Shown here: piece after piece, positions 1 to 64,000 of the stretch
Layout: every line of letters starts with the position of its first letter
How positions within the stretch are numbered: the first letter of the stretch is position 1
Source of the DNA: an uncultured delta proteobacterium
GTDB lineage: Bacteria > Desulfobacterota > Desulfobacteria > Desulfobacterales > B30-G6
Reading direction: 5' to 3'
DNA: 64,000 nucleotides
Assembly: GCA_963744665.1 (NCBI GenBank)
Contig: CAVUUM010000026.1
Location: 97,270 to 161,269 of the forward strand
The notes under the pieces: generated by a model
Told to the model about the DNA's origin: nothing
The model's database searches: none
What the model saw: the letters and a program-made list of their open reading frames with translations, nothing else
Program-made: the position numbers and the translations under genes

Positions 1-933
1 GACATTTGACAGGGGAACATTTTCATACACTTGCGCTTCCTGACCGGACCGGGTATGGGGTTTGACCACAATTTCCATTCCCTCGATCTCGGACAGCAGG
101 TCAAAGGTCTTCAGCATCCTTTCAACATCAATCCGGTAAGCAAAACGGGTTGTCATAAAAACAACTTTCAATCGCCCAGAGTTTTTCGTCACTAATTTCA
201 TGGTACGTGGTAAAATCTTTTTGTTCTGCGCCATCCATTCCCTGCAGTAGCGAGCGCTGCCCATCACGGAGATTCTTTCTTTATCTACGCCTGCCCGGGC
301 TAAAACATCTGCACGCAATTTGTTCTGGGTAATGATGTAATCAAAGCGATTGAATTTTTCATAGCGGCTTTCCTCGCTTGAACCGGTCCTCACAAAACTA
401 TTGGTATATATGAACACACCATGGGGAAGCGCAATAGAGGGGACCGATTTTTCGCCGGCGGCCGTTAAAAGTATGTCGACAACGTATCGATTTGGATTGA
501 CATGGTCAAAACATACAACCCGTGCTCCAGATTGCTCGATAATGTCACGCGCCCAGGCAATGTCGTAAAATTTCTGCCTGCAGCGTTTATAGACTTTTTT
601 GCCGATCTTTCTGGCATACTTTTGGAGGGTCGCCAACCCGGCAGAAAAGAAGGTCCGGGAATGATGGTCAAGCCTGTTGGCAAGTGCAAAAGAGGTCCTG
701 CCGACAAACCGCATGACACGGTGGGTCGGGCCTAAGTTCCGACTGAATTCATCAAAAATATAAGCTACTTTGACTCCCTGATTTCTCAGAAACCGGAGAC
801 GGTAATCAGCATGAAGGTCATACTCCGGATTCAAACAGAAAACAGCCACCGGATAATTATCCTGCTGCAGTTTCCAGACAATAGGCGTGATATGATCGAT
901 GTCGTTGAACTCCCGGACAAAAAACAGGTACAT
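1..933 (-). CDS. Partial CDS (C-terminus runs off the window): polysaccharide-biosynthesis protein, paralog of 8108..9412
   Basis: I translated the minus strand from the ATG at 933..931. It reads MYLFFVREFNDIDHITPIVWKLQQDNYPVAVFC...IALPHGV...MGSARYC...VKPHTRSG and stays open to position 1. It is colinear with MRVTSVYLFFVRHFNDIDHLTPVVWKLRKDRYQVAVFC...LPHGV...GSARYC...KPHTRTH of 8108..9412. It is missing from the ORF track because no stop lies inside the window. Confidence 0.75.
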   Translation of the reverse strand, partial: MYLFFVREFNDIDHITPIVWKLQQDNYPVAVFCLNPEYDLHADYRLRFLRNQGVKVAYIFDEFSRNLGPTHRVMRFVGRTSFALANRLDHHSRTFFSAGLATLQKYARKIGKKVYKRCRQKFYDIAWARDIIEQSGARVVCFDHVNPNRYVVDILLTAAGEKSVPSIALPHGVFIYTNSFVRTGSSEESRYEKFNRFDYIITQNKLRADVLARAGVDKERISVMGSARYCREWMAQNKKILPRTMKLVTKNSGRLKVVFMTTRFAYRIDVERMLKTFDLLSEIEGMEIVVKPHTRSGQEAQVYENVPLSNV

Positions 934-941
934 GTCGTATT

Positions 942-2897
942 TTATCCTTTTCTATCCACTCCGGATGAAAGTGGGCTGTCATGAAGTTTTAAAATCACTT
1001 TTAAATGCTTTCCGCTCTTTGCAATTTCCCAGGCTTCTTTAAATCTGGATAGCGGGAGTACTTTTTCCATGAACACATCGGTCTTTATTTGAGGTAGTAA
1101 TTCGATTGCCAGATCGAAATGCTTGGCCGCACTGCCTACGGAGCCTACAAGCATCTTATCATAGGCGACAATGGTTTCAAACGTATATTGCCGGTGGGCA
1201 TAGGGCAGACCCAGCAGGAGAATCCTGGCGCCGGCTGGACTCTGATGAAGAATAGCATCCAAGGCATCTGGATTGCCTGTCACCTCCACGAGATTTTCAA
1301 AATCAGCCAGACCGGCCAGATCGTCTGAAACACTGATATCGGAACCGCTGAAATATCCCAGCCTTTGATTGTTATGGTCGAAGACTGTCACATGATGGCC
1401 CCAGCGTGCCAGTACCCGGGCGCAAAGGTGCCCGAGTGATCCGGCACCCACCACGGCAACGTGTCTTTGGGCCTTTCTGTCTCGCCAGGTTCGCCGCAGA
1501 CGTTTGAGTCCTTTCAGCGCAACCGCCAGGGGTTCACAAAGACAGGCTTTCATCAGTTCCAAATCCGGCGGCAGCCGATGAACATACCGTCCGGGTACTA
1601 CCACATATTCCGCATAACCACCGTTTCTACCGATAACGCCCAGTTCCGTCCTCTGTCTACAGGCGATCCAATTTTCCCGTTGGCATGCCTCACAGCTGCC
1701 GCAACTTTGAATACATTCCACAACAACGGGATCGCCGGCTTCCAGGTGATTGACGTTGGGTCCCACATTCACCACCCGGCCACTGAACTCATGACCCGGG
1801 ACGATGGGATATTTTGCCGTACCATTCTGGTAATACCCCAGGGTTCCTTCGTAAATTTCGATGTCGGTGGAACAGACAGCTTCGTAGGCCACCCGGATCA
1901 ACGTGTCCCCGGGCTTGACCTCCGGAATCTCAATTTCCTCGATTGCGGCTTGGTGCGCACCATGAATGACCACGGCCTTATAGGTGCGGTCAAAGAGTAT
2001 CTTTTCCCTGAGATTTGGATTTTTCATGATTCCACCGTCCAACAAACCCTTTACGGTGCCGATGCTCTTGTTGGCTCGAAAGCGGATTGTCTGCCGCAAC
2101 ATGTCCCGGAATCGCATTGTGTCAGTTTTCCTATTTTCACCTGCAGACAGGAAGCGTCCCCAGTCAAAAACGAGTCTGACCGCCTCCACTAACGGATTGA
2201 CAATTGCATGTTTGGTCCCTCTGATCCCGATCCAGCGGGCCGCCACCGCCTCGCGGTAGTATCGTCTACGGACCTGTCGCCAGTTTTCCTCATGGATATG
2301 GTAAAGGGCCGCCCGGGGTTCATAGATAACGTGATAGTTACGCTCCATCCAGTATTTGGCCCAGTCAATATCTTCCAGCCCCAGCAGCCCCTCATCAAAT
2401 GGATATTGCTGCCACAGATCCTTGCGAACGGCTGAGTTGGCATTGTTGGCAAAAAACCTGGGCGGTTGTAACATCATACGTTTCATGCCAAACGTGCGGC
2501 GCATATCCTGGCTTTCACTGAATTTGGATGATTTCCCCCCCAGCTGTCGCCCGTAGACCATGGCGGTGTCGGCGTCGCGCAGGGGTTCGATCAGGTTTCC
2601 CAGCCAGTGTTCATCAAACGGACGTGTATGTGCCGAAACAATTGCGATATATTTGCCGGATGTTTCCTGAATCCCGATGTTTAACGAGTGACCAAAGGTG
2701 AAATCGCGGCTCTCAATTGGCAACAACTTGTCGGCTTTTTGGGCCGCAATCTCTCTGGTGCGGTCCAACGAGCCTGAATCGACGACAATGGTTTCATAGT
2801 CGCGATAGGACTGCTGTTCGATTGCCGCCAGCAAATCCGGCAGAAATTTTTCCTCGTTGAAGGTGCGGATAACCACGGATGATTCGGGGTGGTTCAT
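942..2897 (-). CDS. Fusion protein: N-terminal family-2 glycosyltransferase plus C-terminal zinc-type (MDR) alcohol/sorbitol dehydrogenase
   Basis: 651-aa ORF. The N-terminus (SVVIRTFNEEKFLPDLLAAIEQQSYRDYETIVVDSGSLDRT, LEDIDW) is GT2-like. The C-terminus has GHEFSGRVVNVG, CGSCEACQ and VVGAGSLGH (Zn-ADH and Rossmann motifs). Confidence 0.8.
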   Translation of the reverse strand: MNHPESSVVIRTFNEEKFLPDLLAAIEQQSYRDYETIVVDSGSLDRTREIAAQKADKLLPIESRDFTFGHSLNIGIQETSGKYIAIVSAHTRPFDEHWLGNLIEPLRDADTAMVYGRQLGGKSSKFSESQDMRRTFGMKRMMLQPPRFFANNANSAVRKDLWQQYPFDEGLLGLEDIDWAKYWMERNYHVIYEPRAALYHIHEENWRQVRRRYYREAVAARWIGIRGTKHAIVNPLVEAVRLVFDWGRFLSAGENRKTDTMRFRDMLRQTIRFRANKSIGTVKGLLDGGIMKNPNLREKILFDRTYKAVVIHGAHQAAIEEIEIPEVKPGDTLIRVAYEAVCSTDIEIYEGTLGYYQNGTAKYPIVPGHEFSGRVVNVGPNVNHLEAGDPVVVECIQSCGSCEACQRENWIACRQRTELGVIGRNGGYAEYVVVPGRYVHRLPPDLELMKACLCEPLAVALKGLKRLRRTWRDRKAQRHVAVVGAGSLGHLCARVLARWGHHVTVFDHNNQRLGYFSGSDISVSDDLAGLADFENLVEVTGNPDALDAILHQSPAGARILLLGLPYAHRQYTFETIVAYDKMLVGSVGSAAKHFDLAIELLPQIKTDVFMEKVLPLSRFKEAWEIAKSGKHLKVILKLHDSPLSSGVDRKG

Positions 2898-3838
2898 TTT
2901 TCAGCCTTGCGAAGACCCTCGAGCAGGTTTCGTATGGTATTCTCGTGTACCCTGTCCCATGCCCGCGGGCTGCTGTTGGCAGTGTGGGGTGCCAGAAGGC
3001 AGTTGTCCAGGACCCGCAAGGGACTGTCCGCCGGCAAAGGTTCTTCTTCAAATACATCCAGAGCGGCACCGGCGATGCGGTGTTGCTGCAGAGCATCTAT
3101 CAAAGCAGGTTCTTCCAGAACCGGACCGCGTGAGGTGTTGATCAAGTATGCGTCGGCTTTCATCAGCTCAAGCTGTTTCTTGCCGATAAGGTGGTAGGAT
3201 GTGTCGTTGAGGTCCGCGTTTAGGCTGACAAAATCCGCCGTGGCCAGAAGTTTTTCCAGTGAAACAACCTCCAGGCCTGTAGTCGCCACGAAGTCATCGG
3301 GCAGTTCCACAATATCATTGCCAAGAACCCGCATCCCGAAACTTTTGGCGCGCCGCACAACGGCCTTGCCGCAATCCCCCACTCCCACGACACCCAAAAC
3401 AGATTCGCCCAGGGCCATCAGGCGGGGTTTTTCCCACCGGCCCTGCCGGATATCCCGATCCAGCCACGGCAGTTTGCGGGCAAACGTCAATATGTATCCC
3501 AGTACCGTATCCGCCACCGGTTCGGAAAAGGCATTGCGGGTTCTACACACGGGTATACCCCGTTGAGCAGCCGCCTCCGCATCAATGGAATCAATCCCCG
3601 TGCCCCATTTGGAAATTACCTTAAGCCGGGGAGCTGCTGCCAGGACACGCGCAGTAATCCGGTCATCACCGCAAATAATGCCGTCAATGTCTTTCACGAC
3701 CTCAAGTAATTCTTCTTCGCTCAAGCGCTCGTTGACCCGGGCACCAATCAGTTTAACACCCTCCTCGGCAAGACGCTGCCGATAGGTTTCCATCACAGGG
3801 AGAAAATATGGAGCGGAAACCAGAACATTCCAAGTCAT
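2894..3838 (-). CDS. D-isomer-specific 2-hydroxyacid dehydrogenase (phosphoglycerate/glycerate dehydrogenase-like)
   Basis: 314-aa ORF with VLGVVGVGDCGKAVVRRAKSFGMRV (NAD fold) and INTSRGPVLEE...ALDVFEEEP...APH. A 4-nt ATGA overlap joins it to the downstream gene. Confidence 0.8.
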   Translation of the reverse strand: MTWNVLVSAPYFLPVMETYRQRLAEEGVKLIGARVNERLSEEELLEVVKDIDGIICGDDRITARVLAAAPRLKVISKWGTGIDSIDAEAAAQRGIPVCRTRNAFSEPVADTVLGYILTFARKLPWLDRDIRQGRWEKPRLMALGESVLGVVGVGDCGKAVVRRAKSFGMRVLGNDIVELPDDFVATTGLEVVSLEKLLATADFVSLNADLNDTSYHLIGKKQLELMKADAYLINTSRGPVLEEPALIDALQQHRIAGAALDVFEEEPLPADSPLRVLDNCLLAPHTANSSPRAWDRVHENTIRNLLEGLRKAEK

Positions 3839-3883
3839 TGCTATTGTATTCTCCTAATCCGATCGAGCCGGATTTGATTGAGG

Positions 3884-4639
3884 TTACAGATATTCTTTGG
3901 TCAATGAATCCTTTTGCAGCAATTCTTCGACCCGTCTTAAATCTTCATTGGTGTCAACGGCATGGGTGGAATATGCGGTTTGTACCATTTTCACCTTGCG
4001 CCCGTGCTCGATAAACCGCAGCATGTCTATGGACTCGGCCACTTCCAGGGGTGTCGGGGACAGTTGGATAAATTCCTGCAGTGAGGCGGCAGTAAACGGG
4101 ATGATACACACCTGCTTGAAAGTCGCGAGCTGATCGAAGGGCTGAATTCGCCGGGTGGGTATGGCTTCCCGGGACATGTAAACGGCAAACCCATCGGCAT
4201 CCATGACGACTTTGATGGTGTTCGGATCTGCAAATTCTTCTTCCGTTTGAATGCGCGCCGTCAAATTGACACAGGCGATCTGTTTATCATTGTTGCGCAA
4301 GGGTGCCACTGCGGACTCTATCATCTGCGGATAAGTCATTGGTTCATCGCCCTGGACCATAACGATAATATCCGCGCTGAATTTCTCGGCTGCCTCGGCC
4401 ACCCGGTCGCTGGCCCGTTGATGGGAACTGGATGTCATGATGGCCCTGCCGCCAAAGGCGTTGACCGCATCCATAATTTCCTGATCGCAGGTAGCCACAA
4501 AAACATCGTCCAATGCCGGGCACATGGCCGTGCGCCGGTAAACATGCTCGATCATCGGGCGGCCCAGAATGGGTGCCAACGGCTTTCCCGGAAAGCGGGT
4601 CGATCCCATACGGGCCGGTAATACGGCAACAATTTTCAT
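3884..4639 (-). CDS. Sugar-acid cytidylyltransferase (KdsB / CMP-KDO synthetase family)
   Basis: 251-aa ORF. MKIVAVLPARMGSTRFPGKPLAPILGRPMIEHV is the typical N-terminus of the CTP-transferase-3 family. Confidence 0.8.
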   Translation of the reverse strand: MKIVAVLPARMGSTRFPGKPLAPILGRPMIEHVYRRTAMCPALDDVFVATCDQEIMDAVNAFGGRAIMTSSSHQRASDRVAEAAEKFSADIIVMVQGDEPMTYPQMIESAVAPLRNNDKQIACVNLTARIQTEEEFADPNTIKVVMDADGFAVYMSREAIPTRRIQPFDQLATFKQVCIIPFTAASLQEFIQLSPTPLEVAESIDMLRFIEHGRKVKMVQTAYSTHAVDTNEDLRRVEELLQKDSLTKEYL

Positions 4640-4642
4640 GAG

Positions 4643-5278
4643 TTATCCTTCAATGAGTACTGCCCGGGCAGGCGCCCCATCGCTGCCGACCAACTTCAGC
4701 GGCAGGCAAATCAGCTGGTAAGACCCCGGACGAACAGCCTGCAGATCTAATCCCTCCACAACAACAACCCCGGCTTTGAGCAACGTACGGTGGGTCAACG
4801 GTTCTGGATCGGCAAACATTTGCACCGACAAATAATCGACGCCCACCAGTCGAATGTTCCGTTCAACGATCCAGGCCGCCGCTTGCGGGCTGAGAGCGAC
4901 AAAATCGGAATGGAAGTTGTGATCGGGTTTTCGCCACAAGTCCGAATTAGGTGTTTTGAAAAGCAGCCGGCTGGTATCGTGAGGCAGCGAAACACTTTCC
5001 AGAAAATCCGGCTCAATAGACCGGACTGCCGGTACCTCAATCACCATGGCCGGCCCAATAAGTGTGTCCAAGGACAGGTCTTCGACCGTCGAGGCATTGT
5101 CGATAAAGTGTCCCGGAGCATCCACATGGGTGCCGGTGTGCACACTGCAGCAGATCCGTGAAACGTTGCACTCATCTCCTTCTGAAAGCGCCCGATAACG
5201 TTCCAAGACAACCGGGGAGTCGCCAGGCCACACCGGAAGACCCGGGCTGACCGGTACCGAGATATCTATAATTTTCAA
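4643..5278 (-). CDS. Cyclase-family protein (kynurenine formamidase-like metal hydrolase)
   Basis: 211-aa ORF with the HTGTHVDAPGHF motif. It sits 3 nt upstream of the cytidylyltransferase gene on the same strand. Confidence 0.7.
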   Translation of the reverse strand: MKIIDISVPVSPGLPVWPGDSPVVLERYRALSEGDECNVSRICCSVHTGTHVDAPGHFIDNASTVEDLSLDTLIGPAMVIEVPAVRSIEPDFLESVSLPHDTSRLLFKTPNSDLWRKPDHNFHSDFVALSPQAAAWIVERNIRLVGVDYLSVQMFADPEPLTHRTLLKAGVVVVEGLDLQAVRPGSYQLICLPLKLVGSDGAPARAVLIEG

Positions 5279-5565
5279 CGAACACCCCTCTCAGATTGCA
5301 TCAAACGATTCGTGACAACGCACTCAGCTTTGCCGATAGTGGGCCATTATCTATCTTTTGACTTCAATTTTGTCAAGCGTTTTAGTATTTTATGCATCTC
5401 TTATCCATACCTCTAGGTATGGCAAACCATCCTATATTTGGCTTGCAATGCTGTCGAATTTTGTGGTAGATAATAAGTTTACATCCGTAATCAGATTTAA
5501 TTTATTATGGTATGGATATGATTCAGACTTTTCGGTTAGACATGTGAAAGGAGACTACCGGGACC

Positions 5566-6969
5566 ATGACGTCGAAAAATCCTGTTTTATTGATCCCGGT
5601 TGAAAACCAGGTGCGCGAGCTGGATGCCAAGCTTTTGCTGGCCTGCATCGCAGCTATACGGGGACTGCCGTCCATCATCGGCTCCAAGCGGGAAATGGAA
5701 TCGCGCATTACGGATTTCCCAAGAGGCATATACCTCGCCAAATCCCTGCTGCATGGCCACAGCAAGTTTTTAAGAATTGCCCGCAAGCTGGGCTATGAAA
5801 TCGCGGCCTGGGATGAAGATGCCCTGGTCCACCTGCCGGCAGATACCTATTTTTCCCGAAGACTCTCACCCGTATCCATCGGTTGTCTGTCCCATCTTTT
5901 TGCATGGGGAGAAGATAACGCCGAATTGTGGCGCCAGTATCCCGACCTGCCAGCCGATCTACCGATCCATATTACCGGCAACCCCCGCAATGATTTGCTG
6001 CGCCCCGAGATACAACCGTATTATGAAAAGGAAGTCAGCAAAATAAGGGAGACTTACGGGGAGTTCATTCTGATCAATACCAACTTCAATCATGTGAACG
6101 CTTTTTCTCCCATCCGCAATCTATTCCTGCCGACTGACAATCCAGATGAAATACCAAAATTCGGACGAGCCGCCCGGGGTATGCCCCGCGAATATGCCGA
6201 AGGATTGCGAGATCTTAAACAAGCAACTTTCGAACATTTTCAAGAAATGATCCCGGCCCTTGAAAAGGCTTTCCCCAACACCACCATTGTCGTGCGTCCC
6301 CACCAGGTAGAAAATCCCGAGATCTATCGACAAATCGCTTCGGGCTGCCGGCGGGTGCACGTAATAAACGAGGGCAATGTCGTGCTCTGGCTGATGGCCT
6401 GCAAAGTGCTGATCCACAATGGCTGCACCACCAGTGTCGAGGCTTTTGCCATGGGGGTACCGGCGGTCAGCTATCGAGCCACAACAAATGACGAATACGA
6501 CCATGGCTTTTACCGTCTGCCGAACATGCTCAGTCACCCGTGCTTCAATTTAGAGGAACTGCGACAAACCCTTAAAAAAATTCTTGACGGTGAGCTTGGC
6601 GTTGGAAATGGAAACGGGCGACAGGAACTCATTGACCACTACCTGGCCGCACAAAAGGGGCCGCTGGCCTGTGAAAAAATCGTTGATGTTCTTGAAAGGG
6701 CGGCGTCCGATTTATCCAATTTCCCGGGGCCACCGATGGGTGATCGTCTGCAAGCATGGTTCAAGGCAAATACTCGCCGGGTACGGCGATGGTTCAAACT
6801 ACGCAAGGCAGATCCTACCCGATCGCTGGAACACCAGCAAAACAAGTATCCCGAAGTCCCTATTGCCGAGATTCGTAACAGGGTTGAACGTTTTCAGCAA
6901 ATACTCGGCAATGACAGTCGACTTAATATAGAACAAATCTGCCGAAGTCTCTTCCGGATCAGTGCATGA
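5566..6969 (+). CDS. Surface-carbohydrate biosynthesis protein (uncharacterised family); paralog of 10637..12040
   Basis: 467-aa ORF. KNPVLLIPVENQVRELDAKLLLACIAA... aligns along its whole length with KKPVLLIPVENQVRELDAKLLLACVAA... of the minus-strand ORF at 10637. Confidence 0.75.
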   Translation: MTSKNPVLLIPVENQVRELDAKLLLACIAAIRGLPSIIGSKREMESRITDFPRGIYLAKSLLHGHSKFLRIARKLGYEIAAWDEDALVHLPADTYFSRRLSPVSIGCLSHLFAWGEDNAELWRQYPDLPADLPIHITGNPRNDLLRPEIQPYYEKEVSKIRETYGEFILINTNFNHVNAFSPIRNLFLPTDNPDEIPKFGRAARGMPREYAEGLRDLKQATFEHFQEMIPALEKAFPNTTIVVRPHQVENPEIYRQIASGCRRVHVINEGNVVLWLMACKVLIHNGCTTSVEAFAMGVPAVSYRATTNDEYDHGFYRLPNMLSHPCFNLEELRQTLKKILDGELGVGNGNGRQELIDHYLAAQKGPLACEKIVDVLERAASDLSNFPGPPMGDRLQAWFKANTRRVRRWFKLRKADPTRSLEHQQNKYPEVPIAEIRNRVERFQQILGNDSRLNIEQICRSLFRISA

Positions 6970-7024
6970 AAATTATCTGAGAAACATATTATAAAATGCT
7001 TGAAATCGTAACAAGGATAACGTC

Positions 7025-8065
7025 ATGGGTTTGACACCTCAATTTAAACCTGGATTGAATTCCGGATTGACCGGCAATACACTTGATGACAGCCGGACAC
7101 TTTTGGCCAACGCATATGAATCCTGGCTGGAACATATACAACCGGTATCTGCCCCTTTGGCGTTGATTTCACAAATCCAGCGTTCGGGGGGATCTATGCT
7201 GAGCCAGCTTTTTGATGGCCACCCACAAGTGCATGCCCACCCGCATGAATTAAAGTTCGGATATCCTAAAAAATATATCTGGCCCCCCATAGACCTTGGC
7301 AACCGCCCGGATCGATGGTTTGAAATTCTATTCGAAGATATTGTGGTACGGCATTTTCGGTATGGATATAAAAAAATGGCAAAGTACGAGGATACCTTCC
7401 TTTTTATTTTTCTGCCGTTCCTGCAGAAAAAACTTTTCCTGAACTATTTTAAATCCATAAATAAAATAAGCCAAAGAGACGTGTTTGACGCGTACATGAC
7501 TTCTTATTTCGGTGCCTGGGTAAACAACCAGAATCGTCTTGGAGACAAAAGGTTCATTACCGCCTTCACGCCTAGAATGGCCTTTATGGATTCGAACATG
7601 GCGTCGTTTTTCAAGGTATACCCTGACGGTCGCTTGATCTCTGTTGTGCGTGATCCTAAAAACTGGTTTCCCTCTGCAAAGCGTCATCAGGTGGACAAAT
7701 ATGGTGATATCACATTAGCGCTGAACCAGTGGAATGAAAGCACCCGCAGTATGGTTCGCAACAAAAAAGACTATGGCGATCGGGTCTGTATTATCACCTT
7801 CGATGATTTGGTACAACGCACCGGGCCGGTGATGCGCTATCTGGCTGAATTTCTTAACATCCGCTTTGAAGACATTTTATTGACGCCAACCTTCAATAAA
7901 ATACCCATAAAACCGAATACGAGTTTTAAACTTGAAAACCCCGGTATCATGATCAGTGCACTTGAAAGGCACAAGACTTTAAGCCGGGAAGAACTGGATA
8001 CCATCGAGACCATGACGGGCGACAGATATTCGCAGGTCATGAACATGGTTACGTCGATTCCGTGA
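7025..8065 (+). CDS. Sulfotransferase-family protein
   Basis: 346-aa ORF. It has a PAPS-loop-like SQIQRSGGSMLSQL and LISVVRDPKNWFPS. It is a paralog of 9405..10550. Confidence 0.65.
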   Translation: MGLTPQFKPGLNSGLTGNTLDDSRTLLANAYESWLEHIQPVSAPLALISQIQRSGGSMLSQLFDGHPQVHAHPHELKFGYPKKYIWPPIDLGNRPDRWFEILFEDIVVRHFRYGYKKMAKYEDTFLFIFLPFLQKKLFLNYFKSINKISQRDVFDAYMTSYFGAWVNNQNRLGDKRFITAFTPRMAFMDSNMASFFKVYPDGRLISVVRDPKNWFPSAKRHQVDKYGDITLALNQWNESTRSMVRNKKDYGDRVCIITFDDLVQRTGPVMRYLAEFLNIRFEDILLTPTFNKIPIKPNTSFKLENPGIMISALERHKTLSREELDTIETMTGDRYSQVMNMVTSIP

Positions 8066-8107
8066 ACGCCCTGTTGGGTGCCATGCTAAACCTGTCGCAA
8101 GAGTTCC

Positions 8108-9412
8108 GTGAGGGTTACGAGTGTGTATTTATTTTTCGTAAGGCATTTCAATGATATAGACCACCTGACACCTGTGGTATGGAAACTGCGGAAAGACCGC
8201 TATCAGGTGGCTGTTTTCTGCATGAACTTAAGATACGATATCCAGCAGGATTATCGCCTCCGGTTTTTAAAAGATCAAGGTGTGACTGTCGATTATCTGT
8301 ACGATGCATTTGATATAAAACGGGATCCGGTACATCAATTCCTTTATGGGCTCATTCGTGCAAGTTACAATGCCCAGCAGAAACTGACACACAATTCTCA
8401 AGGTTCATCCGGAAGTCTGCCAAAACTGCTGGGCCAACTGTTTGGTCTTGCAGGAACCCTGTTTTATAAAATTGTCCGCTTAATTTATTATGGCCGCCGG
8501 TGGGCACGTTCGGTTTTAGAGCGCACCAATGCGCAGGCAATCTGTTTTGACTACATCATGCCAAGATCGCTCGTTGTTAATGCTTTTTTAAAAGCCGCCC
8601 GACAGATGTCCATACCTGTCCTGACACTGCCACATGGTGTTCAGCTGTATACCAATGAAACAACCAAGCCAAAATCAACGGAGACAAGAAGATTTGCCAA
8701 ATTTAACCGTTTTGACTACATCATCGCATCCGATAAATTACGTAAAGACATTTTGATCAAAGCCGGCGTGGCCGAGAACAAAATTGCCGTGCTCGGAAGT
8801 GCTCGATACTGCCGCACCTGGATAGAGAAAAACAATGAAATAGTTCCAAAAGCATCTGCAACACTCAGCGGCAGTCCGGAAAAATTAAAAGTTGTTCTAA
8901 TGCCTTCCAAGCCTCAATGCCGGCTTGATCTGGAACGCATGTTTGCCTCATGTCAACTGATTTCCGAACTTAACGGAATTGAAGCCGTGATCAAACCCCA
9001 CACCCGGACGCACGCCATAGATCAATTCGGTAATTACCCGCTGCCGGATGTATCCCATATGCTTACGGCGGATCTGTTCGGGTGGGCCGATGTTCTTCTG
9101 GTTGTCGGTTCCAGCGTCATAACCGAGGCGCTCATGCGGAACAAACCGGTTCTTTACCTGAAATACCTGCATGACAATACAACTTTGTTTGAAGAATTGG
9201 GTGCCTGCTGGATCATACGCAATGAACTGGAGCTGAAAAACGCCTTGGTATCCCTGCAGACCCGAAAGACGGAGGTACCGTATAATCAAGAAAGTGTCGC
9301 GGCTTTCCTTGCAGAAATAGTCTACGGAGGTGATAGCAACAGGGATGTGCTGGATGCCTATGAACAGTTTATCGTAAATTGCACTTTGAGAAAATCACCG
9401 ACGTTTGCATAG
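8108..9412 (+). CDS. Polysaccharide-biosynthesis protein (GT-B-like, function unknown); paralog of 1..933
   Basis: 434-aa ORF whose N-terminal and central motifs are shared with the partial CDS at 1..933. It ends in TAG (9410..9412). Confidence 0.7.
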   Translation: MRVTSVYLFFVRHFNDIDHLTPVVWKLRKDRYQVAVFCMNLRYDIQQDYRLRFLKDQGVTVDYLYDAFDIKRDPVHQFLYGLIRASYNAQQKLTHNSQGSSGSLPKLLGQLFGLAGTLFYKIVRLIYYGRRWARSVLERTNAQAICFDYIMPRSLVVNAFLKAARQMSIPVLTLPHGVQLYTNETTKPKSTETRRFAKFNRFDYIIASDKLRKDILIKAGVAENKIAVLGSARYCRTWIEKNNEIVPKASATLSGSPEKLKVVLMPSKPQCRLDLERMFASCQLISELNGIEAVIKPHTRTHAIDQFGNYPLPDVSHMLTADLFGWADVLLVVGSSVITEALMRNKPVLYLKYLHDNTTLFEELGACWIIRNELELKNALVSLQTRKTEVPYNQESVAAFLAEIVYGGDSNRDVLDAYEQFIVNCTLRKSPTFA

Positions 9413-10550
9413 CAAAGGGACACATTATATGTTTTATCAGCTTATCAAAAAAATGGATACCAGGAAAAAACTTGGTAAAAGGATTTTAAGTCGCCTTATT
9501 ACGGAGGAAAAAAGGTTAAAGCTGGAACGATATCTAAAAGATGGACCCAGAAGAAAAATGATCAGACAGGTCAGCGACGCCGGGACGTCTCACCTGGAGG
9601 ATATTCTTCAGATTTGTTTGCAGCATATATCACCGGTAACAACGCCCCTTGTGCTGCTTTCTCAAGTATCGTGCTCGGGGGGATCACTTCTGGGCCGTCT
9701 TTTGGACGGGCACTCCAACCTGCATACATATCCGCATTCTTTCGCGGTTGAGGCCCCTGGCACGGGTTCATGGCCGGAAATTGATATCAAAGGCAACCCG
9801 GAAGAATGGTTGAAAATCTTCTCCAGAGCCACAATCCTTGACGGTATCCGGGAAAGGTTCAAACAAGACAAAGCAGACAATGCTCGATTTCCCTTCATCT
9901 ATCTACCGGTTCTTGAAAAACAACTATTCATCAAATATATGGAATCCGTTCAACCGCTAAACACGCGCCATGTATTTGATGCCCATATGACCGCCTGTCT
10001 CGGGGCCTGGCTCAATTATCAAAACCATGGACCTGACAAGAAATTCGTAACAACTTACGCACCCGGTTTGAGCGTACAGAACCAGGCGGAAAATAACTTC
10101 TTTGAAATATACCCTGACGGCAGACTGATTTCCATCATCAGGAATCCTGTGGACTGGTTTGCTTCTGCTTCCAGGTTCGAACCGAAAATCTTCGGGGATG
10201 TTGAATCAGCACTCGGCCTCTGGAAGAAAAGTGTCCGGGCTACAATGGAAGCCCGGGAAAGATTTGGTGATCGCGTCTGCCTCATTCAATTCAAAAGTCT
10301 GACAGACCAGAGGGAACCCGTTATGCGCCATCTGGCGAATTTTCTGGGAATCACCTATGAAAACATCCTTCTGGAACCGACCTTCAACCAGATCCCCATC
10401 CAATCGCCTGACAGCATTAGAACAGACCACTCCCCTGGAAAACATCAAGGTGTCACCGAATCTAAAACGATCGATAACGATCAGCGGGCACGCATTGAGG
10501 AAATGACAGCCGCAACGTATCAATCAGCATTACAGCATGTCGAGGGCTGA
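9405..10550 (+). CDS. Sulfotransferase-family protein (second copy)
   Basis: 381-aa ORF with SQVSCSGGSLLGRLLDGH and LISIIRNPVDWFAS, parallel to 7025..8065. The true start may be an internal Met (9429 or 9453). Confidence 0.65.
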   Translation: MHSKGTHYMFYQLIKKMDTRKKLGKRILSRLITEEKRLKLERYLKDGPRRKMIRQVSDAGTSHLEDILQICLQHISPVTTPLVLLSQVSCSGGSLLGRLLDGHSNLHTYPHSFAVEAPGTGSWPEIDIKGNPEEWLKIFSRATILDGIRERFKQDKADNARFPFIYLPVLEKQLFIKYMESVQPLNTRHVFDAHMTACLGAWLNYQNHGPDKKFVTTYAPGLSVQNQAENNFFEIYPDGRLISIIRNPVDWFASASRFEPKIFGDVESALGLWKKSVRATMEARERFGDRVCLIQFKSLTDQREPVMRHLANFLGITYENILLEPTFNQIPIQSPDSIRTDHSPGKHQGVTESKTIDNDQRARIEEMTAATYQSALQHVEG

Positions 10551-10636
10551 TCCTTGAACGGCTGTCCATCGTTCGGCAGTCTTCACACGAACAATAGGGT
10601 TCAGTGACGGATATGTCGAGCAGAACGATGATAATC

Positions 10637-12040
10637 TCAACGGCTGATTTTAAATATCTTGTCACGGATCTGGCGCAATTGAAGCGGGGTGTCTTCTCCG
10701 AGCACCCGCTGAAAACGGGCTATCCGGTCTGTAAGCTCCCTGGGGGTAATCCCGGGATAGCGGTGCCGTTCAAAAGCGATTGACTTAAAGGAACCCGGCA
10801 AATACGCTTTGTGAGTCTTTCGCACGCGACGCCGGGTGGCCTGGTACCAACCCACCAGCCGTTTCTTTAGCGTCGGTTCGGGCGTGCGGCGCATGTCGTC
10901 CGCGATCCTGTCCAGAATATCGACCATCCGTGAACAGGCCAGGGGGCCATCTTGTCCCGCCAGGAAACGCTCGATCAGGGCTTTTCTCCCCTCCCCCTTG
11001 GCAACACCCAGTTCACCATCAAGAATACGCGCAAGGGTTGTCCGCAATTCGTCAAAATCAAAACACTGATGGCTCAAGCGGTTGGGTAACCGGTAAAAAC
11101 CATCGTCGTAGAAATCGTTGATTGTTTTGCGGTATGAAACAGCAGGCACCCGCATGACAAACGCTTCCACACCCGTGGTGCAGCCGTTGTGAACAAGCAC
11201 CCTGGCAGCCATTAACCAGGGAACCACATTGCCCTCATTGGTTACCCTTACCCTCCGGCAACGGGCGGCAATCTCGTGGTAAATATCCTGATTTTCAGTG
11301 GGATGCGGTCGCACCACAATGGTGTGATCCGGAAAGGCCTGGTCCAGTTCGGGTATCAGTTTCTGGAAATCCTCAAAAACGGCCTGTTTATGATCCCGGA
11401 ACCCCTCAGCGTACTCACGATCCATCCCCCGGGCTGCCTGGCCGAATCTGGCTTTTTCCCCAGGCACCTTCACCGGCTGGAATAAATTCTGGGTCGGATA
11501 AAACGCATTGACATGATTAAAATTGGTGTTGATAAGAATGAAGTCGCCGTAAGTCTTATGGATCTGATCGGCCTCGGGTTTATAATACCCCTGCATATCC
11601 GGCCGCAGCAGATCCACGCGTGGATTACCGGTGATATGAATCGGAATTCCGGGGGGCAATTGGGGATATTGCCGCCACAGTTCGGCGTTGTCCTCACCCC
11701 AGGCAAACAAGTGAGACACGTTCTCCATTCCCACAGGTGAGAGCCGGCGTGAAAAATAGGTTTCGGCCGGCAGATGAACCAGCGCCTCTTCATCCCAGGC
11801 TACTATTTCATGACCCAGCAAACGTGAGATCGGGAAAAATCTGCGTTTCACGATCCGCAGAGATTTGGACAAGAAAATTCCGCGGGGAAAAGAGGCGATG
11901 TGGTTTTCGATTTTCCTCTTGGGCCCGATGATGGAAGTAAAATCCCGTTTGGCGGCAACACACGCCAGCAAAAGCTTGGCGTCCAGTTCACGCACCTGGT
12001 TTTCCACCGGTATTAACAATACAGGTTTCTTCATTTTCAT
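10637..12040 (-). CDS. Surface-carbohydrate biosynthesis protein, paralog of 5566..6969
   Basis: The ORF runs 10637..12184. I place the start at the ATG at 12040..12038 (MKMKKPVLLIPVENQ) because it is preceded by AAGGA and matches the paralog N-terminus. Confidence 0.75.
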   Translation of the reverse strand: MKMKKPVLLIPVENQVRELDAKLLLACVAAKRDFTSIIGPKRKIENHIASFPRGIFLSKSLRIVKRRFFPISRLLGHEIVAWDEEALVHLPAETYFSRRLSPVGMENVSHLFAWGEDNAELWRQYPQLPPGIPIHITGNPRVDLLRPDMQGYYKPEADQIHKTYGDFILINTNFNHVNAFYPTQNLFQPVKVPGEKARFGQAARGMDREYAEGFRDHKQAVFEDFQKLIPELDQAFPDHTIVVRPHPTENQDIYHEIAARCRRVRVTNEGNVVPWLMAARVLVHNGCTTGVEAFVMRVPAVSYRKTINDFYDDGFYRLPNRLSHQCFDFDELRTTLARILDGELGVAKGEGRKALIERFLAGQDGPLACSRMVDILDRIADDMRRTPEPTLKKRLVGWYQATRRRVRKTHKAYLPGSFKSIAFERHRYPGITPRELTDRIARFQRVLGEDTPLQLRQIRDKIFKISR

Positions 12041-12388
12041 ATCCTTGCCATCTTGGGTCTGTGCATCATTGCCCCTTACAGGGTCCCCTTGCATTTGGTT
12101 TGTCAGTGCTCTCAACAGGGATTGACTTTCCGGACAATGTAAGCGCTGAGTATTACAACAGGATGATTTTGTGTCAAGCCGCATCGTGCGCTCGGGTGTT
12201 CAAAATTGCTCCGTCTGGAAAACAAATGGGTTGACATATGGCTGTCCTGTTACCATTTTCACACATGCATCATTTGTTAACGGTTTTATAACCATCATTT
12301 AAAAACACCACGGCAAGATTTCGGCGAGATCAGTTGCCTCGCCACGGGGAATGCGCGCCTTATTGCTGTTCGGCAGGAAAACCATTCT

Positions 12389-13345
12389 ATGGGGATTCGA
12401 AAACAATTCTTTTTGTTTGTCTTTTCTTTTATGGCTATTGCCTTAACGGGTTTTCCACATTCAACCCGAGCCCAGTCCTATTCTCAAATCGAACTTGATC
12501 AAAAGCGTGTATCGTGGACACAACTATCGTACAAAATCAAAAACTTCTCAGCGGATGTAGACGTCCAGGTGCAGTTGGAATCACTGCCGGCTGAAGAAGT
12601 TGAAGCAGCATTGATAAAGAGTCCCCAGGGCGCTCCAATAAAGGCTTGTAGCCCGGATGCCAATAGGATCACCGTCCACTATAGGGTCGATTCCATATTT
12701 AAACCGCCCGTAAAGACCATCAATCAGGTCTGGTTCAATCCAAAAGATGCAACAGCGCTGGGAAGGATCAGACTACGAAGGGGCAATGAAGATTTTGAAA
12801 AACGCTACCGATTCACCGAGCAGGGTGTCTTTAGACATCAGCGGGAGCCGAAAGATCAGCAGGAATTATTAAAACAACCAGACAAATGGACAGATGTCAA
12901 AGATACATTCTATGCCTACGACCTGGATCAACTGGGATGTCCCAACATCACCGAACGTCTGGTACTGATTTATATTGCTTCGGCCTCAGTCGCTGAAATA
13001 TCCAAAAGCATGCAGCCGCTTTCTTTTTGTGTTTTTGGGAGAAGACAATTATTTCATGTGCGGCTTAAACCAGAAGGATTTCACTCACTGAAGGTTGACT
13101 TCATGGAAAAAAAACAGCAAGGTGACATTCGTCGTCAGGGCGAAATCCAGGCACTTAAAATCGTACTCGAGGTACAACCGCTGGCATCGGAGCTGAAAAA
13201 AGGTGAAGACTTCTCTTTCCTCGGATTTCAGGAAGACATTGCTATTTTCATCGATCCCCGTTCGACCATACCCATCCAACTAAGTGGTCAAATACCGATG
13301 GTCGGCAATAAGACCATAAAACTGAGCGAAGTAACGTTGAGATAA
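12389..13345 (+). CDS. Hypothetical secreted protein
   Basis: 318-aa ORF with a signal-peptide-like N-terminus (FFLFVFSFMAIALTGFPHSTRAQ). I recognise no family. Confidence 0.55.
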   Translation: MGIRKQFFLFVFSFMAIALTGFPHSTRAQSYSQIELDQKRVSWTQLSYKIKNFSADVDVQVQLESLPAEEVEAALIKSPQGAPIKACSPDANRITVHYRVDSIFKPPVKTINQVWFNPKDATALGRIRLRRGNEDFEKRYRFTEQGVFRHQREPKDQQELLKQPDKWTDVKDTFYAYDLDQLGCPNITERLVLIYIASASVAEISKSMQPLSFCVFGRRQLFHVRLKPEGFHSLKVDFMEKKQQGDIRRQGEIQALKIVLEVQPLASELKKGEDFSFLGFQEDIAIFIDPRSTIPIQLSGQIPMVGNKTIKLSEVTLR

Positions 13346-13524
13346 AGAACCCGATGTCAAAAACTGAATGAACATCGAACGTCCAACATCGAATGTTGAA
13401 TTTGAAATTACCACAGAGATTGGAGTCGTTCCGGTCCTCAACAACAAATCAAAGTAGTTTGAAATTACTGTCCAGACAAATCAGGAGGCACATGTTTCGG
13501 TTAAAATGTCGCCTAACAAGTTCA

Positions 13525-13854
13525 TCATTTCCACCCCCCAAGAAGGTGAAGATGCAGGTGGAAAATCATCTGGCCTCCGCCTCGCTCCACATTGAAAACA
13601 AGCTTGTAACCTGAAGCGGCTATTCCCACTTCATTGGCCATATGTTTCCCCGCTGAGATCAGGGATGATACAATGGTGTCGTCCGATATTCCCAGGTCGT
13701 TGATACTGCGGATATGCTTTTTAGGAACCACCAGCAGGTGCACCGGCGCATGCGGATGAATGTCCTTGAAAACCACCAGGGATTCATTTTCGAATAAAAA
13801 TTCCGTTTCTGTTTTGCCGTTCACGATATTGCAGAAAATACAGTCTGTTGTCAC
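13525..13854 (-). CDS. HIT-family (histidine triad) nucleotide hydrolase
   Basis: 109-aa ORF with CIFCNIV... and the HLHLHLLGG triad. Confidence 0.85.
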   Translation of the reverse strand: MTTDCIFCNIVNGKTETEFLFENESLVVFKDIHPHAPVHLLVVPKKHIRSINDLGISDDTIVSSLISAGKHMANEVGIAASGYKLVFNVERGGGQMIFHLHLHLLGGWK

Positions 13855-14021
13855 CGGACACCCCTTTTTTTTATTCTTGACAGCCTATTTACTACATTGT
13901 AGCATATAGCAATTGCTAAATAAACATATCCTTTGAAATTGTTTTTTCTCCCTTATTCTTGATGAAATTGTAAAAAGTCAGAATCAGACGGTTTCGAAAA
14001 AAAGTTCAAATTGAAGAACCT

Positions 14022-14138
14022 CGCAGCAAGCTGCGAGGAATCTTCGACCGTAAGGAATTCTGTCTAATTTAGATTCGCTCGCTAACCCCGCAGCAAGCTA
14101 CGGGGAATGCGCTCGCTATTTCGGTTCAAGGCGTGCAA
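14022..14138 (+). repeat. REP/MITE-like intergenic repeat, family A, copy 1
   Basis: It contains the hairpins cctcgcagcaagctgcgagg and ccccgcagcaagctacgggg. An ~85-nt core is nearly identical to 30270..30360. Related copies lie at 16724..16812 and 53050..53135 in reverse orientation. Confidence 0.8.
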
Positions 14139-14279
14139 GTTTTGTAATCATGAGGCGTACGGTTCGTACGTTGAATGATTACGAAATGCAGCACAACGCA
14201 GAAGTTGGACTTTTTACGAGACCGTCATTGTTAAAACTTGAAACGCTCATCTTAGGTCTAACCATGAGGTATCGATGCC

Positions 14280-14843
14280 ATGAAAAAAAACAACATTATC
14301 AAAGCAGCGACCCGCTTTTTTGCCTCACAGGGTTTTGACGGAACGACAACCAAGACAATCTCAGACAAAGCCGGTGTAACAGAACCACTTCTGTACTATC
14401 ACTTTTCCGGAAAAGATGAAATCTACACATCGATTTTTGATTCGATCTTTTCTGAATACTTCAACCAATTGGACGTGTTGAAAACGGAAACCAATACCCT
14501 GTTTGAAAAAATTGAAAGCCTTTTTCTGGTACACTTCACGCTTGTCAAAAAAATGCCCAATGAAATGGCTCTCATTTTGTCTCCCCGACCCGCAAAACTA
14601 AACGACCCGGACAACATTTACACAAAAAACACAAAACAACACAAGAAATGGCTGAAATCCTATATCAGCGACTGTTTAAAGAAAGGGATCGATTCCGGTG
14701 AGTTTAATCCCGTTCAGATTAAAGAGACCACCAGCATCATCATCATGATGCTCAACGAAATCCTTCATAAAAAAGAATATAAGGACACCCAAGCCATGCG
14801 GGATTCTGTGATAGGTTTCTGGCGAAAAATTCTGGTGTCCTGA
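14280..14843 (+). CDS. TetR-family transcriptional regulator
   Basis: 187-aa ORF with the N-terminal HTH AATRFFASQGFDGTTTKTISDKAGVTEPLLYYHF. Confidence 0.85.
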   Translation: MKKNNIIKAATRFFASQGFDGTTTKTISDKAGVTEPLLYYHFSGKDEIYTSIFDSIFSEYFNQLDVLKTETNTLFEKIESLFLVHFTLVKKMPNEMALILSPRPAKLNDPDNIYTKNTKQHKKWLKSYISDCLKKGIDSGEFNPVQIKETTSIIIMMLNEILHKKEYKDTQAMRDSVIGFWRKILVS

Positions 14844-15114
14844 CAACAAATCCGAACAATCAAACTTGACCATCGTGCCACTATGTGGTATGTTATTGTA
14901 GACGCTTCTGAATCGATCTGATACAGGTGCGTGTTACCAAAAACAATCACCACAACAAAAAGGGATTTGCTTTTACAATAGCAATCCCCTTTTAAATTAT
15001 TGAAACTGATCAATAAGCAAACGCTCGCTATGGCATTTGTCCGGGCTTCCCTGGTTTACGCGCAGACGGCATACAGGGAAGCCCGTATCCCGATTTATTT
15101 TTATTCAGTGGAAT

Positions 15115-16500
15115 CTATATGAGTCCTTTGCTCTCTAATCGCTTGACACAATTGATGTCAATATCCAGGATTTTGGCAATACGAATTTTAGCCTCAATTC
15201 CCTTCACACATCCAGGTAGTGGGGAAAGACTGCCCATCTCCAAATCTTCACGGATTTCCGTCATTACCACCGGATCGGAAAGATCATGAACTGAAACACG
15301 CAACTTGTCTGCCACATAGGCCTTGGCGTCGTTTATCTTCATACCACGGGTCATCTGCATTCGTGCCACCAGATCTCCGGCAGCCCGCATTCCACCCATG
15401 CCCGAGGCAATAGCGTGGGAAATAGCCATGCCTAACGGATCACCTACGCCAACCTACAACCCGTCGAGCCGGCAGATTTCCACCATGGCCGCAGAGGCGC
15501 GGGATGTAATGTCCACCGGCGGGTGATTGGTCATGGGAACACCGCCGACGCCCATACCCATGTTCGCATGGATCGGAATGTTGGCCACGTCACAGCAGGC
15601 TTTGGTAAAAGTAATGGCCCGAGCCAGATTCCAGGGGCAGGAATGATTGGTTTTGACATTGACCACCGGTCCAAAAATTGTCACGCCGGCTTTTTCCGCC
15701 ATCCTGACTTGATCATGGGCATACATACCGGCCAAGCGTTCGCCCTGGTACCTCAAATCCCCGTGCATTCCTAGAACAAATTCCCCTGCCATTCCAAGTT
15801 CAATACAGATACCGGGATACTTTTCATTCAGAATTTCAGAAGCCTTCAAACCGGCAAGGAAATCAGCATCCCCCGCCGCACCTACGGTATCAAGATTGAC
15901 ACCGTCTGCTCCGGATTCAACCATGGCGCCGGCAACAAAGACAATATCTTTGACAGCGGCCTCTACTGAATTCTCATAAGATTTTTGAACTTCGTCAATC
16001 TTTCCCATGGTCAACAGTTCCGAGGGATTTTGAAAAGGACCGTCCGGTTGGGTATACAAACCCAGGTTCGGCATGGCACCGTAGAAGAGTGGCGGGTGCG
16101 TCACCATCAATACTTGCTCCAGAACGGTTTGTTCCATGCTCACAATCGGTTTGACCTGCTTGTAGCTGTAGTCGATATGACCCAGTTCAAGGGTATCCGC
16201 TCCCAATAGCTTTTCATAGACCTGCAATGCTTGAACACGATGGACATCGATGGCAGTGCGCATCATCTTGATGGGTGCACCGTCATAAGAAAGTACGACT
16301 TCATTACCAGGTTCCACACCCACAAAACGATACGGTGTCATAAAAAGATCGAACAGGTATAGCAGCGCTTCTTTTGAAAGAGGGGCAATCCTGCCGTATT
16401 TGGCAGCATTTTCCGCACCTTCAACCAGATCGCTCATGAGTTGTTTTTCAGTCATTTCAACGGGAAACCCATCACCCATTCGTGTCATTATTTTTCCCAT
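15115..16500 (-). CDS. mtbB: Dimethylamine:corrinoid methyltransferase with in-frame UAG (pyrrolysine) at 15456..15454
   Basis: ORFs 15454..16500 and 15115..15429 share one frame and are separated only by TAG plus 8 sense codons. The joined sequence reads ...[45 protein letters not shown]. That matches my memory of the region around the Pyl codon in Methanosarcina MtbB. The N-terminal part ([40 protein letters not shown]) is also MtbB-like. The joined length is 461 codons. Confidence 0.85.
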
Positions 16501-16581
16501 AAGATCTCCTTTTTCACGTTATTTAAAACCTGGTCCTTTGGGCTAGGTCAGAGATATTTGGCTATGCCGAATGCGATAGTT

Positions 16582-16870
16582 ACTTAAATCCGAAGCACGA
16601 AATTCGAAATCCTAAACGGTTCGACAGGCTCACCACCCCGAGCAACGTCGAAAGGCAATACTTAAAGATCCAAATTCGAATGATCAAAACAAGACCGTGG
16701 AGATACAAGTTCGAGCACTATGTTTGAACCGCCATAGCGAGCGCATTCCCCGTAGCTTTAACCCCGTAGCTTGTCGAAGATCCCGGTTTATCGGGGCTGC
16801 GAGGATCTTCATTCATTTGAGCATTTGATATTTGGATTTGTTTTGTATTTCGATATTCGGATTTAGAATT
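16582..16870. repeat. Composite palindromic intergenic element (terminal inverted aaatccgaa/ttcggattt) enclosing family A copy 3 (16724..16812)
   Basis: The left arm (taaatccgaagcacgaaattcgaaatcc...caaattcgaatgatcaaaacaag) and right arm (gatatttggatttgttttgtatttcgatattcggattta) are imperfect reverse complements. A fragment of it (atttcgtgcttcg) recurs near 47455. Confidence 0.6.
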
Positions 16871-16949
16871 TATCATACGCTAAATGTGCATAATATTAAT
16901 CCCTTATAGGGTCGAATCAGTAGCAGGCCCTTTGGACCCGGGTATTTAT

Positions 16950-18449
16950 CTATTTGGAGACTTTGAGTTCCTTTTCTGCTTCCTCCACAATCGCTCGCAT
17001 GGTGGCCAGAACATCATCGGGCAGCGGGTCAGGCTTGTGGGTTTCTAAAATACGCCGCGCCTCTTCCGAAGCCCTTGCATATATATCTGTACTGCCGGAG
17101 GCCTCCCATTCTTCCCGCATCCTGCGATCGATGAGTTTAGGCTGGGATTGAGACCGCATGTGTTTGAACGTGGCATCATGACTGAGGAAATTTTTCCCTA
17201 TCCCAATCTCCCGAATGACGTCCACTGCCAGCGTTTCGTCGTTGACGGGGATTCCATGCAGCAAGAATTTGATCATCTTGGCAAATTCGTTGTCCATAAC
17301 CAGTTGGCCGAAATCGATGGTCATGCCCATTTCGATCATACCCAGGCCGTAAATCAGGTTGGCACCTGCCAACGCTGGTAACAGGCCTGTGATGGTTTTC
17401 TCGTGACCGGACTGGGCATCACAGACTTTGCTGTCGCCCTACCCGCCAGCGACCCAGCTGGGAAGCAGATAGTAGATGGACATTTGAGCCACCGCGGCGT
17501 TGATCAAAGCACACTCAGGAGATCCCACGGATGCGGCAGCCAGCCTCAGATCCATGGCCGTCGTGGAACTGCCGTAAATAAATTTCGCTCCTTTACGGGT
17601 ACACTGACTGAGCACAAGTCCTCCAAGGATTTCCGCGTTATGATCCACCAGGGTGCCGGCCAAGGTCACTGGAGACGAGCCACCGGCCATGGCCATGGAT
17701 AAAACATTTACGGCCAAATCTGCCCGAGCGGATTCCATGATAATTTCACAGCTGTCCTTAACAAGCTGCAGCGGACTCACCGGGCAGGTAATAAACGAAA
17801 TAATGGGACGCTCTTTCAGTTTTTCCTTGCCGCCGACAATGGCAGCGGCCATTTCAACAATTTTTTTGGTCAAATATCCATTGCCGGACCCCATGAACCC
17901 ATGTTTGGTCGTGTTGGGCAGCCAGGCTTCGGCGTTATGAAGCTGCACCGTCTGCGTCGGCACATCACTGGCGCCAACGGCCCGTTCATAAACATCGATT
18001 TCGCTCAGATAGTCGGCAATCAGAGCCGAGGCAGCCACATCCGCCTTGGTCGTCTCCCGATGCTCCCCCGTGTATGGGTCGTTAATAAAAACGCCTTCCC
18101 CAAAATTAGTGAAGCCTACGCGGTTTTTTTCCATAATAAAGTCGTTTTTTGAATCACGCCCGTACAACACAATTTTTGGCGGTGCTGAACGGATGGCGTC
18201 CTCAACCATGTGAGGGGGGAACTTGGCTATACGGTTCTTTTTGTCGATGACAGCGCCTCCGCCATCGAGGACAGCCAGCGCCTCTTCATCCTCGAAAAAA
18301 AGACCGGTCTTTTCCAGAACCTCAAGTGTGGCCAGATGAATTTCATCCATTTCCTCATCGGTAAAGACCTTGAATTCTAGGCCACCATCCCTGCTTTTTC
18401 CTGCTCGCATATTGCGTCTCAAGAAATCACCTCCTTTTGGTTTTACCAA
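16950..18449 (-). CDS. mttB: Trimethylamine:corrinoid methyltransferase with in-frame UAG (pyrrolysine) at 17441..17439
   Basis: ORFs 17439..18449 and 16950..17372 share one frame. I read the codons across the gap as ...[50 protein letters not shown] with no other stop. The joined length is 499 codons, with the UAG at codon 337. That size and position fit my memory of archaeal MttB. Confidence 0.85.
17385..17426 (-). other. 10-bp stem-loop in the mttB mRNA, starting 12 nt 3' of the in-frame UAG
   Basis: In the sense RNA, GUCUGUGAUG (17426..17417) pairs with CAUCACAGGC (17394..17385). That gives 9 Watson-Crick pairs plus one G-U and a 22-nt loop. The G-U position is a C-A mismatch on the opposite strand, so the structure is specific to the sense strand. 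Confidence 0.4.
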
Positions 18450-18674
18450 TTTACCTCAAATAGGAAACGATAACAGATCCTTTTCAGTTTAGCAAGGGAT
18501 CGGTTGCGGTGTTAGCTGAGTATACAACATTATTTTAGATAGTTATATTTAATGTCGCCAGGATTTTTTGTTGCCGGTCAAGATTGAAACGATTAAAGCA
18601 TATTGACAGGCAATACCCTAACTTCTTAAAGTCTGATAATGAGCAAACATTTTCATCGATAAAGGAAACGTCCC

Positions 18675-19436
18675 ATGAACTGGATAATGGACCCGAATAT
18701 CTGGCTGGCCTTATTGACATTGAGTGCCATTGAAATTGTGCTAGGTGTCGACAATATTGTTTTTATCGCTATTTTAGCCGGCAAACTTCCCGAACATCAA
18801 CAGGCCAGAGGACGAACAATCGGATTGATTTTGGCAATGGCCACACGAATTCTGCTTCTTTTTTCCATTACCCTGATCATGAAATTGACCCAACCGCTTT
18901 TTGTGATTTTTTCTTTTGAGATATCGGGTCGTGATATCATTCTGATTGCCGGTGGATTGTTTCTTCTGGTGAAGAGCACACTCGAAATTCACAGCAATCT
19001 GGAAGGCGAAGAAGCACACGTACAACAGGACCGGGTCAAAAAAGCAACATTTACAAGCGTGGTGACCCAGATCATGATCCTGGACATTGTTTTTTCAATC
19101 GATTCCGTGGTCACGGCCATTGGCCTGGCCAAGCAACTCAGTATCATGGTTGCGGCCATTGTTATCGCCGTTATCGTCATGATCTTTTTAGCGGGGCGCA
19201 TCAGTTCGTTTGTCGATAATCATCCAACCATCAAAATGCTGGCGCTGAGCTTTCTTTTGCTCATAGGCATCTCCCTGGTGGGGGAGGGGCTGGCGCTGCA
19301 CATCCCCAAGGGGTATATCTATTTTGCCATGGCGTTTTCGATATTCGTCGAAATCCTCAACATGAAAATCCGCAAGCATCGGGTCAAACCTGTAAAACTT
19401 CGCAACCCCAGGTCGGCAAAAATCATCCACACATAA
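18675..19436 (+). CDS. TerC-family integral membrane protein
   Basis: 253-aa ORF. LALLTLSAIEIVLGVDNIVFIAILAGKLP is typical of TerC/YoaE. There are multiple TM segments. Confidence 0.8.
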   Translation: MNWIMDPNIWLALLTLSAIEIVLGVDNIVFIAILAGKLPEHQQARGRTIGLILAMATRILLLFSITLIMKLTQPLFVIFSFEISGRDIILIAGGLFLLVKSTLEIHSNLEGEEAHVQQDRVKKATFTSVVTQIMILDIVFSIDSVVTAIGLAKQLSIMVAAIVIAVIVMIFLAGRISSFVDNHPTIKMLALSFLLLIGISLVGEGLALHIPKGYIYFAMAFSIFVEILNMKIRKHRVKPVKLRNPRSAKIIHT

Positions 19437-19588
19437 AATCGACTCACCATTAAATTAACCGCTTGACTTTCAATTCAACTTCCCTCTAAAGCACATGTCA
19501 TCAAATCGTTCCGATTTATAAGGGAAAATCAACACAAAGATTGGGACAAAAGACATTTTTGAGATAGTTTCTGCAAAGGAACCATGGC

Positions 19589-21595
19589 ATGACAGTTGTA
19601 TTGGGTATCGATACGGGCGGGACATATACAGATGCGGTTCTGATCAATTATGAGAACGGCAAAGTCCTGTCGAGTGCCAAGTCTTTGACGACGCACCAGG
19701 ATCTTTCCACCGGTATCCATGCGGCTGTCACGTCCGTTATGACCATCAATCGCAAAGCTATTTCCCCCAAAAAAATCTGCCTTGTGGGTCTGTCCACGAC
19801 CCTTGCTACCAACGCCATTGCAGAAGGGCACGGCGTCCCTGTTTGTCTTCTATTGATAGGGTATGACCGGGACTTGATCCATCAATACCGTTTCCAACAT
19901 GCCTTGGGAACACCCAATGTGGTCTATCTGCAAGGTGGGCATGACCAGCAGGGCAACGAACGTCGACCCCTGAACGAAGATGCCGTCAAAAATACCATTT
20001 TAAAGTGGCGAAAAAAAATCAATGCCTTTGGCGTCTCGGGCTATTTTGGTGCATTCAACCCGGAACACGAATTAAAGGTCAGAACATGGATAGAAGACCT
20101 TACAGATCTTCCGGTGACCTGCGGTCATGAACTTTCCACGCGTCTGGACGCCATCCGCAGGGCAACAACCGTGGCCCTGAATGCCCGATTGATTCCCATC
20201 ATACAAGATCTGATATTCAATGTCCGTGCCACCCTGAAAGCCCTGTCCATTCCGGCACCACTGATGGTGGTAAAGGGTGATGGAAGCCTGGTTCAAGCGG
20301 ATTGGGCCTTGAAGCGGCCCATCGAAACGGTCCTTTCCGGCCCGGCCGCAAGCGCACTGGGGGCCCTGAAACTCACCGGGGGAAAAAATACATGGGCTGT
20401 GGACATGGGCGGAACCACCACTGATATTGTCGAGCTCATTGAAGGTGCGCCGTCGCTCAATCCGAATGGAGCCTGTATTGGCGGATGGCGGACCATGGTT
20501 GAAGCCGTAGATGTTCACACCATAGGACTTGGAGGAGATAGCCATGTCCGTGTGTCTTCCGAAAACCAGTTGGTTATAGGTCCTAATCGTGTCATACCGC
20601 TATGCAAACTGGCCAGTGAATACCCGGACAAGGTAATGGGTACACTGAGAGCCCTTGGTAATTCAGACAAATCTGATCTGGATGCTACCCAGTTTCTGAT
20701 TTCGGGAAAAGCAGAACAACCCCAACTGTCTCAAAACGACGCAACACTATTGGCAAAATTGGATGATGGACCCCAACCGCTGACAACCATCACCGGCCCC
20801 GCTGCTTATGCAGACCCATGGATTTCAAAACGTATCCAGAACCTTGCAGAAACAGGTCTAATTCAATGCGCAGGCTTCACTCCAACGGATGCGCTGCACG
20901 TCCTGAAATGTTTTCAGGAATGGGATGCAGAGGCATCTCTACTGGCGGGCAAACTTCTATCCACCCATCTTGGATTGCCCACAGAAGTATTCTGCAAACA
21001 GGTGGTGGAAACCGTGTCCAGAAAGACCGCAACAGCCATTGCATCCAAGGCTATCACAGACGAAATGGGGAATCCTGATTGGAAACAGGTGCAAACTGAC
21101 GGGTTTCTGCTGAATAAAGCCCTCAAACAAGACCAGAAAGGAAAATTGATTCCAGAAATCAGATTGAAGCATCCCCTGGTCGCTCTGGGTGCGCCGGTAA
21201 CAGCATATATGCCCGGAGCCGCAGATATCCTGAGGACCGGGCTTTCAATTCCTGAATTTGCGGAGGTAGCCAACGCTATCGGAGCTGTCAGCGGTCAAAC
21301 GGTTTTACGACTCAGAATCCGCATCCGACCCATAAGCGGAAGTCAAAACGTCCGGCTTCTTTCCCCTCACAGCCCCAGGGATTTTTCTAATATTGAAGAA
21401 GCCGTTGAATATGCCATGGGTCACATGACACCCCTGGCAGAAGATATGGCACGTCAGGCCGGTGCCAAACATGTGCAGGTGCAGGTAATCCGAAAAGAAA
21501 AAAAGGCCAGAGCGAAAGGAAACAAAGAGGTATTTCTTGAGACCGAATTGACTTTCATAGCCCTTGGAAGACCGGCCATGGCATTTAAACAGTAA
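19589..21595 (+). CDS. Hydantoinase/oxoprolinase-family (ASKHA-fold ATPase) protein
   Basis: 668-aa ORF. The N-terminus VVLGIDTGGTYTDAVL and the later AVDMGGTTTDI are the two phosphate-binding motifs of the hydantoinase A family. Confidence 0.7.
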   Translation: MTVVLGIDTGGTYTDAVLINYENGKVLSSAKSLTTHQDLSTGIHAAVTSVMTINRKAISPKKICLVGLSTTLATNAIAEGHGVPVCLLLIGYDRDLIHQYRFQHALGTPNVVYLQGGHDQQGNERRPLNEDAVKNTILKWRKKINAFGVSGYFGAFNPEHELKVRTWIEDLTDLPVTCGHELSTRLDAIRRATTVALNARLIPIIQDLIFNVRATLKALSIPAPLMVVKGDGSLVQADWALKRPIETVLSGPAASALGALKLTGGKNTWAVDMGGTTTDIVELIEGAPSLNPNGACIGGWRTMVEAVDVHTIGLGGDSHVRVSSENQLVIGPNRVIPLCKLASEYPDKVMGTLRALGNSDKSDLDATQFLISGKAEQPQLSQNDATLLAKLDDGPQPLTTITGPAAYADPWISKRIQNLAETGLIQCAGFTPTDALHVLKCFQEWDAEASLLAGKLLSTHLGLPTEVFCKQVVETVSRKTATAIASKAITDEMGNPDWKQVQTDGFLLNKALKQDQKGKLIPEIRLKHPLVALGAPVTAYMPGAADILRTGLSIPEFAEVANAIGAVSGQTVLRLRIRIRPISGSQNVRLLSPHSPRDFSNIEEAVEYAMGHMTPLAEDMARQAGAKHVQVQVIRKEKKARAKGNKEVFLETELTFIALGRPAMAFKQ

Positions 21596-21789
21596 GCTGT
21601 AAGCACTGAGCGCATGCGGCTTAACGCTCAAAACGTATACCTCAGATTTATGTCTTGGCTTTTTTTATAAAATATCATAATTTTGAATGGAAACGACAGG
21701 TCCCTGGCCCGAAATTGTTTTACATTGATATAAAATGAGGCATCGCCGCTCATACGGCAACATACTAACGCTACTAATAGGAGCTCACC

Positions 21790-22587
21790 ATGTTAATTGT
21801 TGGAGAACTGATCAATGCAAGCCGAAAGACCATTGGCACGGCCATTGAAATAGAGGACGGGGAAAGCATAGCAAAAATCGCCAGAGATCAGGCCGAAGCC
21901 GGTGCTGATTTTATTGATGTCAATGCCGGTGTTTTTGTCGGTAAAGAGCCTGAATACCTGGAATGGCTGGTGAAAACTGTTCAAGCAGCCGTCGATAAAC
22001 CCTGCTGCATAGACAGCCCGGACCCCAAGGCCATCGAAAAAGCGCTGGCTGCCCACAAAGGCATAGCCATGATCAATTCCATATCCCTGGAAAAAGAACG
22101 CTATGACACCCTGATGCCCATCATTGCCGGAACCGATCTTAAGGTGGTAGCCCTCTGTATGAGCGACGAAGGCATGCCGGAGACCACCTCGGATCGAATG
22201 AGAATTGCCGATAAACTGATCAACGGTCTCATCCAGAATCGTATCCCCTTGGAAAATATCTATGTAGATCCACTGGTTCAACCCGTATCCACGAACAACA
22301 ACTTTGGAGTGGAATTTCTGAACGCCATCCAACAAATTATGAATACATTTGACGGTATTCACACGGTTTGTGGTCTTTCCAATATCTCATTTGGCCTGCC
22401 TCTCAGAAAATTTCTGAATCAGACATTTATGAGCATGGCCATTGCCAAGGGACTTGATGGGGCCATAGTCAACCCGCTGGACAAGAAAATGATGGCCAAT
22501 ATCATTGCAGCAGAAGCCCTTGCCGGCAGGGATGATTATTGCATGTCATACCTCAAGGCCTACCGGGCAGATCTCTTTGCATCTTAA
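21790..22587 (+). CDS. Methyl-corrinoid:tetrahydrofolate methyltransferase (pterin-binding, MtrH/AcsE-like)
   Basis: 265-aa ORF with GELINASRK, AGADFIDVNAG, INSISLE and VCGLSNISFGLP. These are hallmarks of pterin-binding (DHPS-like) methyltransferases found in bacterial corrinoid methyl-transfer systems. Confidence 0.75.
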   Translation: MLIVGELINASRKTIGTAIEIEDGESIAKIARDQAEAGADFIDVNAGVFVGKEPEYLEWLVKTVQAAVDKPCCIDSPDPKAIEKALAAHKGIAMINSISLEKERYDTLMPIIAGTDLKVVALCMSDEGMPETTSDRMRIADKLINGLIQNRIPLENIYVDPLVQPVSTNNNFGVEFLNAIQQIMNTFDGIHTVCGLSNISFGLPLRKFLNQTFMSMAIAKGLDGAIVNPLDKKMMANIIAAEALAGRDDYCMSYLKAYRADLFAS

Positions 22588-22637
22588 CGGAAATGAACAT
22601 ATGTGTTTTCACAATTTGCGATTGAAAGGAGTGTAGC

Positions 22638-23279
22638 ATGTCTGAAATAATTTACCAGGAAGCCATGGAGGCTATCCTGAAGGGTGATGTGGACAAAGCC
22701 GTTGACACCGCCAAAAAGGGGATCGACATGGGTATGGATCCTTTGGACCTGATGAACAACGGTTTCATCTCCGGCATCAATGAAGTGGGCGACCTTTTCG
22801 AAACCGGCAGACTTTTTCTGCCCCAGCTGGTTATGTCCGCCTCGGCCATGGAAAAAGCCACGGAAATTATCAATGCGGCCATTCCAGAAGGTAAGGGAAC
22901 CATATCCGGGAAAGTTTTGGTGGGGACGGTCGAGGGCGACGTACACGACATTGGAAAAACCATTGTCGTGGCCCTGTTCAAAGCCAATGGCTTCGATGTA
23001 CTGGATATCGGAAGGGACGCACCCATCGAACGTTTTATTGACGAGGCTGAAAAATTTGGAGCCGATATTATCGGTTCGAGCACCCTTTTAACCACCACCA
23101 TGGCCGTGCAGAAACAGATCGAAGAGGAGTTAAAAAAAGCCGGTATAAGGGATAAATACAAAACCCTTGTGGGCGGTGCTCCTGTAACCCAACGATGGGC
23201 AGACCGAATCGGTGCCGATGCCTATGCCCAGGATGCAAGCGACGGTGTGCGCAAGGTTAAGGAATTGTTAGCAGGCTAG
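22638..23279 (+). CDS. Corrinoid (B12-binding) methyl-carrier protein, MttC/MtbC-like
   Basis: 213-aa ORF with an N-terminal helical cap and GTVEGDVHDIGKTIV (DxHxxG) plus SSTLLTTTM and GGA. It ends in TAG (23277..23279). Confidence 0.85.
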   Translation: MSEIIYQEAMEAILKGDVDKAVDTAKKGIDMGMDPLDLMNNGFISGINEVGDLFETGRLFLPQLVMSASAMEKATEIINAAIPEGKGTISGKVLVGTVEGDVHDIGKTIVVALFKANGFDVLDIGRDAPIERFIDEAEKFGADIIGSSTLLTTTMAVQKQIEEELKKAGIRDKYKTLVGGAPVTQRWADRIGADAYAQDASDGVRKVKELLAG

Positions 23280-23382
23280 GAAGATTGGCGGCTGGGAGGC
23301 CGGAAAGCTGCTATCAGCTTATAGCGGACAGCCAATAGGAGCCTCCAGGCATATAACTTCCAAGCTTTCCAGCTACGACTGC

Positions 23383-23456
23383 GGGGAGTGGATCGCAATG
23401 GGATCGTGTGGACTCTAAATCCACATAGACGGGTGCAACTCCCGTACTCCCCGCCA
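23383..23456 (+). tRNA. pylT: tRNA-Pyl, anticodon CUA (amber suppressor), CCA encoded
   Basis: Folded by hand. The acceptor stem pairs GGGGAGU with ACUCCCC. The anticodon stem is 6 bp (UGUGGA/UCCACA) with loop CUCUAAA, placing CUA at 23415..23417. The variable loop is 3 nt (UAG). The T arm is ACGGG-UGCAACU-CCCGU, without the canonical T-loop sequence. The discriminator is G, followed by CCA. A long anticodon stem, short variable loop and single base between acceptor and D stem are the known oddities of tRNA-Pyl. Confidence 0.9.
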
Positions 23457-23533
23457 TTGATCCTTCGGATACCAGTGGCTCTTAGCCCTTGGCTTGTAGC
23501 TAAGCTAAAACCTAAAACATAACACCTAAAACA

Positions 23534-24376
23534 ATGACAATCTCCTGGACACAAACACAGATACGACGACTGAATGCCTTGAATGCCCCGGGCGCGGCAT
23601 TGAAAAAGACCTTCGATGACAAACCCGCGCGTGAGAATGCTTATCAAGCCTTGGAAAAATCACTGGTGATGACTCAGCGACAGCAGTTGGCGGAATTTCA
23701 AACCACGCCCGGCTGTCCCGAACTTTGCCGGCTTGAAACCAGGCTTGTCCGTATTCTGACGCAAGCCGGATTTGCCCAGGTAACGACCCCCATCATCATG
23801 TCCAGGGGACTGTTGAAGAAGATGTCAATCGATGCAAAGCACCCGCTCAATTCCCAAATATTCTGGCTCCAGGACGATAAATGCCTGCGACCGATGCTGG
23901 CGCCCCATCTCTACTATCTCCTGGTTGACCTGCTCCGCGTTTGGGAACGACCTGTACGAATCTTTGAAATTGGCCCCTGCTTCCGAAAAGAATCCAAGGG
24001 AGCGAAACACGCCGGTGAATTTACCATGTTGAACCTGGTTGAAATGGGTACCCCCGAGAAAACCCGGAAAGAAAGAATCCTGAATCTGGGCGCACGTGTG
24101 GCCACGGCAGCAGACGTGAAAGACTTTCGTTTTGAGACAGTGTCCTCGGAAATATACGGCGACACCATCGATATCGTCGCCGGAAAAGACAATCTCGAAA
24201 TTGCCTCTGCCGCCATGGGGCCACATCCTCTGGATCGGCCATGGAAGATAAGTGAATCCTGGATCGGAATCGGTTTTGGTCTCGAACGCCTCCTGATGGC
24301 CTCCCACCAATCCAGGAACCTTGCCAGGTTCTGTCGAAGCCTGTCTTATTTAGACGGCGTCCGGTTAAATATTTGA
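23534..24376 (+). CDS. pylSc: Pyrrolysyl-tRNA synthetase, catalytic C-terminal polypeptide (bacterial split form)
   Basis: 280-aa ORF with class II aaRS motifs LRPMLAP, FEIGPCFRKES and IGIGFGLERLL. It lies immediately 3' of the CUA tRNA. Confidence 0.9.
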   Translation: MTISWTQTQIRRLNALNAPGAALKKTFDDKPARENAYQALEKSLVMTQRQQLAEFQTTPGCPELCRLETRLVRILTQAGFAQVTTPIIMSRGLLKKMSIDAKHPLNSQIFWLQDDKCLRPMLAPHLYYLLVDLLRVWERPVRIFEIGPCFRKESKGAKHAGEFTMLNLVEMGTPEKTRKERILNLGARVATAADVKDFRFETVSSEIYGDTIDIVAGKDNLEIASAAMGPHPLDRPWKISESWIGIGFGLERLLMASHQSRNLARFCRSLSYLDGVRLNI

Positions 24377-24479
24377 GCACTCGGGAAGTTTTTAACCATT
24401 TTGGAGCGGGAGGAAGAATCCACGACCCCGGTACGCCAGCACATGTATAAGGCACCTAAAGAAAGAACAATATTCGATA

Positions 24480-25676
24480 ATGAAAGTAGCGATCATCGGT
24501 GGTAAACTTCAAGGGCTTGAAGCGGCATATCTTGCCGAAAAAGCCGGCTGGGATGTGACAATCATCGATCGGGCGCCCGATGTGCCGGCTGCGGGTCTCT
24601 GCCACCAGTTTTTGCTTGCCGACATTACCAACCAAACAGACTTGAAGCGCTTTCTGCAACCGTTTGACCTAATCATACCGGCCCTGGAGAACCATGACGC
24701 TTTAGCGTGTCTCCAAAATTGCGCACAAAATGACAGAACACGCATTCTTTTCGATTTCGATGCCTATGCCATCACCTCCTCCAAGATTGAATCGGACAAA
24801 CTGCTCGCCGGCATCCACATCCCCACCCCATCATCCTATCCCGACGGTGGTTTTCCTGTTATCGTCAAACCAAGTAGAAGCAGCGGCAGCAAGGGAATTT
24901 GTGTTGTTCATGATTCAAAACAACTTGAATCTCATCTTGCAACGGCACCCGGAGAGCAGGTCATTCAGAAATTTGTCCATGGCCCCTCATACTCCCTGGA
25001 AATCATCGGCTACCCGGGAAACTATTGTCCCCTCCAGGTAACCGAACTTGAAGTGGATCCGGTCTTTGATTGCAAGCGGGTGATTGCCCCCTCGGGTCTT
25101 TCCCAAAAAATGATTGCGGATTTCGAACATATCGCCGTCACCACTGCCAACGCCCTAAAATTAAAGGGTTTGATGGACGTAGAAGTCATTCTGGATTATG
25201 AGGTACTGAGAGTTCTCGAAATCGATGCGCGCCTCCCCAGCCAGACACCCATAACCGTGCATACCTCCACCGGTGTCAACATGCTTCAGTTGCTGGCAGA
25301 GCAACATTGCCGGCCGTCACACAATGGGGCGGGTATTGCTGTTGCCCAGAGAGGTGTCGTGTATGAGCATATCAGGGTTAGCGGCAGCACATTGGTTGTC
25401 ACGGGTGAACATGCCATGGCATCCGCAGGCGCTCTCCATCTGGTAGAGGATTTTTTCGGTGCCGATGAAGCCATCACCTCCCAGACGGGCAACCGGACGG
25501 ATTGGGTGGCGACATTGATCATTTCCGCAGAAAACAGAACCACGGCATGGGAGAAACGGGAGGCGGTTATCGCCGATATTATGCGTTTTTTTAATCTCGA
25601 CACCTACAGGGACCACAGCCCGTTCCATTATGGTGCTGACGAGCCATCCCTGACGTTGAAAGGATCATTCAAGTGA
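24480..25676 (+). CDS. pylC: Pyrrolysine biosynthesis ATP-grasp ligase
   Basis: 398-aa ORF. MKVAIIGGKLQGLEAAYLAEKAGW, FDFDAY, VIVKPS and LEIDARLPSQTP run parallel to my recollection of Methanosarcina PylC. Confidence 0.85.
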   Translation: MKVAIIGGKLQGLEAAYLAEKAGWDVTIIDRAPDVPAAGLCHQFLLADITNQTDLKRFLQPFDLIIPALENHDALACLQNCAQNDRTRILFDFDAYAITSSKIESDKLLAGIHIPTPSSYPDGGFPVIVKPSRSSGSKGICVVHDSKQLESHLATAPGEQVIQKFVHGPSYSLEIIGYPGNYCPLQVTELEVDPVFDCKRVIAPSGLSQKMIADFEHIAVTTANALKLKGLMDVEVILDYEVLRVLEIDARLPSQTPITVHTSTGVNMLQLLAEQHCRPSHNGAGIAVAQRGVVYEHIRVSGSTLVVTGEHAMASAGALHLVEDFFGADEAITSQTGNRTDWVATLIISAENRTTAWEKREAVIADIMRFFNLDTYRDHSPFHYGADEPSLTLKGSFK

Positions 25677-26521
25677 CCCGGCTGACATCAAGTGATATTC
25701 AAGGCATTTCCGAAGAACTGCCCGCATACGAATCATCACTGATGAAAAAAACCGGTTGCTCCCTGCGACAGCTTGCCTGTCGGGCAATGAAAGTGACTGA
25801 AATAGATGTCCAGACATCTTTGGAACACACCCTTGTGGGTGTCATACCCATGACATCGGGTGGCGGCGTATTAAAAGGATTTTGTGGGACTGTGGCAAAG
25901 ATTGTCAACCACATCGGTTGCAGAGCCTTTGCTACACGGAGTACGGATGCTTCGGGTATCGCCGAAGCAGTGGAAAAGAAGGCCGACATCCTCATGTTTG
26001 CCGATGAAAATCGGTTTGTCGCCCTTGATATGCAGCACCGCAAACTCATGGACAATGCCGATGCAACCGGCAGGGGCTTCGTGGCGGGTCTGAACCTCAT
26101 GGCAGAGAGCTTGAACGATCAAAAGGTACTTGTCCTGGGATGTGGTCCGGTGGGGCAGAGCGCGGTGAAGGCCCTGGCAAAAACGGGGTGCCGTATTTCT
26201 GTCTACGACATCGAAACAAAAGCATACGACCGCGTATCAACGGAATTCAAGAACGACCCGGATATTGAGATTCAATTTTTGTACAACCTTGATCTGGCAT
26301 TGCATCAACACGCACTCATGGTCGATGCATCCCCGGCGGGCGGTTTCATTGGGGCGCGGCATATCAGTCCCCATACGATTATCAGTGCTCCCGGTATGCC
26401 TCTTGGCCTTGACAGGTCAGCGCTGGCAGCCATCGGCGGCAGACTCCTCCACGACCCGCTTCAGATCGGGGTGGCAACCATGGTGGTCGGTGCTTTAGCC
26501 CGAACATTTCATGAAATTTGA
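25673..26521 (+). CDS. pylD: Pyrrolysine synthase (NAD-dependent dehydrogenase)
   Basis: 282-aa ORF with IPMTSGGG, ILMFADENRF, VLVLGCGPVGQSA and SAPGMPLG, as in PylD. A 4-nt overlap joins it to pylC. Confidence 0.85.
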   Translation: MTRLTSSDIQGISEELPAYESSLMKKTGCSLRQLACRAMKVTEIDVQTSLEHTLVGVIPMTSGGGVLKGFCGTVAKIVNHIGCRAFATRSTDASGIAEAVEKKADILMFADENRFVALDMQHRKLMDNADATGRGFVAGLNLMAESLNDQKVLVLGCGPVGQSAVKALAKTGCRISVYDIETKAYDRVSTEFKNDPDIEIQFLYNLDLALHQHALMVDASPAGGFIGARHISPHTIISAPGMPLGLDRSALAAIGGRLLHDPLQIGVATMVVGALARTFHEI

Positions 26522-26593
26522 CGAGAAATTTTTATTTATCTTTACATGGCAGCAGGTTGTCATATTATATCAAGTTAATCAGAATATCGAACG

Positions 26594-26935
26594 ATGAAAT
26601 CAAAAAAACCAGCCAAACGATTTTACCGCAAACGGGTGGAGCTTTTCCGTCTGATCGAGAAGATAAAACTCTGGCCAGCCAGAAGCGGTCTCCTCCACGG
26701 TATCAAATCCATCGACATCATGGGTGACCAGGCCCGTATCACAACCCATTGCAATAAAACATTCATGGTGAACAACTCCCGAAACAGCCGCGCGGCAAGA
26801 TGGCTTCGCAACAAATGGTTCAATGGGGCCTGCGGCGCATGCGGTGTCCCTGAGTGGAAACTAGAAAAATATGCGTCCACACAATTCAGACGTCACTTTG
26901 GGTCACAATTGCTGAAAAAGACTGGACCCGAATAA
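26594..26935 (+). CDS. pylSn: Pyrrolysyl-tRNA synthetase N-terminal tRNA-binding polypeptide
   Basis: 113-aa basic ORF (KRFYRKRVELFRLIEKIKLWPARSGLLHGI...HCNK...ARWLRNKW...CGACG). Its size, position after pylD and Cys/His pattern fit bacterial PylSn. Confidence 0.75.
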   Translation: MKSKKPAKRFYRKRVELFRLIEKIKLWPARSGLLHGIKSIDIMGDQARITTHCNKTFMVNNSRNSRAARWLRNKWFNGACGACGVPEWKLEKYASTQFRRHFGSQLLKKTGPE

Positions 26936-27115
26936 CCTTTGTAATCAAAGGGTATAACACCCAAACCTATCGTTGAACTTAACGTTTTGTCTTCTTGATT
27001 GTCAATCCTATACCATCGATATCGGAAAGAAGAGGTCGTTGCAGTAACCCTCGAAGAACATATATCAGGTTCTGCCAAACGTGATCAGCGAATGAGCGTC
27101 AACCACCAGGTTGTT

Positions 27116-27805
27116 CTATGACACACCAAATCCCGCTTCAATTTTTGGATCATAGGCAGCCTTTCGAGAAGGACAATCCTTGCGGTCACAAAGCTGGCAA
27201 CTGATAAATGGAACCTCTGTGGGAAAATAGATACCGGACACCGATTTTGCAGGAATCATCAGGCAGCTGCTGTTAAGGGAAACATTGATGGGGGTTTTCC
27301 CATCCCCAAACAAAGCAAACAAAGGCCGCTGTTCTTCCAGAGGCCAATCTGTCAATGACCCCGGGCTCATAAAGGACATACCCTCGAGGCCATACCCCGC
27401 CTGCAGCGTTTGTTCGAGATAGTTTCGCACGGTACTCAGGGCAATGTTGCCGATCACATCCAGATAGTATTTCACCACCAGGTCTTTCTGGGCATCCATC
27501 TGCTCCAGATAATGGCTTCCGATAGTAACAACAAATGGGAACACCCGCTCCACCGCTGCCAGGTTTTTTGCCAGCACCCGGCTCCTGAAACGCACCCCAT
27601 CAATACCGATGAGTTGGTCCTGCTTTTCATCGATATAGCAAACCCGGTAGACCGCTTTTGCCCGAATATCCGGCAAGATCGTCTGGATGAGAGTCTTGAC
27701 TTCGTCCCAGCGTGCACCCCTTTTCAGGTGAAGCTGGCGCCTGATTTCCCCAAAAGGCAAAGATAAAGGTATTTTTTCAAGAATATGCATTTTTTCTTCC
27801 AGCAT
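27116..27805 (-). CDS. Methionine-synthase activation-domain-like protein (corrinoid reactivation domain) with a C-terminal Cys cluster
   Basis: 229-aa ORF. SPGSLTDWPLEEQRPLFALFGDG...INVSLNSSCLMIPAKSVSGIYF resembles the MetH AdoMet/activation domain. The C-terminus reads CQLCDRKDC. It ends in TAG. Confidence 0.55.
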   Translation of the reverse strand: MLEEKMHILEKIPLSLPFGEIRRQLHLKRGARWDEVKTLIQTILPDIRAKAVYRVCYIDEKQDQLIGIDGVRFRSRVLAKNLAAVERVFPFVVTIGSHYLEQMDAQKDLVVKYYLDVIGNIALSTVRNYLEQTLQAGYGLEGMSFMSPGSLTDWPLEEQRPLFALFGDGKTPINVSLNSSCLMIPAKSVSGIYFPTEVPFISCQLCDRKDCPSRKAAYDPKIEAGFGVS

Positions 27806-27855
27806 CCGAACATCTATATCCGCTCAAAATATATTTTCAAGCGTTTTATCACGTT

Positions 27856-28946
27856 AGGGGACGTTCCTTTATATGTTGACAATCTAAAATTTGTCTGCAA
27901 TAAAACACAAATGCCACGCCAATCAAGAATAGACGCCCCTGGGGCTTTGCATCATATTATTGTGAGAGGCATCGAAAAAAAACCAATTTTTCGAGATGAT
28001 GCCGATAGAGATAACTTTTTGGAGCGATTGAAAAACATCTTGAAAGATGACGCAGCATTTTGCTTTGCATGGTCCCTAATGCCCAATCATGTTCATTTGC
28101 TTTTGAAAACCGGAAACACATCGATCTCAACTATTATGAGACGGCTTCTTACGGGTTACGCAGTCTATTATAATCGCAAACATGATCGTGCGGGCCATCT
28201 ATTTCAGAACCGATACAAATCGATTCTTTGCCAGGAAGACACATATCTTTTAGAACTGGTAAGATATATCCACTTGAACTCCCTCCGAGCAGGTATTGTA
28301 ACGGATCTTGAGTCGCTTGATAGATACAAATACAGTGGTCATGCAACAATAATTGGTAACGATAAGAACGACTGGCAAACTACTGAATATATTCTTGCTA
28401 TTTTTTCTGAAAGGCTATCACAAGCGCGCCGGAGATACCGGAAATACATACAAAAAGGAATATCTGCGGGGAAAAGACCGGATCTCGTTGGTGGTGGCCT
28501 TGTCAGGAGTGTTGGTGGCTGGCACGCTCTCAAGGATTTGAGAAGAAGAAAAGCGTACATGAAAGGAGATGAACGGATCTTGGGCGACAGTGATTTTATC
28601 AAAAATGTCCTTCAATCCTGTAGGGATGAATATGAACAAAAATATTTATTAAAAGCCAAAGGATACACTTTTGATACCGTTGTCGCTCGTGTCGCCGAAG
28701 TATTAGGCATGGAAAAAGCAGACGTTTTGTCAGCAGGTAGACAACCCCTACGGGTAAAGGCCAGAAGATTGTTATGTTTCTGGGCATCACGAGAACTCGG
28801 TATAACCATGGTGGACTTGGCCAAACGTTTAAAAATATCACCGTCGACCGTAAGCCAATCAGCTAGCCGTGGAGAAAAAATCGCAAAAGAAAGCAATTTA
28901 AGATTATTATGATGCAACATTATCAACTTATCAAGGAACGTCCCCT
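27856..28946 (+). mobile_element. IS200/RAYT-like unit: Y1 transposase gene bracketed by a perfect 13-bp inverted repeat
   Basis: aggggacgttcct at 27856..27868 and its exact reverse complement aggaacgtcccct at 28934..28946 flank the CDS 27911..28912. Confidence 0.6.
27911..28912 (+). CDS. REP-associated tyrosine transposase (IS200/Y1 HUH) fused to a C-terminal DnaA-C-like HTH domain
   Basis: From the Met at 27911, MPRQSRIDAPGALHHIIVRG...PNHVHLLL (HUH)...LVRYIHLN (catalytic Tyr region). The C-terminus RLLCFWASRELGITMVDLAKRLKISPSTVS is HTH-like. The ORF-track start at 27785 is probably too far upstream. Confidence 0.75.
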   Translation: MPRQSRIDAPGALHHIIVRGIEKKPIFRDDADRDNFLERLKNILKDDAAFCFAWSLMPNHVHLLLKTGNTSISTIMRRLLTGYAVYYNRKHDRAGHLFQNRYKSILCQEDTYLLELVRYIHLNSLRAGIVTDLESLDRYKYSGHATIIGNDKNDWQTTEYILAIFSERLSQARRRYRKYIQKGISAGKRPDLVGGGLVRSVGGWHALKDLRRRKAYMKGDERILGDSDFIKNVLQSCRDEYEQKYLLKAKGYTFDTVVARVAEVLGMEKADVLSAGRQPLRVKARRLLCFWASRELGITMVDLAKRLKISPSTVSQSASRGEKIAKESNLRLL

Positions 28947-28949
28947 ATT

Positions 28950-29774
28950 ATGATTGAGAAAATTGTATCCGGTGGTCGAACAGGTGTAGAAATGGCTGCC
29001 CTTGATGCGGCCATCAAGGTCGGCATGGCGTATGGTGGATGGATACCCAAAAATAACGGTGAGTTCGGTGACATGAAAGCGAATAAATACAACCTGACTG
29101 AAATGTCCACAACCCATCGGGTTGAAACCTTTAAAAAAAATATCCGGGAATCCGACGGGACGCTGATGCTTTCCCATGGAACATTATCCAAGGATGTAAA
29201 AACCACAAAAAATACGATCCAACGATACAGTACACCGCTGCTCCATGTAGACCTGAGCAGCACGAATGCCTTCAATGCCGCATCCCTGATCAATGACTGG
29301 CTTATCGATAACGATCTCAACATACTTCATGTTACAGGCCCCACCGAAAATGAGGATGACAACATATATTCGGCAACGCTTGACATCCTGCAGGCCGTCT
29401 ATTTTCTGAACCTGACAGAGACCAGTATGAACCACTCCATGGGAGTGCAGAATCTGCTTGCCCAGCCTTTGAAGACAGCGGTTCCACCAAAAACAGTGGA
29501 AGCAGCGGTCGACAATATCATCAATGAGATGCACCTGAAGGATCGGACGCTCATGGCCAATCTGAAAAAAGAGGAACTCGCCCCGCTGCAGTTGACCCTG
29601 GGACTGTATATCCAGAAAAAACTCGATCTCTGGTCCCAGGATGCAACACTAACTCATGCATGTGAAGCGGCGGCAGAAAAAGAAAAGCTGGACAAATCAA
29701 ACCTGCCCATGGTGCTGATCAAGATGATGTGGAAAAAGCTGAAAGATACGCATCGGCTGAGGGTGGTGAAGTGA
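28950..29774 (+). CDS. SLOG-superfamily (circularly permuted YpsA / putative molybdenum-carrier-like) protein with an extra C-terminal domain
   Basis: 274-aa ORF. MIEKIVSGGRTGVEMAALDAAIKVGMAYGGWIPK is typical of that family. The C-terminal ~120 aa form a separate helical domain. Confidence 0.55.
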   Translation: MIEKIVSGGRTGVEMAALDAAIKVGMAYGGWIPKNNGEFGDMKANKYNLTEMSTTHRVETFKKNIRESDGTLMLSHGTLSKDVKTTKNTIQRYSTPLLHVDLSSTNAFNAASLINDWLIDNDLNILHVTGPTENEDDNIYSATLDILQAVYFLNLTETSMNHSMGVQNLLAQPLKTAVPPKTVEAAVDNIINEMHLKDRTLMANLKKEELAPLQLTLGLYIQKKLDLWSQDATLTHACEAAAEKEKLDKSNLPMVLIKMMWKKLKDTHRLRVVK

Positions 29775-29775
29775 C

Positions 29776-29896
29776 GGAAGGGTTCAAGGTTCTGAGGGTG
29801 ATACAAGGGTTCGAGGGTCACGAACAACTATCAGCGGAAAGCAACATCCCAGTTTCCAGGCATCATAGCGTCCAAACATCCTGAGCGTATATGAGC
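29776..29896 (+). repeat. Intergenic repeat family B, copy 1
   Basis: ggaagggttcaaggttctgagggtgatacaagggttcgagggt...agcaacatcccagtttccaggcatc... matches the reverse complement of 50561..50697. Confidence 0.8.
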
Positions 29897-29903
29897 TTCT
29901 CCC

Positions 29904-30122
29904 TTACCTGTTACGATCCCTGTAAAGTTTCATTAGCAGTACTATTGTGGGGATCAGATGGTAAAAAAGGTCGAAGATATCAATGGGTCTGTACAATGTG
30001 CTGTTTTTGAGCATCATCAACTTCTCAACAACGTGGGGCATGGGCCGAAAAGGCGCTAGAAGCATAAGCACGGTCAAAATTAACAGAATGGTGTATGGTA
30101 TCCTGTCTATAAAGCTCCACAT
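29904..30122 (-). CDS. Small two-TM membrane protein (hypothetical)
   Basis: 72-aa ORF with two hydrophobic segments (ILLILTVLMLLAPF, FYHLIPTIVLLM). There is no competing ORF. Confidence 0.4.
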   Translation of the reverse strand: MWSFIDRIPYTILLILTVLMLLAPFRPMPHVVEKLMMLKNSTLYRPIDIFDLFYHLIPTIVLLMKLYRDRNR

Positions 30123-30254
30123 GGGGTGTCTCCTAATAAACTCGTTACCCGATTTTATCTGTTATTGAACAGAAGTCAACACGCACATCCGGGACATCCT
30201 GCAATTCTTTTTCCTTGACTAAAACGGGATTCCATGAGTATTTTGACCTCTCAT

Positions 30255-30375
30255 TTGAAGATTCCTTACAGCAAGCTACGAGGAATCTTCGACCGTAAGG
30301 AATTCTGTCTAATTTTGATTCGCTCGCTAACCTCGCGGCAAGCCACGGGGAATGCACTCGCTGTTGCGGTTCAAC
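30255..30375 (+). repeat. REP/MITE-like repeat family A, copy 2
   Basis: acgaggaatcttcgaccgtaaggaattctgtctaattttgattcgctcgctaacctcgcggcaagccacggggaatgcactcgct is nearly identical to 14043..14127. Confidence 0.8.
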
Positions 30376-30408
30376 AATTGCTGACCCGGCATCCAGGAGA
30401 ATTCGCCC

Positions 30409-31458
30409 ATGGACATGAAAAGGGATTACTATGAGGATGTACAGTTCTTTACATCCGGTGCCATCGCCTTCTGGCTGAGTATTCTGGTTATCGGACTCGC
30501 CCTCTTCCCGTTTGTCGCCAGGAATTATTATGTGTATGTGGCCAACTACATGGCCATCAATGTCATCGTTGTCATCGGTCTCAACCTTCTGGTGGGCTAC
30601 ACCGGGCAGATATCCATGGGGCATGCCGGTTTTTTTGCCATTGGCGCCTATGGCACCGTTGCTCTGATGACCCACGCGCACTTTCCTTTTCTGCTGGCCC
30701 TGCCCACGGCTGGACTTATTGCCGCAGGTTTCGGCTTTCTGCTGGGTCTACCGGCCCTGCGGCTGGAAGGACCCTATCTTGCCATCGCCACCCTCGGATT
30801 CGGCATTACCATCACCCAGATTATCGGCAAAATCAAAATTCTGGGAGAACGTCAGGGTTTGCACGCGCCGGAACTGACCATCGGCCCCTGGCATTTGAGC
30901 ACCGACAAGGATTTTTACTTTCTTTTGATTCCCATCACCATCCTTCTGGCGGTCCTGGCCCGCAATCTTGTCCACACAAAAGTCGGCCGGGCCTTTATCG
31001 CCATCCGTGACGCCGATATCGCCGCTGAAACCATGGGGGTCAACCTGACACTGTATAAAACCCTGGCCTTTGCCGTCAGCGCTTTTTATGCAGGGGTGGG
31101 CGGCGGGCTGTATGCCTTTGTGCTGCGATTTATCGAGCCAGAACTGTTCAGCCTTTTCATGTCCGTCATGTTTCTGACAATGGCGGTGGTGGGGGGTCTC
31201 GGCTCCATGATGGGACCGGTCGCCGGGGCCTGCCTGCTCGGTTTTCTTGATCTGCAACTTCGAAATATCCTTGAACTTCCTTATATAGGACAGTGGATAA
31301 AAGCCCTGTCGGAAAGCTATTTTACCCTAACCGGCGTTTCCAACATTCAAATGATAGTATTCGGATCGATCCTGGTCGCAATCATGCTTTTTGAACCCCT
31401 GGGCATCTACGGTATCTGGATACGAACCAAGAAATACTGGAAGATGTGGCCATTCTAA
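30409..31458 (+). CDS. Branched-chain-amino-acid-type ABC transporter permease (LivM-like)
   Basis: 349-aa polytopic ORF with LLVGYTGQISMGHAGFFAIGAY. Confidence 0.8.
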   Translation: MDMKRDYYEDVQFFTSGAIAFWLSILVIGLALFPFVARNYYVYVANYMAINVIVVIGLNLLVGYTGQISMGHAGFFAIGAYGTVALMTHAHFPFLLALPTAGLIAAGFGFLLGLPALRLEGPYLAIATLGFGITITQIIGKIKILGERQGLHAPELTIGPWHLSTDKDFYFLLIPITILLAVLARNLVHTKVGRAFIAIRDADIAAETMGVNLTLYKTLAFAVSAFYAGVGGGLYAFVLRFIEPELFSLFMSVMFLTMAVVGGLGSMMGPVAGACLLGFLDLQLRNILELPYIGQWIKALSESYFTLTGVSNIQMIVFGSILVAIMLFEPLGIYGIWIRTKKYWKMWPF

Positions 31459-31519
31459 AAATCGAAGAACAACTTTTTAGAATAGAACGCGGCTTCGCCG
31501 CTATTTTAAGAGGAATTAA

Positions 31520-32395
31520 ATGGTTGATTTTCTACAGATGGTGCTCAGCGGTATTGCCGTGGGCAGTTCCTATGCGCTCATGGGGCTCGGGATGGTTCTG
31601 ATCTACAAGGCCTCCGAGGTCCCCAATTTTGTTCAGGGCGAAATGGCGCTTCTGCCGGTCTTTATCACCTATATGCTACTCAGCTCTTATGGACTTCCCT
31701 ATTACATTGCCTTTCCCGCGACACTTATATTTGCATTTATCCTGGGCTGCATTCTGGAATTTGCCGTGCTCCGGCGGGCCAAGGAACCGAATGTCCTGGG
31801 TCTGATCATCATCACCATCGGTCTTGAAATGCTGCTGATCGGGTTTGTCTCCTGGAAATTCGGTGCCGAACAACACGTCATGCCCTTTCCCATCTCCACT
31901 TACGACGCCATCATTCTTGGCGATATTTTTATCAGTACCCTGGATATGCTGACCCTGGTGGTGGCCCTGATCATTATGCTGATCCTGTTTCTCTTTTTCA
32001 GGTTCTCCAAAATCGGCGTGGCCATGAAAGCCACCCAGCAAAACGAAAACGCAGCAGCCTTGATGGGCATCAAGACCCACCAGATCCGCATGATCACCTG
32101 GGGCATATCGGCTGTGGTTGGCAGTGTGGCCGGTCTGTTGATTGCGCCAGTCCTGATGCAACCCTATATGATGTGGGACCCCATGCTCAAGGGATTCGCC
32201 GGTGCCGTGGTGGGAGGCATGACCTCCTTGCCCGGAGCCGTTTTCGGCGCCTATATCGTGGGTGTGGTGGAACACCTTTTCGGTGGCTACGTATCCATCG
32301 AATTCAAATCCGTTGTAGCGTTTGTGGTTATAGTCCTGGTACTGTGCTTCAAACCGAGTGGCTTGTTTGCCAGGCATTATGTAAAGAAAGTATAA
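31520..32395 (+). CDS. Branched-chain-amino-acid-type ABC transporter permease (LivH-like)
   Basis: 291-aa polytopic ORF with SGIAVGSSYALMGLGMVLIY...NFVQGEM. Confidence 0.8.
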   Translation: MVDFLQMVLSGIAVGSSYALMGLGMVLIYKASEVPNFVQGEMALLPVFITYMLLSSYGLPYYIAFPATLIFAFILGCILEFAVLRRAKEPNVLGLIIITIGLEMLLIGFVSWKFGAEQHVMPFPISTYDAIILGDIFISTLDMLTLVVALIIMLILFLFFRFSKIGVAMKATQQNENAAALMGIKTHQIRMITWGISAVVGSVAGLLIAPVLMQPYMMWDPMLKGFAGAVVGGMTSLPGAVFGAYIVGVVEHLFGGYVSIEFKSVVAFVVIVLVLCFKPSGLFARHYVKKV

Positions 32396-32589
32396 CCTAG
32401 ATGAGCGTTTCAAATTTTAAGAATAACGGCAACCTCGACAATCGCTCAACTTAGGTGTAAACTAGTGTTTAGTTTTTTGTGTTTGGTCAGATTGACGAGA
32501 TACCATGCCAAACACCAAATACAACATACTAAACACAAAACACAAAACACGATACACCAAACACCAAATAACAAAAAAGGAGAAGAAGA

Positions 32590-33837
32590 ATGAAAAAGAA
32601 TCTTTTAAGCGTTTTTGCTGTGATGGTGGTGATGCTATTTGGTCTGACCTTGACGACCTCGGCCGAAGAAGGTGTAACCGATACCGAGATCCACGTGGGC
32701 CAATGGGGCCCCCAAACCGGACCGGCAGCTCCCTGGGGTTCCGTGGCCCGTGGTACGGATGCTTACTTTAAAATGATCAATGCCGAAGGGGGCATCCATG
32801 GCCGTAAACTGGTGCACCATTACTTTGACGATGGCTACAATCCCGCCAAAACCAAGGCCGGCGTCAAACAACTCCAGGAAGAAGTTGGTATGTTTGCCTG
32901 GGTGGTTGGTGTGGGCACGGCTCCCGGCCTGGCGGTTAAAGACTATCTCATGGAGCGTAAGATCCCCTGGGTGGGTCCGGCGGCTGCATCGCGTCATTGG
33001 GTTGAACCGCCCAACAAGTATCTTTTCAACGACTATCCGCTCTACCTTGGCGATGCCCAGGTGCTGTGCCAGTACGCTGTTGGCACATTGAAATTTAAAC
33101 GCATCGCCATCGCCTACCAGAACGATGATTATGGCAAACAGGGGCTGGAAGGGGCTGAGAAGCAACTGGCCAAATATGGCATGGAACTGGTGGAAGCCAT
33201 TCCGGTCAACCTATCCGATACCGACATGAAACCGCACATCATGAAATTCCGCAAGGCCGAGGCCGAGGCGGTTCTCTTGTTTGTTAGCCCAGGCCATGTG
33301 GCCCGTTTGCAGGGCACCGGCAAGGCCATGGAGTTTACACCCCAGTGGATGAGCACCAGCACCTGTAGCGACGTGCCCCTGATGATGCACATCACCAAAG
33401 GCGGTTTTGCCGGCACCATTTTTGCTGGCTTGGCAGCGTCAAGTACTAAGCTGGAAATAGGGAGTATCGACGATTTGAACAACCCGACCCATCCGCTGCT
33501 GAAAAAATACTACAACGATGCCTATAAAAAATTTGCGGCCAAGGAAGAGCGCTGGGGTGTTTTCTTCATCGCCGGTTTCACCTTTGCGGAGCCTTTTGTG
33601 GAGGGCTTGAAGCGCTGTGGCCGCGATCTGACCCGTGAAAAACTGGTGGCTGAAATGGAAAAACTCCAAAATTTCCGTGGCACTGCTGGACCGGTCAGCT
33701 ATGCGCCCTTTGATCCCAATGATCCTATGTGCCGTCTGGGAGCCTCTGCAGTTTTTCTGGGCCAGGCAACCGCCGAGGCTAAAACCAAAATCCTGACATA
33801 CTGGACGCCGACGGATTATATCCCCATGAGCAAATAA
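32590..33837 (+). CDS. ABC transporter periplasmic substrate-binding protein (LivK / Peripla_BP_6-like)
   Basis: 415-aa ORF with a signal peptide and a type I PBP-like sequence. It sits inside the liv-type operon. Confidence 0.8.
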   Translation: MKKNLLSVFAVMVVMLFGLTLTTSAEEGVTDTEIHVGQWGPQTGPAAPWGSVARGTDAYFKMINAEGGIHGRKLVHHYFDDGYNPAKTKAGVKQLQEEVGMFAWVVGVGTAPGLAVKDYLMERKIPWVGPAAASRHWVEPPNKYLFNDYPLYLGDAQVLCQYAVGTLKFKRIAIAYQNDDYGKQGLEGAEKQLAKYGMELVEAIPVNLSDTDMKPHIMKFRKAEAEAVLLFVSPGHVARLQGTGKAMEFTPQWMSTSTCSDVPLMMHITKGGFAGTIFAGLAASSTKLEIGSIDDLNNPTHPLLKKYYNDAYKKFAAKEERWGVFFIAGFTFAEPFVEGLKRCGRDLTREKLVAEMEKLQNFRGTAGPVSYAPFDPNDPMCRLGASAVFLGQATAEAKTKILTYWTPTDYIPMSK

Positions 33838-33842
33838 ATCAC

Positions 33843-33880
33843 ACTGTCGGCCGTGATGTTAATAAGCATCACGGCCGACA
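33843..33880 (+). other. Perfect 15-bp intercistronic hairpin (no U-tract)
   Basis: ctgtcggccgtgatg (33843..33857), an 8-nt loop, then catcacggccgacag (33866..33880). It starts 6 nt after the binding-protein stop codon. Confidence 0.7.
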
Positions 33881-33911
33881 GTATAGAATAACCATTTAGG
33901 ATACAAATTGT

Positions 33912-34700
33912 ATGTCTTTTTTTGAGGTAAAAAATTTGTCCATCAGCTTTGGTGGTCTCAAAGCATTGGACGACATCTCCTTTGGGGTCAAAAAGGGCGA
34001 GATCTACGCTATTATCGGTCCCAATGGTGCTGGAAAAACCACCCTGTTCAACTGCATCAATGGAATCTACAAACCCAACAAGGGTCAGATCCTTTTCAAA
34101 GACCGCAAGATTCGGGGCAAAAAACCGGACAAAGTCGCCAGGATGGGTATTGCCCGGACATTCCAGAACATCGAGCTCTTCAACAACATGAACGCCATGG
34201 AAAATATCATGATCGGCCGGCATCTGCATATGAAAACCGGTCTGTTCAGAGGCGCCTTTCTATGGGGAAAAAATTCCTTTGCAGGTAAAGAGGAAACGTC
34301 TCATCGCAAAAAAGTGGAAGAAATCATCGATCTCCTGGATCTTCAGTCGGCCCGCAACAAATTTGTGGGTGGTCTGCCCTACGGCACCCAGAAGCAGATC
34401 GAACTGGCCAGGGCTCTGGCACTGGAACCGGAGCTGCTTCTCCTGGACGAACCCTGTGCCGGCATGAATGCCGAAGAAAAGCAGGACATGATCTTCTGGG
34501 TCAAGGATATCCAGGATGAGCTGGGCATCACCATCTTGCTCATCGAACACGACATGACCATGGTCATGGACATTTCAGACCGTATCCTGGCCATAAATTT
34601 CGGAAAAACCATTACCGAGGGATCGCCGCAAGAGGTTCAGAAACATCCTGAAGTATTGCGAGCCTATTTAGGAGAAGACGACGGTGAGTGCGCTGCTTGA
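33912..34700 (+). CDS. ABC transporter ATP-binding protein (LivG-like)
   Basis: 262-aa ORF with Walker A GPNGAGKTT, signature LPYGTQKQIE and Walker B LLLLDEP. Confidence 0.85.
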   Translation: MSFFEVKNLSISFGGLKALDDISFGVKKGEIYAIIGPNGAGKTTLFNCINGIYKPNKGQILFKDRKIRGKKPDKVARMGIARTFQNIELFNNMNAMENIMIGRHLHMKTGLFRGAFLWGKNSFAGKEETSHRKKVEEIIDLLDLQSARNKFVGGLPYGTQKQIELARALALEPELLLLDEPCAGMNAEEKQDMIFWVKDIQDELGITILLIEHDMTMVMDISDRILAINFGKTITEGSPQEVQKHPEVLRAYLGEDDGECAA

Positions 34701-35460
34701 AATAAAGAATATTGAAACCTATTACGATCTGATTTATGCCATCCGGGGCGCATCCCTCACCGTTGAGGAAGGCAGCATTACCGCCATTCTGGGGAATAAC
34801 GGCGCCGGGAAATCCACGATCCTGAAGACGGTCATGGGTCTCATCGAAGACCAGCCGGACAAGGGCACCATCGAATTCATGGGCAAACGCATCGACGGCC
34901 TGGACACGGACAAGATCGTCCGCATGGGAATCACCCTGGTACCGGAAGGCCGGGAAGTGTTTGAGGAGCTCACGATCCGGGAAAATCTTCTCATGGGAGC
35001 CTACATCCGCAACGACAAAAATGAAATCGACCAGGATTTTGACAGGGTGTTTAACTACTTTCCCATTTTGAAGGAGCGTGTGAACCAGTGGGCCGGAACC
35101 CTCTCCGGCGGTGAACAGCAGATGCTGGCCATTGGCCGCGCCCTCATGAGCCGACCAAAGCTTCTCTTTCTGGATGAACCGTCTTTGGGTCTCTCCCCTA
35201 TCCTGGTCAAGGATATCTTTGATATTATCAAAACCATCAACATCGAGGGAGTCACGATCCTCCTGGTGGAGCAGAATGCCCGTATGGCTCTGGGCGTTTC
35301 GAAAACCGGGCTGATCATCGAAAACGGCCGCTTTGTCATGAAAGGCAATGCCTGCGACTTGATGGAAGACAAAGACGTCAAGGAGTTTTACATGGGCGTT
35401 AAATCGGAGGCTTCCGTCAAAGGGTATCAACGCTGGAAACGTAAGAAGGCATGGCGATAA
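34684..35460 (+). CDS. ABC transporter ATP-binding protein (LivF-like)
   Basis: 258-aa ORF with GNNGAGKST, LSGGEQQML and LLFLDEPS. Confidence 0.85.
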   Translation: MSALLEIKNIETYYDLIYAIRGASLTVEEGSITAILGNNGAGKSTILKTVMGLIEDQPDKGTIEFMGKRIDGLDTDKIVRMGITLVPEGREVFEELTIRENLLMGAYIRNDKNEIDQDFDRVFNYFPILKERVNQWAGTLSGGEQQMLAIGRALMSRPKLLFLDEPSLGLSPILVKDIFDIIKTINIEGVTILLVEQNARMALGVSKTGLIIENGRFVMKGNACDLMEDKDVKEFYMGVKSEASVKGYQRWKRKKAWR

Positions 35461-35635
35461 ATTTGCTGCGCAAATTTATATGACGCGGCTGCGCCGCTAT
35501 GGTGCGTTGGGATGTTGATTGGGTTGATAGGGTTCTTTGCTTTTACACCCTATCCGAAACAACAACATTGCAGCACATGCCTCACATAACACCAAACACC
35601 AAACACCAAACACGAAATACTAAACACTAAACACA

Positions 35636-37465
35636 ATGAACACAACAAACCCAATGAACTCAATCAACACCGAAGCTCAGACCGTACCGGCCGCATTTTT
35701 GACGGCTGTAAAAAATTGGGGTTCCCGAACTGCCATGCGTAAGAAGGAATTCGGACTCTGGCATGACATCAGCTGGAACGAATATTATGAAAATGTAAAG
35801 AATATTGCCTGCGCGCTGATGGCCCTGGGTCTCAAAAAAGGCGACTGTGCCGCCATTATCGGTGACAACAGCCCGGAATGGGTCTATGCCAGTGTCGGTA
35901 TTCAGTGCTGTGGCGCCGGGGCTGCCGGTGTTTACGCCACCAATGCCTGGCAGCAGGTGAAATATGTGGTATCCAATGCCGACGCCAAATTTCTCTTTGT
36001 CGAAAATGAAGAACAGCTGGACAAGTGGCTGCATTTTCGAGACAACGTGCCCGATTTAAAGAAGGTCATTGTCTGGGACACCGAAGGCCTGCGCCACTTT
36101 GACGATCCCATGGTCATGTCATTCGATGACCTGATGGCGTTGGGAGAAAAGGCCGCCCAGGAAAAACCGGACATGTTTCAAACCAGAATCAACCAGATCG
36201 ATCCCGAAGATCTGTCCGTCCTCATCTATACATCCGGGACCACCGGTCCTCCCAAGGGGGCCATGCTGTCACATCGCAACTGCGTCTGGATGGGAGGTGC
36301 CCTTACATCCAATAACCCTATGTTTGACGACGACGCCATTATGTCATTTCTACCCCTGTGTCATATTTTTGAACAGCTCTTTACCATTCTGGCTCACTTC
36401 CAGGTGGGTCATAAGGTCAATTTTATCGAGAGACCGGATACGGTCGTGGACAACATGATCGAAATTTCCCCCACCGTTGCACACGCGGTACCGCGAATAT
36501 GGGAAAAGTACTACTCCGCCATCATGATCCGCATGTCCGATGCCACCTGGTTCAAACGGCTTGTATTCGGGACTGCCATGAAAGTCGGTAAGAAACACGC
36601 CACCCTGGAAATGAATTTTGAACCGATTCCACTCTCTGTTAAATTTTTATTTGGGCTGGCTCACTTTGCCGTGTTCCGAAAACTCAAAGAACGCATGGGT
36701 TTCGACCGGATTCGAGTCGCCTACTCCGGTGCTGCCCCCATAGCGCCGGAAATCCTCCATTTTTTTCATGCCATCGGTGTGAACCTTGTGGAAGGCTATG
36801 GCCAGACCGAGGGTACCGGGGTCACCACCACTTCCGAAATCGGACACGTTAAATTTGGATCGGTGGGCATACCCCTGAAAGGGGTTGAAATCAAACTCGC
36901 CGATGACGGAGAAATACTCGTCAAATCACCGGGTGTGTTCATGGGCTATTTCAAGAACCCGGAAGCCACCGCTGAAACCATCGTGGATGGCTGGCTCCAT
37001 TCCGGAGACGTGGGGACCATTGACGAGGACGGGTTCCTGACCATCACGGACCGTAAAAAAGATATCATTGTCACGGCGGGTGGAAAGAATATTACCCCGC
37101 AGTATATCGAGAACAAACTCAAGGCGAGTCTCTATATCAACGATGCCGTGGTTATTGGAGACCGGCGCAAGTTCCTGTCCTGCCTGATTATCATCGATGA
37201 AGACAATGTCGTCAAGTTCGCCCAGGACCAGAAAGTTCAGTTTTCCACCTACAAGGATCTTACCCAGCACGAAGAGATCAACAAACTTATCGAAGGCGAA
37301 ATCAAGGCCGTCAATGAGTCTTTGTCCCGGGTGGAACAGGTCAAAAAGTTCACCATCCTGCCGAAAAAACTCTATGAAGAGGATGGTGAAGTTACCCCCA
37401 CCATGAAGGTCAAACGCAGTTTTATCAACAAAGCCTTTGGCGATCTCATCGAAGCCATGTACTAA
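35636..37465 (+). CDS. AMP-forming long-chain acyl-CoA synthetase
   Basis: 609-aa ORF with IYTSGTTGPPKGAMLSH, GYGQTE and GWLHSGD. Confidence 0.85.
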   Translation: MNTTNPMNSINTEAQTVPAAFLTAVKNWGSRTAMRKKEFGLWHDISWNEYYENVKNIACALMALGLKKGDCAAIIGDNSPEWVYASVGIQCCGAGAAGVYATNAWQQVKYVVSNADAKFLFVENEEQLDKWLHFRDNVPDLKKVIVWDTEGLRHFDDPMVMSFDDLMALGEKAAQEKPDMFQTRINQIDPEDLSVLIYTSGTTGPPKGAMLSHRNCVWMGGALTSNNPMFDDDAIMSFLPLCHIFEQLFTILAHFQVGHKVNFIERPDTVVDNMIEISPTVAHAVPRIWEKYYSAIMIRMSDATWFKRLVFGTAMKVGKKHATLEMNFEPIPLSVKFLFGLAHFAVFRKLKERMGFDRIRVAYSGAAPIAPEILHFFHAIGVNLVEGYGQTEGTGVTTTSEIGHVKFGSVGIPLKGVEIKLADDGEILVKSPGVFMGYFKNPEATAETIVDGWLHSGDVGTIDEDGFLTITDRKKDIIVTAGGKNITPQYIENKLKASLYINDAVVIGDRRKFLSCLIIIDEDNVVKFAQDQKVQFSTYKDLTQHEEINKLIEGEIKAVNESLSRVEQVKKFTILPKKLYEEDGEVTPTMKVKRSFINKAFGDLIEAMY

Positions 37466-37538
37466 TCCGGATTTTCCAGGTCCTGAAAAATCCGGATATG
37501 GATTACAATCTGAAACACAACTTTAGGGAGGTGCCATT

Positions 37539-38012
37539 ATGACCGTTGCCTATACCAGTTACCTGACAATAAAGAAGCACGCCGGGGCGCATCGAACAGC
37601 CCGTTTGAAAAACTTTGATGAGCCCATAAACTTTGGTATCCACGGCGGCATCAAGGATTTTTATCAGGAAAAGTACGGACGAAAACTTGAAGGACCGGAA
37701 TACCCGGCAACCCTCGACCATGTCGTTGCCGGCGTTGCCGGCTGACTGACGGGAACCCTTGCCGGTGCGCTGGATGCGCGCGGAATATCAGCAACTGAAA
37801 ATCTGGTGGCCCATGTCGAAGGCGATGTAGATGCTGTTGACGGAGTCCTGAGAATTACGAAGATACGAATAAAATATCAATTCGAGGCCCCCAAAGACCT
37901 TCTACAAAAGGCGGAAAGGGCCCTTCAGGTCTATGCGGACCTGTGTCCTGCCTACCAGTCCGTGAAGAATGGCATCGATTGCTCCTGGGATGCAGACATC
38001 GAGACAGTTTAA
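37539..38012 (+). CDS. OsmC/Ohr-family peroxiredoxin-like protein with in-frame UGA (candidate selenocysteine) at 37743..37745
   Basis: ORFs 37539..37745 and 37806..38012 share one frame. I read the gap without a further stop as ...LDHVVAGVAG-U-LTGTLAGALDARGISATENLVAHVEGDVD. The UGA falls where the OsmC family has its conserved Cys (A-x-C). The second family Cys is present (YADLCPAY). A hairpin lies 16 nt downstream, at 37762..37783. Confidence 0.65.
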
Positions 38013-38200
38013 CCTAAGTTGAGCGATTGCCGATCTTACCGCACCTACGGCGTCAGATGCCATACCGCATAGTTCACTATAGCAGAACAGCATCTTCCTT
38101 GTAGCAACGGCAACCTCGACAATCGTTTGACCTAAATATTTCATAATAATTTTCTAATCATCAGGAGCGTGATATATTCGGGTCAGGTTGGATATTTCAT

Positions 38201-38237
38201 AAAAAAATCCCTTGCAGCAAATACAAGGGATTTTTTT
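38201..38237. terminator. Bidirectional rho-independent terminator
   Basis: aaaaaaa-tcccttg-cagcaaata-caaggga-ttttttt is an 8-bp stem (atcccttg/caagggat) flanked by an A-run and a T-run. It lies between the convergent OsmC-like and IHF genes. Confidence 0.75.
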
Positions 38238-38302
38238 ATGTCACTTTAATTTATTTCAGACTGGGCCGGCATCCGCAATAAAAACTCCGGGCCGGTCAGA
38301 TG

Positions 38303-38581
38303 CTAGTTGATTCGGTCCCGCAGTTTACCTGAGCACTTAAAGGTCACAACTCTCCGCGGCGCCAGCATCAGATCGTCTCCGGTAGCGGGGTTCCGGCCTT
38401 TTCTCTCATTTTTATCACGGATACAAAACTTGCCGAATCCGCTGATGAGAACATCTTCGCCGGACTGAAGCGTACTTTTGATAATCTCTATGAGTGTTTC
38501 AATGATATCCGTACTCTGCTGCTTGGTTAAACCTTCATCGGCTTGAACCGTATTGATAATATCCGCTTTTGTAAGTGCCAT
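38303..38581 (-). CDS. Integration host factor / HU-family DNA-binding protein (IHF-alpha-like)
   Basis: 92-aa ORF with GFGKFCIRDKNERKGRNPATGDDLMLAPRRVVTFK. It ends in TAG. Confidence 0.85.
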   Translation of the reverse strand: MALTKADIINTVQADEGLTKQQSTDIIETLIEIIKSTLQSGEDVLISGFGKFCIRDKNERKGRNPATGDDLMLAPRRVVTFKCSGKLRDRIN

Positions 38582-38813
38582 CGTGAAAAATACTCCTATG
38601 TTTATATATCGTTTTTACAGGTACAGAAACTTATATATCAATTGTCAGTTTTAAATAATTATGTCAAGGGATTATATAATATATCTTCACTTTTTTTTAA
38701 TTTTTTGCACCATTTTGTCCTCCAATCACCCCACCCACATCATTGATTTGACAAAATCAGCGATTCATGCTCCAATAACTTTTCCGGTGAGCTAACATAA
38801 AAGGCACTCGAAC

Positions 38814-39131
38814 ATGGGTAAAAACCCCGAAAAAACAGGATCAAAAGATCGTAGACGTCATCCCCGTCAACCGTGTTCGCTAAAGGTCGGTTATGCAACC
38901 ATGGATCTCAGCTTCATCGACTTTATTACGGATATTAACTGCTGGGGTGTCTTTATTCAATCGGATAAAAAAGTCCCTGTCGGTGAATCGGTTAGTATGA
39001 CCATCCCCCTCCATGGGGAAGAACAATCCATCAAAGTCATCGGAGAAGTTATGTGGTCCAGCCCTCAGGGAATGGGCATCAAATTCAATATGGGCGTCAA
39101 TACTTCCGTTCTGAGCACACTGCTTGATTGA
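38814..39131 (+). CDS. PilZ-domain protein
   Basis: 105-aa ORF with RRHPRQP...DINCWGVFI (RxxxR and D/NxSxxG-like motifs). Confidence 0.55.
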   Translation: MGKNPEKTGSKDRRRHPRQPCSLKVGYATMDLSFIDFITDINCWGVFIQSDKKVPVGESVSMTIPLHGEEQSIKVIGEVMWSSPQGMGIKFNMGVNTSVLSTLLD

Positions 39132-39214
39132 CAGCATCAGCCGTTTTTTGATATAGCTACACCCGTTTATCACCGCATCCCCTTTTCATCCCCTCATGAA
39201 AGAATAGGTGGACT

Positions 39215-39352
39215 ATGTCGAGCCGGAAAAAGAAAGGTGTTTTCTCTGAGGAAATCATTGTCATCACCATCGGTATTGCCATTGTCTACTGGATCATCGA
39301 CTCGATTTTTTTGGTTTTTGCCCGGGAGATTGAAACCCTGAAGAACGTATAG
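39215..39352 (+). CDS. Possible 45-aa single-TM peptide
   Basis: AGGTGG lies 3 nt before the ATG. The sequence is MSSRKKKGVFSEEIIVITIGIAIVYWIIDSIFLVFAREIETLKNV and ends in TAG. It is below the ORF-track length cutoff. Confidence 0.3.
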   Translation: MSSRKKKGVFSEEIIVITIGIAIVYWIIDSIFLVFAREIETLKNV

Positions 39353-39436
39353 GTCTGGAATTCTCAAGCCCAACAACCTTAGATTGGGTTCAACGCTTTT
39401 GGAGATGCTTCATAGCAACAGAAAACAGCCTCACAA

Positions 39437-40675
39437 TCACCTTTTCAGCACCGTTGCAATACCGAGTCCGCCCCCACCGCAAATGGCTGCCAATCCATAT
39501 TCAATACCACCACGTTTCATCTCATGCAGAAGTGTCACCAGCACACGCGTCCCCGTACAGGCAATAGGATGCCCCAGAGATATCCCCGAGCCGTTGACAT
39601 TGATTTTTCCATACTCATCGCCGCCTATGCCCATGGCCTTTAAATCCGCCAGAACCTGGGCCGCAAATGCCTCCTGAATCTCGATGCATCCGATATGGTC
39701 CAGGGTCATCTTGGATGCTGCGAGAGCTTTCTTCACCGCAAGGGGTACCGTCAAATAAGCTCTCCGGGGATCCCCACCCGCCACCGCACAAGATTGGACA
39801 GACGCGAGGGGCTCAACACCGAGTTCCCGGGCCTTTTCTGCAGATGTCACCACCACGGCAGCTGCGCCATCGCTTTCTGTCGACGAATTCCCTGCCGTGC
39901 AGACCCCCCCCAGGACCGGTTTAAGACCTGCCAACTTCTCAATGGATGTATCCGGTCGAGGTGTTTCATCCGCATCAAACAGGACCACATCCCCTTTTTT
40001 ACCGGGTATCCCCACCGGGAGGATCTCGTCAGCAAATCTGCCGTCTGATACCGCAAATACCGCTTTACGGTGGCTCTCCAAAGACCACTGGTCACAGGCT
40101 TCCCTTGAAATGCCCTCTTCTTGCGCCGCTGTTTCCGCCCAGGACATCATGGATGGAAGAATTCCATAGCGGGCCTCTGGTTGAGACATGACCCGGGCCC
40201 GTTGGATGCGATCAAAAAACGGAAGACCCCAGATGGAAACATCTCCGTGGCCCTTTGGCATGCCCCCCTGGCCACCGATACCCCATTTGATGCCACCGGG
40301 GAGGTAAAATTCTGCATTGCTCATACTCTCCACACCGCCAGCCAGAACGATTTCCGCTTCATGGGATCGTATCAGAGACGCAGCATACCGAACGACCTCC
40401 AGGCCGGTACAGCATCGTCTGTCCAGGGTTACACCGGGAATATGATCCGGCCAGCCTGCCTGCAAAAGGGCCATCCTGGCGATATTGACATATTCGCCGT
40501 TCTGATAGGATTGCCCCATGATAACCTCGTCCACCTGGTCCGGGGAAAGGTTTGCCCTCTCCACAGCCGCATTTAAAACACCGGCAGCCAGGTCGTAAGC
40601 TTGAATATCCTTCAGGGTTCCCATATAACGCCCCACCGGCGTCCTGACGGCACTGATGATAACGACTTCTTTCAT
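39437..40675 (-). CDS. Acetyl-CoA acetyltransferase / thiolase
   Basis: 412-aa ORF with VIISAVRTPVG, CCTGLE and NGSGISLGHPIACTG. Confidence 0.85.
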   Translation of the reverse strand: MKEVVIISAVRTPVGRYMGTLKDIQAYDLAAGVLNAAVERANLSPDQVDEVIMGQSYQNGEYVNIARMALLQAGWPDHIPGVTLDRRCCTGLEVVRYAASLIRSHEAEIVLAGGVESMSNAEFYLPGGIKWGIGGQGGMPKGHGDVSIWGLPFFDRIQRARVMSQPEARYGILPSMMSWAETAAQEEGISREACDQWSLESHRKAVFAVSDGRFADEILPVGIPGKKGDVVLFDADETPRPDTSIEKLAGLKPVLGGVCTAGNSSTESDGAAAVVVTSAEKARELGVEPLASVQSCAVAGGDPRRAYLTVPLAVKKALAASKMTLDHIGCIEIQEAFAAQVLADLKAMGIGGDEYGKINVNGSGISLGHPIACTGTRVLVTLLHEMKRGGIEYGLAAICGGGGLGIATVLKR

Positions 40676-40900
40676 ATCTTTACCCCCAGATTAAATCGCA
40701 GAGCGATTTAATTTATGCTGCTTCGCAGCTTATTTTGTTACGTAAATCAAATAGAAGTGGTTTCAAAATCTTCAATCGTGCTCAAGGTCAAGGCGAGGTG
40801 ACTCGTTTAACCGCAGGAATACATATGGTATTTTGAGGATTGAACGTGTCACCTCAACACAGAGATTGAATTCGAGAGGAGTTTTTAAAACCACTTCCGG

Positions 40901-42688
40901 CTAAAAGGCCCTTTCCGGTATATCAACAACCTCCCGTCCCTCTCTCAGACAAGTGTCCATTTTAGCAAGGGTTCCGGGCAGTGTTTCATCGACAAAAAAA
41001 CGTGCCTGGAATACCTTGCCACGATAAAAATCATGTTTTCTGCCTTTTGGTCGGGAAGGGTCGTATGCGACCAGGGCCATGTCCAGCAACCGCCAGGCCA
41101 TGCCGATCTCGCCAAACACCATCAACATGGGATAAGACCTGGAAGCCCACTGAAGAGGGTCCTTCTTTTTCATGTCTGCCAATTTACCGGTGGTCTGTTT
41201 GAGCTGCTGCATCGCCTTTGCCAGTGCTTTGACCTGTTGCCCAAGACCGGGGTGATTCTCATGCGTCCGACAAAAAGATGTAATTTCCGTTTGAAAAGCG
41301 CCATAGCAAGCCCCTCCCCGAATGGTCATCTTACGACCCAAAAGATCCATGGCCTGGATGCCATTGGTGCCCTCGTAAAGAGACAGAATCTTGACATCCC
41401 GCAAGTATTGCTCCAGGGGGTAATCTTTACAGTATCCATATCCCCCCAGGCACTGAATGGCTGTCTCGCAAACCCTGAATCCCCATTCAGAGCAACAGGC
41501 CTTGATGATGGGTGTCATGAAATCCACAAGATTGGCATAGTGATCCTTCTCAGGACCCTGGGGGAGTTCCAAAGCAAAATCCTGCCAGAAAGCACAACTG
41601 TATATCATGGAACGCATGCCGTCCACGGTTCCCTTCATCCAAAGGAGCATGCGGCGAACATCAGGATGATCGATGATGGCGACATCACCTGTCTTAGTGC
41701 CCAGGATATCCCGGCCCTGTCTGCGCTGTGCTGTATATGCCAGTGCATTGAGATAGGCGGTACCGGCAATACCCATGCCACTGACACCCGTGTTGATCCT
41801 GGCCGAATTCATCATCTGGAACATGTGAGAGAGTCCTTTGTTCTCCCTGCCACACAGATAGCCGATGCATCCATCCCTGGCCCCGAAATTCAACACACAA
41901 GTAGGAGATGCATGCAAGCCCAGCTTTTCCTCCACACCGGTGCAAACGACATCATTGGGTCGGCCAAGACGGCCACCCTTCCCTACCCGTATCTTTGGCA
42001 CGACAAACAGCGAAATGCCTTCCACGCCTGGGGGAGCACCCTGAATTCGTGCCAAGGCAAGATGGATAATGTTTTCGGTCAGGTCATGATCGCCCCAGGA
42101 GATAAACACCTTTGTGCCCTTGATGCGGTATGCATCTCCGTCAGGTACAGCGGTTGTTTGAATCGCCGACAGATTCGATCCAGCCTCGGACTCGGTCAAA
42201 CACATGGTGCCGGCCCAGGCGCCCTTGAACATTTTCGGAACATACAAGCGCTTTAACGCATTGCTGCCGAAACTTTCGATCAAATGGGCAGCACCATGGG
42301 TGAGACTGGGTGCCATATTAAATGACTGGCAGGCACCATACATGAGGTCATTGATGATAATGCGCATCATATGCGGGAAACCCTGTCCGCCGTATTCCGT
42401 ATTCCTGGCCGCCGCGATCCACCCATCCTCACCATATTGTCTGAAGGCTTTTTGAAATTCTCTGGGGCAGGTAACGGAACCACCGCCAAAACCGACCCCC
42501 CTGGCTTCACCGATCTCCTGGAGGGGCGCCACAACACCCCTGGCAAAACTGATGGCTTCGGTTACCAGCATGTCAAAAGTAGGCTCGTTCAGATCTTTGT
42601 AACGGTCCAGCCGACACAGGGAACCGTATGACAATTGCTCTTTGAGGATGAAAAAAAGGTCTTTGGAATTAACTTTAAAATGATCCAT
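40901..42688 (-). CDS. Long-form acyl-CoA dehydrogenase
   Basis: ORF 40901..42772. The likely start is MDHFKVNSKDLFFILKEQL at 42688. It has TESEAGSNL and LGGYGY motifs. It ends in TAG. Confidence 0.8.
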   Translation of the reverse strand: MDHFKVNSKDLFFILKEQLSYGSLCRLDRYKDLNEPTFDMLVTEAISFARGVVAPLQEIGEARGVGFGGGSVTCPREFQKAFRQYGEDGWIAAARNTEYGGQGFPHMMRIIINDLMYGACQSFNMAPSLTHGAAHLIESFGSNALKRLYVPKMFKGAWAGTMCLTESEAGSNLSAIQTTAVPDGDAYRIKGTKVFISWGDHDLTENIIHLALARIQGAPPGVEGISLFVVPKIRVGKGGRLGRPNDVVCTGVEEKLGLHASPTCVLNFGARDGCIGYLCGRENKGLSHMFQMMNSARINTGVSGMGIAGTAYLNALAYTAQRRQGRDILGTKTGDVAIIDHPDVRRMLLWMKGTVDGMRSMIYSCAFWQDFALELPQGPEKDHYANLVDFMTPIIKACCSEWGFRVCETAIQCLGGYGYCKDYPLEQYLRDVKILSLYEGTNGIQAMDLLGRKMTIRGGACYGAFQTEITSFCRTHENHPGLGQQVKALAKAMQQLKQTTGKLADMKKKDPLQWASRSYPMLMVFGEIGMAWRLLDMALVAYDPSRPKGRKHDFYRGKVFQARFFVDETLPGTLAKMDTCLREGREVVDIPERAF

Positions 42689-43109
42689 TATAAATTCGCT
42701 CCACGAATTTATTCGGCCGGTTGGTGGCCGCTGCAATGTCCGTAATGGGAATTGCGGATGTGTTGCTTGCAAACAGGGTTCCCGGGCTGCAGATCCCGTC
42801 CAACAGTCGGAAAATTTCCTGCTTCAATTCACATTGTTCAAAAACAGCCTCTATCACCAGGTCGACATCTTTGCCCGTTGGAAGGTCTTGAATCGTCTTT
42901 ATACGACCGATAATGGTTGAGCTGGTTTCACCTAGCGTTCCTTTCTCAATCAATTGTCCCACGGACCATTCAATGTTTTTGACCGCCTTTTTCAAGGCCT
43001 CATCGGAAACCTCATATAACAGAACATCACGTCCTGCCTGTGCACTCACCTGCGCGATGCCACTCCCCATGAGACCCGATCCCACAACCATGATTTTCTG
43101 GATATCCAT
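42675..43109 (-). pseudogene. 3-hydroxyacyl-CoA dehydrogenase, NAD-binding N-terminal half only (truncated)
   Basis: MDIQKIMVVGSGLMGSGIAQV...ASNTSAIPITDIAAATNRPNKF reads as expected, then ends after ERIYNGSF. The whole C-terminal dimerisation domain is missing. The stop overlaps the start of the acyl-CoA dehydrogenase. AAGGAG precedes the ATG at 43109. Confidence 0.55.
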
Positions 43110-43409
43110 GATTGTCTCTCCTTTCATTCATTGGTTTTGTCCTGCCAACAGAATCATAGTTTACACATCTTTTCAAGAAGTTGCGGTTTTTAGTAGTTCA
43201 AAAAAACTTTTTATGCTAATAAATTTGTTGTACAAATTTATGAATCGCGACGTTTCCGCTTCAAGCGTTGTTCTAATCTATCTTGCAAAGTAATTGGTGC
43301 GCAGGGCTTCAGCCCTGCCATAACGGGTTTCGGGCAGCGCTGAAACGCTGCGCTACAACCTTGATACAACATTGTTGAGAAGCTAATATATCAACGGGGA
43401 GATTCTGTC

Positions 43410-45572
43410 ATGAAAGATAATATTGATATCTGGCGTGACGAAAATGGGGTTCCTCATGTTGAGGCTGACAACCTGGCAGATCTCTATTGGGGTCAGGGCT
43501 ACGTTCACGCTACCGACCGGGGTCTGCAGATGCTGCTCATGCGCATCCTTGGCCAGGGAAGGCTTTGCGAACTGATCGACGACAGCGATGCATCGCTGGC
43601 AATCGACGTCTTTTTCAGAAAAATGAACTGGTGCGGGCATGTAAAAGATGCTGTCAATGCCTTACCGGAAGAAACCCAGCAGCTTGTTGCATCCTATGCC
43701 CATGGCATTTCAACCGCATTTGCCCAAAGATACCCCTGGGAACTCAAACTGCTCGGATACACACCCGAGCCATGGAAAGCAGAGGATATCATTACCCTGA
43801 CCCGTATGGTGGGATATCTGACCTTAAGCCAATCCCAGGCTGAAATAGAGCGTCTACTCATGGAAATGATCCAGGCAGGTGTCTCGCAGGCGCATCTCGA
43901 AGAACTCTTTCCGGGACATCTGGGCGGTCTTGATATGGATCTTTTGAAGAAAGTCTCTCTGCAGGAACGGGTGGTCCCACCGGATGTCTTGTGGCAAACC
44001 GCGGCACCACGTATGATGGCCTCCAATAACTGGGTCATTTCCGGTGTCAAAACTGTCTCCGGAAAACCGATCCTGTCCAACGATCCTCATCTGGAAGTCA
44101 ACCGGCTTCCCAACATCTGGTGTGAAATTGTTCTCAAAATCAAAGATCAATTTGCCATGGGTGCCACCATGCCAGGTTTCCCTGGTATACTCACCGGCCG
44201 CACCCGGAATATTGCCTGGGGCGTTACCTATGCCTTTATCGACGCCATCGATTCATGGGTCGAAAAGTGCAAAGACGGTCAGTATTATCGCGAGGAAGGT
44301 GATCAATGGATACCCTTTTCCCAACGCAGGGAAACGATTCTGCGAAAAAAGAATCCTCCTCAAGAAGTGATCTTCTATGAAAATGACCACGGCGTCCTGG
44401 ATGGTGACCCTGAAACAGAAGGATACTACCTGACCACCCGCTGGTCGGCAGACAAATCCGGAGCGGTTTCTCTGGAGCACTATCTGCACATGTGGCATGT
44501 GGCCACCGTACAGGAGGCCATGGATACACTTGGCAGGCAGGAGAGCGCGTGGAGTTTTGTTTTTGCCGACATCAACGGTGACATCGGATTCCAGATGTCG
44601 GGTCTTGTGCCAGTGCGGCGGGAGGGCGTCAGCGGTCTGGTGCCGCTGCCAGGCTGGGACAAGGCCAATGACTGGCGGGGATTTGTGAGTCATGAAGACC
44701 TGCCACGGGCATTGAACCCTGACCAGGGTTTTTTTGCAACAGCCAATCATGACCTGAATGCCTTCGGCAAGGTGGCACCTATCAATATGCCCATGGGCTC
44801 GTACCGTGCAGACCGTATCAACGATCTCCTTGCACAGCGAGATGATTTTGTGACTGAAAATATGTTCGAGATGCAATTCGATCTCTTTTCCAGACAGGCA
44901 GAAGCCTACATGGCCATCCTCAAACCACTCCTTCCCGACACAGAACAAGGACGGATATTGAGGGAATGGGACCTTTGTTATGACCGGGACTCCCAGGGGG
45001 CCTTCCTCTTTGAAGCTTTCTACCGAAAACTCATCTCGGAAACCTTTGGGAAAAATGGATTCGGCAAGGATGTGTGCCAGCACCTGTCCGACGAGACAGG
45101 CGTCTTTATCGATTTCTACCAGAATTTTGACCGGATCTTGTTATCTGAAACCTCTGTGTGGTTTGGCGGGGAAAGCAGAGAATCACTCTATGAGCGTACT
45201 GCCCAAAAAGCCCTGGACATCCCCGTGGAACCATGGGGAAAATCACGGAATTTCATAATGCGTCATCTGGTGTTCGGAGGAAAACTTCCCGCTTTTCTGG
45301 GGTTCGACCGGGGGCCAATTACGGGAATCGGTGGTCGTGCAACGATTCACCAGGGTCAGATCTACCGCAGCGACAACCGGGATACGACCTTCTTTCCGTC
45401 ATATCGGATCGTGTCTGATCTTTCCAATGATGACTGTCGTTCCAATTTGGCCGGGGGACCGTCTGATCGGCGTTTTTCAAAATGGTATGTTTCCGATCTT
45501 GAAAACTGGCAGAAGGGGGAATATAAAACCCTCAGCATCAACGATAATCGGAAAAGATTACCATTCAAGTAA
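43410..45572 (+). CDS. Penicillin/AHL-acylase-family Ntn hydrolase
   Basis: 720-aa ORF. Family motifs include DRGLQM and the nucleophile context MASNNWVISG. Confidence 0.8.
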   Translation: MKDNIDIWRDENGVPHVEADNLADLYWGQGYVHATDRGLQMLLMRILGQGRLCELIDDSDASLAIDVFFRKMNWCGHVKDAVNALPEETQQLVASYAHGISTAFAQRYPWELKLLGYTPEPWKAEDIITLTRMVGYLTLSQSQAEIERLLMEMIQAGVSQAHLEELFPGHLGGLDMDLLKKVSLQERVVPPDVLWQTAAPRMMASNNWVISGVKTVSGKPILSNDPHLEVNRLPNIWCEIVLKIKDQFAMGATMPGFPGILTGRTRNIAWGVTYAFIDAIDSWVEKCKDGQYYREEGDQWIPFSQRRETILRKKNPPQEVIFYENDHGVLDGDPETEGYYLTTRWSADKSGAVSLEHYLHMWHVATVQEAMDTLGRQESAWSFVFADINGDIGFQMSGLVPVRREGVSGLVPLPGWDKANDWRGFVSHEDLPRALNPDQGFFATANHDLNAFGKVAPINMPMGSYRADRINDLLAQRDDFVTENMFEMQFDLFSRQAEAYMAILKPLLPDTEQGRILREWDLCYDRDSQGAFLFEAFYRKLISETFGKNGFGKDVCQHLSDETGVFIDFYQNFDRILLSETSVWFGGESRESLYERTAQKALDIPVEPWGKSRNFIMRHLVFGGKLPAFLGFDRGPITGIGGRATIHQGQIYRSDNRDTTFFPSYRIVSDLSNDDCRSNLAGGPSDRRFSKWYVSDLENWQKGEYKTLSINDNRKRLPFK

Positions 45573-45686
45573 ACCTTTTTTGGTGATGACGCCGGTCTGG
45601 TTTCAACCACATTTTTAACCACAACCTATCAACACCAAACAATTGAGACCCTGTTTTTTCAGAAACAGGATTAAGGAATCAGGGAT

Positions 45687-46148
45687 ATGCAATACAGACG
45701 TTTAGGCCGCTCGGGGCTGATGGTTTCAGAATTGACATTGGGCACGATGAATCTTGGTGGGCCCACAGACGAACCCACCTCATTGCTGATGATAGACAAG
45801 GCCCTTGACCACGGCATCAATTTACTGGATTGCGCCAACGTCTATGCAGACCGTATTACAAACGCAGGCATAAAAATAGCTCAAAAGGTCAGCAAGCGGG
45901 CAAAAGAAAATGAATGGTCACCGGCATCACTATCCGTGTCATGGATTTTGCACAAGCCTGCCATCACCTCAGTCATTATCGGCCCTCGCACACCAGAGCA
46001 CCTGGATGATCTTGTCTCGGCCCAGAATATCCACCTGTTACCTGAAGACCTGGCCTGGTTCGACACCCTGGTTCCCCCCGGAACAAATGTTTCCGACCAT
46101 TTCAACACGGCCGGATGGCGACGGCCTATCCAGACTCATATCCATTGA
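45687..46148 (+). pseudogene. Aldo/keto reductase with a large internal deletion
   Basis: The N-terminus (MQYRRLGRSGLMVSELTLGTMNLGG...LDCANVYA) joins directly to the C-terminal end of the fold (SLSVSWILHKPAITSVIIGPRTPEHLDD). The total is 153 aa, against roughly 300+ aa for this family. Confidence 0.6.
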
Positions 46149-46738
46149 CCCACAAACTGTTTCAGCGCTTCATACGGCTGGGCTCCCACCAGACGGCCCG
46201 CCCCATACAAGAAAGTGGGAACGGCCGTAATACCCAGCTGATGTGCACGCTGCCAGTCGGCATCCACAGCTTCTTTATAGGTTCTTTTTTCGATACTTTT
46301 TCTGGCCTCATCCGGGTCCAGGGAGACGGAACTCACGATATCGAGCAGGTTTTTCATCCTGGCAATGTTTTTGCCATCTGCAAAATAGGCCCGAAAAGCA
46401 GCCTGGTGGAAAGCATCTCCCTGGCCCTGATCTTCGGCCCACTTGGCCAGTTCCTGGGCCAAACGACTGTTATAGGTTTTCGTGCGGGCGCCAAAAGGGA
46501 GACCTTCAGCATCGGCAACTGTCTTCATATGCGACAGCGCCTCTGGGATGTTATACGAACGACCGGCAAAAAGTTCCTCCAGGGTTCGCCCCTCTTCCGG
46601 TGTTTCCGGGTGCAATGGAAATGCCAGCCAGCGAATGTTAATATCCATTTCTTTTTTCAGTTTTTCAATACGACCTGTAATGAAGTAACACCACGGTCAG
46701 ATGGTATCCGAGAAGATTTCGAGTGTTGGTTCATTCAT
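46136..46738 (-). CDS. DsbA/FrnE-like thiol:disulfide oxidoreductase with in-frame UGA (candidate selenocysteine) at 46699..46697
   Basis: The listed ORF 46136..46648 extends in frame upstream to the ATG at 46738: MNEPTLEIFSDTI-U-PWCYFITGRIEKLKKEMDINIRW. The UGA replaces the first Cys of the family's CPWC(Y) redox motif. Confidence 0.65.
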
Positions 46739-46896
46739 AATTTCATTCCTTAAATAACATGCATATATGATTTTATCAAACGCGACATTGCCGCTTCAGA
46801 TCGCTCCCGTCTTGTGCTATATACCTATATCGAATTGAAAAGCATCCCATTCACTCTCCAATTCCATGTAGCGCAGCATAAACAATAGAGGAATAT

Positions 46897-47445
46897 ATGA
46901 TCGATACGAGAGCTTGTCAAAAAATTCACACACGCAGCATTGATGTGTCCATCTTAACCTATGCCGAGGATACCATTGTCGTCGAAGGGCATCTGAAAGA
47001 CGATCGATTAATCGACTCCTTTCGTTCCGGCGGTGATGTAATACCACCCGGTGTTGTCCACAACATGATCATCCGTATGAAAGTCCGGGGACCGGAACTC
47101 ATTATTGAAGACATCGACGTGGAAATGCCCACAGTTCCCAACGATGACTGCCTTGAAACACGCCGATCCCTCGAACGCATCAAAGGCATGTCAATTGTGT
47201 CCGGCTTTACCGCAAAAGCCCGAAGCCTTGTGGGAGGTGCCAAAGGCTGCGCCCATCTGATGGCGCTCCTGATGGCCATGGCGCCAGCGGCTGTGCAAGG
47301 TGCCTGGACCGCAGCAACCCGTTTGCCAAACGATTCCCAGGCACTCAAAACCTATTCCATGAAAAGATTGAAAAACACTTGCTATGTCTGGCGCTCTAAC
47401 GGACCGGCATTTGCGAAATACAAGCAGTCATTGGAGATTGATTGA
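46897..47445 (+). CDS. Conserved hypothetical protein (DUF2889-like)
   Basis: 182-aa ORF. GAKGCAHLMALLMAM resembles that family. This is a low-certainty family call. Confidence 0.5.
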   Translation: MIDTRACQKIHTRSIDVSILTYAEDTIVVEGHLKDDRLIDSFRSGGDVIPPGVVHNMIIRMKVRGPELIIEDIDVEMPTVPNDDCLETRRSLERIKGMSIVSGFTAKARSLVGGAKGCAHLMALLMAMAPAAVQGAWTAATRLPNDSQALKTYSMKRLKNTCYVWRSNGPAFAKYKQSLEID

Positions 47446-47542
47446 GATTTGAGATTTCGTGCTTCGTATTTACCAACTCTTCATTGAGGTTTTAGATCAG
47501 AATAGATTCATTTTTATTAAATAGTATCAAGGAGGCATATCC

Positions 47543-48673
47543 ATGGGTCCATTAAACGGCGTTAAAATCATCGAGGTCGGTGGCATCGGACCGGGGCCTT
47601 TCTGCGGTATGATGCTCTCGGACATGGGTGCTGAAATTGTCCGTGTGGAAAGAAAAGGCGGGTTGTCATTGTCTGATCCCAAATACGATCTTTTGACTCG
47701 AAACCGTAAATCCATCTCCATCAACCTCAGAGCGCCGGAAGGTGTCCAGACCCTGCTCAGGATGCTGGAGCAGGTGGATGCGCTCCAGGAAGGGTTTCGC
47801 CCCGGCGTCATGGAAAAGCTGGGTATCGGACCCGATGTCTGTCTGAAAAGAAACCCCAGACTTGTTTACGGCAGAATGACGGGCTGGGGTCAGGAAGGGC
47901 CCCTGGCACGAGCGGCCGGCCACGATATCAACTATATTGCGCTTTCCGGCGCTTTGCACACCATCGGTCGTAAAGATCAAAAGCCTGTGCCACCGTTGAA
48001 TCTTGTGGGAGATTTTGGCGGTGGCGGCATGCTCTTGGCCTTTGGGATGGTCTGCGCATTGTACGAGGCCCAAAACTCAGGACAGGGGCAGGTGGTGGAT
48101 GCTGCCATGACAGACGGTTCCGCCGCACTCATGACCATGATATACGGGCTAAAGGCCGCCGGTCTCTGGGCGGACAAACCGGGAACCAACCTGCTGGACA
48201 CGGGTGCCCATTTCTATGATACCTATGAAACCGCAGACAACAAGTATATCGCCATCGGTGCCATCGAACCCCAGTTTTACGAACTCCTGTTGAAACTCGG
48301 TGAAATCGATGACCCGGATTTTCAGAACCAGCTCGATTTCGCCCGATGGCCTCAGCTGAAGGAAAAACTCTCGCTCGTGTTCAAGACCAAAACCCGGGAA
48401 GCGTGGTGCGAGATCATGGAAGGCAGTGATGTCTGCTTTGCTCCGGTATTGTCCATGTCGGAAGCACCCGAGCACCCTCACAACAAGCATCGAAAAACCT
48501 TTGTCGAAAATGAAGGCGTGTTGCAGCCAGCCCCTGCCCCCCGTTTTTCAAGGACCGAACCCGAGATTAAGAGCCCACCACCCATTCCTGGCCAGGACAC
48601 GGAAACCGTCCTGGCAGCGTTTGGCTTTACCCCCCAGGAGATTGAATCACTCAAGGTTTCCGAAACCATCTGA
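47543..48673 (+). CDS. Family III CoA-transferase / alpha-methylacyl-CoA racemase-like
   Basis: 376-aa ORF with [32 protein letters not shown] and GHDINY. Confidence 0.8.
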
Positions 48674-48691
48674 CCAGGTTGTGTTGAAACG

Positions 48692-49474
48692 ATGCTGAAG
48701 ACTACCCATACGGATATCGGCAAAAAGCGCCTGGAAACCTGCTGGTATGGACCACCTCCGGATGAAGCCTTGACGCTTGTTTTCCTGCACGAGGGCTTGG
48801 GGTGTGTCGACATGTGGCGCGACTTTCCACGCAGACTGGCTTCGGCCACCGATTGTGGCTTGCTGATATACAGTCGTCTGGGCTATGGCCGATCAGATGC
48901 CTGTTCCCTCCCCAGACCGGTGCGTTTCATGCATGATGAAGGCTTGCATATCCTGCCTGAACTGCTTAGCAGAAACAGGGTTAAGGAATGTATTCTCATC
49001 GGACATTCAGACGGCGGGTCCATTGGAATTATATATGCCGGCGGCACACCGGCCCCGCCCTTGAGAGGCTTGATCACCGAAGCTGCACATGTATTCTGCG
49101 AAGAGATATCCATCCGGTCGATTCGTGAGGCACGGGAGCGGTATGTGGGAGGGAATTTACGCAAAAAACTTGAAAAATACCATGGTCGAAACACCGACTG
49201 TGCCTTCTGGGGCTGGAACAACACCTGGCTTCACCCTGATTTCAAACACTGGAACCTGGAAGAATATCTTCCTAATATTCAGGTCCCCGTGCTGGCAATT
49301 CAAGGGGAAAATGACCCCTACGGTTCACCGGCACAACTCCAAGCAATTGTAACGCAGTCCGCCGGGAAGACAGAATCCCTGATGCTTCCTGAATGCGGTC
49401 ATTCGCCCCATTTCGATCGCAGCGAGGCCACCTTTCAGGCGATGAAAGATTTTATTTTTTCAATCACGGTTTGA
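48692..49474 (+). CDS. Alpha/beta hydrolase
   Basis: 260-aa ORF with nucleophile elbow GHSDGG and C-terminal GHSPH. Confidence 0.75.
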   Translation: MLKTTHTDIGKKRLETCWYGPPPDEALTLVFLHEGLGCVDMWRDFPRRLASATDCGLLIYSRLGYGRSDACSLPRPVRFMHDEGLHILPELLSRNRVKECILIGHSDGGSIGIIYAGGTPAPPLRGLITEAAHVFCEEISIRSIREARERYVGGNLRKKLEKYHGRNTDCAFWGWNNTWLHPDFKHWNLEEYLPNIQVPVLAIQGENDPYGSPAQLQAIVTQSAGKTESLMLPECGHSPHFDRSEATFQAMKDFIFSITV

Positions 49475-49646
49475 TCCCTTTTTCCGAAATCCAGCTTTTG
49501 ACTTCCAAAAAAGGGTACGTGTCAAGGATGCCGAAATAGGGCAGTTTTTTTATTTTCAGCTTTGCGGATGACATCTTCCTGCCCTGTCATAAAAGCGTTG
49601 AACCCAAAATATTTCTGCAAATACTGTTGCAGCATCAAATACCCCT

Positions 49647-50447
49647 CTACTTGCTTTCAACGTTGCTCAATGGATTGATAAAGCTGCACGGCAGCATGGT
49701 GTTACACTTTCCGCACACATGGGTGGATTGAGGCAGGTCTGCATAATAATCAAGCGTATGCAGGTTTTCATTCAACCGATCCCAACACTTCCGGCGATCA
49801 AACCCATTCTCTGTCAGAGCGTTCACCGGGCATCTTTCGATGCATTTGCCACATTTTTTCCCCGCTTTGAGCAGACAGGCCTCTGACGTTCTCATGAGTG
49901 GGTTGTCACCCAGGTCTGCTTCGGTAACCAGGCTGCCAAATCGCCCGCAGACGCCCGCCGGCGTTATCAGCATGAAATGGGATCCAAACCGTCCCAGACC
50001 TGTCAGGTGGCCGAGATGTTTGTGGGACCAGCGCGCCATGAGTCGATTTTCGTCAAAGTTGTGGGTGGCCGGCGTCAACCCGGATGCATAGCCTGCCGCT
50101 TTAAGAAAATCGGCGATGACCTCCCCTGCCCGGTTGATGAGATCGTTGGTTTCAACATAAGCAATCCCCCAGTTCCTGCAGGGCCGGTTGCCTGAACGAT
50201 TCTCTTTGATGAGCTCTTTGACGAAAGGGATAAAAAAAACGATGACCGACCTGGCTGTTTTCAGCAGATCCTGTGGATGCAGATGCTCATCCATGGCAAT
50301 CTCCGTCAAAATGTCAAATCTCTGGTCAACGGGTGCTGAAACCAGTAACGGCTTTCGCCACCACCCCTCATGTTTCAACCGGGATGGTTCCTCTGTTACA
50401 TAGGTTTCCAATAATTGTCTCAATTCTAAAATCGATGGACGATTCAT
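49647..50447 (-). CDS. 4Fe-4S protein, epoxyqueuosine-reductase/reductive-dehalogenase-like
   Basis: ORF with CGKCIERCP. The probable start is MNRPSILEL at 50447. It ends in TAG. Confidence 0.5.
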   Translation of the reverse strand: MNRPSILELRQLLETYVTEEPSRLKHEGWWRKPLLVSAPVDQRFDILTEIAMDEHLHPQDLLKTARSVIVFFIPFVKELIKENRSGNRPCRNWGIAYVETNDLINRAGEVIADFLKAAGYASGLTPATHNFDENRLMARWSHKHLGHLTGLGRFGSHFMLITPAGVCGRFGSLVTEADLGDNPLMRTSEACLLKAGKKCGKCIERCPVNALTENGFDRRKCWDRLNENLHTLDYYADLPQSTHVCGKCNTMLPCSFINPLSNVESK

Positions 50448-50560
50448 TTTTTTCCTCTGATAATTTTCATTCCCCTGTCTCCGTAGCACCCGGTTCTTTA
50501 GTGGCCGGGGTACTGATAGGCTTTTAGCGATTTAGGCTGAAGGCTGTTAGGTGCCTTTTG

Positions 50561-50697
50561 CTGCTCGCCCTCAGCTACCCTCGAACCCTTTATACGCTGG
50601 GACGTCAGGATGCCTGGAGGCTGGGATGCTGCTGTCCGCTCATAGCCGTCAGCTACCCTCCAACCCTTGTATCACCCTCGGACCCTCGAACCCTTCC
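50561..50697 (-). repeat. Intergenic repeat family B, copy 2 (inverted relative to 29776..29896)
   Basis: Its reverse complement reads ggaagggttcgagggtccgagggtgatacaagggttggagggt...agcagcatcccagcctccaggcatc...aagggttcgagggtagctgaggg. Confidence 0.8.
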
Positions 50698-50698
50698 T

Positions 50699-52222
50699 TT
50701 ACTCAACCCCGCTGTCGGGAAGCAGAAAACAGATAACCAGACAAATTAGTGAAATAAACAGGGCAACCCAGAAGACGAACTGAACGCTGGATGCAATGGA
50801 TGACTGAAGCAGATGTCTTGCAGCTTCCGGTAACAGCGCCTGAAATTCCGGACGCAGTAAATTCTCAAAACTTCTTTGGGACTGAGTCAACAATGTCTCG
50901 GGCAGAATCCCCCCAACACCCTTATTCACCAAGCTGTCGATGGTGGTCGTCAGCCTGGACATGAGCAAGCCGCCACAGATACCGATACCCACCGTGCCGC
51001 CAAAGGTTCGCATGAACTGATGAGAAGCGGTCGCAACCCCCAGGTCAGAGGGATCCACGGCATTTTGAACAATCACGAGCGTTGCCAAAGCAACAAAACC
51101 CATGCCGAGACCCACCAGCTGAAATACGAGAAAGCTGAATAGCATGGAAGTTTCTGTATCAAATGTAAGGGATAAACCACAGCCCCCCACCAGACACATG
51201 GCACCCATGACTGCCGCTGTCTTTGCCCCAAGTCGATGCGATATCTGACCGAAGATGATGGAGCCGATGGACCATCCTAGACTCAGGGAGAGCATGGCAA
51301 TACCCACCTGCATGGGGCTCTTGCCCTGGGCACCCTGAATGAAAATAGGTGCAAAGGCAAAAAAAGCAAAAATGGCAAAACTGCTCATAAACACCGAAGC
51401 ATTTCCAATGGCAAAGCCTCGTATTTTAAATAATTCCAGGGAAATGATCGGATCTTCAGCACGCTTTTCACAATGAATGAACCCGATTCCCGCTAAAATA
51501 GTTACCACCAGAAGCGCCATAACCTGCGGGGATCCCCAGGCAAAATCTCTGCCCCCAACCAGAAACAGACTGAGCAATGCCACGATGGATACGGAAAGGG
51601 TCAACACACCAAGCAGGTCCAGAGACACTTTGCTGCGTTTTTCCCTTATCTCCACCAGGAAAAAGGCGATACCCCCTAACGAAAACAGGCCCAAGGGCAC
51701 ATTGATAAAAAAAATCCATCGCCAGGATACATAAGAGACAATGAAACCGCCCAATGTGGGCCCCAGAACACTGGCAATCCCCCAGACCGAACTGGCAAAG
51801 GACATGGTCTTGGTCCGCTGACCTGGCGGCGAGATATCCGCCAGTACGATATAGACCATGGCAAATATTCCGCCGGAACCAACACCCTGAAACACCCTGC
51901 AGACGATCAAAAACATCATGTTGGGCGAAAAGCCGGCCGTGGCAGACGACAGCAGGAAGATGACGATGGAAATCAAAAAAATGTGTTTGTTTTTAAAAAG
52001 ATCGCCCAGCTTCCCAAATACCGGAAGGGAAACAGCCCGTGCCAGAAGATAGGCTGAATAGACCCAGCTGTAGAGATGCAACCCACCGAGCTCTGCAACA
52101 ATCGTCGGCATGGCCGCCGTCATGATCAGGGCATCCATGGCACCCAGAAACAGCGCCAGCAGCGCAGAAAAGATAATCATCGTTCTGTGTTTTGAATCGA
52201 TGATTTCTGAGGGTGAATCCAT
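50699..52222 (-). CDS. MFS transporter, 14-TMS drug:H+ antiporter (DHA2/EmrB-like)
   Basis: 507-aa polytopic ORF with GKLGDLFKNK and typical DHA2 length. Confidence 0.8.
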   Translation of the reverse strand: MDSPSEIIDSKHRTMIIFSALLALFLGAMDALIMTAAMPTIVAELGGLHLYSWVYSAYLLARAVSLPVFGKLGDLFKNKHIFLISIVIFLLSSATAGFSPNMMFLIVCRVFQGVGSGGIFAMVYIVLADISPPGQRTKTMSFASSVWGIASVLGPTLGGFIVSYVSWRWIFFINVPLGLFSLGGIAFFLVEIREKRSKVSLDLLGVLTLSVSIVALLSLFLVGGRDFAWGSPQVMALLVVTILAGIGFIHCEKRAEDPIISLELFKIRGFAIGNASVFMSSFAIFAFFAFAPIFIQGAQGKSPMQVGIAMLSLSLGWSIGSIIFGQISHRLGAKTAAVMGAMCLVGGCGLSLTFDTETSMLFSFLVFQLVGLGMGFVALATLVIVQNAVDPSDLGVATASHQFMRTFGGTVGIGICGGLLMSRLTTTIDSLVNKGVGGILPETLLTQSQRSFENLLRPEFQALLPEAARHLLQSSIASSVQFVFWVALFISLICLVICFLLPDSGVE

Positions 52223-52466
52223 ATAGGGATAACATCCTTCTACGAATAAAATCGTGGGAACAATTTTACGAAACGCGACCTTGTCGCTTCTGAGTTGAAT
52301 AGAAGTGGAAACCTAAATCAAATCTACCAAAACATCAACTGTGAACTCGATTTTGGAGATGTCCCAAGCTCTTTTGATCCAATGCTGTCTATCTTTTCCT
52401 TGCATCCTGGCGGAATCGTACTTAAAATAAAACCGTTCCACGAATAAAATCATAGGATGATGTGGG

Positions 52467-53045
52467 GTGTATATTATGAAGGATAAACCCATAGCTGCAG
52501 GTAAAAGCAGCTTTTCCCTGATCGATTCAAATCAATTCTTCTCTGAAATCGGTTTGACAAAAAACATCACCATGCTGGATGTCGCGTGTGGTATAGGGGC
52601 TTATGCCATGGCGGCTTCTCCTTACGTGGGTTCGTCAGGAAAAATAGTTGCCGTTGACCTCTGGGAAGACGGTATCGATACATTGAAAACCGAGATTCAA
52701 ATCAGCAATATCGACAACATTTTCCCCCATGTTGCCGATGTCAGTCGGCACATACCCATGCCGGATCATTCTGTGGATATATGCCTCATGGCCACCGTGC
52801 TGCACGACCTTGTTCAAGACAACACAGACCAGGGCACCCTGAAAGAGGTGGCAAGAACATTGAAGCCGGACGGCCAGTTGGCCGTGATCGAGTTCAAAAA
52901 GAAAGAAAGCCCGCCGGGGCCTCCCATGAAAATAAGAATTTCACCGGAATCCCTGGAAACATTTCTGCGGCCATTCAAATTACTCCCGGCCAAAACGGTT
53001 GATATGGGTGAGCATCTATATTTGTCAATCTATTATCGGTCTTGA
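52467..53045 (+). CDS. Class I SAM-dependent methyltransferase
   Basis: 192-aa ORF with motif I MLDVACGIGAYA. An alternative ATG start lies at 52476. Confidence 0.75.
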   Translation: MYIMKDKPIAAGKSSFSLIDSNQFFSEIGLTKNITMLDVACGIGAYAMAASPYVGSSGKIVAVDLWEDGIDTLKTEIQISNIDNIFPHVADVSRHIPMPDHSVDICLMATVLHDLVQDNTDQGTLKEVARTLKPDGQLAVIEFKKKESPPGPPMKIRISPESLETFLRPFKLLPAKTVDMGEHLYLSIYYRS

Positions 53046-53049
53046 AATC

Positions 53050-53135
53050 TGAACCGAAACAGCGAGTGCTAACCCCGTAGCTTGCTGCGAGGTTCTTCAA
53101 TCTTCCCCGCTGATAGCAACGGGGAAGATTCAGTT
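53050..53135 (-). repeat. REP/MITE-like repeat family A, copy 4
   Basis: Its reverse complement contains gaagaacctcgcagcaagctacgggg and ctcgctgtttcggttca. An extra hairpin tcttccccg...cggggaaga is also present. Confidence 0.7.
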
Positions 53136-53192
53136 CAGATGTCGTAAAACAAATGTGTGATAGAATGTGTTGGTCGTAAAAGGAGAGTGGAG

Positions 53193-54098
53193 ATGAAAGA
53201 GAATAAAAAGGGAATGGTTTTTGGCTCATTCGTGGGGGATGCGCTGGCATTGGGACCCCACTGGGTCTACAACACGAATGTCATCGACAAAAAGTTCGGT
53301 CGGGTGCAACAGTATTTCGACCCCCTGGTCAGCTACCATGCCGGCAAGAAAAAAGGAGACTTCACCCACTACGGTGATCAAATGCTGTTGCTGCTGGAAT
53401 CGCTGGCAACCGCTTCAGGATTTGATCAGACAAAGTTTGCCGAAGCATGGCAATCTTTTTTCAATGATTACGAGGGATATCGTGACAAAGCCACGCTCGC
53501 CACACGCCAGAATATGACCGAAGGAAACAACATCCTGGAAAGCGGATCATCTTCAGACGACCTGGGTGGTGCCGCCAGGATTGCCCCCATTGTGTACAGG
53601 TATGCCAACGATATGGAATCGGCAATTCAGGCTGCCAGATACCAGACCGCCTTGACTCACAACAACCCATCTGTCCTGGACAGTGCCGCGTTTTTTGTAA
53701 GGCTGGCCCTTCGTGCGCTGGCAGGCGAAAAACCCTCAGAAGCCGTTCCCCATCTGCTGGAGGATTATTTTCAAGACACAGATATTGGGGACACCGTATC
53801 CCTGGGTCTGGCAAGTCAAGACAAGGACACCCGCACCATCATCGCAGCGTTCGGTCAGATGTGCAGTGTAGAGGCTGCCCTTCCAGGTACGATCCACTTG
53901 ATCACCCAATACGAGAATGACTTCAAGGAAGCATTGGTTGAAAACGTCATGGCAGGCGGGGATTCCGCAGCCAGGGGCATGCTCGTGGGCATGGTGCTGG
54001 GTGCGTATCATGGATTCGATGCCCTGCCCAAAGACTGGTTGGACACCCTCAATGCCCGGGATAAAATCGACAAGCTTTTATCCCGAATATCTCAATAG
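53193..54098 (+). CDS. ADP-ribosylglycohydrolase-family protein
   Basis: AAGGAG lies upstream of the ATG at 53193. The N-terminus reads GMVFGSFVGDALALG, and the C-terminal metal-site region is GGDSAARG. It ends in TAG. Confidence 0.75.
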   Translation: MKENKKGMVFGSFVGDALALGPHWVYNTNVIDKKFGRVQQYFDPLVSYHAGKKKGDFTHYGDQMLLLLESLATASGFDQTKFAEAWQSFFNDYEGYRDKATLATRQNMTEGNNILESGSSSDDLGGAARIAPIVYRYANDMESAIQAARYQTALTHNNPSVLDSAAFFVRLALRALAGEKPSEAVPHLLEDYFQDTDIGDTVSLGLASQDKDTRTIIAAFGQMCSVEAALPGTIHLITQYENDFKEALVENVMAGGDSAARGMLVGMVLGAYHGFDALPKDWLDTLNARDKIDKLLSRISQ

Positions 54099-54271
54099 AT
54101 TGGGAAAACATATTGACAATATCTTAAAATCATCAGAAGTTTATTGGGTACCCTGTTAGAGGCCGCTAAAACTGCCATTGATTACGATAATTACTAGAAG
54201 CCATCTCAAAAATTTAAGATAGCTTCTAGCTAACTTCCTAAATCCCTATGTACTGATCAAAGGAGGAATCG

Positions 54272-56155
54272 ATGAACCAAGCACTTTATGGATATTACGG
54301 CAAGCAGCTACGAGTTTCGCTTGATACCGGTGAGATAAAAACAGAAGACATCGACATTGAGATATTGAAAAAGTATATTGGTGGCGTAGGGTACGGAGCC
54401 CGTGTGCTTTACGATGAGCTTGAAAAAGGTATTGATCCGCTTTCTCCAAGCAATAAAATCGTTTTTGCCACCAGCCCTCTGACGGCCAACAAAATACCCG
54501 GCGGGGGCAGTATCATGGTCTGCTTCAAATCGCCGTTGACACACGTCTGGGGGGAATCCAGAAGCGGTGGAAATTTCGGCCCTGACCTTAGAAAAGCCGG
54601 TTATGATGCCCTCATCATTGAGGGCGCTTCAGCTGAGCCGGTCTTTCTTTCTATAAATGACCAAGAAGTTTCCCTTCATCCTGCCGGCCATCTGGAAGAA
54701 TAAAACCGTCACAGAAAAGACTGACTTGATCAGGGAAACTTTGGCTGACACAAAAATTTCCGTGCTGTGTATCGGACCTGGCGGAGAAAAGCAGGTCAAG
54801 TTTGCCACCCTTATGGTAGGTCACCGTGCTGCTGGAAGATGCGGTGGCGGCGCCGTCATGGGATCCAAAAATCTTTTGGGCATCGCCGTCAAAGGTTCAT
54901 GCCAGGCACCAGTGGCAGACCCGGACAAATTGAAAACGGCCATCAAAAACGCCATGGATGTTATCCGAGCCAGCGAAACCGCCGATGGATTCCGCGAGCA
55001 TGGAACAGCTGGTGACATAGGCGGCAATGATGCTGGCGGTGATTGGCCCACGAAAAACTGGCAAGCCAATTCCTGGGGAAAAGGCGAAGAAATATATGAT
55101 GCCTTTTTTAAAAATCATCTGGTCAAAAATAACGGATGCTACCTGGGCTGCCCCATTGCCTGCGGCAGGATCGCCGATGTAAAATCGGGCAAATTTGAAA
55201 CCCCGGCCCATGAAGGCAGCGAGTACGAGTCTCTTTCAGCATTTACGGCCTTCGTGCTGAACGAAAATGTCGAGTCGGCCGTTCACAGTACCTACCTGTG
55301 TAATGAATACGGTATTGATACCATAACTGCGGGTGCCATGATAGCATTTGCAATGGAATGCTATGAAAACGGTATGTTAACAAAGGAGGATGTTTCCGGT
55401 CTGGATCTCAGCTGGGGAAATCCGGATGTCCTGCCCGTATTGGTCAAAATGATGGCTCTCAGGGAGGGCATCGGTAACACGTTGGCCGAAGGCGTTAAAA
55501 AAGCATCCGAGCTGATTGGAAAAGGTTCCGAAGCCTTTGCCGTTCACATAAAAGGTCTTGAAGGGCCGGCCCACGACGCCAGATCTGGCAAGGCCCTGGC
55601 AATAACCTATGGTACTGGCAAACAGAGGCATGTGCCATATCCAGCCCTTGGAGGGCATGGCCTGGGATTCCGGCAAAATGGATTTTGGTTTAATGAAATA
55701 TGGTCTTCCCGACCCTGAAAAGGTAGACAGGTGGGATGAAAAAGGCAAAGGGTAAGGCGTTAAAATGCTGCAGGATGGACTCGTGGTACCCGACATATTG
55801 AATACCTGCAAATTCTTCATGTACGCCGATATTTCGCTAGAACATCTGGCAGATATCTACTCGGCAGCTACGGGATGGGAAACCAGCGGTCAGGATCTGA
55901 TGGCAGTGGGTGAGCGTGTACTCAACCTTCAACGAATGTTCAACATACGCGAGGGCCTGCAGAGAAAAGATGACCGCCTGCCTGAAAGAGCCGCCCAGCA
56001 ACCAGCTTTTGGATTCTACGAAAATGAAACGCGGTGTGCGATCCGAGACTTTGACAGCATGCTGGATGAGTACTATGAAGCCCGGGAATGGGATAGTAAA
56101 ACAGGTGAACCTTCAAAAGAAAAACTTGAAGCAGCTGGGACTCGAGAATCTCTGA
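54272..56155 (+). pseudogene. Tungsten/molybdenum aldehyde:ferredoxin oxidoreductase (AOR family), disrupted
   Basis: AOR-like sequence continues through three reading frames (ORFs 54272.., 54657.., 55765..). I infer frame changes near 54690 (PAGHL|WKNKT), near 55625 (ITYGT|ANRGMCH) and near 56125 (EKLE|LGLENL*). There is also an in-frame TAA at 55753..55755. Confidence 0.75.
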
Positions 56156-56161
56156 TCGCTT

Positions 56162-56399
56162 ATGGAAATCAAGGTATATCTATATACAGTTCTAAAGAAA
56201 TACGGCCAAGGCAAAATAGATGAAAACAATACCGTTCATTTGTCAGAACCCTTGTCCCTCAAGGAATTGTCAGCCTACTTTAATTTTCCGAAAAAACCAG
56301 GAAAAACCTTCCTGGTGAACAATACCCCCCAGCCCGAAGAGTATATTGTGAAAGGATGGTGATAGGATTAAGATCTGGGGTTTTATTTGTGGAGGATAG
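56162..56399 (+). pseudogene. MoaD/ThiS-like small sulfur-carrier protein, frameshifted near the C-terminus
   Basis: The ORF ends ...EEYIVKGW*. A shifted frame continues ...KDGDRIKIWGFICGG* with the canonical terminal Gly-Gly (TAG at 56397..56399). Confidence 0.55.
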
Positions 56400-56464
56400 A
56401 AACAGCGACAACCGGTGTTCACAAAACTCCCCGCCCAAAAGCGGGGAGTTTTTATTGTATTGGA

Positions 56465-57000
56465 TTATTTTTTAGCCTTTGGCAAACGAATAACCAGAAC
56501 CGGAATAGAAGATTGCTTGACTACTTTTTTTGCGGTACTGCCCTGCAAGAAGTTCCGTGATACCACCTTGGCCGTGGGTCCCCATGACGATGAGATCACA
56601 ATTCTGTTTTTTGGCTGTTTTAACGATGGTTTCAGCCGGAGGGCCATCTTCGATTAAAATTTCATCGGTGAGAAGGTTTTGATTATTGTCATTGGCTGCC
56701 ATTGCCTCGTCGGAAAATGCCTGAAGTGCATCCTTTATGACACCAAACTCCCGTCTCTTTCCGATCATATTTTTCCGGGCTTCTGATATGATGCTGTTCC
56801 TTAATTTCTTTCAGGGTCTTGGAACTGATCATGCTGGATATGAATTCTTCGCCAGAACTTTCAGAAACCACATGCAGCATGGTTATGCTGGCATTGTATA
56901 CCACGGCAAGACTTAGGGCATAGGAAAAAGCGTGAACAGCAGTTTCCGACAGGTCGGTTGCATAAAGAATCTTTTTTATCTGAATATTTGGTAAATTCAT
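56465..57000 (-). pseudogene. Universal stress protein (UspA family), at least two frameshifts
   Basis: Three overlapping minus-strand ORF pieces carry consecutive Usp segments: KKILYATDLSETA...; ...CDLIVMGTHGQGG...; ...GSTAKKVVKQSSIPVLVI. Confidence 0.7.
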
Positions 57001-57035
57001 TTTGCATCCTTGTTTATTGGTAATAATTCTTGATT

Positions 57036-58360
57036 TTAGTACCCAAAATAGATACCGGGCAGCCACAGGGAGATCTGGGGAAACAACATACAAACGACCA
57101 GACCCAGTACCATGACCAGTACAAAGGGCACAATGGAACGGTATATATCCGCCAGGGACACCTCCTTGGGCGCCATGGCTTTCATCAGAAACAGGTTATA
57201 GCCAAAAGGCGGCGTCATATAAGCAATCTGGCAGGTAATCGTATACAGAACACCGTACCAGATCGGGTTGTAACCCAGTTCGATAACCAGGGGCACATAC
57301 AGCGGTGCAACAATGATCAGCATGGCCGTGTCGTCCAGAAACATACCCATCAGGATGTAGGACAGCTGCATCATCACGAGTATCCCAAAGGGACTGAGAC
57401 CCCATTGGTCCAGAAACAGTCTTTTTATGGCATGCACGGCACCAAGACCGTCAAAAACGGCACCAAAGCAGAGTGCTGCCAGAATCACCCACATGAACAT
57501 GCAGCTGACGCTCAGGGTAAGCTTTAGTGTCTCTTCCAGCACCTGCCGGTTTAATCGTTTTTTGAGAAAAGCCACAAGGGTCGTTACCGCCGCACCGGCT
57601 GCAGAACACTCAACCAGACTGGTGATCCCCATCAGAAACAGGCCTGTCATGGAAAAAATAATGACCAGGGGAATGATCCCGGCCCTGAGCAGTCGAAATT
57701 TTTCTCCCCAGGTGATTTGCGCCAGCTCTTCTTTGGATAAGGCTGGACCCAGGTGCGGCTGAAGTCTGCATCGAATAGCGATGTAAGCAATAAACAAGAC
57801 CGCTAACAAGAGTCCGGGGAAAACACCGGCCAGCCACAGCTGGCCCACCGGTTGTCTGGCGATCATACCGTAAAGAACCAGGACCACGCTGGGGGGCACC
57901 ATGATCCCCAGGGAACTTCCCGCCTGGATGACGCCGGTAACCATGACCTTGTCATATTTTCGCTTTAGCATTTCAGGCATGGCAAGGCTGGCCCCGATGG
58001 CCATGCCGGCCACACTCAAGCCGTTCATGGCTGATACGGCAACCATGAGCCCCATGGTCCCGATGGCAAGCCCGCCGTGAATGGCCCCATCCAGACATGA
58101 AACATTCTGTAAAGATCGCTGGCTATTCCCGACTCGGAAAACATATATCCCATGTATATAAACAGCGGCAGCGTCAGGAGCGGATACCAGTTCAGCAGGG
58201 CAAAACTCGCGTTAAAGGGCATCTCCGCCGCACCCTCTCCCCATAGCATCAATGCAAAAACTGTTGCCACGCCACCAATGGCACCAAAAACACGCTGCCC
58301 GGTGAGAAGCATGAGCATCATCGAGAAAAAAATCAAAACGGCAATTATTTCATAACTCAT
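57036..58360 (-). pseudogene. dctM: TRAP transporter large permease (DctM), frameshifted
   Basis: ORFs 58025..58417 and 57036..58055 are consecutive DctM sequence in different frames. The junction HVWMG|AIHGGLAIGTMGLMV sits at a G-run near 58085. Confidence 0.75.
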
Positions 58361-58878
58361 GTTGTTTCTTCTCCCCCTTGCCGTATGCTTTTTCCAGGTC
58401 CTTGAAAAATGTCGCAATAGCCTGCAATAGCATCAGCACAATCCCTATTCCCATAATCAATTTTGATGGGGCCACACAGGGTGCCCATGCAGTATAATTT
58501 ACTTGCTGGTATATCGATGGCATATTCAGGCTGGAAAGGCCCCCCCAGAGGAGAAACACCAGATAGAACAAGCAGGAAAGGGCATGGTTATCGCATCCAT
58601 CACCGCTTGTTTTTTCTCTGACCATCGTCCATAGAGAAGATCCATTCTGACATGTCCTTTAAGAATCATGGAGTACCCCCCACCAAGCAGATAATAGGCA
58701 GCCATGGTGAACTGTGCGATCTCCACCGCCCATATATGGGGCTTGTCAAATAAGGTTCTGGCAATGGGTTCGTATAGCAGGACCCCGATCATAGCAAAGA
58801 CAAGATACATGGAGAACTTGCCGACAAATTTGTTCGTTGCATCGACACGCGTACGAAGACTTTAATTGCTTTAGGCAT
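58350..58878 (-). pseudogene. dctQ: TRAP transporter small permease (DctQ), frameshifted
   Basis: The ATG at 58878 is preceded by AAAGGGG. DctQ-like sequence is split over at least three frames (MPKAIKVFVR | VDATNKFVGKFSMYLVFAMIG... | ...LFYLVFLLWGG...). Confidence 0.65.
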
Positions 58879-59160
58879 CTTTGCCCCTTTCCTTTGGTAC
58901 CTTTACCCATAATTGAATCAAGCGATTTTTACACGATCTGTACCGAATCAATCGTGCAGAAGCGATTCACGAAACATCTTTAATCCACTGAATACGGATC
59001 GGGTATTTTCGTGGACCTTTTGACAAAATAACCCGGTTCATCTCTTGTAAAATATCGCTCAATGGGTTTTGTTCGGTCTTAAGGGGGCCTTCCCCGGCAA
59101 TCTAAAGTGGAGCCAGGAAAGGCCGCCGTTATGCTATAATAAACGTTTGGTACCCATTCA

Positions 59161-60209
59161 TTAATACCGGTAAGGAGGACCGGCATCTCTCATGGTTTGG
59201 GCATAATCTTTAAGTATCTTGACAACCTTGGCATTCTCTGCCGCTTTTTGCGGCTGTCTCGTCCCAAAATTTCATTGCGGCATCTTCCACCTGCTTCCAC
59301 TCTTCACGGGAATCGAAGTAAGCTTAAGTTTTCCGCCCTTGGTGCGGTAGTGTGCCTCTCCCCACCAATACCAGTGCTGCCGGTAATAGTTGCAACTGTC
59401 CATTTGCAGACGGAACAAGGTTTTCAGATGTTCTGGCAGGGCATTCCATGAATCGGAATTCGCAAAATACGAACCCGCCCATGCGCCGGATATGGGGTTG
59501 GTCAGATAATACTCGGTGACATCCGCCCAGCCCACTGTATAATCCTCTGTGATGCCGGACCAGGCAACACCGTCAAGTTCGCCCGTCTGAACGGCCATCT
59601 CGATGTCTTCCTAGGGAAGGGCCATGGGATAACACCGAACTGCTGCATGAATCTACCGCCGGTGGGAAAGCTGAACACTCTCAGACCCTTGAGGTCTGCG
59701 AGGCTTCTAATGGGCTTGGTGGTAGCGAAGTTACAGGGGTCCCAGGCGCCAGAACTCAGCCAGGTAACACCTTTTACCTCGGAGAACGCTTCCTCCCAGA
59801 TTTCGTTCAGCCCATACCAGTTCCACAGCGTTGGAACATCCAGCGAGTAACGTGAGGCAAAGGGAAAATAGGCGCCAAAGATGGAAACATCCACGGGCGC
59901 TGCAATGGAGTCGTCATCACTTTGGACGGCATCGATGGTACCCTTCTGCATGGCCCTGAAAAGTTCACCCGTTGGCACCAGCTGATCGGAGTTGTAGAGC
60001 TCGATCACCATCTCTCCATTAGCGGCTTTGTTAAACGCATCGATGGCCGGTTTACAGACATGCGCTGCCAAGGCCGGGCCGGCGTAAGTTTGCATTCGCC
60101 ATTTGATGGTGGTTTTCTTGGCAGCATGCACAAAGGGTGCATTGACTGCGGTAGCTGCTACCGCTGCTGCACCCACACCTGCTTTTTTGATAAATTCGCG
60201 TCTTTTCAT
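59161..60209 (-). pseudogene. dctP: TRAP transporter substrate-binding protein (DctP family, Tat signal), multiple frameshifts plus in-frame TAG
   Basis: A Tat motif (MKRREFIKKAG) opens the gene. Family sequence continues across frame changes near 59627, near 59290 and near 59240, ending ...ILKDYAQTMRDAGPPYRY*. There is an in-frame TAG at 59613..59611. Confidence 0.7.
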
Positions 60210-60941
60210 TCTACCTGCCTCCTTTCAGATTGGGGTATATTGGGTGTCAACATGATCGACCAAATACCGCTTAGGAAAAGTAATCCGGTCAATCGTATCA
60301 ACAAGCAATGGAGCCGCGGTGCTAAGTTCTTGAATCGTACCGATAGTTCTTTTAAATACCAAATCTTCTTGCATCACAATACTACAGCAAAGTGCACTCA
60401 CATTTGCGATCTGTTCCACCGCGCCACCACTGACACCCACAGCATCAATCAGCTCTCCGTCGCGCCATATGGGATACCCAGGAGAATACCATACGCCCCT
60501 AAATTATTTTGAAACATACGCTGGTCTTTGGTTTATGTAACCAAATTGCTCAAACGGTTGAAACACCGTGTGTTCCTTTTGGTGAATCTGGAGAGATCCG
60601 AGAACACAGACAGAAGGAACCATTTTTTTACATCACGGGGCAAGGTGTTGTCAAGTTTTTTGTTCGGTGACGCAAGTACAGTTCAACACGTCATGGTAGG
60701 CATTTCTGCAGGTAAACCCCGCCACTTTTGATTGAAAAATAACCGTGACCCAGCAGGCGGGATTTTTACTCCGCTCATTCTAATAAACACATCATTTTCA
60801 GTAAAAATGATATCGCAATGTACGCCCACTGTTTCCGTGTTCGATTTTCAAAAAGTAATTGACTCCTTCAAGGGCTCAATAAATTATAAATATTTTTAAA
60901 CATTGAGCAAATTAAAAAATAGCTGACCAGGGAGAATTAGC

Positions 60942-61895
60942 ATGCCGACAGCCAAAAGCCTCTTAGAGAGTGAATTCACCCAAGACATCTGTTATGAACT
61001 GCTGCCCGAATGGCAAGGACTCCATGTAAACATCTCCATACTGAGCGGTGGTATTACCAATAAACTCTATCGAATCCAATCTGAAAAAGGCGATTGTACG
61101 GTCCGGGTCTATGGGGATAAGACAGATCTTTTTATCGACCGCGAAAATGAAGCGCATACCATCCAGGAAATGGCAGAAATAGGGGTTGGCTCGCGCCTGG
61201 TTAAATTCATGCCCGAAAAAGGTGTCACCATCGTTGAATTCATCGATGACGCTATCGTGTTGACCAACGATCATTTTCTGGACATGTCTCTTCATTCAAA
61301 AATAGTCGATCCGGTTCGAAAAATTCACAATAGCGGCGTTAAGCTCAAACGGGTGTTCAATCCCTTACATGAAGTCATGAAAATGTCTGCCATTCTGCGG
61401 CAACTCAAAGTGGAATATCCGGAATTCGATATAGCAGGTACCATTCAAAGGCTCATCAAGCTGTCAAGTATTATCGATATCCCGGAATCTGAATATACAG
61501 CATGTCACAACGATCTGCTGGCCGACAACTTTATTCTCATTAAAGAAGAAGCAGCCCACAAGTATGATTCGTCCATGTACATCATCGACTGGGAGTATGG
61601 CGGCATGGCTCCCAAATATTATGACATTGCCGATATGTTTCAGGAAATTCTCGTGCCCCGTGATGTGGAAAAACATATTGTGAAAAAATATTGCAATGGA
61701 CGAAAGTTTGATCGGACCCTCTTTTATATAGATCTTTTCAAACCATTTCCGGATATTTACTGGTTTTTATGGAGTCTGATCCAATTGAATGTGTCGAAAA
61801 TTGAGTTTGATTACTACAACTACGGAAAAATCAAGTACGAGAACGCAATAAAGAATTTGACCTTTATTCTGGATAGATATGGTGTTCCTGTTTAG
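60942..61895 (+). CDS. Choline/ethanolamine-kinase-like phosphotransferase (APH fold)
   Basis: 317-aa ORF with HNDLLADNFIL and IDWEYGG. It ends in TAG. Confidence 0.75.
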   Translation: MPTAKSLLESEFTQDICYELLPEWQGLHVNISILSGGITNKLYRIQSEKGDCTVRVYGDKTDLFIDRENEAHTIQEMAEIGVGSRLVKFMPEKGVTIVEFIDDAIVLTNDHFLDMSLHSKIVDPVRKIHNSGVKLKRVFNPLHEVMKMSAILRQLKVEYPEFDIAGTIQRLIKLSSIIDIPESEYTACHNDLLADNFILIKEEAAHKYDSSMYIIDWEYGGMAPKYYDIADMFQEILVPRDVEKHIVKKYCNGRKFDRTLFYIDLFKPFPDIYWFLWSLIQLNVSKIEFDYYNYGKIKYENAIKNLTFILDRYGVPV

Positions 61896-61905
61896 CCTGA
61901 ACATT

Positions 61906-62345
61906 TCATGACAATTTAAAACGGATACGCAGAACACCCTCTTTAAAACTGGTAGTGGTAATTCTGAAATCACCTATCTCCCCTGTGGATGTCACATGGT
62001 CACCGATGCAAGGGCAGGCATCATAGGTGCCCATATGTACGATCCGAACACTGCCATCAACACCCTCTGGAAGCTTTTCGCGTATCATACAACCCTGTGC
62101 GCCTCTTCTTTCAAAACAAAGGTCTCTGAAACCGGCAGGTCAGATTCTATGACACGGTTAACACGGGACTGGATCACATCCACCTCATCCCCTGTCAATT
62201 CATGGTCGAAGTAATAATCACATTTAGACTTCTTTGTTTCAATATGGGCAGAGAAACAACGGCCACAGTCATACAGACGAACCATGGTCTGGTTCAAGAT
62301 GTGTTCCGCTGAGTGCATACGTGGGTCAGTTTGTTTTTTCATCAA
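61906..62345 (-). pseudogene. AlaX-type Ala-tRNA editing protein, split into two frames
   Basis: ORF 62085..62345 carries HSAEHIL. ORF 61906..62088 carries CPCIGDHV. Together they make about one AlaX-S length (86+60 aa), but the frames differ and overlap by ATGA. Confidence 0.5.
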
Positions 62346-62367
62346 GGATTTTCCAGATCTGTTTTTC

Positions 62368-62952
62368 TTATATCGAGCACGCTGCTGTTTGACCAGAGCT
62401 ATGCGGCCAGATCCGAACGGGTATTGTTACCGGGTTTGAATACCAGATCTGATCAAACAGGATCGAATCATATTTTTTTAAACAGTCACGAGCCATGGAT
62501 ACAGACTCGCTGTCCTTTTTGCGGCCCCGTACACAGCAGTCAATTTCCGGATACGCAGAGGTGCTGAATATCAATAACCAGTGTATTTCATGGTCTGATT
62601 GCATGTAAGGTTCTTCAAGCTCCCTCTGGATGCTGCGCTTTATGGATGTATTTAAACGAGCATTGTCAACCGCCAGGGGAATCTCTCCGTGCGCCTGTGT
62701 TATAAATTGATGATACCTGCCGGAATTGTACTCCGCCCTGGAAATGGGGAAAGCAAAATCTTCTTCTGCAATCTGGCTTACCTGCAACAGGATGTCACCA
62801 TCGTGGGTATGCAAAATAAAATCCCGATCATCTTCTGACAGTTTGCTCCAACCATTGATATCTTTACAGAGATTATGCTCTGAAAGGATAGATATAAAAT
62901 TTTCAACTACACGGGTTTTCTGCTGCTCCTTGTCAGATGATAATCCGTACAT
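62368..62952 (-). CDS. Hypothetical protein
   Basis: 194-aa ORF with no recognisable motifs. It lies next to a tRNA gene. Confidence 0.45.
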   Translation of the reverse strand: MYGLSSDKEQQKTRVVENFISILSEHNLCKDINGWSKLSEDDRDFILHTHDGDILLQVSQIAEEDFAFPISRAEYNSGRYHQFITQAHGEIPLAVDNARLNTSIKRSIQRELEEPYMQSDHEIHWLLIFSTSAYPEIDCCVRGRKKDSESVSMARDCLKKYDSILFDQIWYSNPVTIPVRIWPHSSGQTAACSI

Positions 62953-63325
62953 GTTTTCTGAACCTTCCCGATTTAAAAAATCTGATCTTTCATCACCTTG
63001 CTCAAAATGTTCTGATCGCTCCTCAAATACGTGAACAACACATATACTTGACTTGCAATGAAACGGGCTTTATGTTTCGCCTGTCCACGATAGCCTGTTT
63101 TCAGTGAATACCGCAACTCCTTTATACCAAAACTGGGCTGCAACTTTCTGGGAACATTCATTCTGAAATACTATGAATATGCGTTTCGTATAAGATAACT
63201 GGGGTTTCTGGGTGTGCTAGGCATGGTCGGCACCTATGGCACATCTTGTTAGCGATGGATTTGACCGATAGTGTCGAAGCTTACAGGAAAATTACTTGTT
63301 GTAAAACAGAAGGTTAAAAAAAAAG

Positions 63326-63412
63326 TGGTGCCGAAGGCGAGACTCGAACTCGCACGTGGAAACCCACACTAGACCCTGAACCTAGCGCGTCTACCAGTTC
63401 CGCCACTTCGGC
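63326..63412 (-). tRNA. tRNA-Leu (anticodon CAG), long variable arm, CCA encoded
   Basis: The reverse complement is GCCGAAGTGGCGGAACTGGTAGACGCGCTAGGTTCAGGGTCTAGTGTGGGTTTCCACGTGCGAGTTCGAGTCTCGCCTTCGGCACCA. The acceptor stem pairs GCCGAAG with CTTCGGC. The anticodon stem is CTAGG/TCTAG with loop TTCAGGG. The T arm is GCGAG-TTCGAGT-CTCGC. Confidence 0.9.
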
Positions 63413-63552
63413 ACGATGGGATTGGCGTTGATCAGTCCCTTTCATAATCTGTAACTGTATCGAACAAAAAGGGATTGATTCAATTCATAGGATGCTATAG
63501 GTATATCTTTTTATTTTTGATGTCAAGGCATTAATTCCTGTTGGGAAAATGA

Positions 63553-64000
63553 ATGAAACTTATTGAAAATATTGAAGAAATTGTAAACCCCTTCCATAAT
63601 GCAGTCATAACCATCGGCAATTTTGACGGGGTTCATATCGGGCACCAGGCACTTTTTCATACGGTTATGGAGGAGGCTGACATGAGAAAAGGTACGGCCA
63701 TTGCCATGACCTTTGAACCTCACCCGATTCGCGTCCTTAAAAACAACGGGCATCCCCCACTCATCACCCCTTACCCTCAGAAAATCGAACTGATCGCAAA
63801 GTCGGGAATCGACGTTCTCATCTGTGTTCCTTTTACCCGAGAATTTGCAGCCATTACAGCCAAAGAATTCGTTCTGGATGTATTGCTTGGCCGCATGGGT
63901 ATTCAGGCCATTGTCGTGGGAAAAGACTATACCTTCGGGAAAAACCGGGAAGGAAATCTCAATCTGTTAAAATCGTATGCGGAAGCTTTTGACTTTGAAG
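63553..64000 (+). CDS. ribF: Bifunctional riboflavin kinase / FAD synthetase, N-terminal part (runs off window)
   Basis: From the ATG at 63553: MKLIENIEEIVNPFHNAVITIGNFDGVHIGHQALF...MTFEPHP...FTREFA. It stays open to position 64000. Confidence 0.8.
   Translation, partial: MKLIENIEEIVNPFHNAVITIGNFDGVHIGHQALFHTVMEEADMRKGTAIAMTFEPHPIRVLKNNGHPPLITPYPQKIELIAKSGIDVLICVPFTREFAAITAKEFVLDVLLGRMGIQAIVVGKDYTFGKNREGNLNLLKSYAEAFDFE

Follow-up and report, generated by a model that had tools for sequence, protein, structure and literature searches.

UAG as pyrrolysine codon and as ordinary stop codon in a methylamine gene cluster of a Desulfobacterota-type bacterium

Introduction

How can one codon encode an amino acid within a gene and also end it? 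In the 64-kb stretch of DNA analyzed here (the window), which belongs to a Desulfobacterota-type MAG of an uncultured, sulfate-reducer-type bacterium, UAG stands for pyrrolysine (Pyl) inside two methylamine methyltransferase genes and is also the terminator of both and of about one-fifth of all genes. In the literature on Pyl-using Deltaproteobacteria (PMC1976440, PMC8318568, and PMC7593587), the frequent use of UAG as a stop was recognized as a puzzle as early as 2007. Stops at UAG are frequent in D. hafniense, and no PYLIS shared by bacteria could be found (PMC1976440). For bacteria, "regulation rather than codon avoidance" has been put forward (PMC3941956), and Acetohalobium arabaticum decodes UAG as Pyl only when grown on trimethylamine (Prat et al. 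2012, summarized in PMC8211752). Among archaea, the median TAG share is 5% in Pyl-encoding species versus 22% in those without Pyl (PMC12626013). Earlier publications report that Pyl bacteria do not deplete UAG and explain this through regulated expression (Zhang & Gladyshev 2007; Prat 2012 as cited by Borrel 2014).

Results

The locus has the standard make-up of a bacterial pyrrolysine/methylamine gene cluster, in the ordinary arrangement for a Pyl-decoding bacterium (Table 1). It contains mtbB and mttB, with one in-frame UAG apiece, and a corrinoid protein gene directly followed, on the same strand and with no more than 104 nt between neighbors, by pylT-pylSc-pylC-pylD-pylSn; no terminator-like sites were found between the corrinoid protein gene and the pyl genes. 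The Pyl system is supported by the tRNA-Pyl, whose gene is almost invariant among relatives, and by PylSc, PylC, PylD, PylSn, and the corrinoid protein, all of which score above curated NCBIfam cut-offs. The hydantoinase/oxoprolinase-like ATPase is a putative corrinoid reductive activase. The TetR-family gene beside mtbB, found by synteny in three relatives as well (L002, L006, and L007), is a candidate regulator. In L001, L006, and L007, mtbB starts no more than ~14 nt after the mttB stop, as against a 449-nt spacer in the window. The tight spacing of the pyl genes behind the corrinoid gene and the TetR-family gene flanking mtbB are consistent with a regulation model. No promoter or operator common to both gene groups was found, and promoter and terminator scans did no better than on shuffled sequence.

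Differences from relatives 3' of the internal UAGs fall mostly at third codon positions, with ratios of synonymous to nonsynonymous codons from 25:9 to 42:11. This purifying selection shows that the internal UAGs of both mtbB and mttB are translated.

Table 1. Features of the window. Codons on the minus strand are given in reading direction.
Feature	Coordinates	Strand	Basis and remarks
Glycosyltransferase-like gene, TAG-terminated, outside the island	8108..9412	+	Weak Pfam match only
TetR-family regulator gene	14280..14843	+	Adjoins mtbB; Pfam TetR_N E = 3.4e-15
mtbB, dimethylamine methyltransferase	15115..16500	-	Pfam Dimeth_Pyl E = 8e-192, match crosses UAG; translation
mtbB in-frame Pyl UAG	15456..15454	-
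mtbB terminal UAG	15117..15115	-
mtbB second in-frame TAG	15030..15028	-	29 codons on
mtbB next TGA	15012..15010	-
mtbB PYLIS_2 segment	15357..15456	-	100 nt from the Pyl codon
mtbB hairpin	~15384..15365	-	Within the PYLIS_2 segment
Hairpin 3' of mtbB terminal UAG	15042..15085	-
Spacer mttB/mtbB, 449 nt	16501..16949		Contains a short dispersed repeat
mttB, trimethylamine methyltransferase	16950..18449 (5' end approximate)	-	Pfam MTTB E = 1e-87, crosses UAG; translation
mttB in-frame Pyl UAG	17441..17439	-
mttB terminal UAG	16952..16950	-
mttB backstop TGA	16919..16917	-	11 codons on
mttB PYLIS_3 segment	17342..17441	-	100 nt from the Pyl codon
mttB hairpin	17358..17373	-	68-83 nt after the U of the Pyl UAG
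TerC-family membrane protein gene	18675..19436	+	Between two divergent gene groups; Pfam TerC E = 5e-47
Hydantoinase/oxoprolinase-like ATPase gene	19589..21595	+	Pfam Hydant_A_N, Hydantoinase_A
Methyltetrahydrofolate:corrinoid methyltransferase gene	21790..22587	+	NCBIfam NF005719, 352.9 bits (cut-off 259)
Methyltransferase-cognate corrinoid protein gene	22638..23279	+	NCBIfam pyl_corrinoid, 238 bits (cut-off 215)
Corrinoid gene terminal TAG	23277..23279	+
Corrinoid gene second TAG	23322..23324	+	15 codons on
Corrinoid gene first non-TAG stop, TAA	23520..23522	+	Past pylT
pylT, tRNA-Pyl gene, anticodon CUA	23383..23456	+	ARAGORN
pylSc, pyrrolysyl-tRNA synthetase large subunit	23534..24376	+	Stop TGA; NCBIfam TIGR02367, 310 bits (cut-off 178)
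pylC	24480..25676	+	Stop TGA overlaps pylD start; NCBIfam TIGR03909, 397 bits (cut-off 248)
pylD	25673..26521	+	Stop TGA; NCBIfam TIGR03911, 240 bits (cut-off 150)
pylSn, pyrrolysyl-tRNA synthetase small subunit	26594..26935	+	Stop TAA; NCBIfam TIGR03912, 132 bits (cut-off 51)
Gene weakly similar to methionine-synthase activation domain	27116..27805	-	Pfam Met_synt_B12 E = 7.6e-4, below curated cut-off
Activation-domain-like gene terminal TAG	27118..27116	-	TGA 17 codons on
HU/IHF-family gene, TAG-terminated	38303..38581	-	Pfam Bac_DNA_binding E = 4.8e-28
Acyl-CoA dehydrogenase gene, TAG-terminated	40901..42772	-	Pfam match
4Fe-4S protein gene, TAG-terminated	49647..50489	-	Pfam match; TGA 4 codons on
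ADP-ribosylglycohydrolase gene, TAG-terminated	53157..54098	+	Pfam match; TGA 6 codons on
Choline/ethanolamine kinase gene, TAG-terminated	60942..61895	+	Pfam match; TAA 8 codons on

Every stop codon that a first-pass annotation of the window had reported was present at its position, including the second TAG of mtbB, whose spacing is 29 codons and not 30 as had been claimed. Its estimate that about 10 of about 55 coding sequences end in TAG agrees with our tally. After curation of the ORF list (one spurious antisense ORF was dropped and frameshifted fragments were merged), 53 genes remained, ending in TAG (10 genes; 19%), TAA (20), or TGA (23). The six TAG-ended genes outside the island are real ORFs, five of which match Pfam at or above the curated cut-off, the glycosyltransferase-like gene being the exception.

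The annotation was also right that UAG is not depleted, and this extends to 80 related Pyl loci (1.2 Mb, mostly from Desulfobacterales MAGs and including the Olavius algarvensis delta-1 symbiont as L039), in which stop usage and backstop distances were tabulated. Stops were counted in the neighborhoods of pyl cassettes rather than in whole genomes, and a greedy longest-ORF rule took the place of a gene finder. Under these conditions, TAG ended 235/1077 genes (21.8%). The share in the window is indistinguishable from this value (p = 0.74) and greatly exceeds the 5% median for archaea that encode Pyl (binomial p = 2.6e-4). Genes expected to be co-expressed with tRNA-Pyl (mtbB, mttB, corrinoid protein, and pylS/C/D) end in TAG just as often, with 79/369 (21.4%) versus 21.8% (Fisher p = 0.94); by gene, TAG stops number 11/35 for mtbB, 11/47 for mttB, 16/41 for the corrinoid protein, and 17/81 for pylSc. 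Nearby UAA/UGA backstops were not enriched in the 80 loci, neither in all genes (median of 22 codons after a TAG stop versus 17 after other stops) nor in the core co-expressed genes (13 versus 20, p = 0.36). These comparisons show that terminal TAGs carry no selective signature.

Independent relatives (L001, L002, L003, and L007) carry these terminal TAGs at matching positions, which excludes sequencing errors. In L006, TAA takes their place at the same position, and the alignments collapse directly past the stop, with indels there that are not multiples of three. Judging by these alignments, the terminal TAGs are real stops, and the collapse implies that any extended isoform would be a non-conserved by-product. 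The C-terminally extended isoforms that the annotation had offered as a fallback are plausible as a minor product, with extensions that are not conserved. The distance to the mtbB backstop is not conserved either (11, 19, and 21 codons in close relatives), and the terminal TAG of the activation-like gene is common to all six close relatives having that gene.

The 100 nt starting at each Pyl codon match Rfam families of putative pyrrolysine insertion sequences, PYLIS_2 (RF02509) in mtbB, with 88.2 bits (gathering score, 36), and PYLIS_3 (RF02510) in mttB, with 78.2 bits (gathering score, 38); the window sequence of the PYLIS_3 segment folds with z = -3.5. The mtbB segment holds a hairpin, GCUGCCGG-AGAU-CUGGUGGC (-11.8 kcal/mol), which is part of the PYLIS_2 consensus and is paired in 77% of cells versus ~40% when the pairing is slid. 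In mttB, a conserved hairpin G-UUGGC-AGGU-GCCAA-C (-8.9 kcal/mol) is paired in 98% of cells, and its closing pair varies between AU (15 sequences) and GC (12 sequences), with at least four independent switches. Because it is missing from the PYLIS_3 consensus structure, the UUGGC/GCCAA hairpin seems specific to this bacterial clade. Synonymous constraint is strongest at codons +25..+29 after the Pyl codon in mtbB (permutation p < 1/2000) and at codons +23..+28 in mttB (p < 1/2000). In each gene, the most constrained stretch corresponds to a small hairpin ~70-90 nt past the Pyl codon.

Discussion

Dual use of UAG is normal in bacteria that use pyrrolysine and has been described before. The best explanation, which we hold to be probable, is that UAG stays a normal stop with which a Pyl suppressor competes, and that the cassette is expressed conditionally. 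UAG would remain an ordinary stop, presumably read by RF1, at the usual bacterial frequency of ~20%, and tRNA-Pyl(CUA), charged by PylSc/PylSn and encoded within the methylamine-utilization cluster, would act as an amber suppressor. At the catalytic-site UAGs of mttB and mtbB, competition between suppression and termination would yield full-length enzyme. At the terminal UAGs, the same competition would lengthen a minority of the products at most, giving them short C-terminal extensions that are not conserved (MttB, 11 aa; MtbB, 29-35 aa; corrinoid protein, 15 aa; activation-like protein, 17 aa) and that would be tolerated. The rest of the proteome would most likely be spared by expression of the cassette only during methylamine use, as in A. 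arabaticum. For this organism, we infer both RF1 competition and conditional expression.

The first-pass annotation had argued that Pyl insertion must be restricted by context or by regulated expression. Regulated expression is the accepted model, and the locus layout fits it, but "must" is too strong because regulation cannot protect genes co-expressed with tRNA-Pyl, and yet TAG ends 21.4% of these. Since these genes have a background TAG share without backstop enrichment, read-through at terminal UAGs seems inefficient or simply tolerated.

Known systems offer several parallels. Like this bacterium, A. arabaticum has a split PylRS (pylSc and pylSn), a cassette adjoining methylamine methyltransferase genes, and TAG as a common stop whose dual meaning is explained via regulation, not codon avoidance (Prat et al. 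2012, per PMC3941956 and PMC8211752). Unlike our Desulfobacterota-type MAG, whose cassette is without pylB and for which methylamine induction is presumed, it belongs to the Firmicutes. Pyl-using Deltaproteobacteria (the O. algarvensis delta-1 symbiont, marine Desulfobacterales, and Bilophila) are of the same lineage type and have the same gene content, with MttB, MtbB, pylT, pylSc/Sn, corrinoid protein, and a transcriptional regulator nearby; the excerpted parts of the corresponding papers (PMC1976440, PMC8318568, and PMC7593587) contain no tabulation of terminal stops or backstops of Pyl genes, both of which are at background level here. In Methanosarcina and other Pyl-encoding archaea, UAG likewise means Pyl and stop within one cell, extended and truncated forms coexist, and no essential cis element is known (PMC12626013); the strong TAG depletion of these archaea (median 5%) has no counterpart in this bacterium and its relatives (19-22%). 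Bacterial SECIS-dependent selenocysteine insertion also gives one stop codon two meanings in the same genome, but SECIS lies directly past UGA and needs SelB, whereas no dedicated factor or ribosome-reachable element is evident here.

Alternatively, internal and terminal UAGs might be told apart by context, with an RNA element past the internal UAGs (a bacterial PYLIS) boosting Pyl insertion, terminal UAGs lacking it and terminating, and regulation being unneeded. We consider this rather unlikely. The Rfam families do match exactly the 100 nt past both internal UAGs, well over the gathering scores, although these scores stem mostly from coding-sequence conservation. Two non-homologous genes each have their strongest synonymous constraint 23-29 codons past the Pyl codon, in a small hairpin that in mttB shows compensatory AU-GC switches, but the hairpins begin ~68-72 nt past the UAG, too far to touch the decoding ribosome unless a larger fold forms, and such a fold shows little covariation (RNAalifold); moreover, the mttB hairpin lies outside the Rfam consensus. 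Of five non-Pyl MttB paralogs whose peptide motif is identical or nearly so (ALAGGN in four and ALAGAN in one), four use other codons in this stretch, while one non-Pyl paralog (L062) retains the hairpin. A purine occupies the +4 position past every internal UAG (n = 55), but it is set by the next amino acid, and 4/4 terminal UAGs of the island have it too. According to published work, PYLIS is dispensable, and no cis element is needed in E. coli (PMC8211752 and PMC9499178). The context option raised by the annotation gains some support from the Rfam matches and from the constrained hairpins, whose function is putative and which leave room for a cis contribution.

It is very improbable that this lineage has a nonfunctional Pyl system, for instance because pylB was lost, so that UAG would always be a stop, mttB and mtbB truncated relics, and the non-avoidance of TAG trivial. 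pylB is absent from the cassette and the whole 64-kb window, as well as from ±10 kb in five relatives (L001, L002, L003, L006, and L007); a complete Pyl biosynthesis pathway is therefore putative. However, bacterial pyl clusters can be interrupted by other genes (published surveys, PMC3941956), the relative L004 has pylB beside pylSc, all five genes of the cassette are intact, and past the internal UAGs the reading frames remain intact, with purifying selection acting on them throughout the clade.

Programmed terminal UAGs, with read-through yielding functional extended MttB, MtbB, or corrinoid protein or serving as a feedback sensor of the Pyl-tRNA level, are scarcely credible: the closest clade shares the terminal TAG (mtbB 4/4, mttB 4/5, and activation-like gene 7/7) and corrinoid proteins end in TAG somewhat above background (16/41, uncorrected p = 0.013), but this sharing is explained by common descent because identity is 92-96%, TAG is found in just 23-39% of orthologs and swaps freely with TAA and TGA, the post-stop sequence is unconserved with frame-breaking indels, and close relatives have their backstops anywhere between 10 and 35 codons away.

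A strong hairpin without a T-run lies 32-76 nt 3' of the terminal UAG of mtbB (-29.4 kcal/mol alone; -43.1 kcal/mol and z = -4.6 for the fold of 14995..15117 on the minus strand, which spans the hairpin) and is a possible 3' boundary of the operon.

A Pyl-decoding system beside its methyltransferase genes

On the plus strand of the island, the genes for a hydantoinase-like ATPase, a methyl-THF:corrinoid methyltransferase and its cognate corrinoid protein are followed, in close-packed order, by pylT, pylSc, pylC, pylD and pylSn, while mtbB and mttB lie on the minus strand. A split pyrrolysyl-tRNA synthetase is present, with PylSc scoring 310 bits against TIGR02367 (cut-off 178) and PylSn 132 bits against TIGR03912 (cut-off 51), and pylT is near-invariant among relatives. 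PylSc has a 100% identical match among database proteins, and the nearest genomes are metagenome-assembled genomes (MAGs) of an uncultured "delta proteobacterium" or of Desulfobacterales. A TetR-family gene adjoins mtbB. Beside the island lies an IS200-like Y1 transposase-domain gene, and one of the closest related loci (L001) has at 15123..16250 a 375-aa ORF equal to it in length and relative position.

Features of the island and of its surroundings, in window coordinates
Feature	Position	Strand	Remarks
mtbB	15115..16500	-	one in-frame TAG at 15456..15454; Pfam Dimeth_Pyl E = 8e-192 across the TAG
mttB	16950..18449	-	one in-frame TAG at 17441..17439; Pfam MTTB E = 1e-87 across the TAG
Hydantoinase-like ATPase gene	19589..21595	+	Pfam match; no NCBIfam score above cut-off
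Methyl-THF:corrinoid methyltransferase gene	21790..22587	+	above curated NCBIfam cut-off
Cognate corrinoid protein gene	22638..23279	+	above curated NCBIfam cut-off; directly before pylT
Corrinoid read-through frame	23277..23522	+	spans pylT; first UAA/UGA beyond the tRNA
tRNA-Pyl gene pylT	23383..23456	+	anticodon CUA (cta); ARAGORN
pylSc, pylC, pylD, pylSn, in that order	23534..26935	+	each above curated NCBIfam cut-off
Activation-domain-like gene	27116..27805	-	weakly similar to methionine-synthase activation domain
Y1 transposase-domain gene	27785..28912	+	375 aa
Hairpin after mttB Pyl codon	17358..17373	-	putative element
Hairpin after mtbB Pyl codon	15365..15384	-	putative element
Hairpin after mtbB terminal UAG	15042..15085	-	-29 kcal/mol; no T-run
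mttB-mtbB spacer	16501..16949		449 nt
Other copies of the spacer repeat	14012..14129, 15021..15035, 30340..30374
Rejected ORF	34612..35430	-	spurious; antisense of ABC ATPase gene (Pfam)
Fragmented-gene run	54272..60209 and 45687..46148
Aldehyde:ferredoxin oxidoreductase gene	54272..54703, 54657..55718, 55765..56223		over three reading frames

A tblastn search with PylB from L014 (E <= 1e-5) gave no match in the 64-kb window, cassette included, and a PylB query found none within ±10 kb in the five closest relatives (L001, L002, L003, L006 and L007). In three other related loci (L004, L014 and L026), pylB sits directly behind pylSc. Despite the absence of pylB from the cassette and the window, an inactive Pyl system is argued against by the conservation of the frames past the internal UAGs. 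TAG is aligned at the Pyl position in 36 mttB and at least 26 mtbB orthologs, and the frames 3' of it are under purifying selection; between the window and L007, for example, there are 31 synonymous and 8 non-synonymous codon differences. Since purifying selection acts on these downstream frames, we infer that the internal UAGs of mtbB and mttB are translated.

UAG is a common stop codon in the window

The first-pass annotation held that UAG serves here both as a Pyl codon and as a common stop, and a codon check found every stop codon that it listed in place. mtbB ends in TAG, followed by another TAG 29 codons later and then by TGA; mttB ends in TAG, with TGA 11 codons later; and the activation-domain-like gene ends in TAG, with TGA 17 codons later. 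The corrinoid gene also ends in TAG, with a second TAG 15 codons later and no UAA or UGA before the TAA at 23520, and its read-through frame therefore crosses pylT.

A mechanical call with a 90-aa minimum gave 59 ORFs in the window, 12 of them with TAG ends, two of which are Pyl codons. The list was then curated by Pfam checks, which dealt with one spurious antisense ORF, rejected as a gene, and with several genes at 54-60 kb that are split by frameshifts. The curated window holds 53 genes, with 10 TAG, 20 TAA and 23 TGA stops (19% TAG). Among archaea, the median TAG share is 5% in Pyl-encoding and 22% in Pyl-free species (PMC12626013). The window share is incompatible with the former (binomial p = 2.6e-4) and agrees with the latter, as well as with the value in relatives. 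TAG stops were not significantly enriched in the island (4/12 vs 6/45 elsewhere in the window, p = 0.19).

Besides the aldehyde:ferredoxin oxidoreductase gene, the fragmented run contains a universal stress protein gene in two pieces, fragments of DctM, DctQ and DctP, and a C-terminal fragment of an aldo/keto reductase. The run is due either to gene decay or to indel errors of long reads.

Genes co-expressed with the cassette do not avoid TAG

We extended the comparison to 80 loci (±10 kb, 1.22 Mb in total) that surround PylSc homologs in species-representative genomes, mostly Desulfobacterales MAGs and including the Olavius delta-1 symbiont. In these pyl-cassette neighbourhoods, which are not whole genomes and in which genes were called heuristically, 235 of 1077 non-overlapping non-Pyl ORFs of at least 100 aa end in TAG (21.8%), a share of 22-24% when the minimum is raised to 150, 200 or 300 aa. 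The claim that UAG is not depleted thus holds both in the window (10/53) and across its relatives, among which the window is typical rather than an outlier (19% vs 21.8%).

While regulation could shield the general proteome, it could not shield genes co-expressed with the cassette. In brief, we located orthologs by tblastn and walked from each match to the first in-frame stop, which corrects for the short C-terminal part of mtbB that greedy ORF calling had hidden in three relatives. TAG ends 11/35 mtbB, 11/47 mttB-family (10/29 for confirmed Pyl-type), 16/41 corrinoid protein, 17/81 pylSc, 7/53 pylC, 4/51 pylD and 13/61 pylSn genes. The pooled cassette-co-expressed genes, with 79/369 (21.4%), are indistinguishable from the 21.8% background (Fisher p = 0.94), and TAG is not significantly enriched in the Pyl enzyme genes (22/82, p = 0.33). 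The distance to the backstop, the next in-frame UAA or UGA, has a median of 22 codons after TAG vs 17 after other stops when all genes are taken, and the core co-expressed genes show no backstop enrichment (13 codons after TAG vs 20, p = 0.36).

No selection against terminal UAGs or for backstops is thus detectable, because TAG shares are at background and backstops are no nearer, unlike the situation described in archaea (PMC9499178). Archaeal handling by codon avoidance is marked by 1) about 5% TAG stops and 2) a close UAA or UGA behind TAG, neither of which is seen here, whereas the roughly 20% TAG stops of regulation-type bacterial handling are matched. These findings sharpen the picture, since in the 80 bacterial loci neither TAG avoidance nor backstop enrichment is seen among genes left unshielded by regulation (Pyl enzymes, corrinoid partners and pyl genes). 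Read-through of terminal UAGs therefore seems to be rare or harmless.

Among single families, corrinoid genes have a TAG share of 39% (vs 21.8%), with p = 0.013 uncorrected for the roughly ten families compared and with shared ancestry uncontrolled.

Terminal UAGs behave as stops

In the closest clade (92-96% identity), L006 has TAA at the same position in place of the mttB and corrinoid TAGs, and the corrinoid gene of L001 extends 12 codons beyond the stop position of the window. In L001, L006 and L007, a ribosome-binding site and the ATG of mtbB lie within about 14 nt of the mttB stop. Past each stop, the nucleotide alignments collapse at once, and the indels there have lengths not divisible by three. 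Judged by these comparisons, the terminal TAGs are real stops. Any extended isoform, as envisaged in the first-pass annotation, would be a non-conserved by-product, because alignments break after the stops and TAG swaps with TAA.

L001, L006 and L007 lack the mttB-mtbB spacer and have about 14 nt between the two genes. The spacer harbours a dispersed repeat, roughly 35 nt long, with further copies elsewhere in the window and in other genomes (loci L074, L078 and L080). A separate and very stable hairpin lies 32-76 nt past the terminal UAG of mtbB, ahead of the next stops in that frame, in a 123-nt region with z = -4.6; if it marks the 3' end of the transcript, read-through ribosomes would reach a stop-less end. 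In L003 (10224..11696, minus strand), a 228-aa ORF continues the frame of the activation-domain-like gene past its terminal TAG (11007..11009), with no stop between. This ORF had no match to MttB, MtbB or corrinoid queries, and the arrangement may be a Pyl-containing fusion that has gone unrecognised or simply two adjacent same-frame genes.

Conditional expression of the cassette is plausible

That UAG has two uses in Pyl-decoding bacteria has been recognised as a puzzle since 2005-2007, and the accepted explanation, that the pyl cassette is expressed conditionally, is based mainly on one cultured Firmicute. This regulatory answer is said to date from 2012, with Prat et al. What we find is a correct re-derivation of this known biology in a new genome, with nothing new in kind. 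For D. hafniense and the Olavius symbiont, a 2007 report already describes frequent use of UAG as a stop and the resulting need for a distinguishing mechanism (PMC1976440), and another paper describes Pyl clusters of deltaproteobacteria that have a regulator close by (PMC8318568).

The corrinoid gene precedes the cassette on the same strand, pylT being separated from its two neighbours by 104 and 78 nt, and a terminator scan revealed no terminator-like site in the gap before pylT. Over the island as a whole, promoter and terminator scans gave counts no higher than in shuffled sequence, and a search for an operator or palindrome shared upstream of the mttB-mtbB and pyl-containing groups found only the dispersed repeat. 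By precedent, conditional expression of the cassette is nevertheless plausible in this organism, because A. arabaticum decodes UAG as Pyl only on trimethylamine, according to a passage in PMC8211752, and the bacterial solution is described in part of PMC3941956 as "regulation rather than codon avoidance". The first-pass annotation had gone further, holding that insertion must be restricted by context or regulation. Regulation stands as plausible, but "must" is too strong, since tolerated low-level read-through fits equally well.

Conserved hairpins follow the internal UAGs of mttB and mtbB

The base following the internal Pyl UAGs (+4) is a purine in 55/55 cases, because the next residue dictates it (Gly/Ser in MttB, Val/Ile in MtbB). 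It was rejected as a discriminator, since a purine also stands at +4 of all four terminal UAGs in the island. The Rfam matches cover precisely the 100 nt that follow each internal UAG, with PYLIS_2 (RF02509) scoring 88.2 bits in mtbB against a gathering score of 36 and PYLIS_3 (RF02510) scoring 78.2 bits in mttB against one of 38, scores that are confounded by coding conservation; Rfam gave no match after the terminal UAGs.

We scanned for synonymous constraint, using synonymous-codon identity corrected for amino-acid composition in subsets at <= 90% identity. Although mttB and mtbB are non-homologous, each has its whole-gene peak of constraint shortly past the Pyl codon (p < 1/2000 in either gene by permutation), at codons +23..+28 in mttB (TTG GCA GGT GCC) and +25..+29 in mtbB (xCC GGA GAT CTG GTG). 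In each gene, the constrained stretch folds into a small hairpin (alignments A2 and A3). The one in mttB, R-UUGGC-AGGU-GCCAA-Y (17373..17358), is 98% paired over 29 sequences and lies outside the PYLIS_3 consensus. It has one covarying pair, the closing one, in which both bases occupy third codon positions; 15 sequences have AU there and 12 have GC, and on a neighbour-joining tree the pair has switched independently at least four times. The mtbB hairpin belongs to the PYLIS_2 consensus, whose structure is 77% paired with few two-sided pair changes. Five non-Pyl MttB paralogs carry an identical or near-identical peptide motif; four of them encode it with other codons, and one retains the hairpin. 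When 29 mttB and 26 mtbB segments were folded with RNAalifold, consensus energies were weak (-11.5 and -11.7 kcal/mol), no larger PYLIS-like fold was well supported, and covariation outside the small hairpin was almost nil.

On these alignments, the hairpins are a real sequence feature and a putative element, which we do not take as the explanation of dual UAG use. They start about 68-72 nt past the UAG, beyond reach of the decoding ribosome, and published work found PYLIS dispensable (PMC9499178, PMC8211752). We consider it unlikely that they are parts of a bacterial cis-element that would bias internal UAGs to Pyl insertion or otherwise tie the fate of the mRNA to translation of the Pyl codon. 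If they were, UAG could code for Pyl within a gene and, some hundreds of nucleotides later, terminate it. The hairpins are a modest lead and offer a concrete target on whether context matters in bacteria.

Follow-up and report, generated by a model that had tools for sequence, protein, structure and literature searches.

Two open reading frames that lie in the same frame on the minus strand of a 64,000-nucleotide stretch of DNA from an uncultured delta proteobacterium (the whole of this stretch is called the window below) are separated by a TAG codon. This arrangement raises the question of whether the two frames form a single gene for a pyrrolysine (Pyl)-containing methyltransferase in a bacterium and, in that case, on which methylamine its product would act. 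A preliminary description, made from the letters alone, proposed that they encode MtbB, the dimethylamine (DMA) methyltransferase. We consider it highly probable, judging from the sequence, that positions 15115..16500 encode a functional Pyl-containing MtbB of 461 residues, in which the UAG at codon 349 is read as pyrrolysine. The gene and its internal codon are placed as follows:

15115..16500, minus strand: mtbB, [dimethylamine--corrinoid protein] Co-methyltransferase, 461 codons with one putative Pyl codon (PF09505, TIGR02368)
15454..15456, minus strand: in-frame UAG, codon 349 of mtbB, predicted to be read as pyrrolysine; the TAG is conserved in its alignment column

The upstream frame extends from 16500 to 15454 (348 amino acids and the TAG) and the downstream one from 15429 to 15115. 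The single TAG at 15456..15454, directly preceded by EICRLDGL, joins both, and the read-through product comprises 348 + 1 + 112 = 461 codons, the same coordinates and the same count as in the preliminary description. A good Shine-Dalgarno sequence (AAAGGAG) is present ahead of the ATG at 16500, and the terminator of mtbB is a TAG too (15117..15115). When the six frames of the window were scanned with TAG as a sense codon, the only plausible TAG-bridged frames were those of mtbB and of its neighbour mttB, both of them intact; the five other candidates are antisense to annotated genes. Frameshifts occur in several other genes of the window and point to pseudogenes or indel errors.

The joined protein gave one match across the TAG with the Pfam family PF09505 (Dimeth_Pyl), from residue 5 to residue 456 and covering profile positions 4-461 of 463, with a score of 638.3 bits (E 8e-192; cutoff 25 bits). 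Its score with the NCBIfam equivalog TIGR02368 is 499.9 bits (cutoff 369.1). MtbB (PF09505) and MttB (PF06253) belong to separate Pfam families, and neither of the two proteins encoded here matched the family of the other. A sequence search of the PDB returned no solved MtbB structure. We also used an AlphaFold model restricted to residues 1-348 (pLDDT 86.8), which has a TIM-barrel-like fold. Foldseek comparison of this N-terminal model with the PDB retrieved generic TIM barrels (HisF, BHMT, KPHMT; TM 0.3-0.43) and no specific match to MtmB or MttB. The predicted fold is consistent with the family and does not discriminate between substrates. The specificity of MtbB for DMA is deduced from homology and family membership.

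Gene neighbourhood and predicted pathway

The genes around mtbB with a possible role in methyl transfer or in UAG decoding, and the regulator gene beside it, are the following:

14280..14843, plus strand: TetR-family regulator, convergent with mtbB (PF00440); syntenic in L001-L004 and L028
16950..18449, minus strand: mttB, Pyl-type trimethylamine (TMA) methyltransferase (TIGR02369, 766 bits, cutoff 525; PF06253)
19589..21595, plus strand: hydantoinase/oxoprolinase-like (ASKHA) ATPase (PF05378, PF01968, weak MutL/GlmL match)
21790..22587, plus strand: methyl-corrinoid:tetrahydrofolate methyltransferase (MT2/MeTr, pterin-binding; PF00809; NF005719, 353 bits)
22638..23279, plus strand: cognate corrinoid (B12-binding) protein, MtbC/MttC-like (TIGR02370, 238 bits, cutoff 215; PF02310, PF02607)
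23383..23456, plus strand: pylT, tRNA-Pyl with anticodon CUA (ARAGORN)
23534..24376, plus strand: pylSc, catalytic subunit of pyrrolysyl-tRNA synthetase, bacterial split form (TIGR02367, 310 bits, cutoff 178)
24480..25676, plus strand: pylC, directly after pylSc (TIGR03909, 397 bits)
25673..26521, plus strand: pylD (TIGR03911, 240 bits)
26594..26935, plus strand: pylSn, N-terminal tRNA-binding subunit of PylRS (TIGR03912, 132 bits)
27116..27805, minus strand: small protein of 229 amino acids, weakly similar to the reactivation (AdoMet) domain of MetH (PF02965, E 7.6e-4, below cutoff)

mttB is located directly upstream of mtbB on the same strand, from which it is separated by a REP-containing spacer of 430 nt; it has an in-frame TAG of its own (17441..17439) and its terminator is also TAG. 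A stop is found at the Pyl site in all 36 MttB matches of at least 55% identity. Among the loci with enough flank, a Pyl-type mttB is immediately upstream of the mtbB homologue in 22 of 78, and a corrinoid gene immediately downstream of it in 27 of 79. The whole arrangement is syntenic, with 76-91% DNA identity, in four MAGs assigned to a delta proteobacterium or to Desulfobacterales (L002, L003, L004 and L028).

The ATPase gene is the first of a plus-strand run that leads to the MeTr gene, the corrinoid gene and the pyl genes. The best relatives of MeTr in the PDB are 4O0Q, 4O1E and 4O1F (E 9e-63), followed by the MeTr of acetogens. The corrinoid protein reached 224 bits with the MtbC equivalog model, under the cutoff of 350, and the locus has one such gene for two MT1 genes, mtbB and mttB. 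No RamA/RACo-type reductive activase was detected by Pfam among the window ORFs scanned; its gene may be located in another part of the genome. The hydantoinase-like ATPase is conserved in the same four MAGs, and L029, L055, L058 and L061 have distant homologues in the vicinity of mtbB or of corrinoid genes, that of L055 being fused to DUF1638; from this context we infer that it is a candidate factor for corrinoid activation or maintenance. The 229-aa protein, whose PDB match is 1J6R (E 0.005) and whose gene is syntenic in L002 and L004, might conceivably assist corrinoid reactivation.

In agreement with the preliminary description, mtmB is missing from the window: comparison of about 50 ORFs with Pfam gave no MtmB-family match, and no TAG-interrupted gene other than mtbB and mttB was found. 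Methanogenesis genes and dsr, apr or sat genes are likewise not found within the window; the sulfate-reducer-like context is supported by the relatives of MtbB, the best 80 of which among the genomes scanned are almost all from Desulfobacterota.

We propose the following pathway. The mtbB UAG would be decoded by tRNA-Pyl(CUA), charged by the split synthetase PylSc/PylSn, both subunits of which are encoded 7-11 kb from mtbB. MttB, probably co-transcribed with mtbB, would convert TMA to DMA, passing the methyl group to the Co(I) corrinoid protein and supplying the substrate of MtbB. By homology, MtbB would then transfer a methyl group from DMA to the Co(I) of the neighbouring corrinoid protein with release of MMA, and MeTr would pass the corrinoid-bound methyl group on to tetrahydrofolate (THF). 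In a cell of the Desulfobacterales, the reverse Wood-Ljungdahl pathway could oxidise the methyl-THF, a process coupled to the reduction of sulfate. A model with methyl-THF oxidation and sulfate as electron sink has been published for marine Deltaproteobacteria (PMC8318568). The preliminary description had suggested a stepwise demethylation from TMA to DMA to MMA, a route that we regard as a reasonable inference. The fates assigned here to methyl-THF and to MMA, as well as the identity of the corrinoid activase, are presumptive.

Pyrrolysine supply and substrate of MtbB

pylB is needed for the synthesis of 3-methylornithine, the precursor of Pyl. A tblastn search for this gene over the 64 kb of the window returned nothing better than E 1.3, and the relatives L002-L004 and L028 have no pylB in their pyl clusters either; in other Desulfobacterales loci it is located between pylSc and pylC. 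The gene may lie in another part of the genome, as in 'Ca. M. alvus', where pylB is unlinked, 0.7 Mb away (PMC3941956). If pylB were truly absent from the genome, either 3-methylornithine or Pyl would need to be scavenged, or a desmethyl analogue would need to be inserted instead. We also observed that TAG terminates 9 of the 51 genes of the window, including mtbB, mttB and the corrinoid gene. Since TAG is not avoided as a terminator, the decoding of UAG must be ambiguous or regulated.

It is possible, although rather unlikely, that the subclade formed by the window, L002-L004 and L028 depends on a Pyl system from whose cluster (pylT-pylSc-pylC-pylD-pylSn) pylB was lost. Alternatively or additionally, some copies of the MtbB radiation in these bacteria, perhaps that of the window among them, may have amines other than DMA as substrates, and corrinoid activation might depend on the hydantoinase-like ATPase in place of RamA; in other loci this ATPase is fused to DUF1638.

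The question of the substrate can also be put separately. The window MtbB could be a Pyl-dependent paralog of the family that arose in a radiation within Desulfobacterales and whose real substrate is another secondary or tertiary amine. Indeed, there are several divergent MtbB clades per Desulfobacterales genome: bin60 and bin36 have at least three loci each, and one clade of 55-60% identity carries the motif GMHAAHAV. Six MtbB genes are known from Olavius delta-1 (PMC1976440). Such a number of paralog clades makes the substrate specificity of any one copy uncertain. Moreover, the window MtbB is only about 45% identical to the archaeal MtbB with which it was compared, a representative from the methanogen family Methanomethylophilaceae, and we know of no biochemical data on a bacterial MtbB in the literature. 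On the other hand, the protein passes the cutoff of the TIGR02368 MtbB equivalog, its residues on either side of Pyl are shared to a high degree with the archaeal enzymes, and mtbB follows immediately a Pyl-type mttB whose product is DMA itself, in a tandem that recurs at 22 of 78 loci. We consequently regard a substrate other than DMA as quite unlikely and retain the assignment of the gene as a DMA methyltransferase.

Conservation of the TAG codon

A search of 5.8 billion proteins with MtbB returned 3626 relatives with E<=1e-10; among these, the best 120 are 67-94% identical to MtbB and nearly all of them are exactly 348 amino acids long, which indicates that gene prediction ended at the same TAG. 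JGI has given many of these 120 the name dimethylamine--corrinoid protein Co-methyltransferase. The preliminary description had stated that best matches to a non-Pyl paralog family with a sense codon would contradict it; the best matches are, on the contrary, 348-aa ORFs that end at this TAG. For annotation, this means that mtbB and mttB are routinely miscalled as two ORFs. The closest match has 94% identity in the protein collection and 93% in genomes, and the exact MtbB sequence is absent from the protein collection.

When one genome per GTDB species was scanned, 352 stretches encoding a relative of MtbB were found. The best 80 of these 352 come almost all from Desulfobacterota and include the cultured Desulforhopalus singaporensis (DSM 12130) and Desulfocicer vacuolatum (DSM 3385) as well as the Olavius Delta 1 symbiont. 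For the analysis of homologues, 78 loci, mostly from Desulfobacterales, were kept out of the 352. Their 94 homologues are 55-93% identical to the window MtbB, and 93 of them have a TAG at the homologous codon; the single exception, in L031, has TCG at the Pyl position. In the homologues, about 112 codons starting with VGVGDP come after the TAG, and this extension is conserved: both its length and its sequence are kept in 90 or more of them. The N-terminal ORFs of archaeal MtbB from Methanomethylophilaceae (P0124 and P0298) end at the same alignment column as the mtbB TAG. In comparisons of mtbB with nine relatives, dN/dS was 0.05-0.10 for the part before the TAG and 0.06-0.17 for the part after it. 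Such values past the TAG indicate that the 112 downstream codons are translated and constrained, and thus that the gene is read through. The insertion of Pyl at codon 349 is what these sequence comparisons suggest. The preliminary description correctly identified a bacterial member of the MtbB family whose UAG codes for Pyl and whose gene forms a tandem with a Pyl-type mttB.

The TAG could instead be a true stop, in a truncated or decaying gene or between two separate ORFs, in which case the cell would not produce full-length MtbB. The use of TAG as terminator in 9 of the 51 window genes, the fact that pylB was not seen and the frameshifted genes elsewhere in the window would fit such a situation. 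However, a decaying gene is difficult to reconcile with the TAG shared by 93 of 94 homologues, with 112 downstream codons that keep their frame, their length and a low dN/dS, with a single Pfam domain that spans the TAG, or with the dedicated tRNA-Pyl and PylRS encoded nearby, and we consider a true stop very improbable. It is hardly conceivable that the window gene is a non-Pyl paralog in which a sense codon was turned into TAG by a mistake of sequencing or assembly: the one MtbB-like paralog without Pyl that was recovered (P0131, 463 aa) has Trp at this position, L031 has TCG and the assembly may contain errors, but the window MtbB is only 37-39% identical to P0131 and keeps the motifs AMPNLGLY and GMGVGG that P0131 lost, the same TAG is present in independent assemblies of 77 other loci, and the errors elsewhere are indel frameshifts, not substitutions. 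On the grounds of TAG conservation, motifs and dN/dS, we have therefore rejected decay of the gene, an error of sequencing and membership of a non-Pyl family, and we keep the reading of the UAG as a probable Pyl codon.

Two matches to PYLIS families of Rfam start at the internal TAG codons:

15357..15456, minus strand: RF02509 PYLIS_2 match, 100 nt from the mtbB UAG (88.2 bits, gathering score 36)
17342..17441, minus strand: PYLIS_3 match, from the mttB UAG (78 bits)

We examined the PYLIS_2 structure in an alignment of 93 homologues. Helix 1 is 73% paired, with several positions mostly unpaired. Helix 2 (the 3' hairpin, columns 73-92) is 91% paired with one covarying pair, which gives weak covariation support. 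In helix 2, several codons (GGA GAT CTG) do not vary even at their synonymous positions, which is suggestive. The PYLIS_2 score probably reflects, for the most part, the conservation of the coding sequence. In view of a strong Rfam match accompanied by weak covariation on 93 homologues, we do not claim a functional PYLIS cis element.

Comparison with known systems

The preliminary description took Pyl-type MttB homologs to be the usual bacterial members and MtbB to be much less commonly reported in bacteria. This is explained by the view of 2014, according to which mtbB was almost exclusively found in Methanosarcinales (PMC3941956), and it is outdated. Pyl-MtbB and Pyl-MttB were reported in 2007 in the sulfate-reducing delta-1 symbiont of Olavius algarvensis, with 0 MtmB, 6 MtbB and 2 MttB (PMC1976440), and in 2021 in marine Deltaproteobacteria without MtmB (PMC8318568); mtbB is common and multi-copy in Desulfobacterales.

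The systems of Olavius delta-1 and of marine Desulfobacterales ('Deltaproteobacteria-bbl' and relatives) are similar to that of the window in that the UAG is at the same position, a Pyl-type mttB and a corrinoid protein co-occur with it, the MT2 is of the MetH family or pterin-binding, pylSn and pylSc are split and no mtmB has been reported. A delta-1 MAG locus (L057) has two copies that are 66-67% identical to the window MtbB. Compared with the Olavius delta-1 systems, the subclade of the window differs by a pyl cluster without pylB, by one corrinoid gene and by the 430-nt REP spacer between mttB and mtbB.

Among Pyl-type MttB systems, those of Desulfitobacterium hafniense, Acetohalobium arabaticum and Bilophila wadsworthia resemble the window by their UAG decoding through pylTSBCD in the demethylation of methylamines, by a split PylS and by TAG being still used as a stop. 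These bacterial reports deal mainly with MttB, and a few of them also have MtmB (PMC3941956). The metagenomic P0131 (463 aa) is homologous over its full length, including the region past the Pyl site, but differs by Trp in place of Pyl, by the loss of several invariant motifs and by its identity of 37-39%.

The archaeal MtbB (MtbB1-3 of Methanosarcina, and Methanomassiliicoccales) are of the same family over the full length and have Pyl at the homologous column. They share with the window MtbB the context DG[LV]-O-[VI]GVGDP and a corrinoid partner of TIGR02370. For the archaeal placement we used the Methanomethylophilaceae MtbB (P0124 cluster) in an approximate NJ tree; identity to this representative is about 45%, and in the alignment with the archaeal and other clades the window MtbB shows a deletion of 7 residues. 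The methyl acceptor differs as well, since the window encodes a methyl-corrinoid:THF methyltransferase whereas the archaeal systems use an MtbA-type CoM methylase.

The locus is thus a well-resolved example of sulfate-reducer-type bacteria that would encode Pyl-dependent demethylation of TMA and DMA, and it lends support to the published proposal that in sulfidic sediments methylamines do not strictly qualify as 'non-competitive' substrates of methanogens. An arrangement of this kind has been known from the lineage since 2007, and the mtbB sequence of the window itself is new.

A pylB-less pyl cluster and a candidate corrinoid activation factor

Together with the preceding pylT, the genes at positions 23534-26935 of the window are ordered pylT-pylSc-pylC-pylD-pylSn, without pylB, and a tblastn search with a Desulfobacterales PylB as query found no match to pylB anywhere in the 64-kb window. 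This pylB-less cluster also occurs in the closest relatives (loci L002, L003, L004, L028 and L045 of the genome scan); in other Desulfobacterales loci (L005, L007, L013, L034, L037-L039, L042 and L071) pylB sits between pylSc and pylC. The tRNA-Pyl gene (23383-23456) was found by ARAGORN and scores below the gathering threshold of Rfam's general tRNA model, which we believe reflects the atypical architecture of tRNA-Pyl.

The run of methyltransferase (MeTr), corrinoid protein and pyl genes begins with a gene for a hydantoinase/oxoprolinase-like ATPase (19589-21595), whose match to GlmL/MutL is weak. The relatives keep this gene in synteny, distant homologues lie close to mtbB or corrinoid genes at other loci, and at L055 (17560-20400) a homologue is fused to DUF1638. 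RamA, a reductive corrinoid activase, was not found among the ORFs of the 64-kb window scanned against Pfam; we therefore consider this ATPase a candidate corrinoid activation factor.

Codons following the UAG, and TAG as terminator

Downstream of the mtbB UAG, the synonymous sites of the codons GCC GGA GAT CTG GT (15365-15384, minus strand; columns 73-92 of the homologue alignment) are nearly invariant, as scored over 93 homologues whose protein identity is only 55-93%. These codons coincide with the second hairpin of the Rfam PYLIS_2 match.

Three genes terminate with the same codon that is read as Pyl in these genes or their partners:

TAG terminators
15115-15117, minus strand, mtbB
16950-16952, minus strand, mttB
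23277-23279, plus strand, corrinoid protein gene

TAG ends nine of the 51 genes in the window; among 92 mtbB homologues from Desulfobacterales, 30 also end in it. If the mtbB terminator were read through, the protein would gain 28 residues before the next TAG.

Spacer, repeats and apparently broken genes

The spacer between mttB and mtbB (16501-16949) measures about 430 nt in the window, whereas in L028, L002 and L004 it is nearly non-existent (about 10 nt). It contains a 35-nt repeat (16724-16758) with two further intergenic copies in the window (14095-14129 and 30340-30374). Since a gene resembling a REP-associated tyrosine transposase (RAYT) is present at 27785-28912, these repeats are probably REP elements.

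Elsewhere, an aldehyde:ferredoxin oxidoreductase gene is spread over three ORFs, each in a different frame, and the DctM and DctP transporter genes also seem to be truncated or split. Either these genes are pseudogenes or the assembly contains indel errors here.

Regions holding these genes
54272-56223, plus strand
57036-58417, minus strand
59272-60209, minus strand

Sense-codon and out-of-group homologues

In one Desulfobacterales mtbB homologue (L031, 3204-3206) the Pyl position is TCG (Ser), which differs from TAG by a single base. Possible explanations are a sense-codon variant, decay of this copy or an error in the assembly. Another homologue (L059, JBLMXM010000051.1), 65% identical and with the TAG, lies with its corrinoid gene on a contig assigned to a Hyphomicrobiales (Alphaproteobacteria) bin, reflecting either horizontal transfer beyond Desulfobacterota or a binning error. 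The metagenomic protein P0131 (463 aa), an MtbB-like paralog of full length, has Trp in place of Pyl, and its conserved motifs are altered; within the MtbB family it may be a counterpart of the non-Pyl members of the MttB superfamily.

Follow-up and report, generated by a model that had tools for sequence, protein, structure and literature searches.

Pyrrolysine (Pyl) decoding with a split PylSn/PylSc synthetase is represented among the Firmicutes by Desulfitobacterium hafniense and Acetohalobium arabaticum. Both species carry few Pyl genes, arrange the machinery in the order pylT-pylSc-pylB-pylC-pylD-pylSn, and still commonly use UAG as a terminator. Whether A. arabaticum decodes Pyl probably depends on the substrate it grows on.

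A deltaproteobacterium with both this system and the one for selenocysteine (Sec) is the Olavius algarvensis δ1 endosymbiont, which has pylT, pylSn, pylSc, and pylBCD (Zhang and Gladyshev 2007, PMC1976440). Its pylB, pylC, and pylD genes are present in one copy each and form a pylB-pylC-pylD operon, and Pyl is found in MtbB (six genes) and MttB (two genes) and not in MtmB (PMC1976440). The selenoproteome reported for this symbiont is large and includes HdrA, FrhD/MvhD, FdhA, a rhodanese, a GlpC-type Fe-S oxidoreductase, a DsbA-like protein, SelD, a HesB-like protein, and a methylated-DNA-protein-cysteine methyltransferase (PMC1976440).

Dual code expansion in sulfate reducers has also been described for the Deltaproteobacteria-bbl metagenome-assembled genomes (MAGs) and related marine Desulfobacterales (Kivenson, Paul and Valentine 2021, PMC8318568). 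According to passages of that report, these MAGs have Sec machinery with a Sec-containing SelD, and they encode approximately 34 putative selenoproteins, including DUF166, rhodanese, HdrA, and FdhA proteins. Their Pyl-containing trimethylamine (TMA) methyltransferase has a cognate corrinoid protein and a MetH-family methyltransferase encoded nearby. The same passages propose a route by way of methyl-tetrahydrofolate (THF) and the Wood-Ljungdahl pathway.

The stretch of DNA analyzed here, a window of 64,000 nt, belongs to an uncultured sulfate reducer of the Desulfobacterales type, in whose genome dsrA and CdhC/ACS were found. Its genome, at 4.77 Mb (~4.8 Mb) and with 49% GC in the window, differs from the 2.5-2.8 Mb and 41% GC given for the Deltaproteobacteria-bbl genomes in the same passages (PMC8318568). 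The assembly is a MAG with 95.8% completeness, an estimated contamination of 6.3%, and several near-duplicate contigs.

A sequence-only reading of the window had proposed that two UAG-recoded genes, a pyl cassette, and two genes with UGA at cysteine positions lie within about 32 kb. All of these elements were found where it placed them, and the four individual Sec and Pyl calls on which it depended survive comparative tests. Its assertion that standard gene callers split all four recoded genes (mtbB, mttB, and the genes for an OsmC-like and a DsbA-like protein) was borne out by table-11 open reading frame (ORF) calling. Very probably, this organism runs two independent, site-specific recoding systems, and the nearby Sec and Pyl genes reflect inherited order. 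Comparison among relatives confirms UGA as a predicted Sec codon and UAG as a predicted Pyl codon in specific genes of this deltaproteobacterium, from which we infer that Sec and Pyl are probably inserted into the products. The genes for methylamine use and Pyl synthesis and decoding, with the associated RNA elements, are as follows.

15115..16500, minus strand: mtbB, dimethylamine:corrinoid methyltransferase (TIGR02368, 502.7 bits, cut-off 369, residues 6-453 when read through)
15357..15456, minus strand: PYLIS_2 match, 100 nt from the mtbB UAG onward (RF02509, 88.2 bits, gathering score 36)
16950..18449, minus strand: mttB, trimethylamine:corrinoid methyltransferase (TIGR02369, 768.4 bits, cut-off 525, residues 25-492)
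17342..17441, minus strand: PYLIS_3 match, 100 nt from the mttB UAG onward (RF02510, 78.2 bits, gathering score 38)
19589..21595, plus strand: hydantoinase/oxoprolinase-type (ASKHA, MutL/GlmL-like) ATPase (Pfam Hydant_A_N, Hydantoinase_A, and weak MutL; weak GlmL match)
21790..22587, plus strand: MtrH-type methyltetrahydrofolate:corrinoid methyltransferase, for the second methyl-transfer step (NF005719, 352.9 bits, cut-off 259)
22638..23279, plus strand: cognate corrinoid protein, MtbC/MttC type (TIGR02370 pyl_corrinoid, 238.2 bits, cut-off 215)
23383..23456, plus strand: pylT, tRNA-Pyl(CUA) (ARAGORN)
23534..24376, plus strand: pylSc, catalytic subunit of the split bacterial pyrrolysyl-tRNA synthetase (PylRS) (TIGR02367, 310.2 bits, cut-off 178)
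24480..25676, plus strand: pylC (TIGR03909, 397.1 bits, cut-off 248)
25673..26521, plus strand: pylD (TIGR03911, 240.1 bits, cut-off 150)
26594..26935, plus strand: pylSn, tRNA-binding small subunit of PylRS (TIGR03912, 132.3 bits, cut-off 51)

The pylSc, pylC, pylD, and pylSn calls all exceed the NCBIfam equivalog cut-offs. In the fold of the tRNA-Pyl, the anticodon stem has 6 bp, the D-loop is small, and the variable loop is short. The position of its gene upstream of pylSc is conserved in five related loci. The ASKHA-type ATPase is syntenic in four related loci (L014, L015, L016, and L018) at 79-80% identity, inside the methylamine cluster, and may serve in corrinoid activation or as a chaperone.

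The in-frame UAG of mtbB lies at 15454-15456 (codon 349, context LDGL-O-VGVGDP) and that of mttB at 17439-17441 (codon 337, context WVAGG-O-GDSK). Both genes also terminate with TAG, and the mttB start is uncertain, being either TTG at 18449 or ATG at 18410. The in-frame TAG is conserved for mtbB in L014, L015, and L018 and for mttB in all four related loci, such that every mtbB and mttB copy in these loci has TAG at the same alignment column. Downstream of the UAG, substitutions by codon position number 8/7/58 in mtbB and 4/1/49 in mttB, with the third-position excess kept in both. The PYLIS_2 match at mtbB may largely be caused by conserved coding sequence, and whether PYLIS elements are needed is debated.

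Seven more genes have TAG at the same column (three mtbB and four mttB), giving nine intact UAG-containing methyltransferase genes genome-wide (four mtbB and five mttB). A genome scan found no convincing UAG-containing genes other than methyltransferases, and the genome has an MtmB homologue that is stop-free. This inventory, together with a cassette that has no pylB, differs from the single TMA enzyme described for Deltaproteobacteria-bbl in passages of that report (PMC8318568).

The two candidate Sec genes of the window, each with a SECIS-like hairpin, are the following.

37539..38012, plus strand: OsmC-like selenoprotein, 157 codons (Pfam OsmC PF02566, 50 bits, residues 56-149)
37762..37783, plus strand: SECIS-like hairpin 3' of the OsmC-like UGA (RNAalifold consensus, -13.5 kcal/mol)
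46136..46738, minus strand: DsbA/FrnE-like selenoprotein, 200 codons (Pfam DSBA PF01323, 116 bits, residues 5-195)
46665..46683, minus strand: SECIS-like hairpin 3' of the DsbA-like UGA (RNAalifold consensus of 17 orthologues)

The UGA of the OsmC-like gene is at 37743-37745 (codon 69, context VAGVAG-U-LTGT) and is covered by the Pfam OsmC domain, because the match runs over residues 56-149. A second family cysteine (LCPAY) follows downstream. In the alignment, the U/C column and a nearly invariant C136-P137 represent the two conserved catalytic cysteine positions of the OsmC/Ohr family. All 10 orthologues have a single TGA at the same column, and two distant homologues (P0014 and P0032) have cysteine there. 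Substitutions 3' of the UGA fall 60/23/169 by codon position, and the ATG is preceded by a GGGAGG Shine-Dalgarno sequence. A sequence search of the PDB found no solved-structure relative of this protein. In the Olavius δ1 dataset, OsmC-like proteins occur only in Cys forms (PMC1976440), whereas the protein here appears to be a Sec protein.

For the DsbA-like gene, the UGA at 46697-46699 (codon 14, context SDTI-U-PWCY) is likewise covered by its Pfam domain and occupies the N-terminal CxxC position, yielding the predicted redox motif U-P-W-C. TGA is present at this column in 19 of 20 orthologues, the 19 being from 12 genera. The sole exception (L064) has cysteine instead (FSDYT-C-PFCY; motif C-P-F-C). 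Substitutions 3' of the UGA number 664/514/1284 by codon position.

Criteria of the bSECISearch type call for a stem-loop that follows the UGA directly and whose apical loop contains G and lies roughly 16-37 nt downstream. The OsmC-like hairpin has an 8-bp consensus helix with a UGGAU loop that begins 26 nt past the U of UGA. All eight pairs are kept in eight distinct sequences, three of them via one-sided G-U/G-C changes, and no double compensatory changes occur among these eight. In the DsbA-like hairpin, the loop (AGGUC or CGGGC) begins ~21 nt past the UGA. Two of its six pairs exhibit compensatory double changes (U-A to C-G in four sequences and A-U to G-C in one), and the folding energy is weak at -3.5 kcal/mol. 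Single-sequence folding 3' of the two UGAs gave unremarkable z-scores of -1.0 and -2.0. A hairpin from single-sequence folding of the DsbA-like gene was rejected as too near the UGA, and alignment folding gave a different, better-placed helix. Both hairpins stand at a distance from the UGA that suits a SECIS element, and in total modest evidence points to them as putative SECIS elements of the two genes.

It could be argued that the in-frame stops are pseudogene lesions, assembly errors, or signs of genome-wide reassignment of TGA and TAG, given that one other mtbB copy (C25:80.4-81.9 kb) is frameshifted and that this MAG assembly contains some contamination. However, an identical stop is present at an identical codon in up to 19 independent genomes, the third-position substitution excess continues 3' of the stops, and the stops coincide exactly with catalytic cysteine or Pyl positions. 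Moreover, among ORFs of >=250 codons genome-wide, TAG terminates 21% and TGA 35%, and therefore the recoding is site-specific and not a reassignment of either codon. Dedicated genes for tRNA-Sec and tRNA-Pyl were also found. Lesion, error, and reassignment are thus effectively refuted as explanations for these stops.

The machinery and the wider gene inventory agree with recoding by both systems. The sel set is complete, as the sequence-only reading had anticipated, with tRNA-Sec(tca) at C7:179057-179154 and selA (605 bits), selB (373 bits), and selD (371 bits) all above their cut-offs. The selD gene itself carries one in-frame TGA. Neither selA nor selB was found beside tRNA-Sec; both reside on other contigs. 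Across the genome, selenoprotein genes with a UGA number at least 32 and belong to known families; a site was counted only if a paralogue had Cys or TGA at the column or a Pfam domain extended across it. A scan by hexamer score and hairpin gave many false positives from same-frame neighboring genes. The Sec families of the Olavius δ1 symbiont recur here, and Pyl in MtbB/MttB combined with Sec in DsbA-like, HdrA, FrhD, rhodanese, and other families is likewise reported for that symbiont and for Desulfobacterales MAGs (PMC1976440, PMC8318568).

The pyl set anticipated by the same reading was recovered apart from pylB, which is absent from the cassette in the window. The pylC start is 103 nt past the pylSc stop, and therefore there is no space for pylB in between. 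A profile search of the whole assembly yielded a best TIGR03910 match of only 23 bits versus a cut-off of 348, and a tblastn search of the assembly with close PylB sequences (L017 and L019) gave no match. In the Olavius δ1 symbiont the gene is part of an operon (PMC1976440), whereas throughout the genus examined here pylB sits outside the cassette.

One explanation is that pylB has truly been lost, with the UAGs being decoded via scavenged 3-methylornithine or pyrrolysine, or via a desmethyl analogue made from D-ornithine by PylC and PylD and charged by PylS. In E. coli, these two enzymes can produce desmethylpyrrolysine when D-ornithine is the precursor. Loss would accord with the failure of two methods to find the gene in a 95.8%-complete assembly, with the location of pylB outside the cassette across the whole genus, and with the finding that the 15-kb pylB-bearing region of relatives has no orthologue in this assembly. 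However, the four congeners whose cassette likewise lacks pylB all keep an intact copy of the gene on other contigs (455-465 bits), and because of this an assembly gap is the likeliest reason for the missing gene. Furthermore, in two congeners a gene ~7 kb downstream of pylB has an orthologue here at C25:783-1979, with 87% amino-acid identity to the copy in G005. This orthologue is located 0.8 kb from a contig end, which fits an assembly gap at pylB.

PylB sequences with 86-88% identity were found on short metagenome contigs, and comparison of these contigs with this genome and its contig ends gave no link to the assembly. Absence of the gene is not proven because the assembly is 95.8% complete, leaving ~4% of the genome unassembled. 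True loss is improbable, and pylB probably resides in the unassembled part of this genome. Were it truly absent, nine conserved UAG-containing methyltransferase genes would rely on scavenged pyrrolysine or 3-methylornithine, or on desmethyl-pyrrolysine, and the organism would have a naturally auxotrophic or variant system for the twenty-second amino acid.

The closeness of Sec and Pyl genes within 32 kb might also suggest a functional "recoding island" whose members are co-regulated or co-transferred. The cassette has two Sec genes within 23 kb, versus ~0.2 expected for a span of that size by a rough estimate (~32 Sec genes in 4.77 Mb). Gene order also persists in the genus, in that at least five congeners (G008, G011, G012, G015, and G016) have the OsmC-like and DsbA-like genes on a single contig at a spacing of 4-10 kb. 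Common descent, however, predicts conserved order within one genus, and the observation was chosen after the fact. The intervening genes, which encode a RAYT transposase, a Liv-type ABC transporter, an acyl-CoA ligase, a thiolase, an acyl-CoA dehydrogenase, and a penicillin-acylase-like protein, have no relation to recoding. Other contigs carry the sel genes and the majority of the Sec and Pyl genes. A functional unit is consequently very unlikely. The arrangement instead looks like inherited synteny in a genome where Sec genes and Pyl genes are both plentiful.

With two independent systems as the preferred reading, their operation can be outlined from the genes present. SelD would provide selenophosphate with which SelA converts Ser-tRNA(Sec), and SelB would bring the charged tRNA to UGA codons that have a SECIS hairpin close behind. 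Sec would thereby be placed at the first redox residue of the DsbA-like U-P-W-C motif and at a catalytic cysteine position of the OsmC-like peroxidase-type protein. PylB, PylC, and PylD would make pyrrolysine, which the split PylSn/PylSc enzyme would load onto tRNA-Pyl(CUA). This tRNA, competing with release factor, would then decode the single in-frame UAG of mtbB and of mttB. The MtbB and MttB proteins so produced are predicted to take methyl groups from dimethylamine and trimethylamine and load them onto the corrinoid protein encoded next to them, and the MtrH-like enzyme would probably hand these groups to tetrahydrofolate, and so to the Wood-Ljungdahl pathway of a sulfate reducer.

The sequence-only reading had held that few organisms use both amino acids. 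This is accurate with regard to rarity overall, but such use is already described in exactly this group, both in the Olavius study and in passages of the later report (PMC1976440, PMC8318568). Because earlier work has documented dual code expansion in this group of bacteria, the genome is a solid new example and not a new phenomenon, and it leaves unchanged the understanding of how either recoding system works.

The suspicion that the Sec and Pyl proteome is under-annotated proved justified, because the genome scan finds many recoded genes (the nine intact UAG and at least 32 UGA genes) and because public databases contain copies of the OsmC-like protein that are truncated or mistranslated (TGA=W). 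Table-11 annotation breaks or truncates more than 40 genes in this genome and its relatives, several of which are central to energy metabolism (HdrA, MvhD, and FdhA) and to methylamine use. The predicted capacity for methylamine use strengthens the view that dimethylamine and trimethylamine are substrates over which sulfate reducers and methanogens compete.

Both selenocysteine (Sec, U, at in-frame UGA) and pyrrolysine (Pyl, O, at in-frame UAG) are encoded in this genome, as a sequence-only reading had proposed for about 32 kb of the window (15115-46738): four stop codons are conserved, coding constraint continues downstream of them, and tRNA-Sec, selA, selB, selD and pyl genes are present. 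The analysis thus confirms what had been noticed and supports the reading given to it. The four recoded genes are as follows.

15115..16500, minus strand: mtbB, dimethylamine methyltransferase; TAG at 15454-15456 (LDGL-O-VGVGDP)
16950..18449, minus strand: mttB, trimethylamine methyltransferase; TAG at 17439-17441 (WVAGG-O-GDSK)
37539..38012, plus strand: OsmC-like protein; TGA at 37743-37745 (VAGVAG-U-LTGT)
46136..46738, minus strand: DsbA-like protein; TGA at 46697-46699 (SDTI-U-PWCY)

Calling ORFs with translation table 11 breaks all four genes, each at a single in-frame stop, as the sequence-only reading had noted for standard gene callers, and conceptual translation with readthrough restores a full-length protein in every case. 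The MtbB and MttB products score 502.7 bits against TIGR02368 and 768.4 bits against TIGR02369, respectively, both far above the curated cut-offs and with alignments that cross the stop. Likewise, the UGA codons lie inside Pfam matches to OsmC (residues 56-149) and DSBA (residues 5-195). A 153-aa aldo/keto-reductase remnant (45687-46148, plus strand) overlaps the DsbA-like gene at its 3' end; it aligns only to the first ~60 and last ~75 positions of full-length models, and its central part, judging from this alignment, appears to have been deleted.

Relatives were gathered with PylSc as the query and by searching related genomes. TAG occupies the identical codon in all mtbB and mttB copies from four related loci, and a single TGA falls in the same column in 10 of 10 OsmC-like orthologues (75-99% identity, two genera) and in 19 DsbA-like orthologues from 12 genera. 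The sole DsbA-like orthologue lacking a stop, at related locus L064, carries Cys at that position (FSDYT-C-PFCY). Cys also fills the U column in two distant OsmC-like homologues (P0014 and P0032) from a large protein database. Closer database homologues end at the TGA, begin just past it, or have Trp at the U column, which most likely results from gene calling under a table that reads TGA as Trp. Public databases therefore hold mis-annotated copies of the OsmC-like selenoprotein (P0001-P0008, P0009, P0010, P0018 and P0021); those that are truncated include entries from MAGs of Planctomycetales, Gemmataceae and Myxococcota.

In comparisons of orthologues, a strong excess of third-codon-position substitutions persists 3' of every stop, which indicates that the downstream parts are under coding constraint in an unchanged frame. 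The counts at first, second and third positions are 60/23/169 for the OsmC-like gene, 664/514/1284 for the DsbA-like gene, 8/7/58 for mtbB and 4/1/49 for mttB. Possible cis elements also follow the stops. The 100 nt beginning at the UAG of mtbB match Rfam PYLIS_2 (88 bits) and those of mttB match PYLIS_3 (78 bits), and these matches may mostly represent conserved coding sequence. A G+C-rich helix of 8 bp, capped by a UGGAU loop, begins 19 nt downstream from the OsmC-like UGA and is retained in all eight distinct sequences, and the consensus fold after the DsbA-like UGA is a 6-bp helix with a GG-containing loop ~21 nt downstream, with compensatory double changes at two pairs. Both hairpins are candidate SECIS elements: they stand at the distance expected of a bacterial SECIS element under the bSECISearch criteria, with modest energetic and covariation support.

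The machinery for Sec is complete: tRNA-Sec is present outside the window, and selA (605 bits), selB (373 bits) and selD (371 bits, with one in-frame TGA of its own) were found in the genome. For Pyl, profile and Pfam matches place four genes between the methyltransferases and the pyl cassette: a TerC-family membrane protein, a 668-aa hydantoinase/oxoprolinase-type ATPase (19589-21595, plus strand), an MtrH-type methyl-THF:corrinoid methyltransferase and a cognate corrinoid protein. The ATPase shows weak MutL/GlmL similarity; all close relatives keep it inside the mttB/corrinoid/pyl cluster, where it might serve to activate corrinoid proteins or act as their chaperone. After the corrinoid gene come tRNA-Pyl(CUA), which has the expected odd shape, and then pylSc, pylC, pylD and pylSn, each scoring above its own NCBIfam equivalog cut-off. 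Here (27116-28912) and in all close relatives, pylSn is followed directly by genes for a REP-associated tyrosine transposase of the IS200/Y1 type and for a conserved protein of 229 aa that matched no family.

The expected pyl gene set is present except for pylB. Only 103 nt (24377-24479) separate pylSc from pylC, and pylB was not found in the whole assembly either by profile (best score 23 bits) or by tblastn with PylB of related loci. Four congeners share this junction, and all four carry an intact pylB (455-465 bits) on another contig or far away, next to ABC-transporter, aminotransferase and aldehyde:ferredoxin oxidoreductase genes; in the more distant relatives L017, L019 and L020 it lies between pylSc and pylC. 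The source assembly holds no orthologue of any of the relatives' pylB region, and none of the metagenomic pylB contigs compared could be linked to it. An acyl-CoA dehydrogenase gene ~7 kb downstream from pylB in two of the four congeners does match C25:783-1979, 0.8 kb from the end of that contig of the source assembly. Taken together, the search results, the placement of pylB in these relatives and the match near a contig end make an assembly gap very probably the reason for its absence, and true loss only a minor alternative. A ~55-nt repeat that precedes pylB on metagenome contigs from relatives (L068:756-820 and L069:114-178) matches many sites in the source genome at 79-87% identity.

The genome-wide scan that the sequence-only reading had proposed uncovered at least 32 Sec genes, together with mtbB and mttB genes bearing TAG at the Pyl column at four and five loci, respectively. 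To be counted, a Sec site needed either a paralogue with Cys or TGA in the corresponding column or a Pfam domain spanning it, and near-duplicate contig copies were not counted twice. The assembly (4.77 Mb, 28 contigs, 95.8% completeness, 6.3% contamination) includes several small contigs (C11, C12, C18, C20, C22, C24 and C28) that are 90-99% protein-identical to parts of larger ones (e.g., C22 with C2, C24 with C4 and C8, and C11 with C8), a pattern that points to strain duplicates and agrees with the contamination estimate.

Sec genes by family
HdrA: 5
MvhD/FlpD: 5
CCG-domain Fe-S oxidoreductase: 4
FdhA, DsbA/thioredoxin-type, GrdB-like, DUF1573: 2 each
Rhodanese: 2, with three UGA codons
OsmC-like, MGMT-like (P-U-H-R-V), SelD, URO-D/MtaA-like, glutaredoxin, C_GCAxxG_C_C, DUF166: 1 each
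HesB-like: 1, just below the Pfam cut-off

The URO-D/MtaA-type gene has its TGA at C1:213256 (minus strand; FAPG-U-DIP), 31 codons before the gene end, with a strong hairpin 3' and a Pfam domain spanning the site. It adjoins the sole MtmB homologue, which is stop-free, a corrinoid protein and an MttB-like gene (C1:209921-217664), and may encode a Sec-containing methylcobamide methyltransferase. About 13 MttB-superfamily paralogues lack a stop at the Pyl column. A fifth mtbB copy (C25:80400-81900, minus strand), in a methyltransferase-rich part of C25 (57-85 kb), retains the TAG at the Pyl column, has two frameshifts and is likely a pseudogene. An acyl-CoA dehydrogenase gene has an in-frame TAG within the conserved Q-x-x-GG-x-GY motif (C8:12204, minus strand; near-identical at C24:2595), at a position occupied by Leu, Met or Ile in paralogues; the gene could be a pseudogene, or UAG could unexpectedly be read through there.

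Because 21% of long ORFs still end in TAG and 35% in TGA, recoding is site-specific, and neither codon is reassigned genome-wide. Given this use of TAG, UAG must be decoded as Pyl only partially or conditionally. The terminators of mtbB (15115-15117) and mttB (16950-16952) are themselves TAG, and their readthrough would add 28 and 10 residues, respectively, before the next stop.

A functional link behind the proximity of Sec and Pyl genes is very improbable. Two Sec genes within ~23 kb of the cassette are somewhat more than expected from ~32 in 4.77 Mb, but this observation was selected after the fact. The intervening genes are unrelated, most recoded genes and all sel genes reside on other contigs, and congeners keep the same gene order, as common descent predicts.

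Use of both amino acids was described in 2007 for the Olavius algarvensis δ1 symbiont, which has pylT, pylSn, pylSc and pylBCD, Pyl in MtbB and MttB but not MtmB, and a large selenoproteome with the same families as the source genome, including the DsbA-like protein (PMC1976440). Particular to the source genome are its unlinked or unassembled pylB, the Sec form of its OsmC-like protein and its mtbB copy number. The finding of dsrA and of the CODH/ACS subunit CdhC fits a sulfate reducer that would be able to oxidise methyl groups via the Wood-Ljungdahl pathway. For marine Desulfobacterales that are abundant, Kivenson et al. (2021) reported dual genetic code expansion and proposed the same methyl-to-THF route (PMC8318568). 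The source genome is a further example of these already described Desulfobacterales that encode both Sec and Pyl.

Follow-up and report, generated by a model that had tools for sequence, protein, structure and literature searches.

The window analysed here, a 64,000-nucleotide stretch of DNA from a Desulfobacterales-type bacterium, carries on its minus strand what is very probably the gene of a pyrrolysine-dependent trimethylamine:corrinoid methyltransferase (mttB) with a product of 490 residues, for which both incorporation of pyrrolysine (Pyl) and enzymatic activity are predicted. On the downstream side of this gene's in-frame UAG codon lies a short hairpin that, judged by comparison of homologous sequences, is subject to nucleotide-level selection in bacterial mttB genes of the UAG type; its putative role we infer from conservation. 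The gene itself looks like an ordinary but genuine bacterial pyrrolysine mttB with a predicted Pyl residue, and we consider the hairpin the more interesting part. No description of it for mttB seems to exist: neither for mttB nor for the Pyl genes of bacteria did earlier papers report a common structure, and for the latter a 2007 analysis "revealed no common RNA structures" (PMC1976440).

Pyl-dependent MttB has already been published for the delta-1 symbiont of Olavius (PMC1976440) and, with transcript evidence, for marine Desulfobacterales metagenome-assembled genomes, or MAGs (PMC8318568), and the best relatives of the present gene come from Desulfobacterales MAGs and from Olavius Delta 1. 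The system in the window shares with these the lineage, the in-frame UAG, the genes pylT, pylSc and pylSn, and the arrangement of mttB together with mtbB, but differs in that its cassette has no pylB between pylSc and pylC. The gene is of interest chiefly to annotation and ecology. In public gene calls it is cut short at 323-327 residues, and its presence marks the bacterium as a likely consumer of trimethylamine and competitor of methylotrophic methanogens, a role that has already been proposed for these bacteria as a group (PMC8318568). The hairpin bears on a different problem. A cis signal at Pyl codons in bacteria that also terminate genes with UAG is a long-standing question, and a covarying hairpin linked to the UAG provides a concrete object that can be mutated.

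Translation of the minus strand from 18449 to 16950 yields 500 codons interrupted by one internal stop, the TAG at 17441..17439. Two listed open reading frames (ORFs), 17439..18449 (336 aa) and 16950..17372 (140 aa), lie in this frame with a gap of 66 nt between them and are parts of a single mttB gene, as the first-pass annotation had proposed when it joined the two across a lone in-frame TAG. The same annotation counted 499 codons with the UAG at codon 337, and these numbers have to be revised. The likely start is the TTG at 18422..18420, and the start used in the ORF listing, TTG 18449, is unlikely: at the position aligned with TTG 18422, each of the 73 relatives examined has a start codon (ATG in 31, TTG in 27, GTG in 15), preceded in 65 of them by a Shine-Dalgarno-like motif, in addition to the motif found in the window itself (Table 1). 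With this start the predicted product has 490 residues and the UAG is codon 328. The terminal stop, TAG 16952..16950, is followed by 10 sense codons before an in-frame TGA. About 8 of the window's 51 long ORFs end in TAG as well, among them those of mttB, mtbB and the corrinoid protein, and UAG is therefore ambiguous here, as it is in other Pyl-using bacteria. A scan for promoters and terminators around mttB and mtbB returned nothing informative.

The family assignment draws on TIGR02369, the NCBIfam equivalog model for the Pyl-type trimethylamine methyltransferase, which the joined product matches over model positions 2-469 with 766.2 bits (cut-off 525). Model column 314 is where the stop lies, between the stretch covered by the N-terminal part (positions 2-313) and that covered by the C-terminal part (315-469), an agreement that far exceeds chance; both halves also match PF06253. 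The best match in the PDB is Methanosarcina barkeri MttB (7XCL/7XCM; E 4e-121, 44% identity over the full length), where the X that stands for the UAG in the query is aligned with X (Pyl334) in 7XCL; in 7XCM, another entry for the same enzyme, the aligned residue is K. Residue 334 of 7XCL is the pyrrolysine of the M. barkeri MttB crystal structure (entries 7XCL/7XCM/7XCN; PMC9842639). The UAG thus occupies exactly the Pyl position of archaeal MttB, about where the first-pass annotation had expected it; that annotation had suggested verifying this by alignment to Pyl-type MttB proteins. TAG is found in the same column at 78 of 80 related genomic loci. In the M. barkeri enzyme, whose TIM barrel spans residues 82-395, Pyl334 is surrounded by the fully conserved Gly110 and Tyr364 and by the mobile Met249 (PMC9842639); Gly108, Met243 and Tyr358 of the present protein are aligned with Gly110, Met249 and Tyr364.

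The likeness to the M. barkeri system thus includes the overall identity, the UAG at Pyl334, the equivalents of the three surrounding residues and a cognate corrinoid protein. The differences are that 1) the host is a bacterium, 2) the methyl acceptor step involves a pterin-binding methyltetrahydrofolate methyltransferase rather than a CoM methylase, 3) Glu109 stands in place of Thr111, 4) the pyrrolysyl-tRNA synthetase is split into PylSc and PylSn, and 5) the gene has the hairpin at +69..+84, which is not part of the Rfam mttB consensus. Desulfitobacterium hafniense MtgB (PDB 2QNE, 9YCE), a non-Pyl member of the MttB superfamily, has the same fold, belongs to the same family (E 6e-67) and likewise works with a corrinoid partner, but it is much more distant than M. 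barkeri MttB, has a Leu in the column of Pyl and acts on glycine betaine. The protein in the window, in contrast, exceeds the equivalog cut-off of TIGR02369, the model of the Pyl-type trimethylamine enzyme.

Table 1. Location of the mttB gene, its sequence elements and the neighbouring methyltransferase and pyl genes in the window.
Feature	Position	Strand	Remarks
mtbB, dimethylamine methyltransferase	15115..16500	-	TIGR02368 positions 7-355 and 357-461 flank the stop; downstream of mttB
mttB, trimethylamine:corrinoid methyltransferase	16950..18422	-	490 codons including one UAG, plus terminal TAG 16950..16952
Match to Rfam PYLIS_3 (RF02510, "pyrrolysine insertion sequence mttB")	17342..17441	-	78.2 bits, gathering score 38, E 4.5e-15
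6-bp hairpin GUUGGC[AGGU]GCCAAC	17358..17373	-	+69..+84 from the U of UAG; codons 350-355 (ALAGAN)
Predicted pyrrolysine codon, in-frame UAG (codon 328)	17439..17441	-	aligned with X334 of PDB 7XCL
Shine-Dalgarno motif GGAGGTG	18428..18434	-	5 nt upstream of TTG 18422..18420
Methyl-corrinoid:tetrahydrofolate methyltransferase, pterin-binding	21790..22587	+	NF005719, 353 bits (cut-off 259); PF00809
Corrinoid protein, MttC/MtbC type	22638..23279	+	TIGR02370, 238 bits (cut-off 215); both B12-binding domains
tRNA-Pyl, anticodon CUA	23383..23456	+	ARAGORN
pylSc, catalytic subunit of pyrrolysyl-tRNA synthetase	23534..24376	+	TIGR02367, 310 bits (cut-off 178)
pylC	24480..25676	+	TIGR03909, 397 bits (cut-off 248)
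pylD	25673..26521	+	TIGR03911, 240 bits (cut-off 150); PylD_N
pylSn, tRNA-binding N-terminal subunit of the synthetase	26594..26935	+	TIGR03912, 132 bits (cut-off 51)

The hairpin is marked both by suppressed synonymous change and by covariation. In the codon alignment of UAG-type genes the synonymous-site variability lies close to that of the gene as a whole (ratio 0.87-1.0) except in a stretch shortly downstream of the UAG, and it reaches its minimum, 0.40-0.51, at codons 347-358. At the level of single codons (156 sequences), the synonymous entropy ratio is 0.21 for Leu351, 0.10 for Ala352 and 0.22 for Ala354, while Gly353 has 0.96 and the gene mean is 0.92 (sd 0.14); the constraint over the hairpin has a permutation p of ~1e-4. 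RNAalifold recovers the consensus GUUGGC[AGGN]GCCAAC, a motif that occurs once in the window, where the hairpin begins 65 nt after the UAG and has a free energy of -7.8 kcal/mol. In the alignment of 78 sequences, 98.7% of the cells are paired, and 14 double-sided changes are counted compared to 2.4 +/- 1.2 in shuffled alignments, with none of 500 shuffles reaching 14; the pairing collapses in slid controls. The outer pair, 69-84, is the most informative because it joins two synonymous third positions. Among 163 unique sequences it is GC in 115, AU in 34 and GU in 6, with 8 mismatched and no A·C, and in a neighbour-joining tree the switch from G:C to A:U appears at many separate places; another pair also has switches from GC to AU. 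The hairpin is carried by about 155 UAG-type bacterial mttB genes and its loop is asymmetric, A75 being invariant and N78 free. Eight basal UAG-type mttB sequences lack it, as does the Rfam PYLIS_3 consensus, and the hairpin is therefore not required for Pyl insertion in general.

Other candidate structures were considered and set aside. The remaining RNAalifold helices between -60 and +213, among them long-range pairs and a stem (+3..+9 with +22..+28) that involves the G of the UAG, lack double-sided changes and at several positions are paired in only 58-87%. An 8-bp stem, CUGUGAUG/CAUCACAG, is specific to the window and is not conserved in other clades.

The link between the hairpin and the UAG can be assessed with homologues in which the Pyl column is occupied by a sense codon. 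Seven close controls of this kind are available, with 62-69% identity in the segment; their number is small because the control scan returned mostly UAG-type genes (78 of 80). The codon at the Pyl column is TGG in four of them and GCG, TTA and CTC in one each, and all have the same ALAGAN peptide. Nevertheless, the hairpin is present in none of the seven, only 3-5 of its 6 pairs being formed; Leu is encoded by CTN in six of the seven and Ala352 by GCC or GCG in six of the seven. On three contigs a sense-codon copy without the hairpin adjoins a UAG copy in which all six pairs are formed, and consequently the difference cannot be explained by genomic codon bias. The sense-codon genes are located at four or five separate places in the tree, among hairpin-bearing UAG genes.

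An analogous element is found in mtbB, an unrelated gene with its own in-frame UAG. In 63 bacterial sequences, mtbB has a 7-bp hairpin at +74..+91 with the loop AGAY and two covarying pairs, and the Gly codon in the loop is GGA in all 63. This helix corresponds to the second helix of Rfam PYLIS_2, a model that scores 88 bits over 15357..15456 in the window. The situation is different for the Rfam model of mttB, PYLIS_3, whose position 1 is the U of the mttB UAG. Among 163 bacterial UAG-type sequences, the annotated pairs 33-62 and 35-60 are paired in only 26-27%, and none of the annotated pairs covaries. The annotated helices are thus unsupported in bacteria, and the match in the window reflects conservation of sequence rather than of structure. 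The only supported structure in mttB is the hairpin at +69..+84, which is not among the helices annotated in PYLIS_3; the consensus of that model was, we assume, built mainly from archaeal sequences.

Our tentative reading of these observations is that the hairpin may be a so far unrecognised PYLIS-like cis element of bacterial UAG-type mttB, an AGGN-loop hairpin that is kept only as long as the UAG is present, has an analogue in mtbB, and acts on a slow or ambiguous UAG. We give this reading a modest chance of being correct; if it is, the hairpin would be the first comparative evidence of gene-specific handling of UAG in Pyl-using bacteria. An alternative, which we consider rather unlikely, is that the inverted repeat at 17358..17373 functions as something other than a UAG-linked mRNA hairpin, such as a protein-binding palindrome in DNA, a feature of an antisense RNA, or a regulatory element for trimethylamine-specific expression. 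G·U and C·A cells are equally frequent over the six pairs (17 of each), and wobble pairs therefore cannot decide on which strand the structure forms, and G·U wobble as an argument for a sense-strand RNA was dropped for this reason. The alternative is also consistent with the position of the element, 65 nt from the UAG and too far away to touch the decoding ribosome, and with the eight UAG-type genes that do without it. However, the composition of the outer pair, in particular the lack of A·C, indicates pairing rather than independent recognition of two half-sites, and the asymmetry of the loop likewise argues against the alternative. In addition, at least four separate lineages have acquired a sense codon and all of them have lost the hairpin, even where the paralogue shares its contig with a UAG copy that bears it, and a covarying hairpin recurs at a similar place in the unrelated mtbB.

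Should the hairpin indeed be a cis element, it may help the cell to cope with slow or ambiguous decoding of the UAG. One speculative role is that of a pause hairpin for RNA polymerase, which would keep transcription coupled to a ribosome awaiting Pyl-tRNA and thereby limit Rho-dependent polarity; another, equally speculative, is that of a binding site for a factor. The bacterial SECIS element, the second helix of PYLIS_2 and the mttB hairpin have in common that they are small conserved hairpins that lie inside a coding sequence and follow a recoded stop codon. SECIS starts ~11 nt after its UGA and binds SelB, whereas the mttB hairpin is 65 nt away from the UAG, and we know of no dedicated factor for it.

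The genes for decoding of UAG are located 5-9.5 kb from mttB and comprise tRNA-Pyl(CUA), pylSc, pylC, pylD and pylSn, with all pyl proteins scoring above curated cut-offs. The tRNA-Pyl gene folds into a cloverleaf with a short D-loop and a variable loop of 3 nt; the generic Rfam tRNA model gives it only 25 bits, which we take as a reflection of the atypical structure of tRNA-Pyl. The plus-strand order of genes upstream of mttB is a TerC-family protein, a 668-aa hydantoinase/GlmL-like protein, the methyltetrahydrofolate:corrinoid methyltransferase, the corrinoid protein, tRNA-Pyl, pylSc, pylC, pylD and pylSn. On the other side of mttB, the in-frame UAG of mtbB (15454..15456) falls on TIGR02368 column 356. 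The first-pass annotation had relied on an adjacent pyl cassette as the source of the decoding machinery, and this holds for the decoding genes proper (pylT, pylSc, pylSn) as well as for pylC and pylD. It does not extend to pylB, for which a tblastn search with the PylB of a relative found no match within the 64-kb window, which thus contains pylC and pylD out of the three biosynthesis genes. An independent contig of a relative (L083) has the same order pylSc-pylC-pylD-pylSn, likewise without pylB in the cassette; in a more distant relative (83% identity), pylSc is immediately followed by a radical-SAM gene. Apart from its numbers and the local pylB, the first-pass reading of mttB as a Pyl gene is supported.

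The following scheme can be proposed from the gene content and from homology to the M. barkeri structure. The UAG at codon 328 would be decoded by tRNA-Pyl(CUA), encoded 6 kb away, after it has been charged with pyrrolysine by the split synthetase PylSc + PylSn; the pyrrolysine would be made with the help of PylC and PylD, PylB being presumably encoded outside the window. Since TAG continues to serve as a normal terminator in this genome, insertion of Pyl would be in competition with the release factor. In the folded enzyme, Pyl328 would lie in the active site with Gly108, Met243 and Tyr358 and activate trimethylamine, the methyl group of which would be passed to the Co(I) form of the corrinoid protein and then to tetrahydrofolate by the pterin-binding methyltransferase.

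Because pylB is missing locally, the UAG might be read through without authentic pyrrolysine, either with a product that PylC and PylD make from another precursor, for example D-ornithine, or with a canonical residue inserted by a near-cognate tRNA. We consider this very improbable. It would fit the lack of pylB in both the window and the cassette of L083, and also the sense-codon homologues, whose TIGR02369 scores remain above the cut-off although the Pyl column holds Trp, Ala or Leu. On the other hand, the window covers only 64 kb of a contig of about 300 kb and pylB may lie elsewhere; a radical-SAM gene follows pylSc in the relative at 83% identity. Moreover, TAG is invariant in ~160 genes, which points to selection for a residue specific to UAG.

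The possibility that the TAG is a true stop, leaving a pseudogene or a truncated protein of 327 residues with a decaying remnant downstream, can be evaluated by comparison with other genomes. A scan of one genome per species produced the 80 loci mentioned above, with 59-95% identity, from Desulfobacterales, other Desulfobacterota, Thermoleophilia/Actinomycetota, a Spirochaetota MAG and others. At 78 of these the TAG at the Pyl column is the sole internal stop; the two exceptions are a composite match of poor alignment and a translated match with 19 stops, in which the codon of the Pyl column cannot be read. A true stop would agree with the use of TAG as an ordinary terminator elsewhere in the window and with automated gene calls in public databases, which end the protein at the TAG: the nearest database proteins (79-95% identity) are nearly all 327 aa long, cover 67% of the query and end at the UAG column. 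However, the same TAG recurs in several phyla, and in the 78 loci the protein identity downstream of it (59-95%) is practically the same as upstream (60-95%). The internal stop is TAG in all 78 and never TAA or TGA, while the terminal stops vary freely (TGA in 37, TAG in 22 and TAA in 19), a contrast that shows selection for UAG itself and not merely for a stop. In addition, termination at codon 328 would remove part of the TIM barrel together with the equivalent of the catalytic Tyr364 (PMC9842639). We therefore find a true stop scarcely credible.

The same low probability applies to a split gene, in which a 327-aa protein and a C-terminal piece restarted at TTG 17372 would assemble into the enzyme: this TTG is kept in 76 of 79 sequences and opens the 140-aa ORF, but its conservation is explained by the pairing of the hairpin, including covariation with codons 354-355, and it is not preceded by a Shine-Dalgarno motif. 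Taken together, the conservation of the UAG, the full-length identity downstream of it, the contrast between internal and terminal stops and the coding mode of evolution effectively refute, as far as sequence comparison allows, both a pseudogene and a split gene. The 22 codons between the UAG and TTG 17372 are among the most conserved of the protein and evolve as coding sequence, with the residues D, K, D, Q, H, E, K and T invariant while synonymous change is free, and the M. barkeri MttB is a single chain that includes Pyl334.

Pyrrolysine decoding in the window is predicted for a second gene in addition to mttB, namely mtbB, which contains a single in-frame UAG (15454..15456, minus strand) located on the Pyl column, column 356 of TIGR02368. 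The Rfam model PYLIS_2 matches mtbB with 88 bits, and the hairpin downstream of its UAG exhibits covariation across 63 bacterial relatives, in all of which the loop codon GGA is invariant.

Features of the pyl and methyltransferase region (window coordinates)
Feature	Coordinates	Strand	Remarks
mtbB (dimethylamine methyltransferase)	15115..16500	-	immediately 3' of mttB
mtbB hairpin, 7 bp	about 15366..15383	-	+74..+91 from UAG
668-aa protein	19589..21595	+	between TerC gene and methyl-THF methyltransferase gene
pyl cassette	23383..26935		pylT-pylSc-pylC-pylD-pylSn; pylB missing from order
REP-associated tyrosine transposase homologue	27785..28912		~850 nt past pyl cassette end
Terminal TAG, mttB	16950..16952		
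Terminal TAG, mtbB	15115..15117		
Terminal TAG, corrinoid protein gene	23277..23279		

Public gene calls represent the mttB locus only by a 323-aa product extending from an internal ATG to the UAG (P0121, in the cluster of P0002), and for dozens of mttB relatives, too, the entry is a 327-aa fragment. Mis-calling of Pyl-type mttB is systematic in the public annotation of metagenomes.

Some relatives encode full-length MttB homologues in which the UAG is replaced by a codon for Trp (TGG), Ala or Leu (loci L084, L138 and L164-L168; proteins P0001, P0003, P0004, P0006, P0008, P0083 and P0094). On the neighbour-joining tree these sense-codon homologues branch in four or five different places among the UAG-type genes, and several of them are encoded beside a UAG-type copy. 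Automated annotation would name them trimethylamine methyltransferases; the three that were scored against NCBIfam (P0001, P0003 and P0008) reach 687-733 bits with TIGR02369, the equivalog model for the Pyl-type enzyme. The metagenome genes L100 and L168 are separated by a neighbour-joining distance of 0.017 and encode proteins about 98% identical, with TAG in L100 and TGG in L168 at the Pyl column; both lack the mttB hairpin. This difference may reflect a recent interconversion between UAG and Trp codons.

PylB has no tblastn match in the whole 64-kb window. The same gene order, likewise without pylB, is found on an independent contig of a relative (L083, 771..4172). The more distant relative L001 carries a radical-SAM gene immediately 3' of pylSc. 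The 668-aa protein is encoded where a RamA-like corrinoid reductive activase might be expected; matches to its N-terminal half come from the hydantoinase/oxoprolinase families and from GlmL/MutL, which are accessory proteins of B12 enzymes, and the C-terminal half gives no match.

TAG also serves as the terminal stop of three genes listed in the table, and a second in-frame stop follows 10-14 codons past it in mttB and the corrinoid protein gene. The share of TAG among terminators of long ORFs in the window is only about 16%, and the mttB genes of relatives terminate with TAG in 22 of 78 cases.
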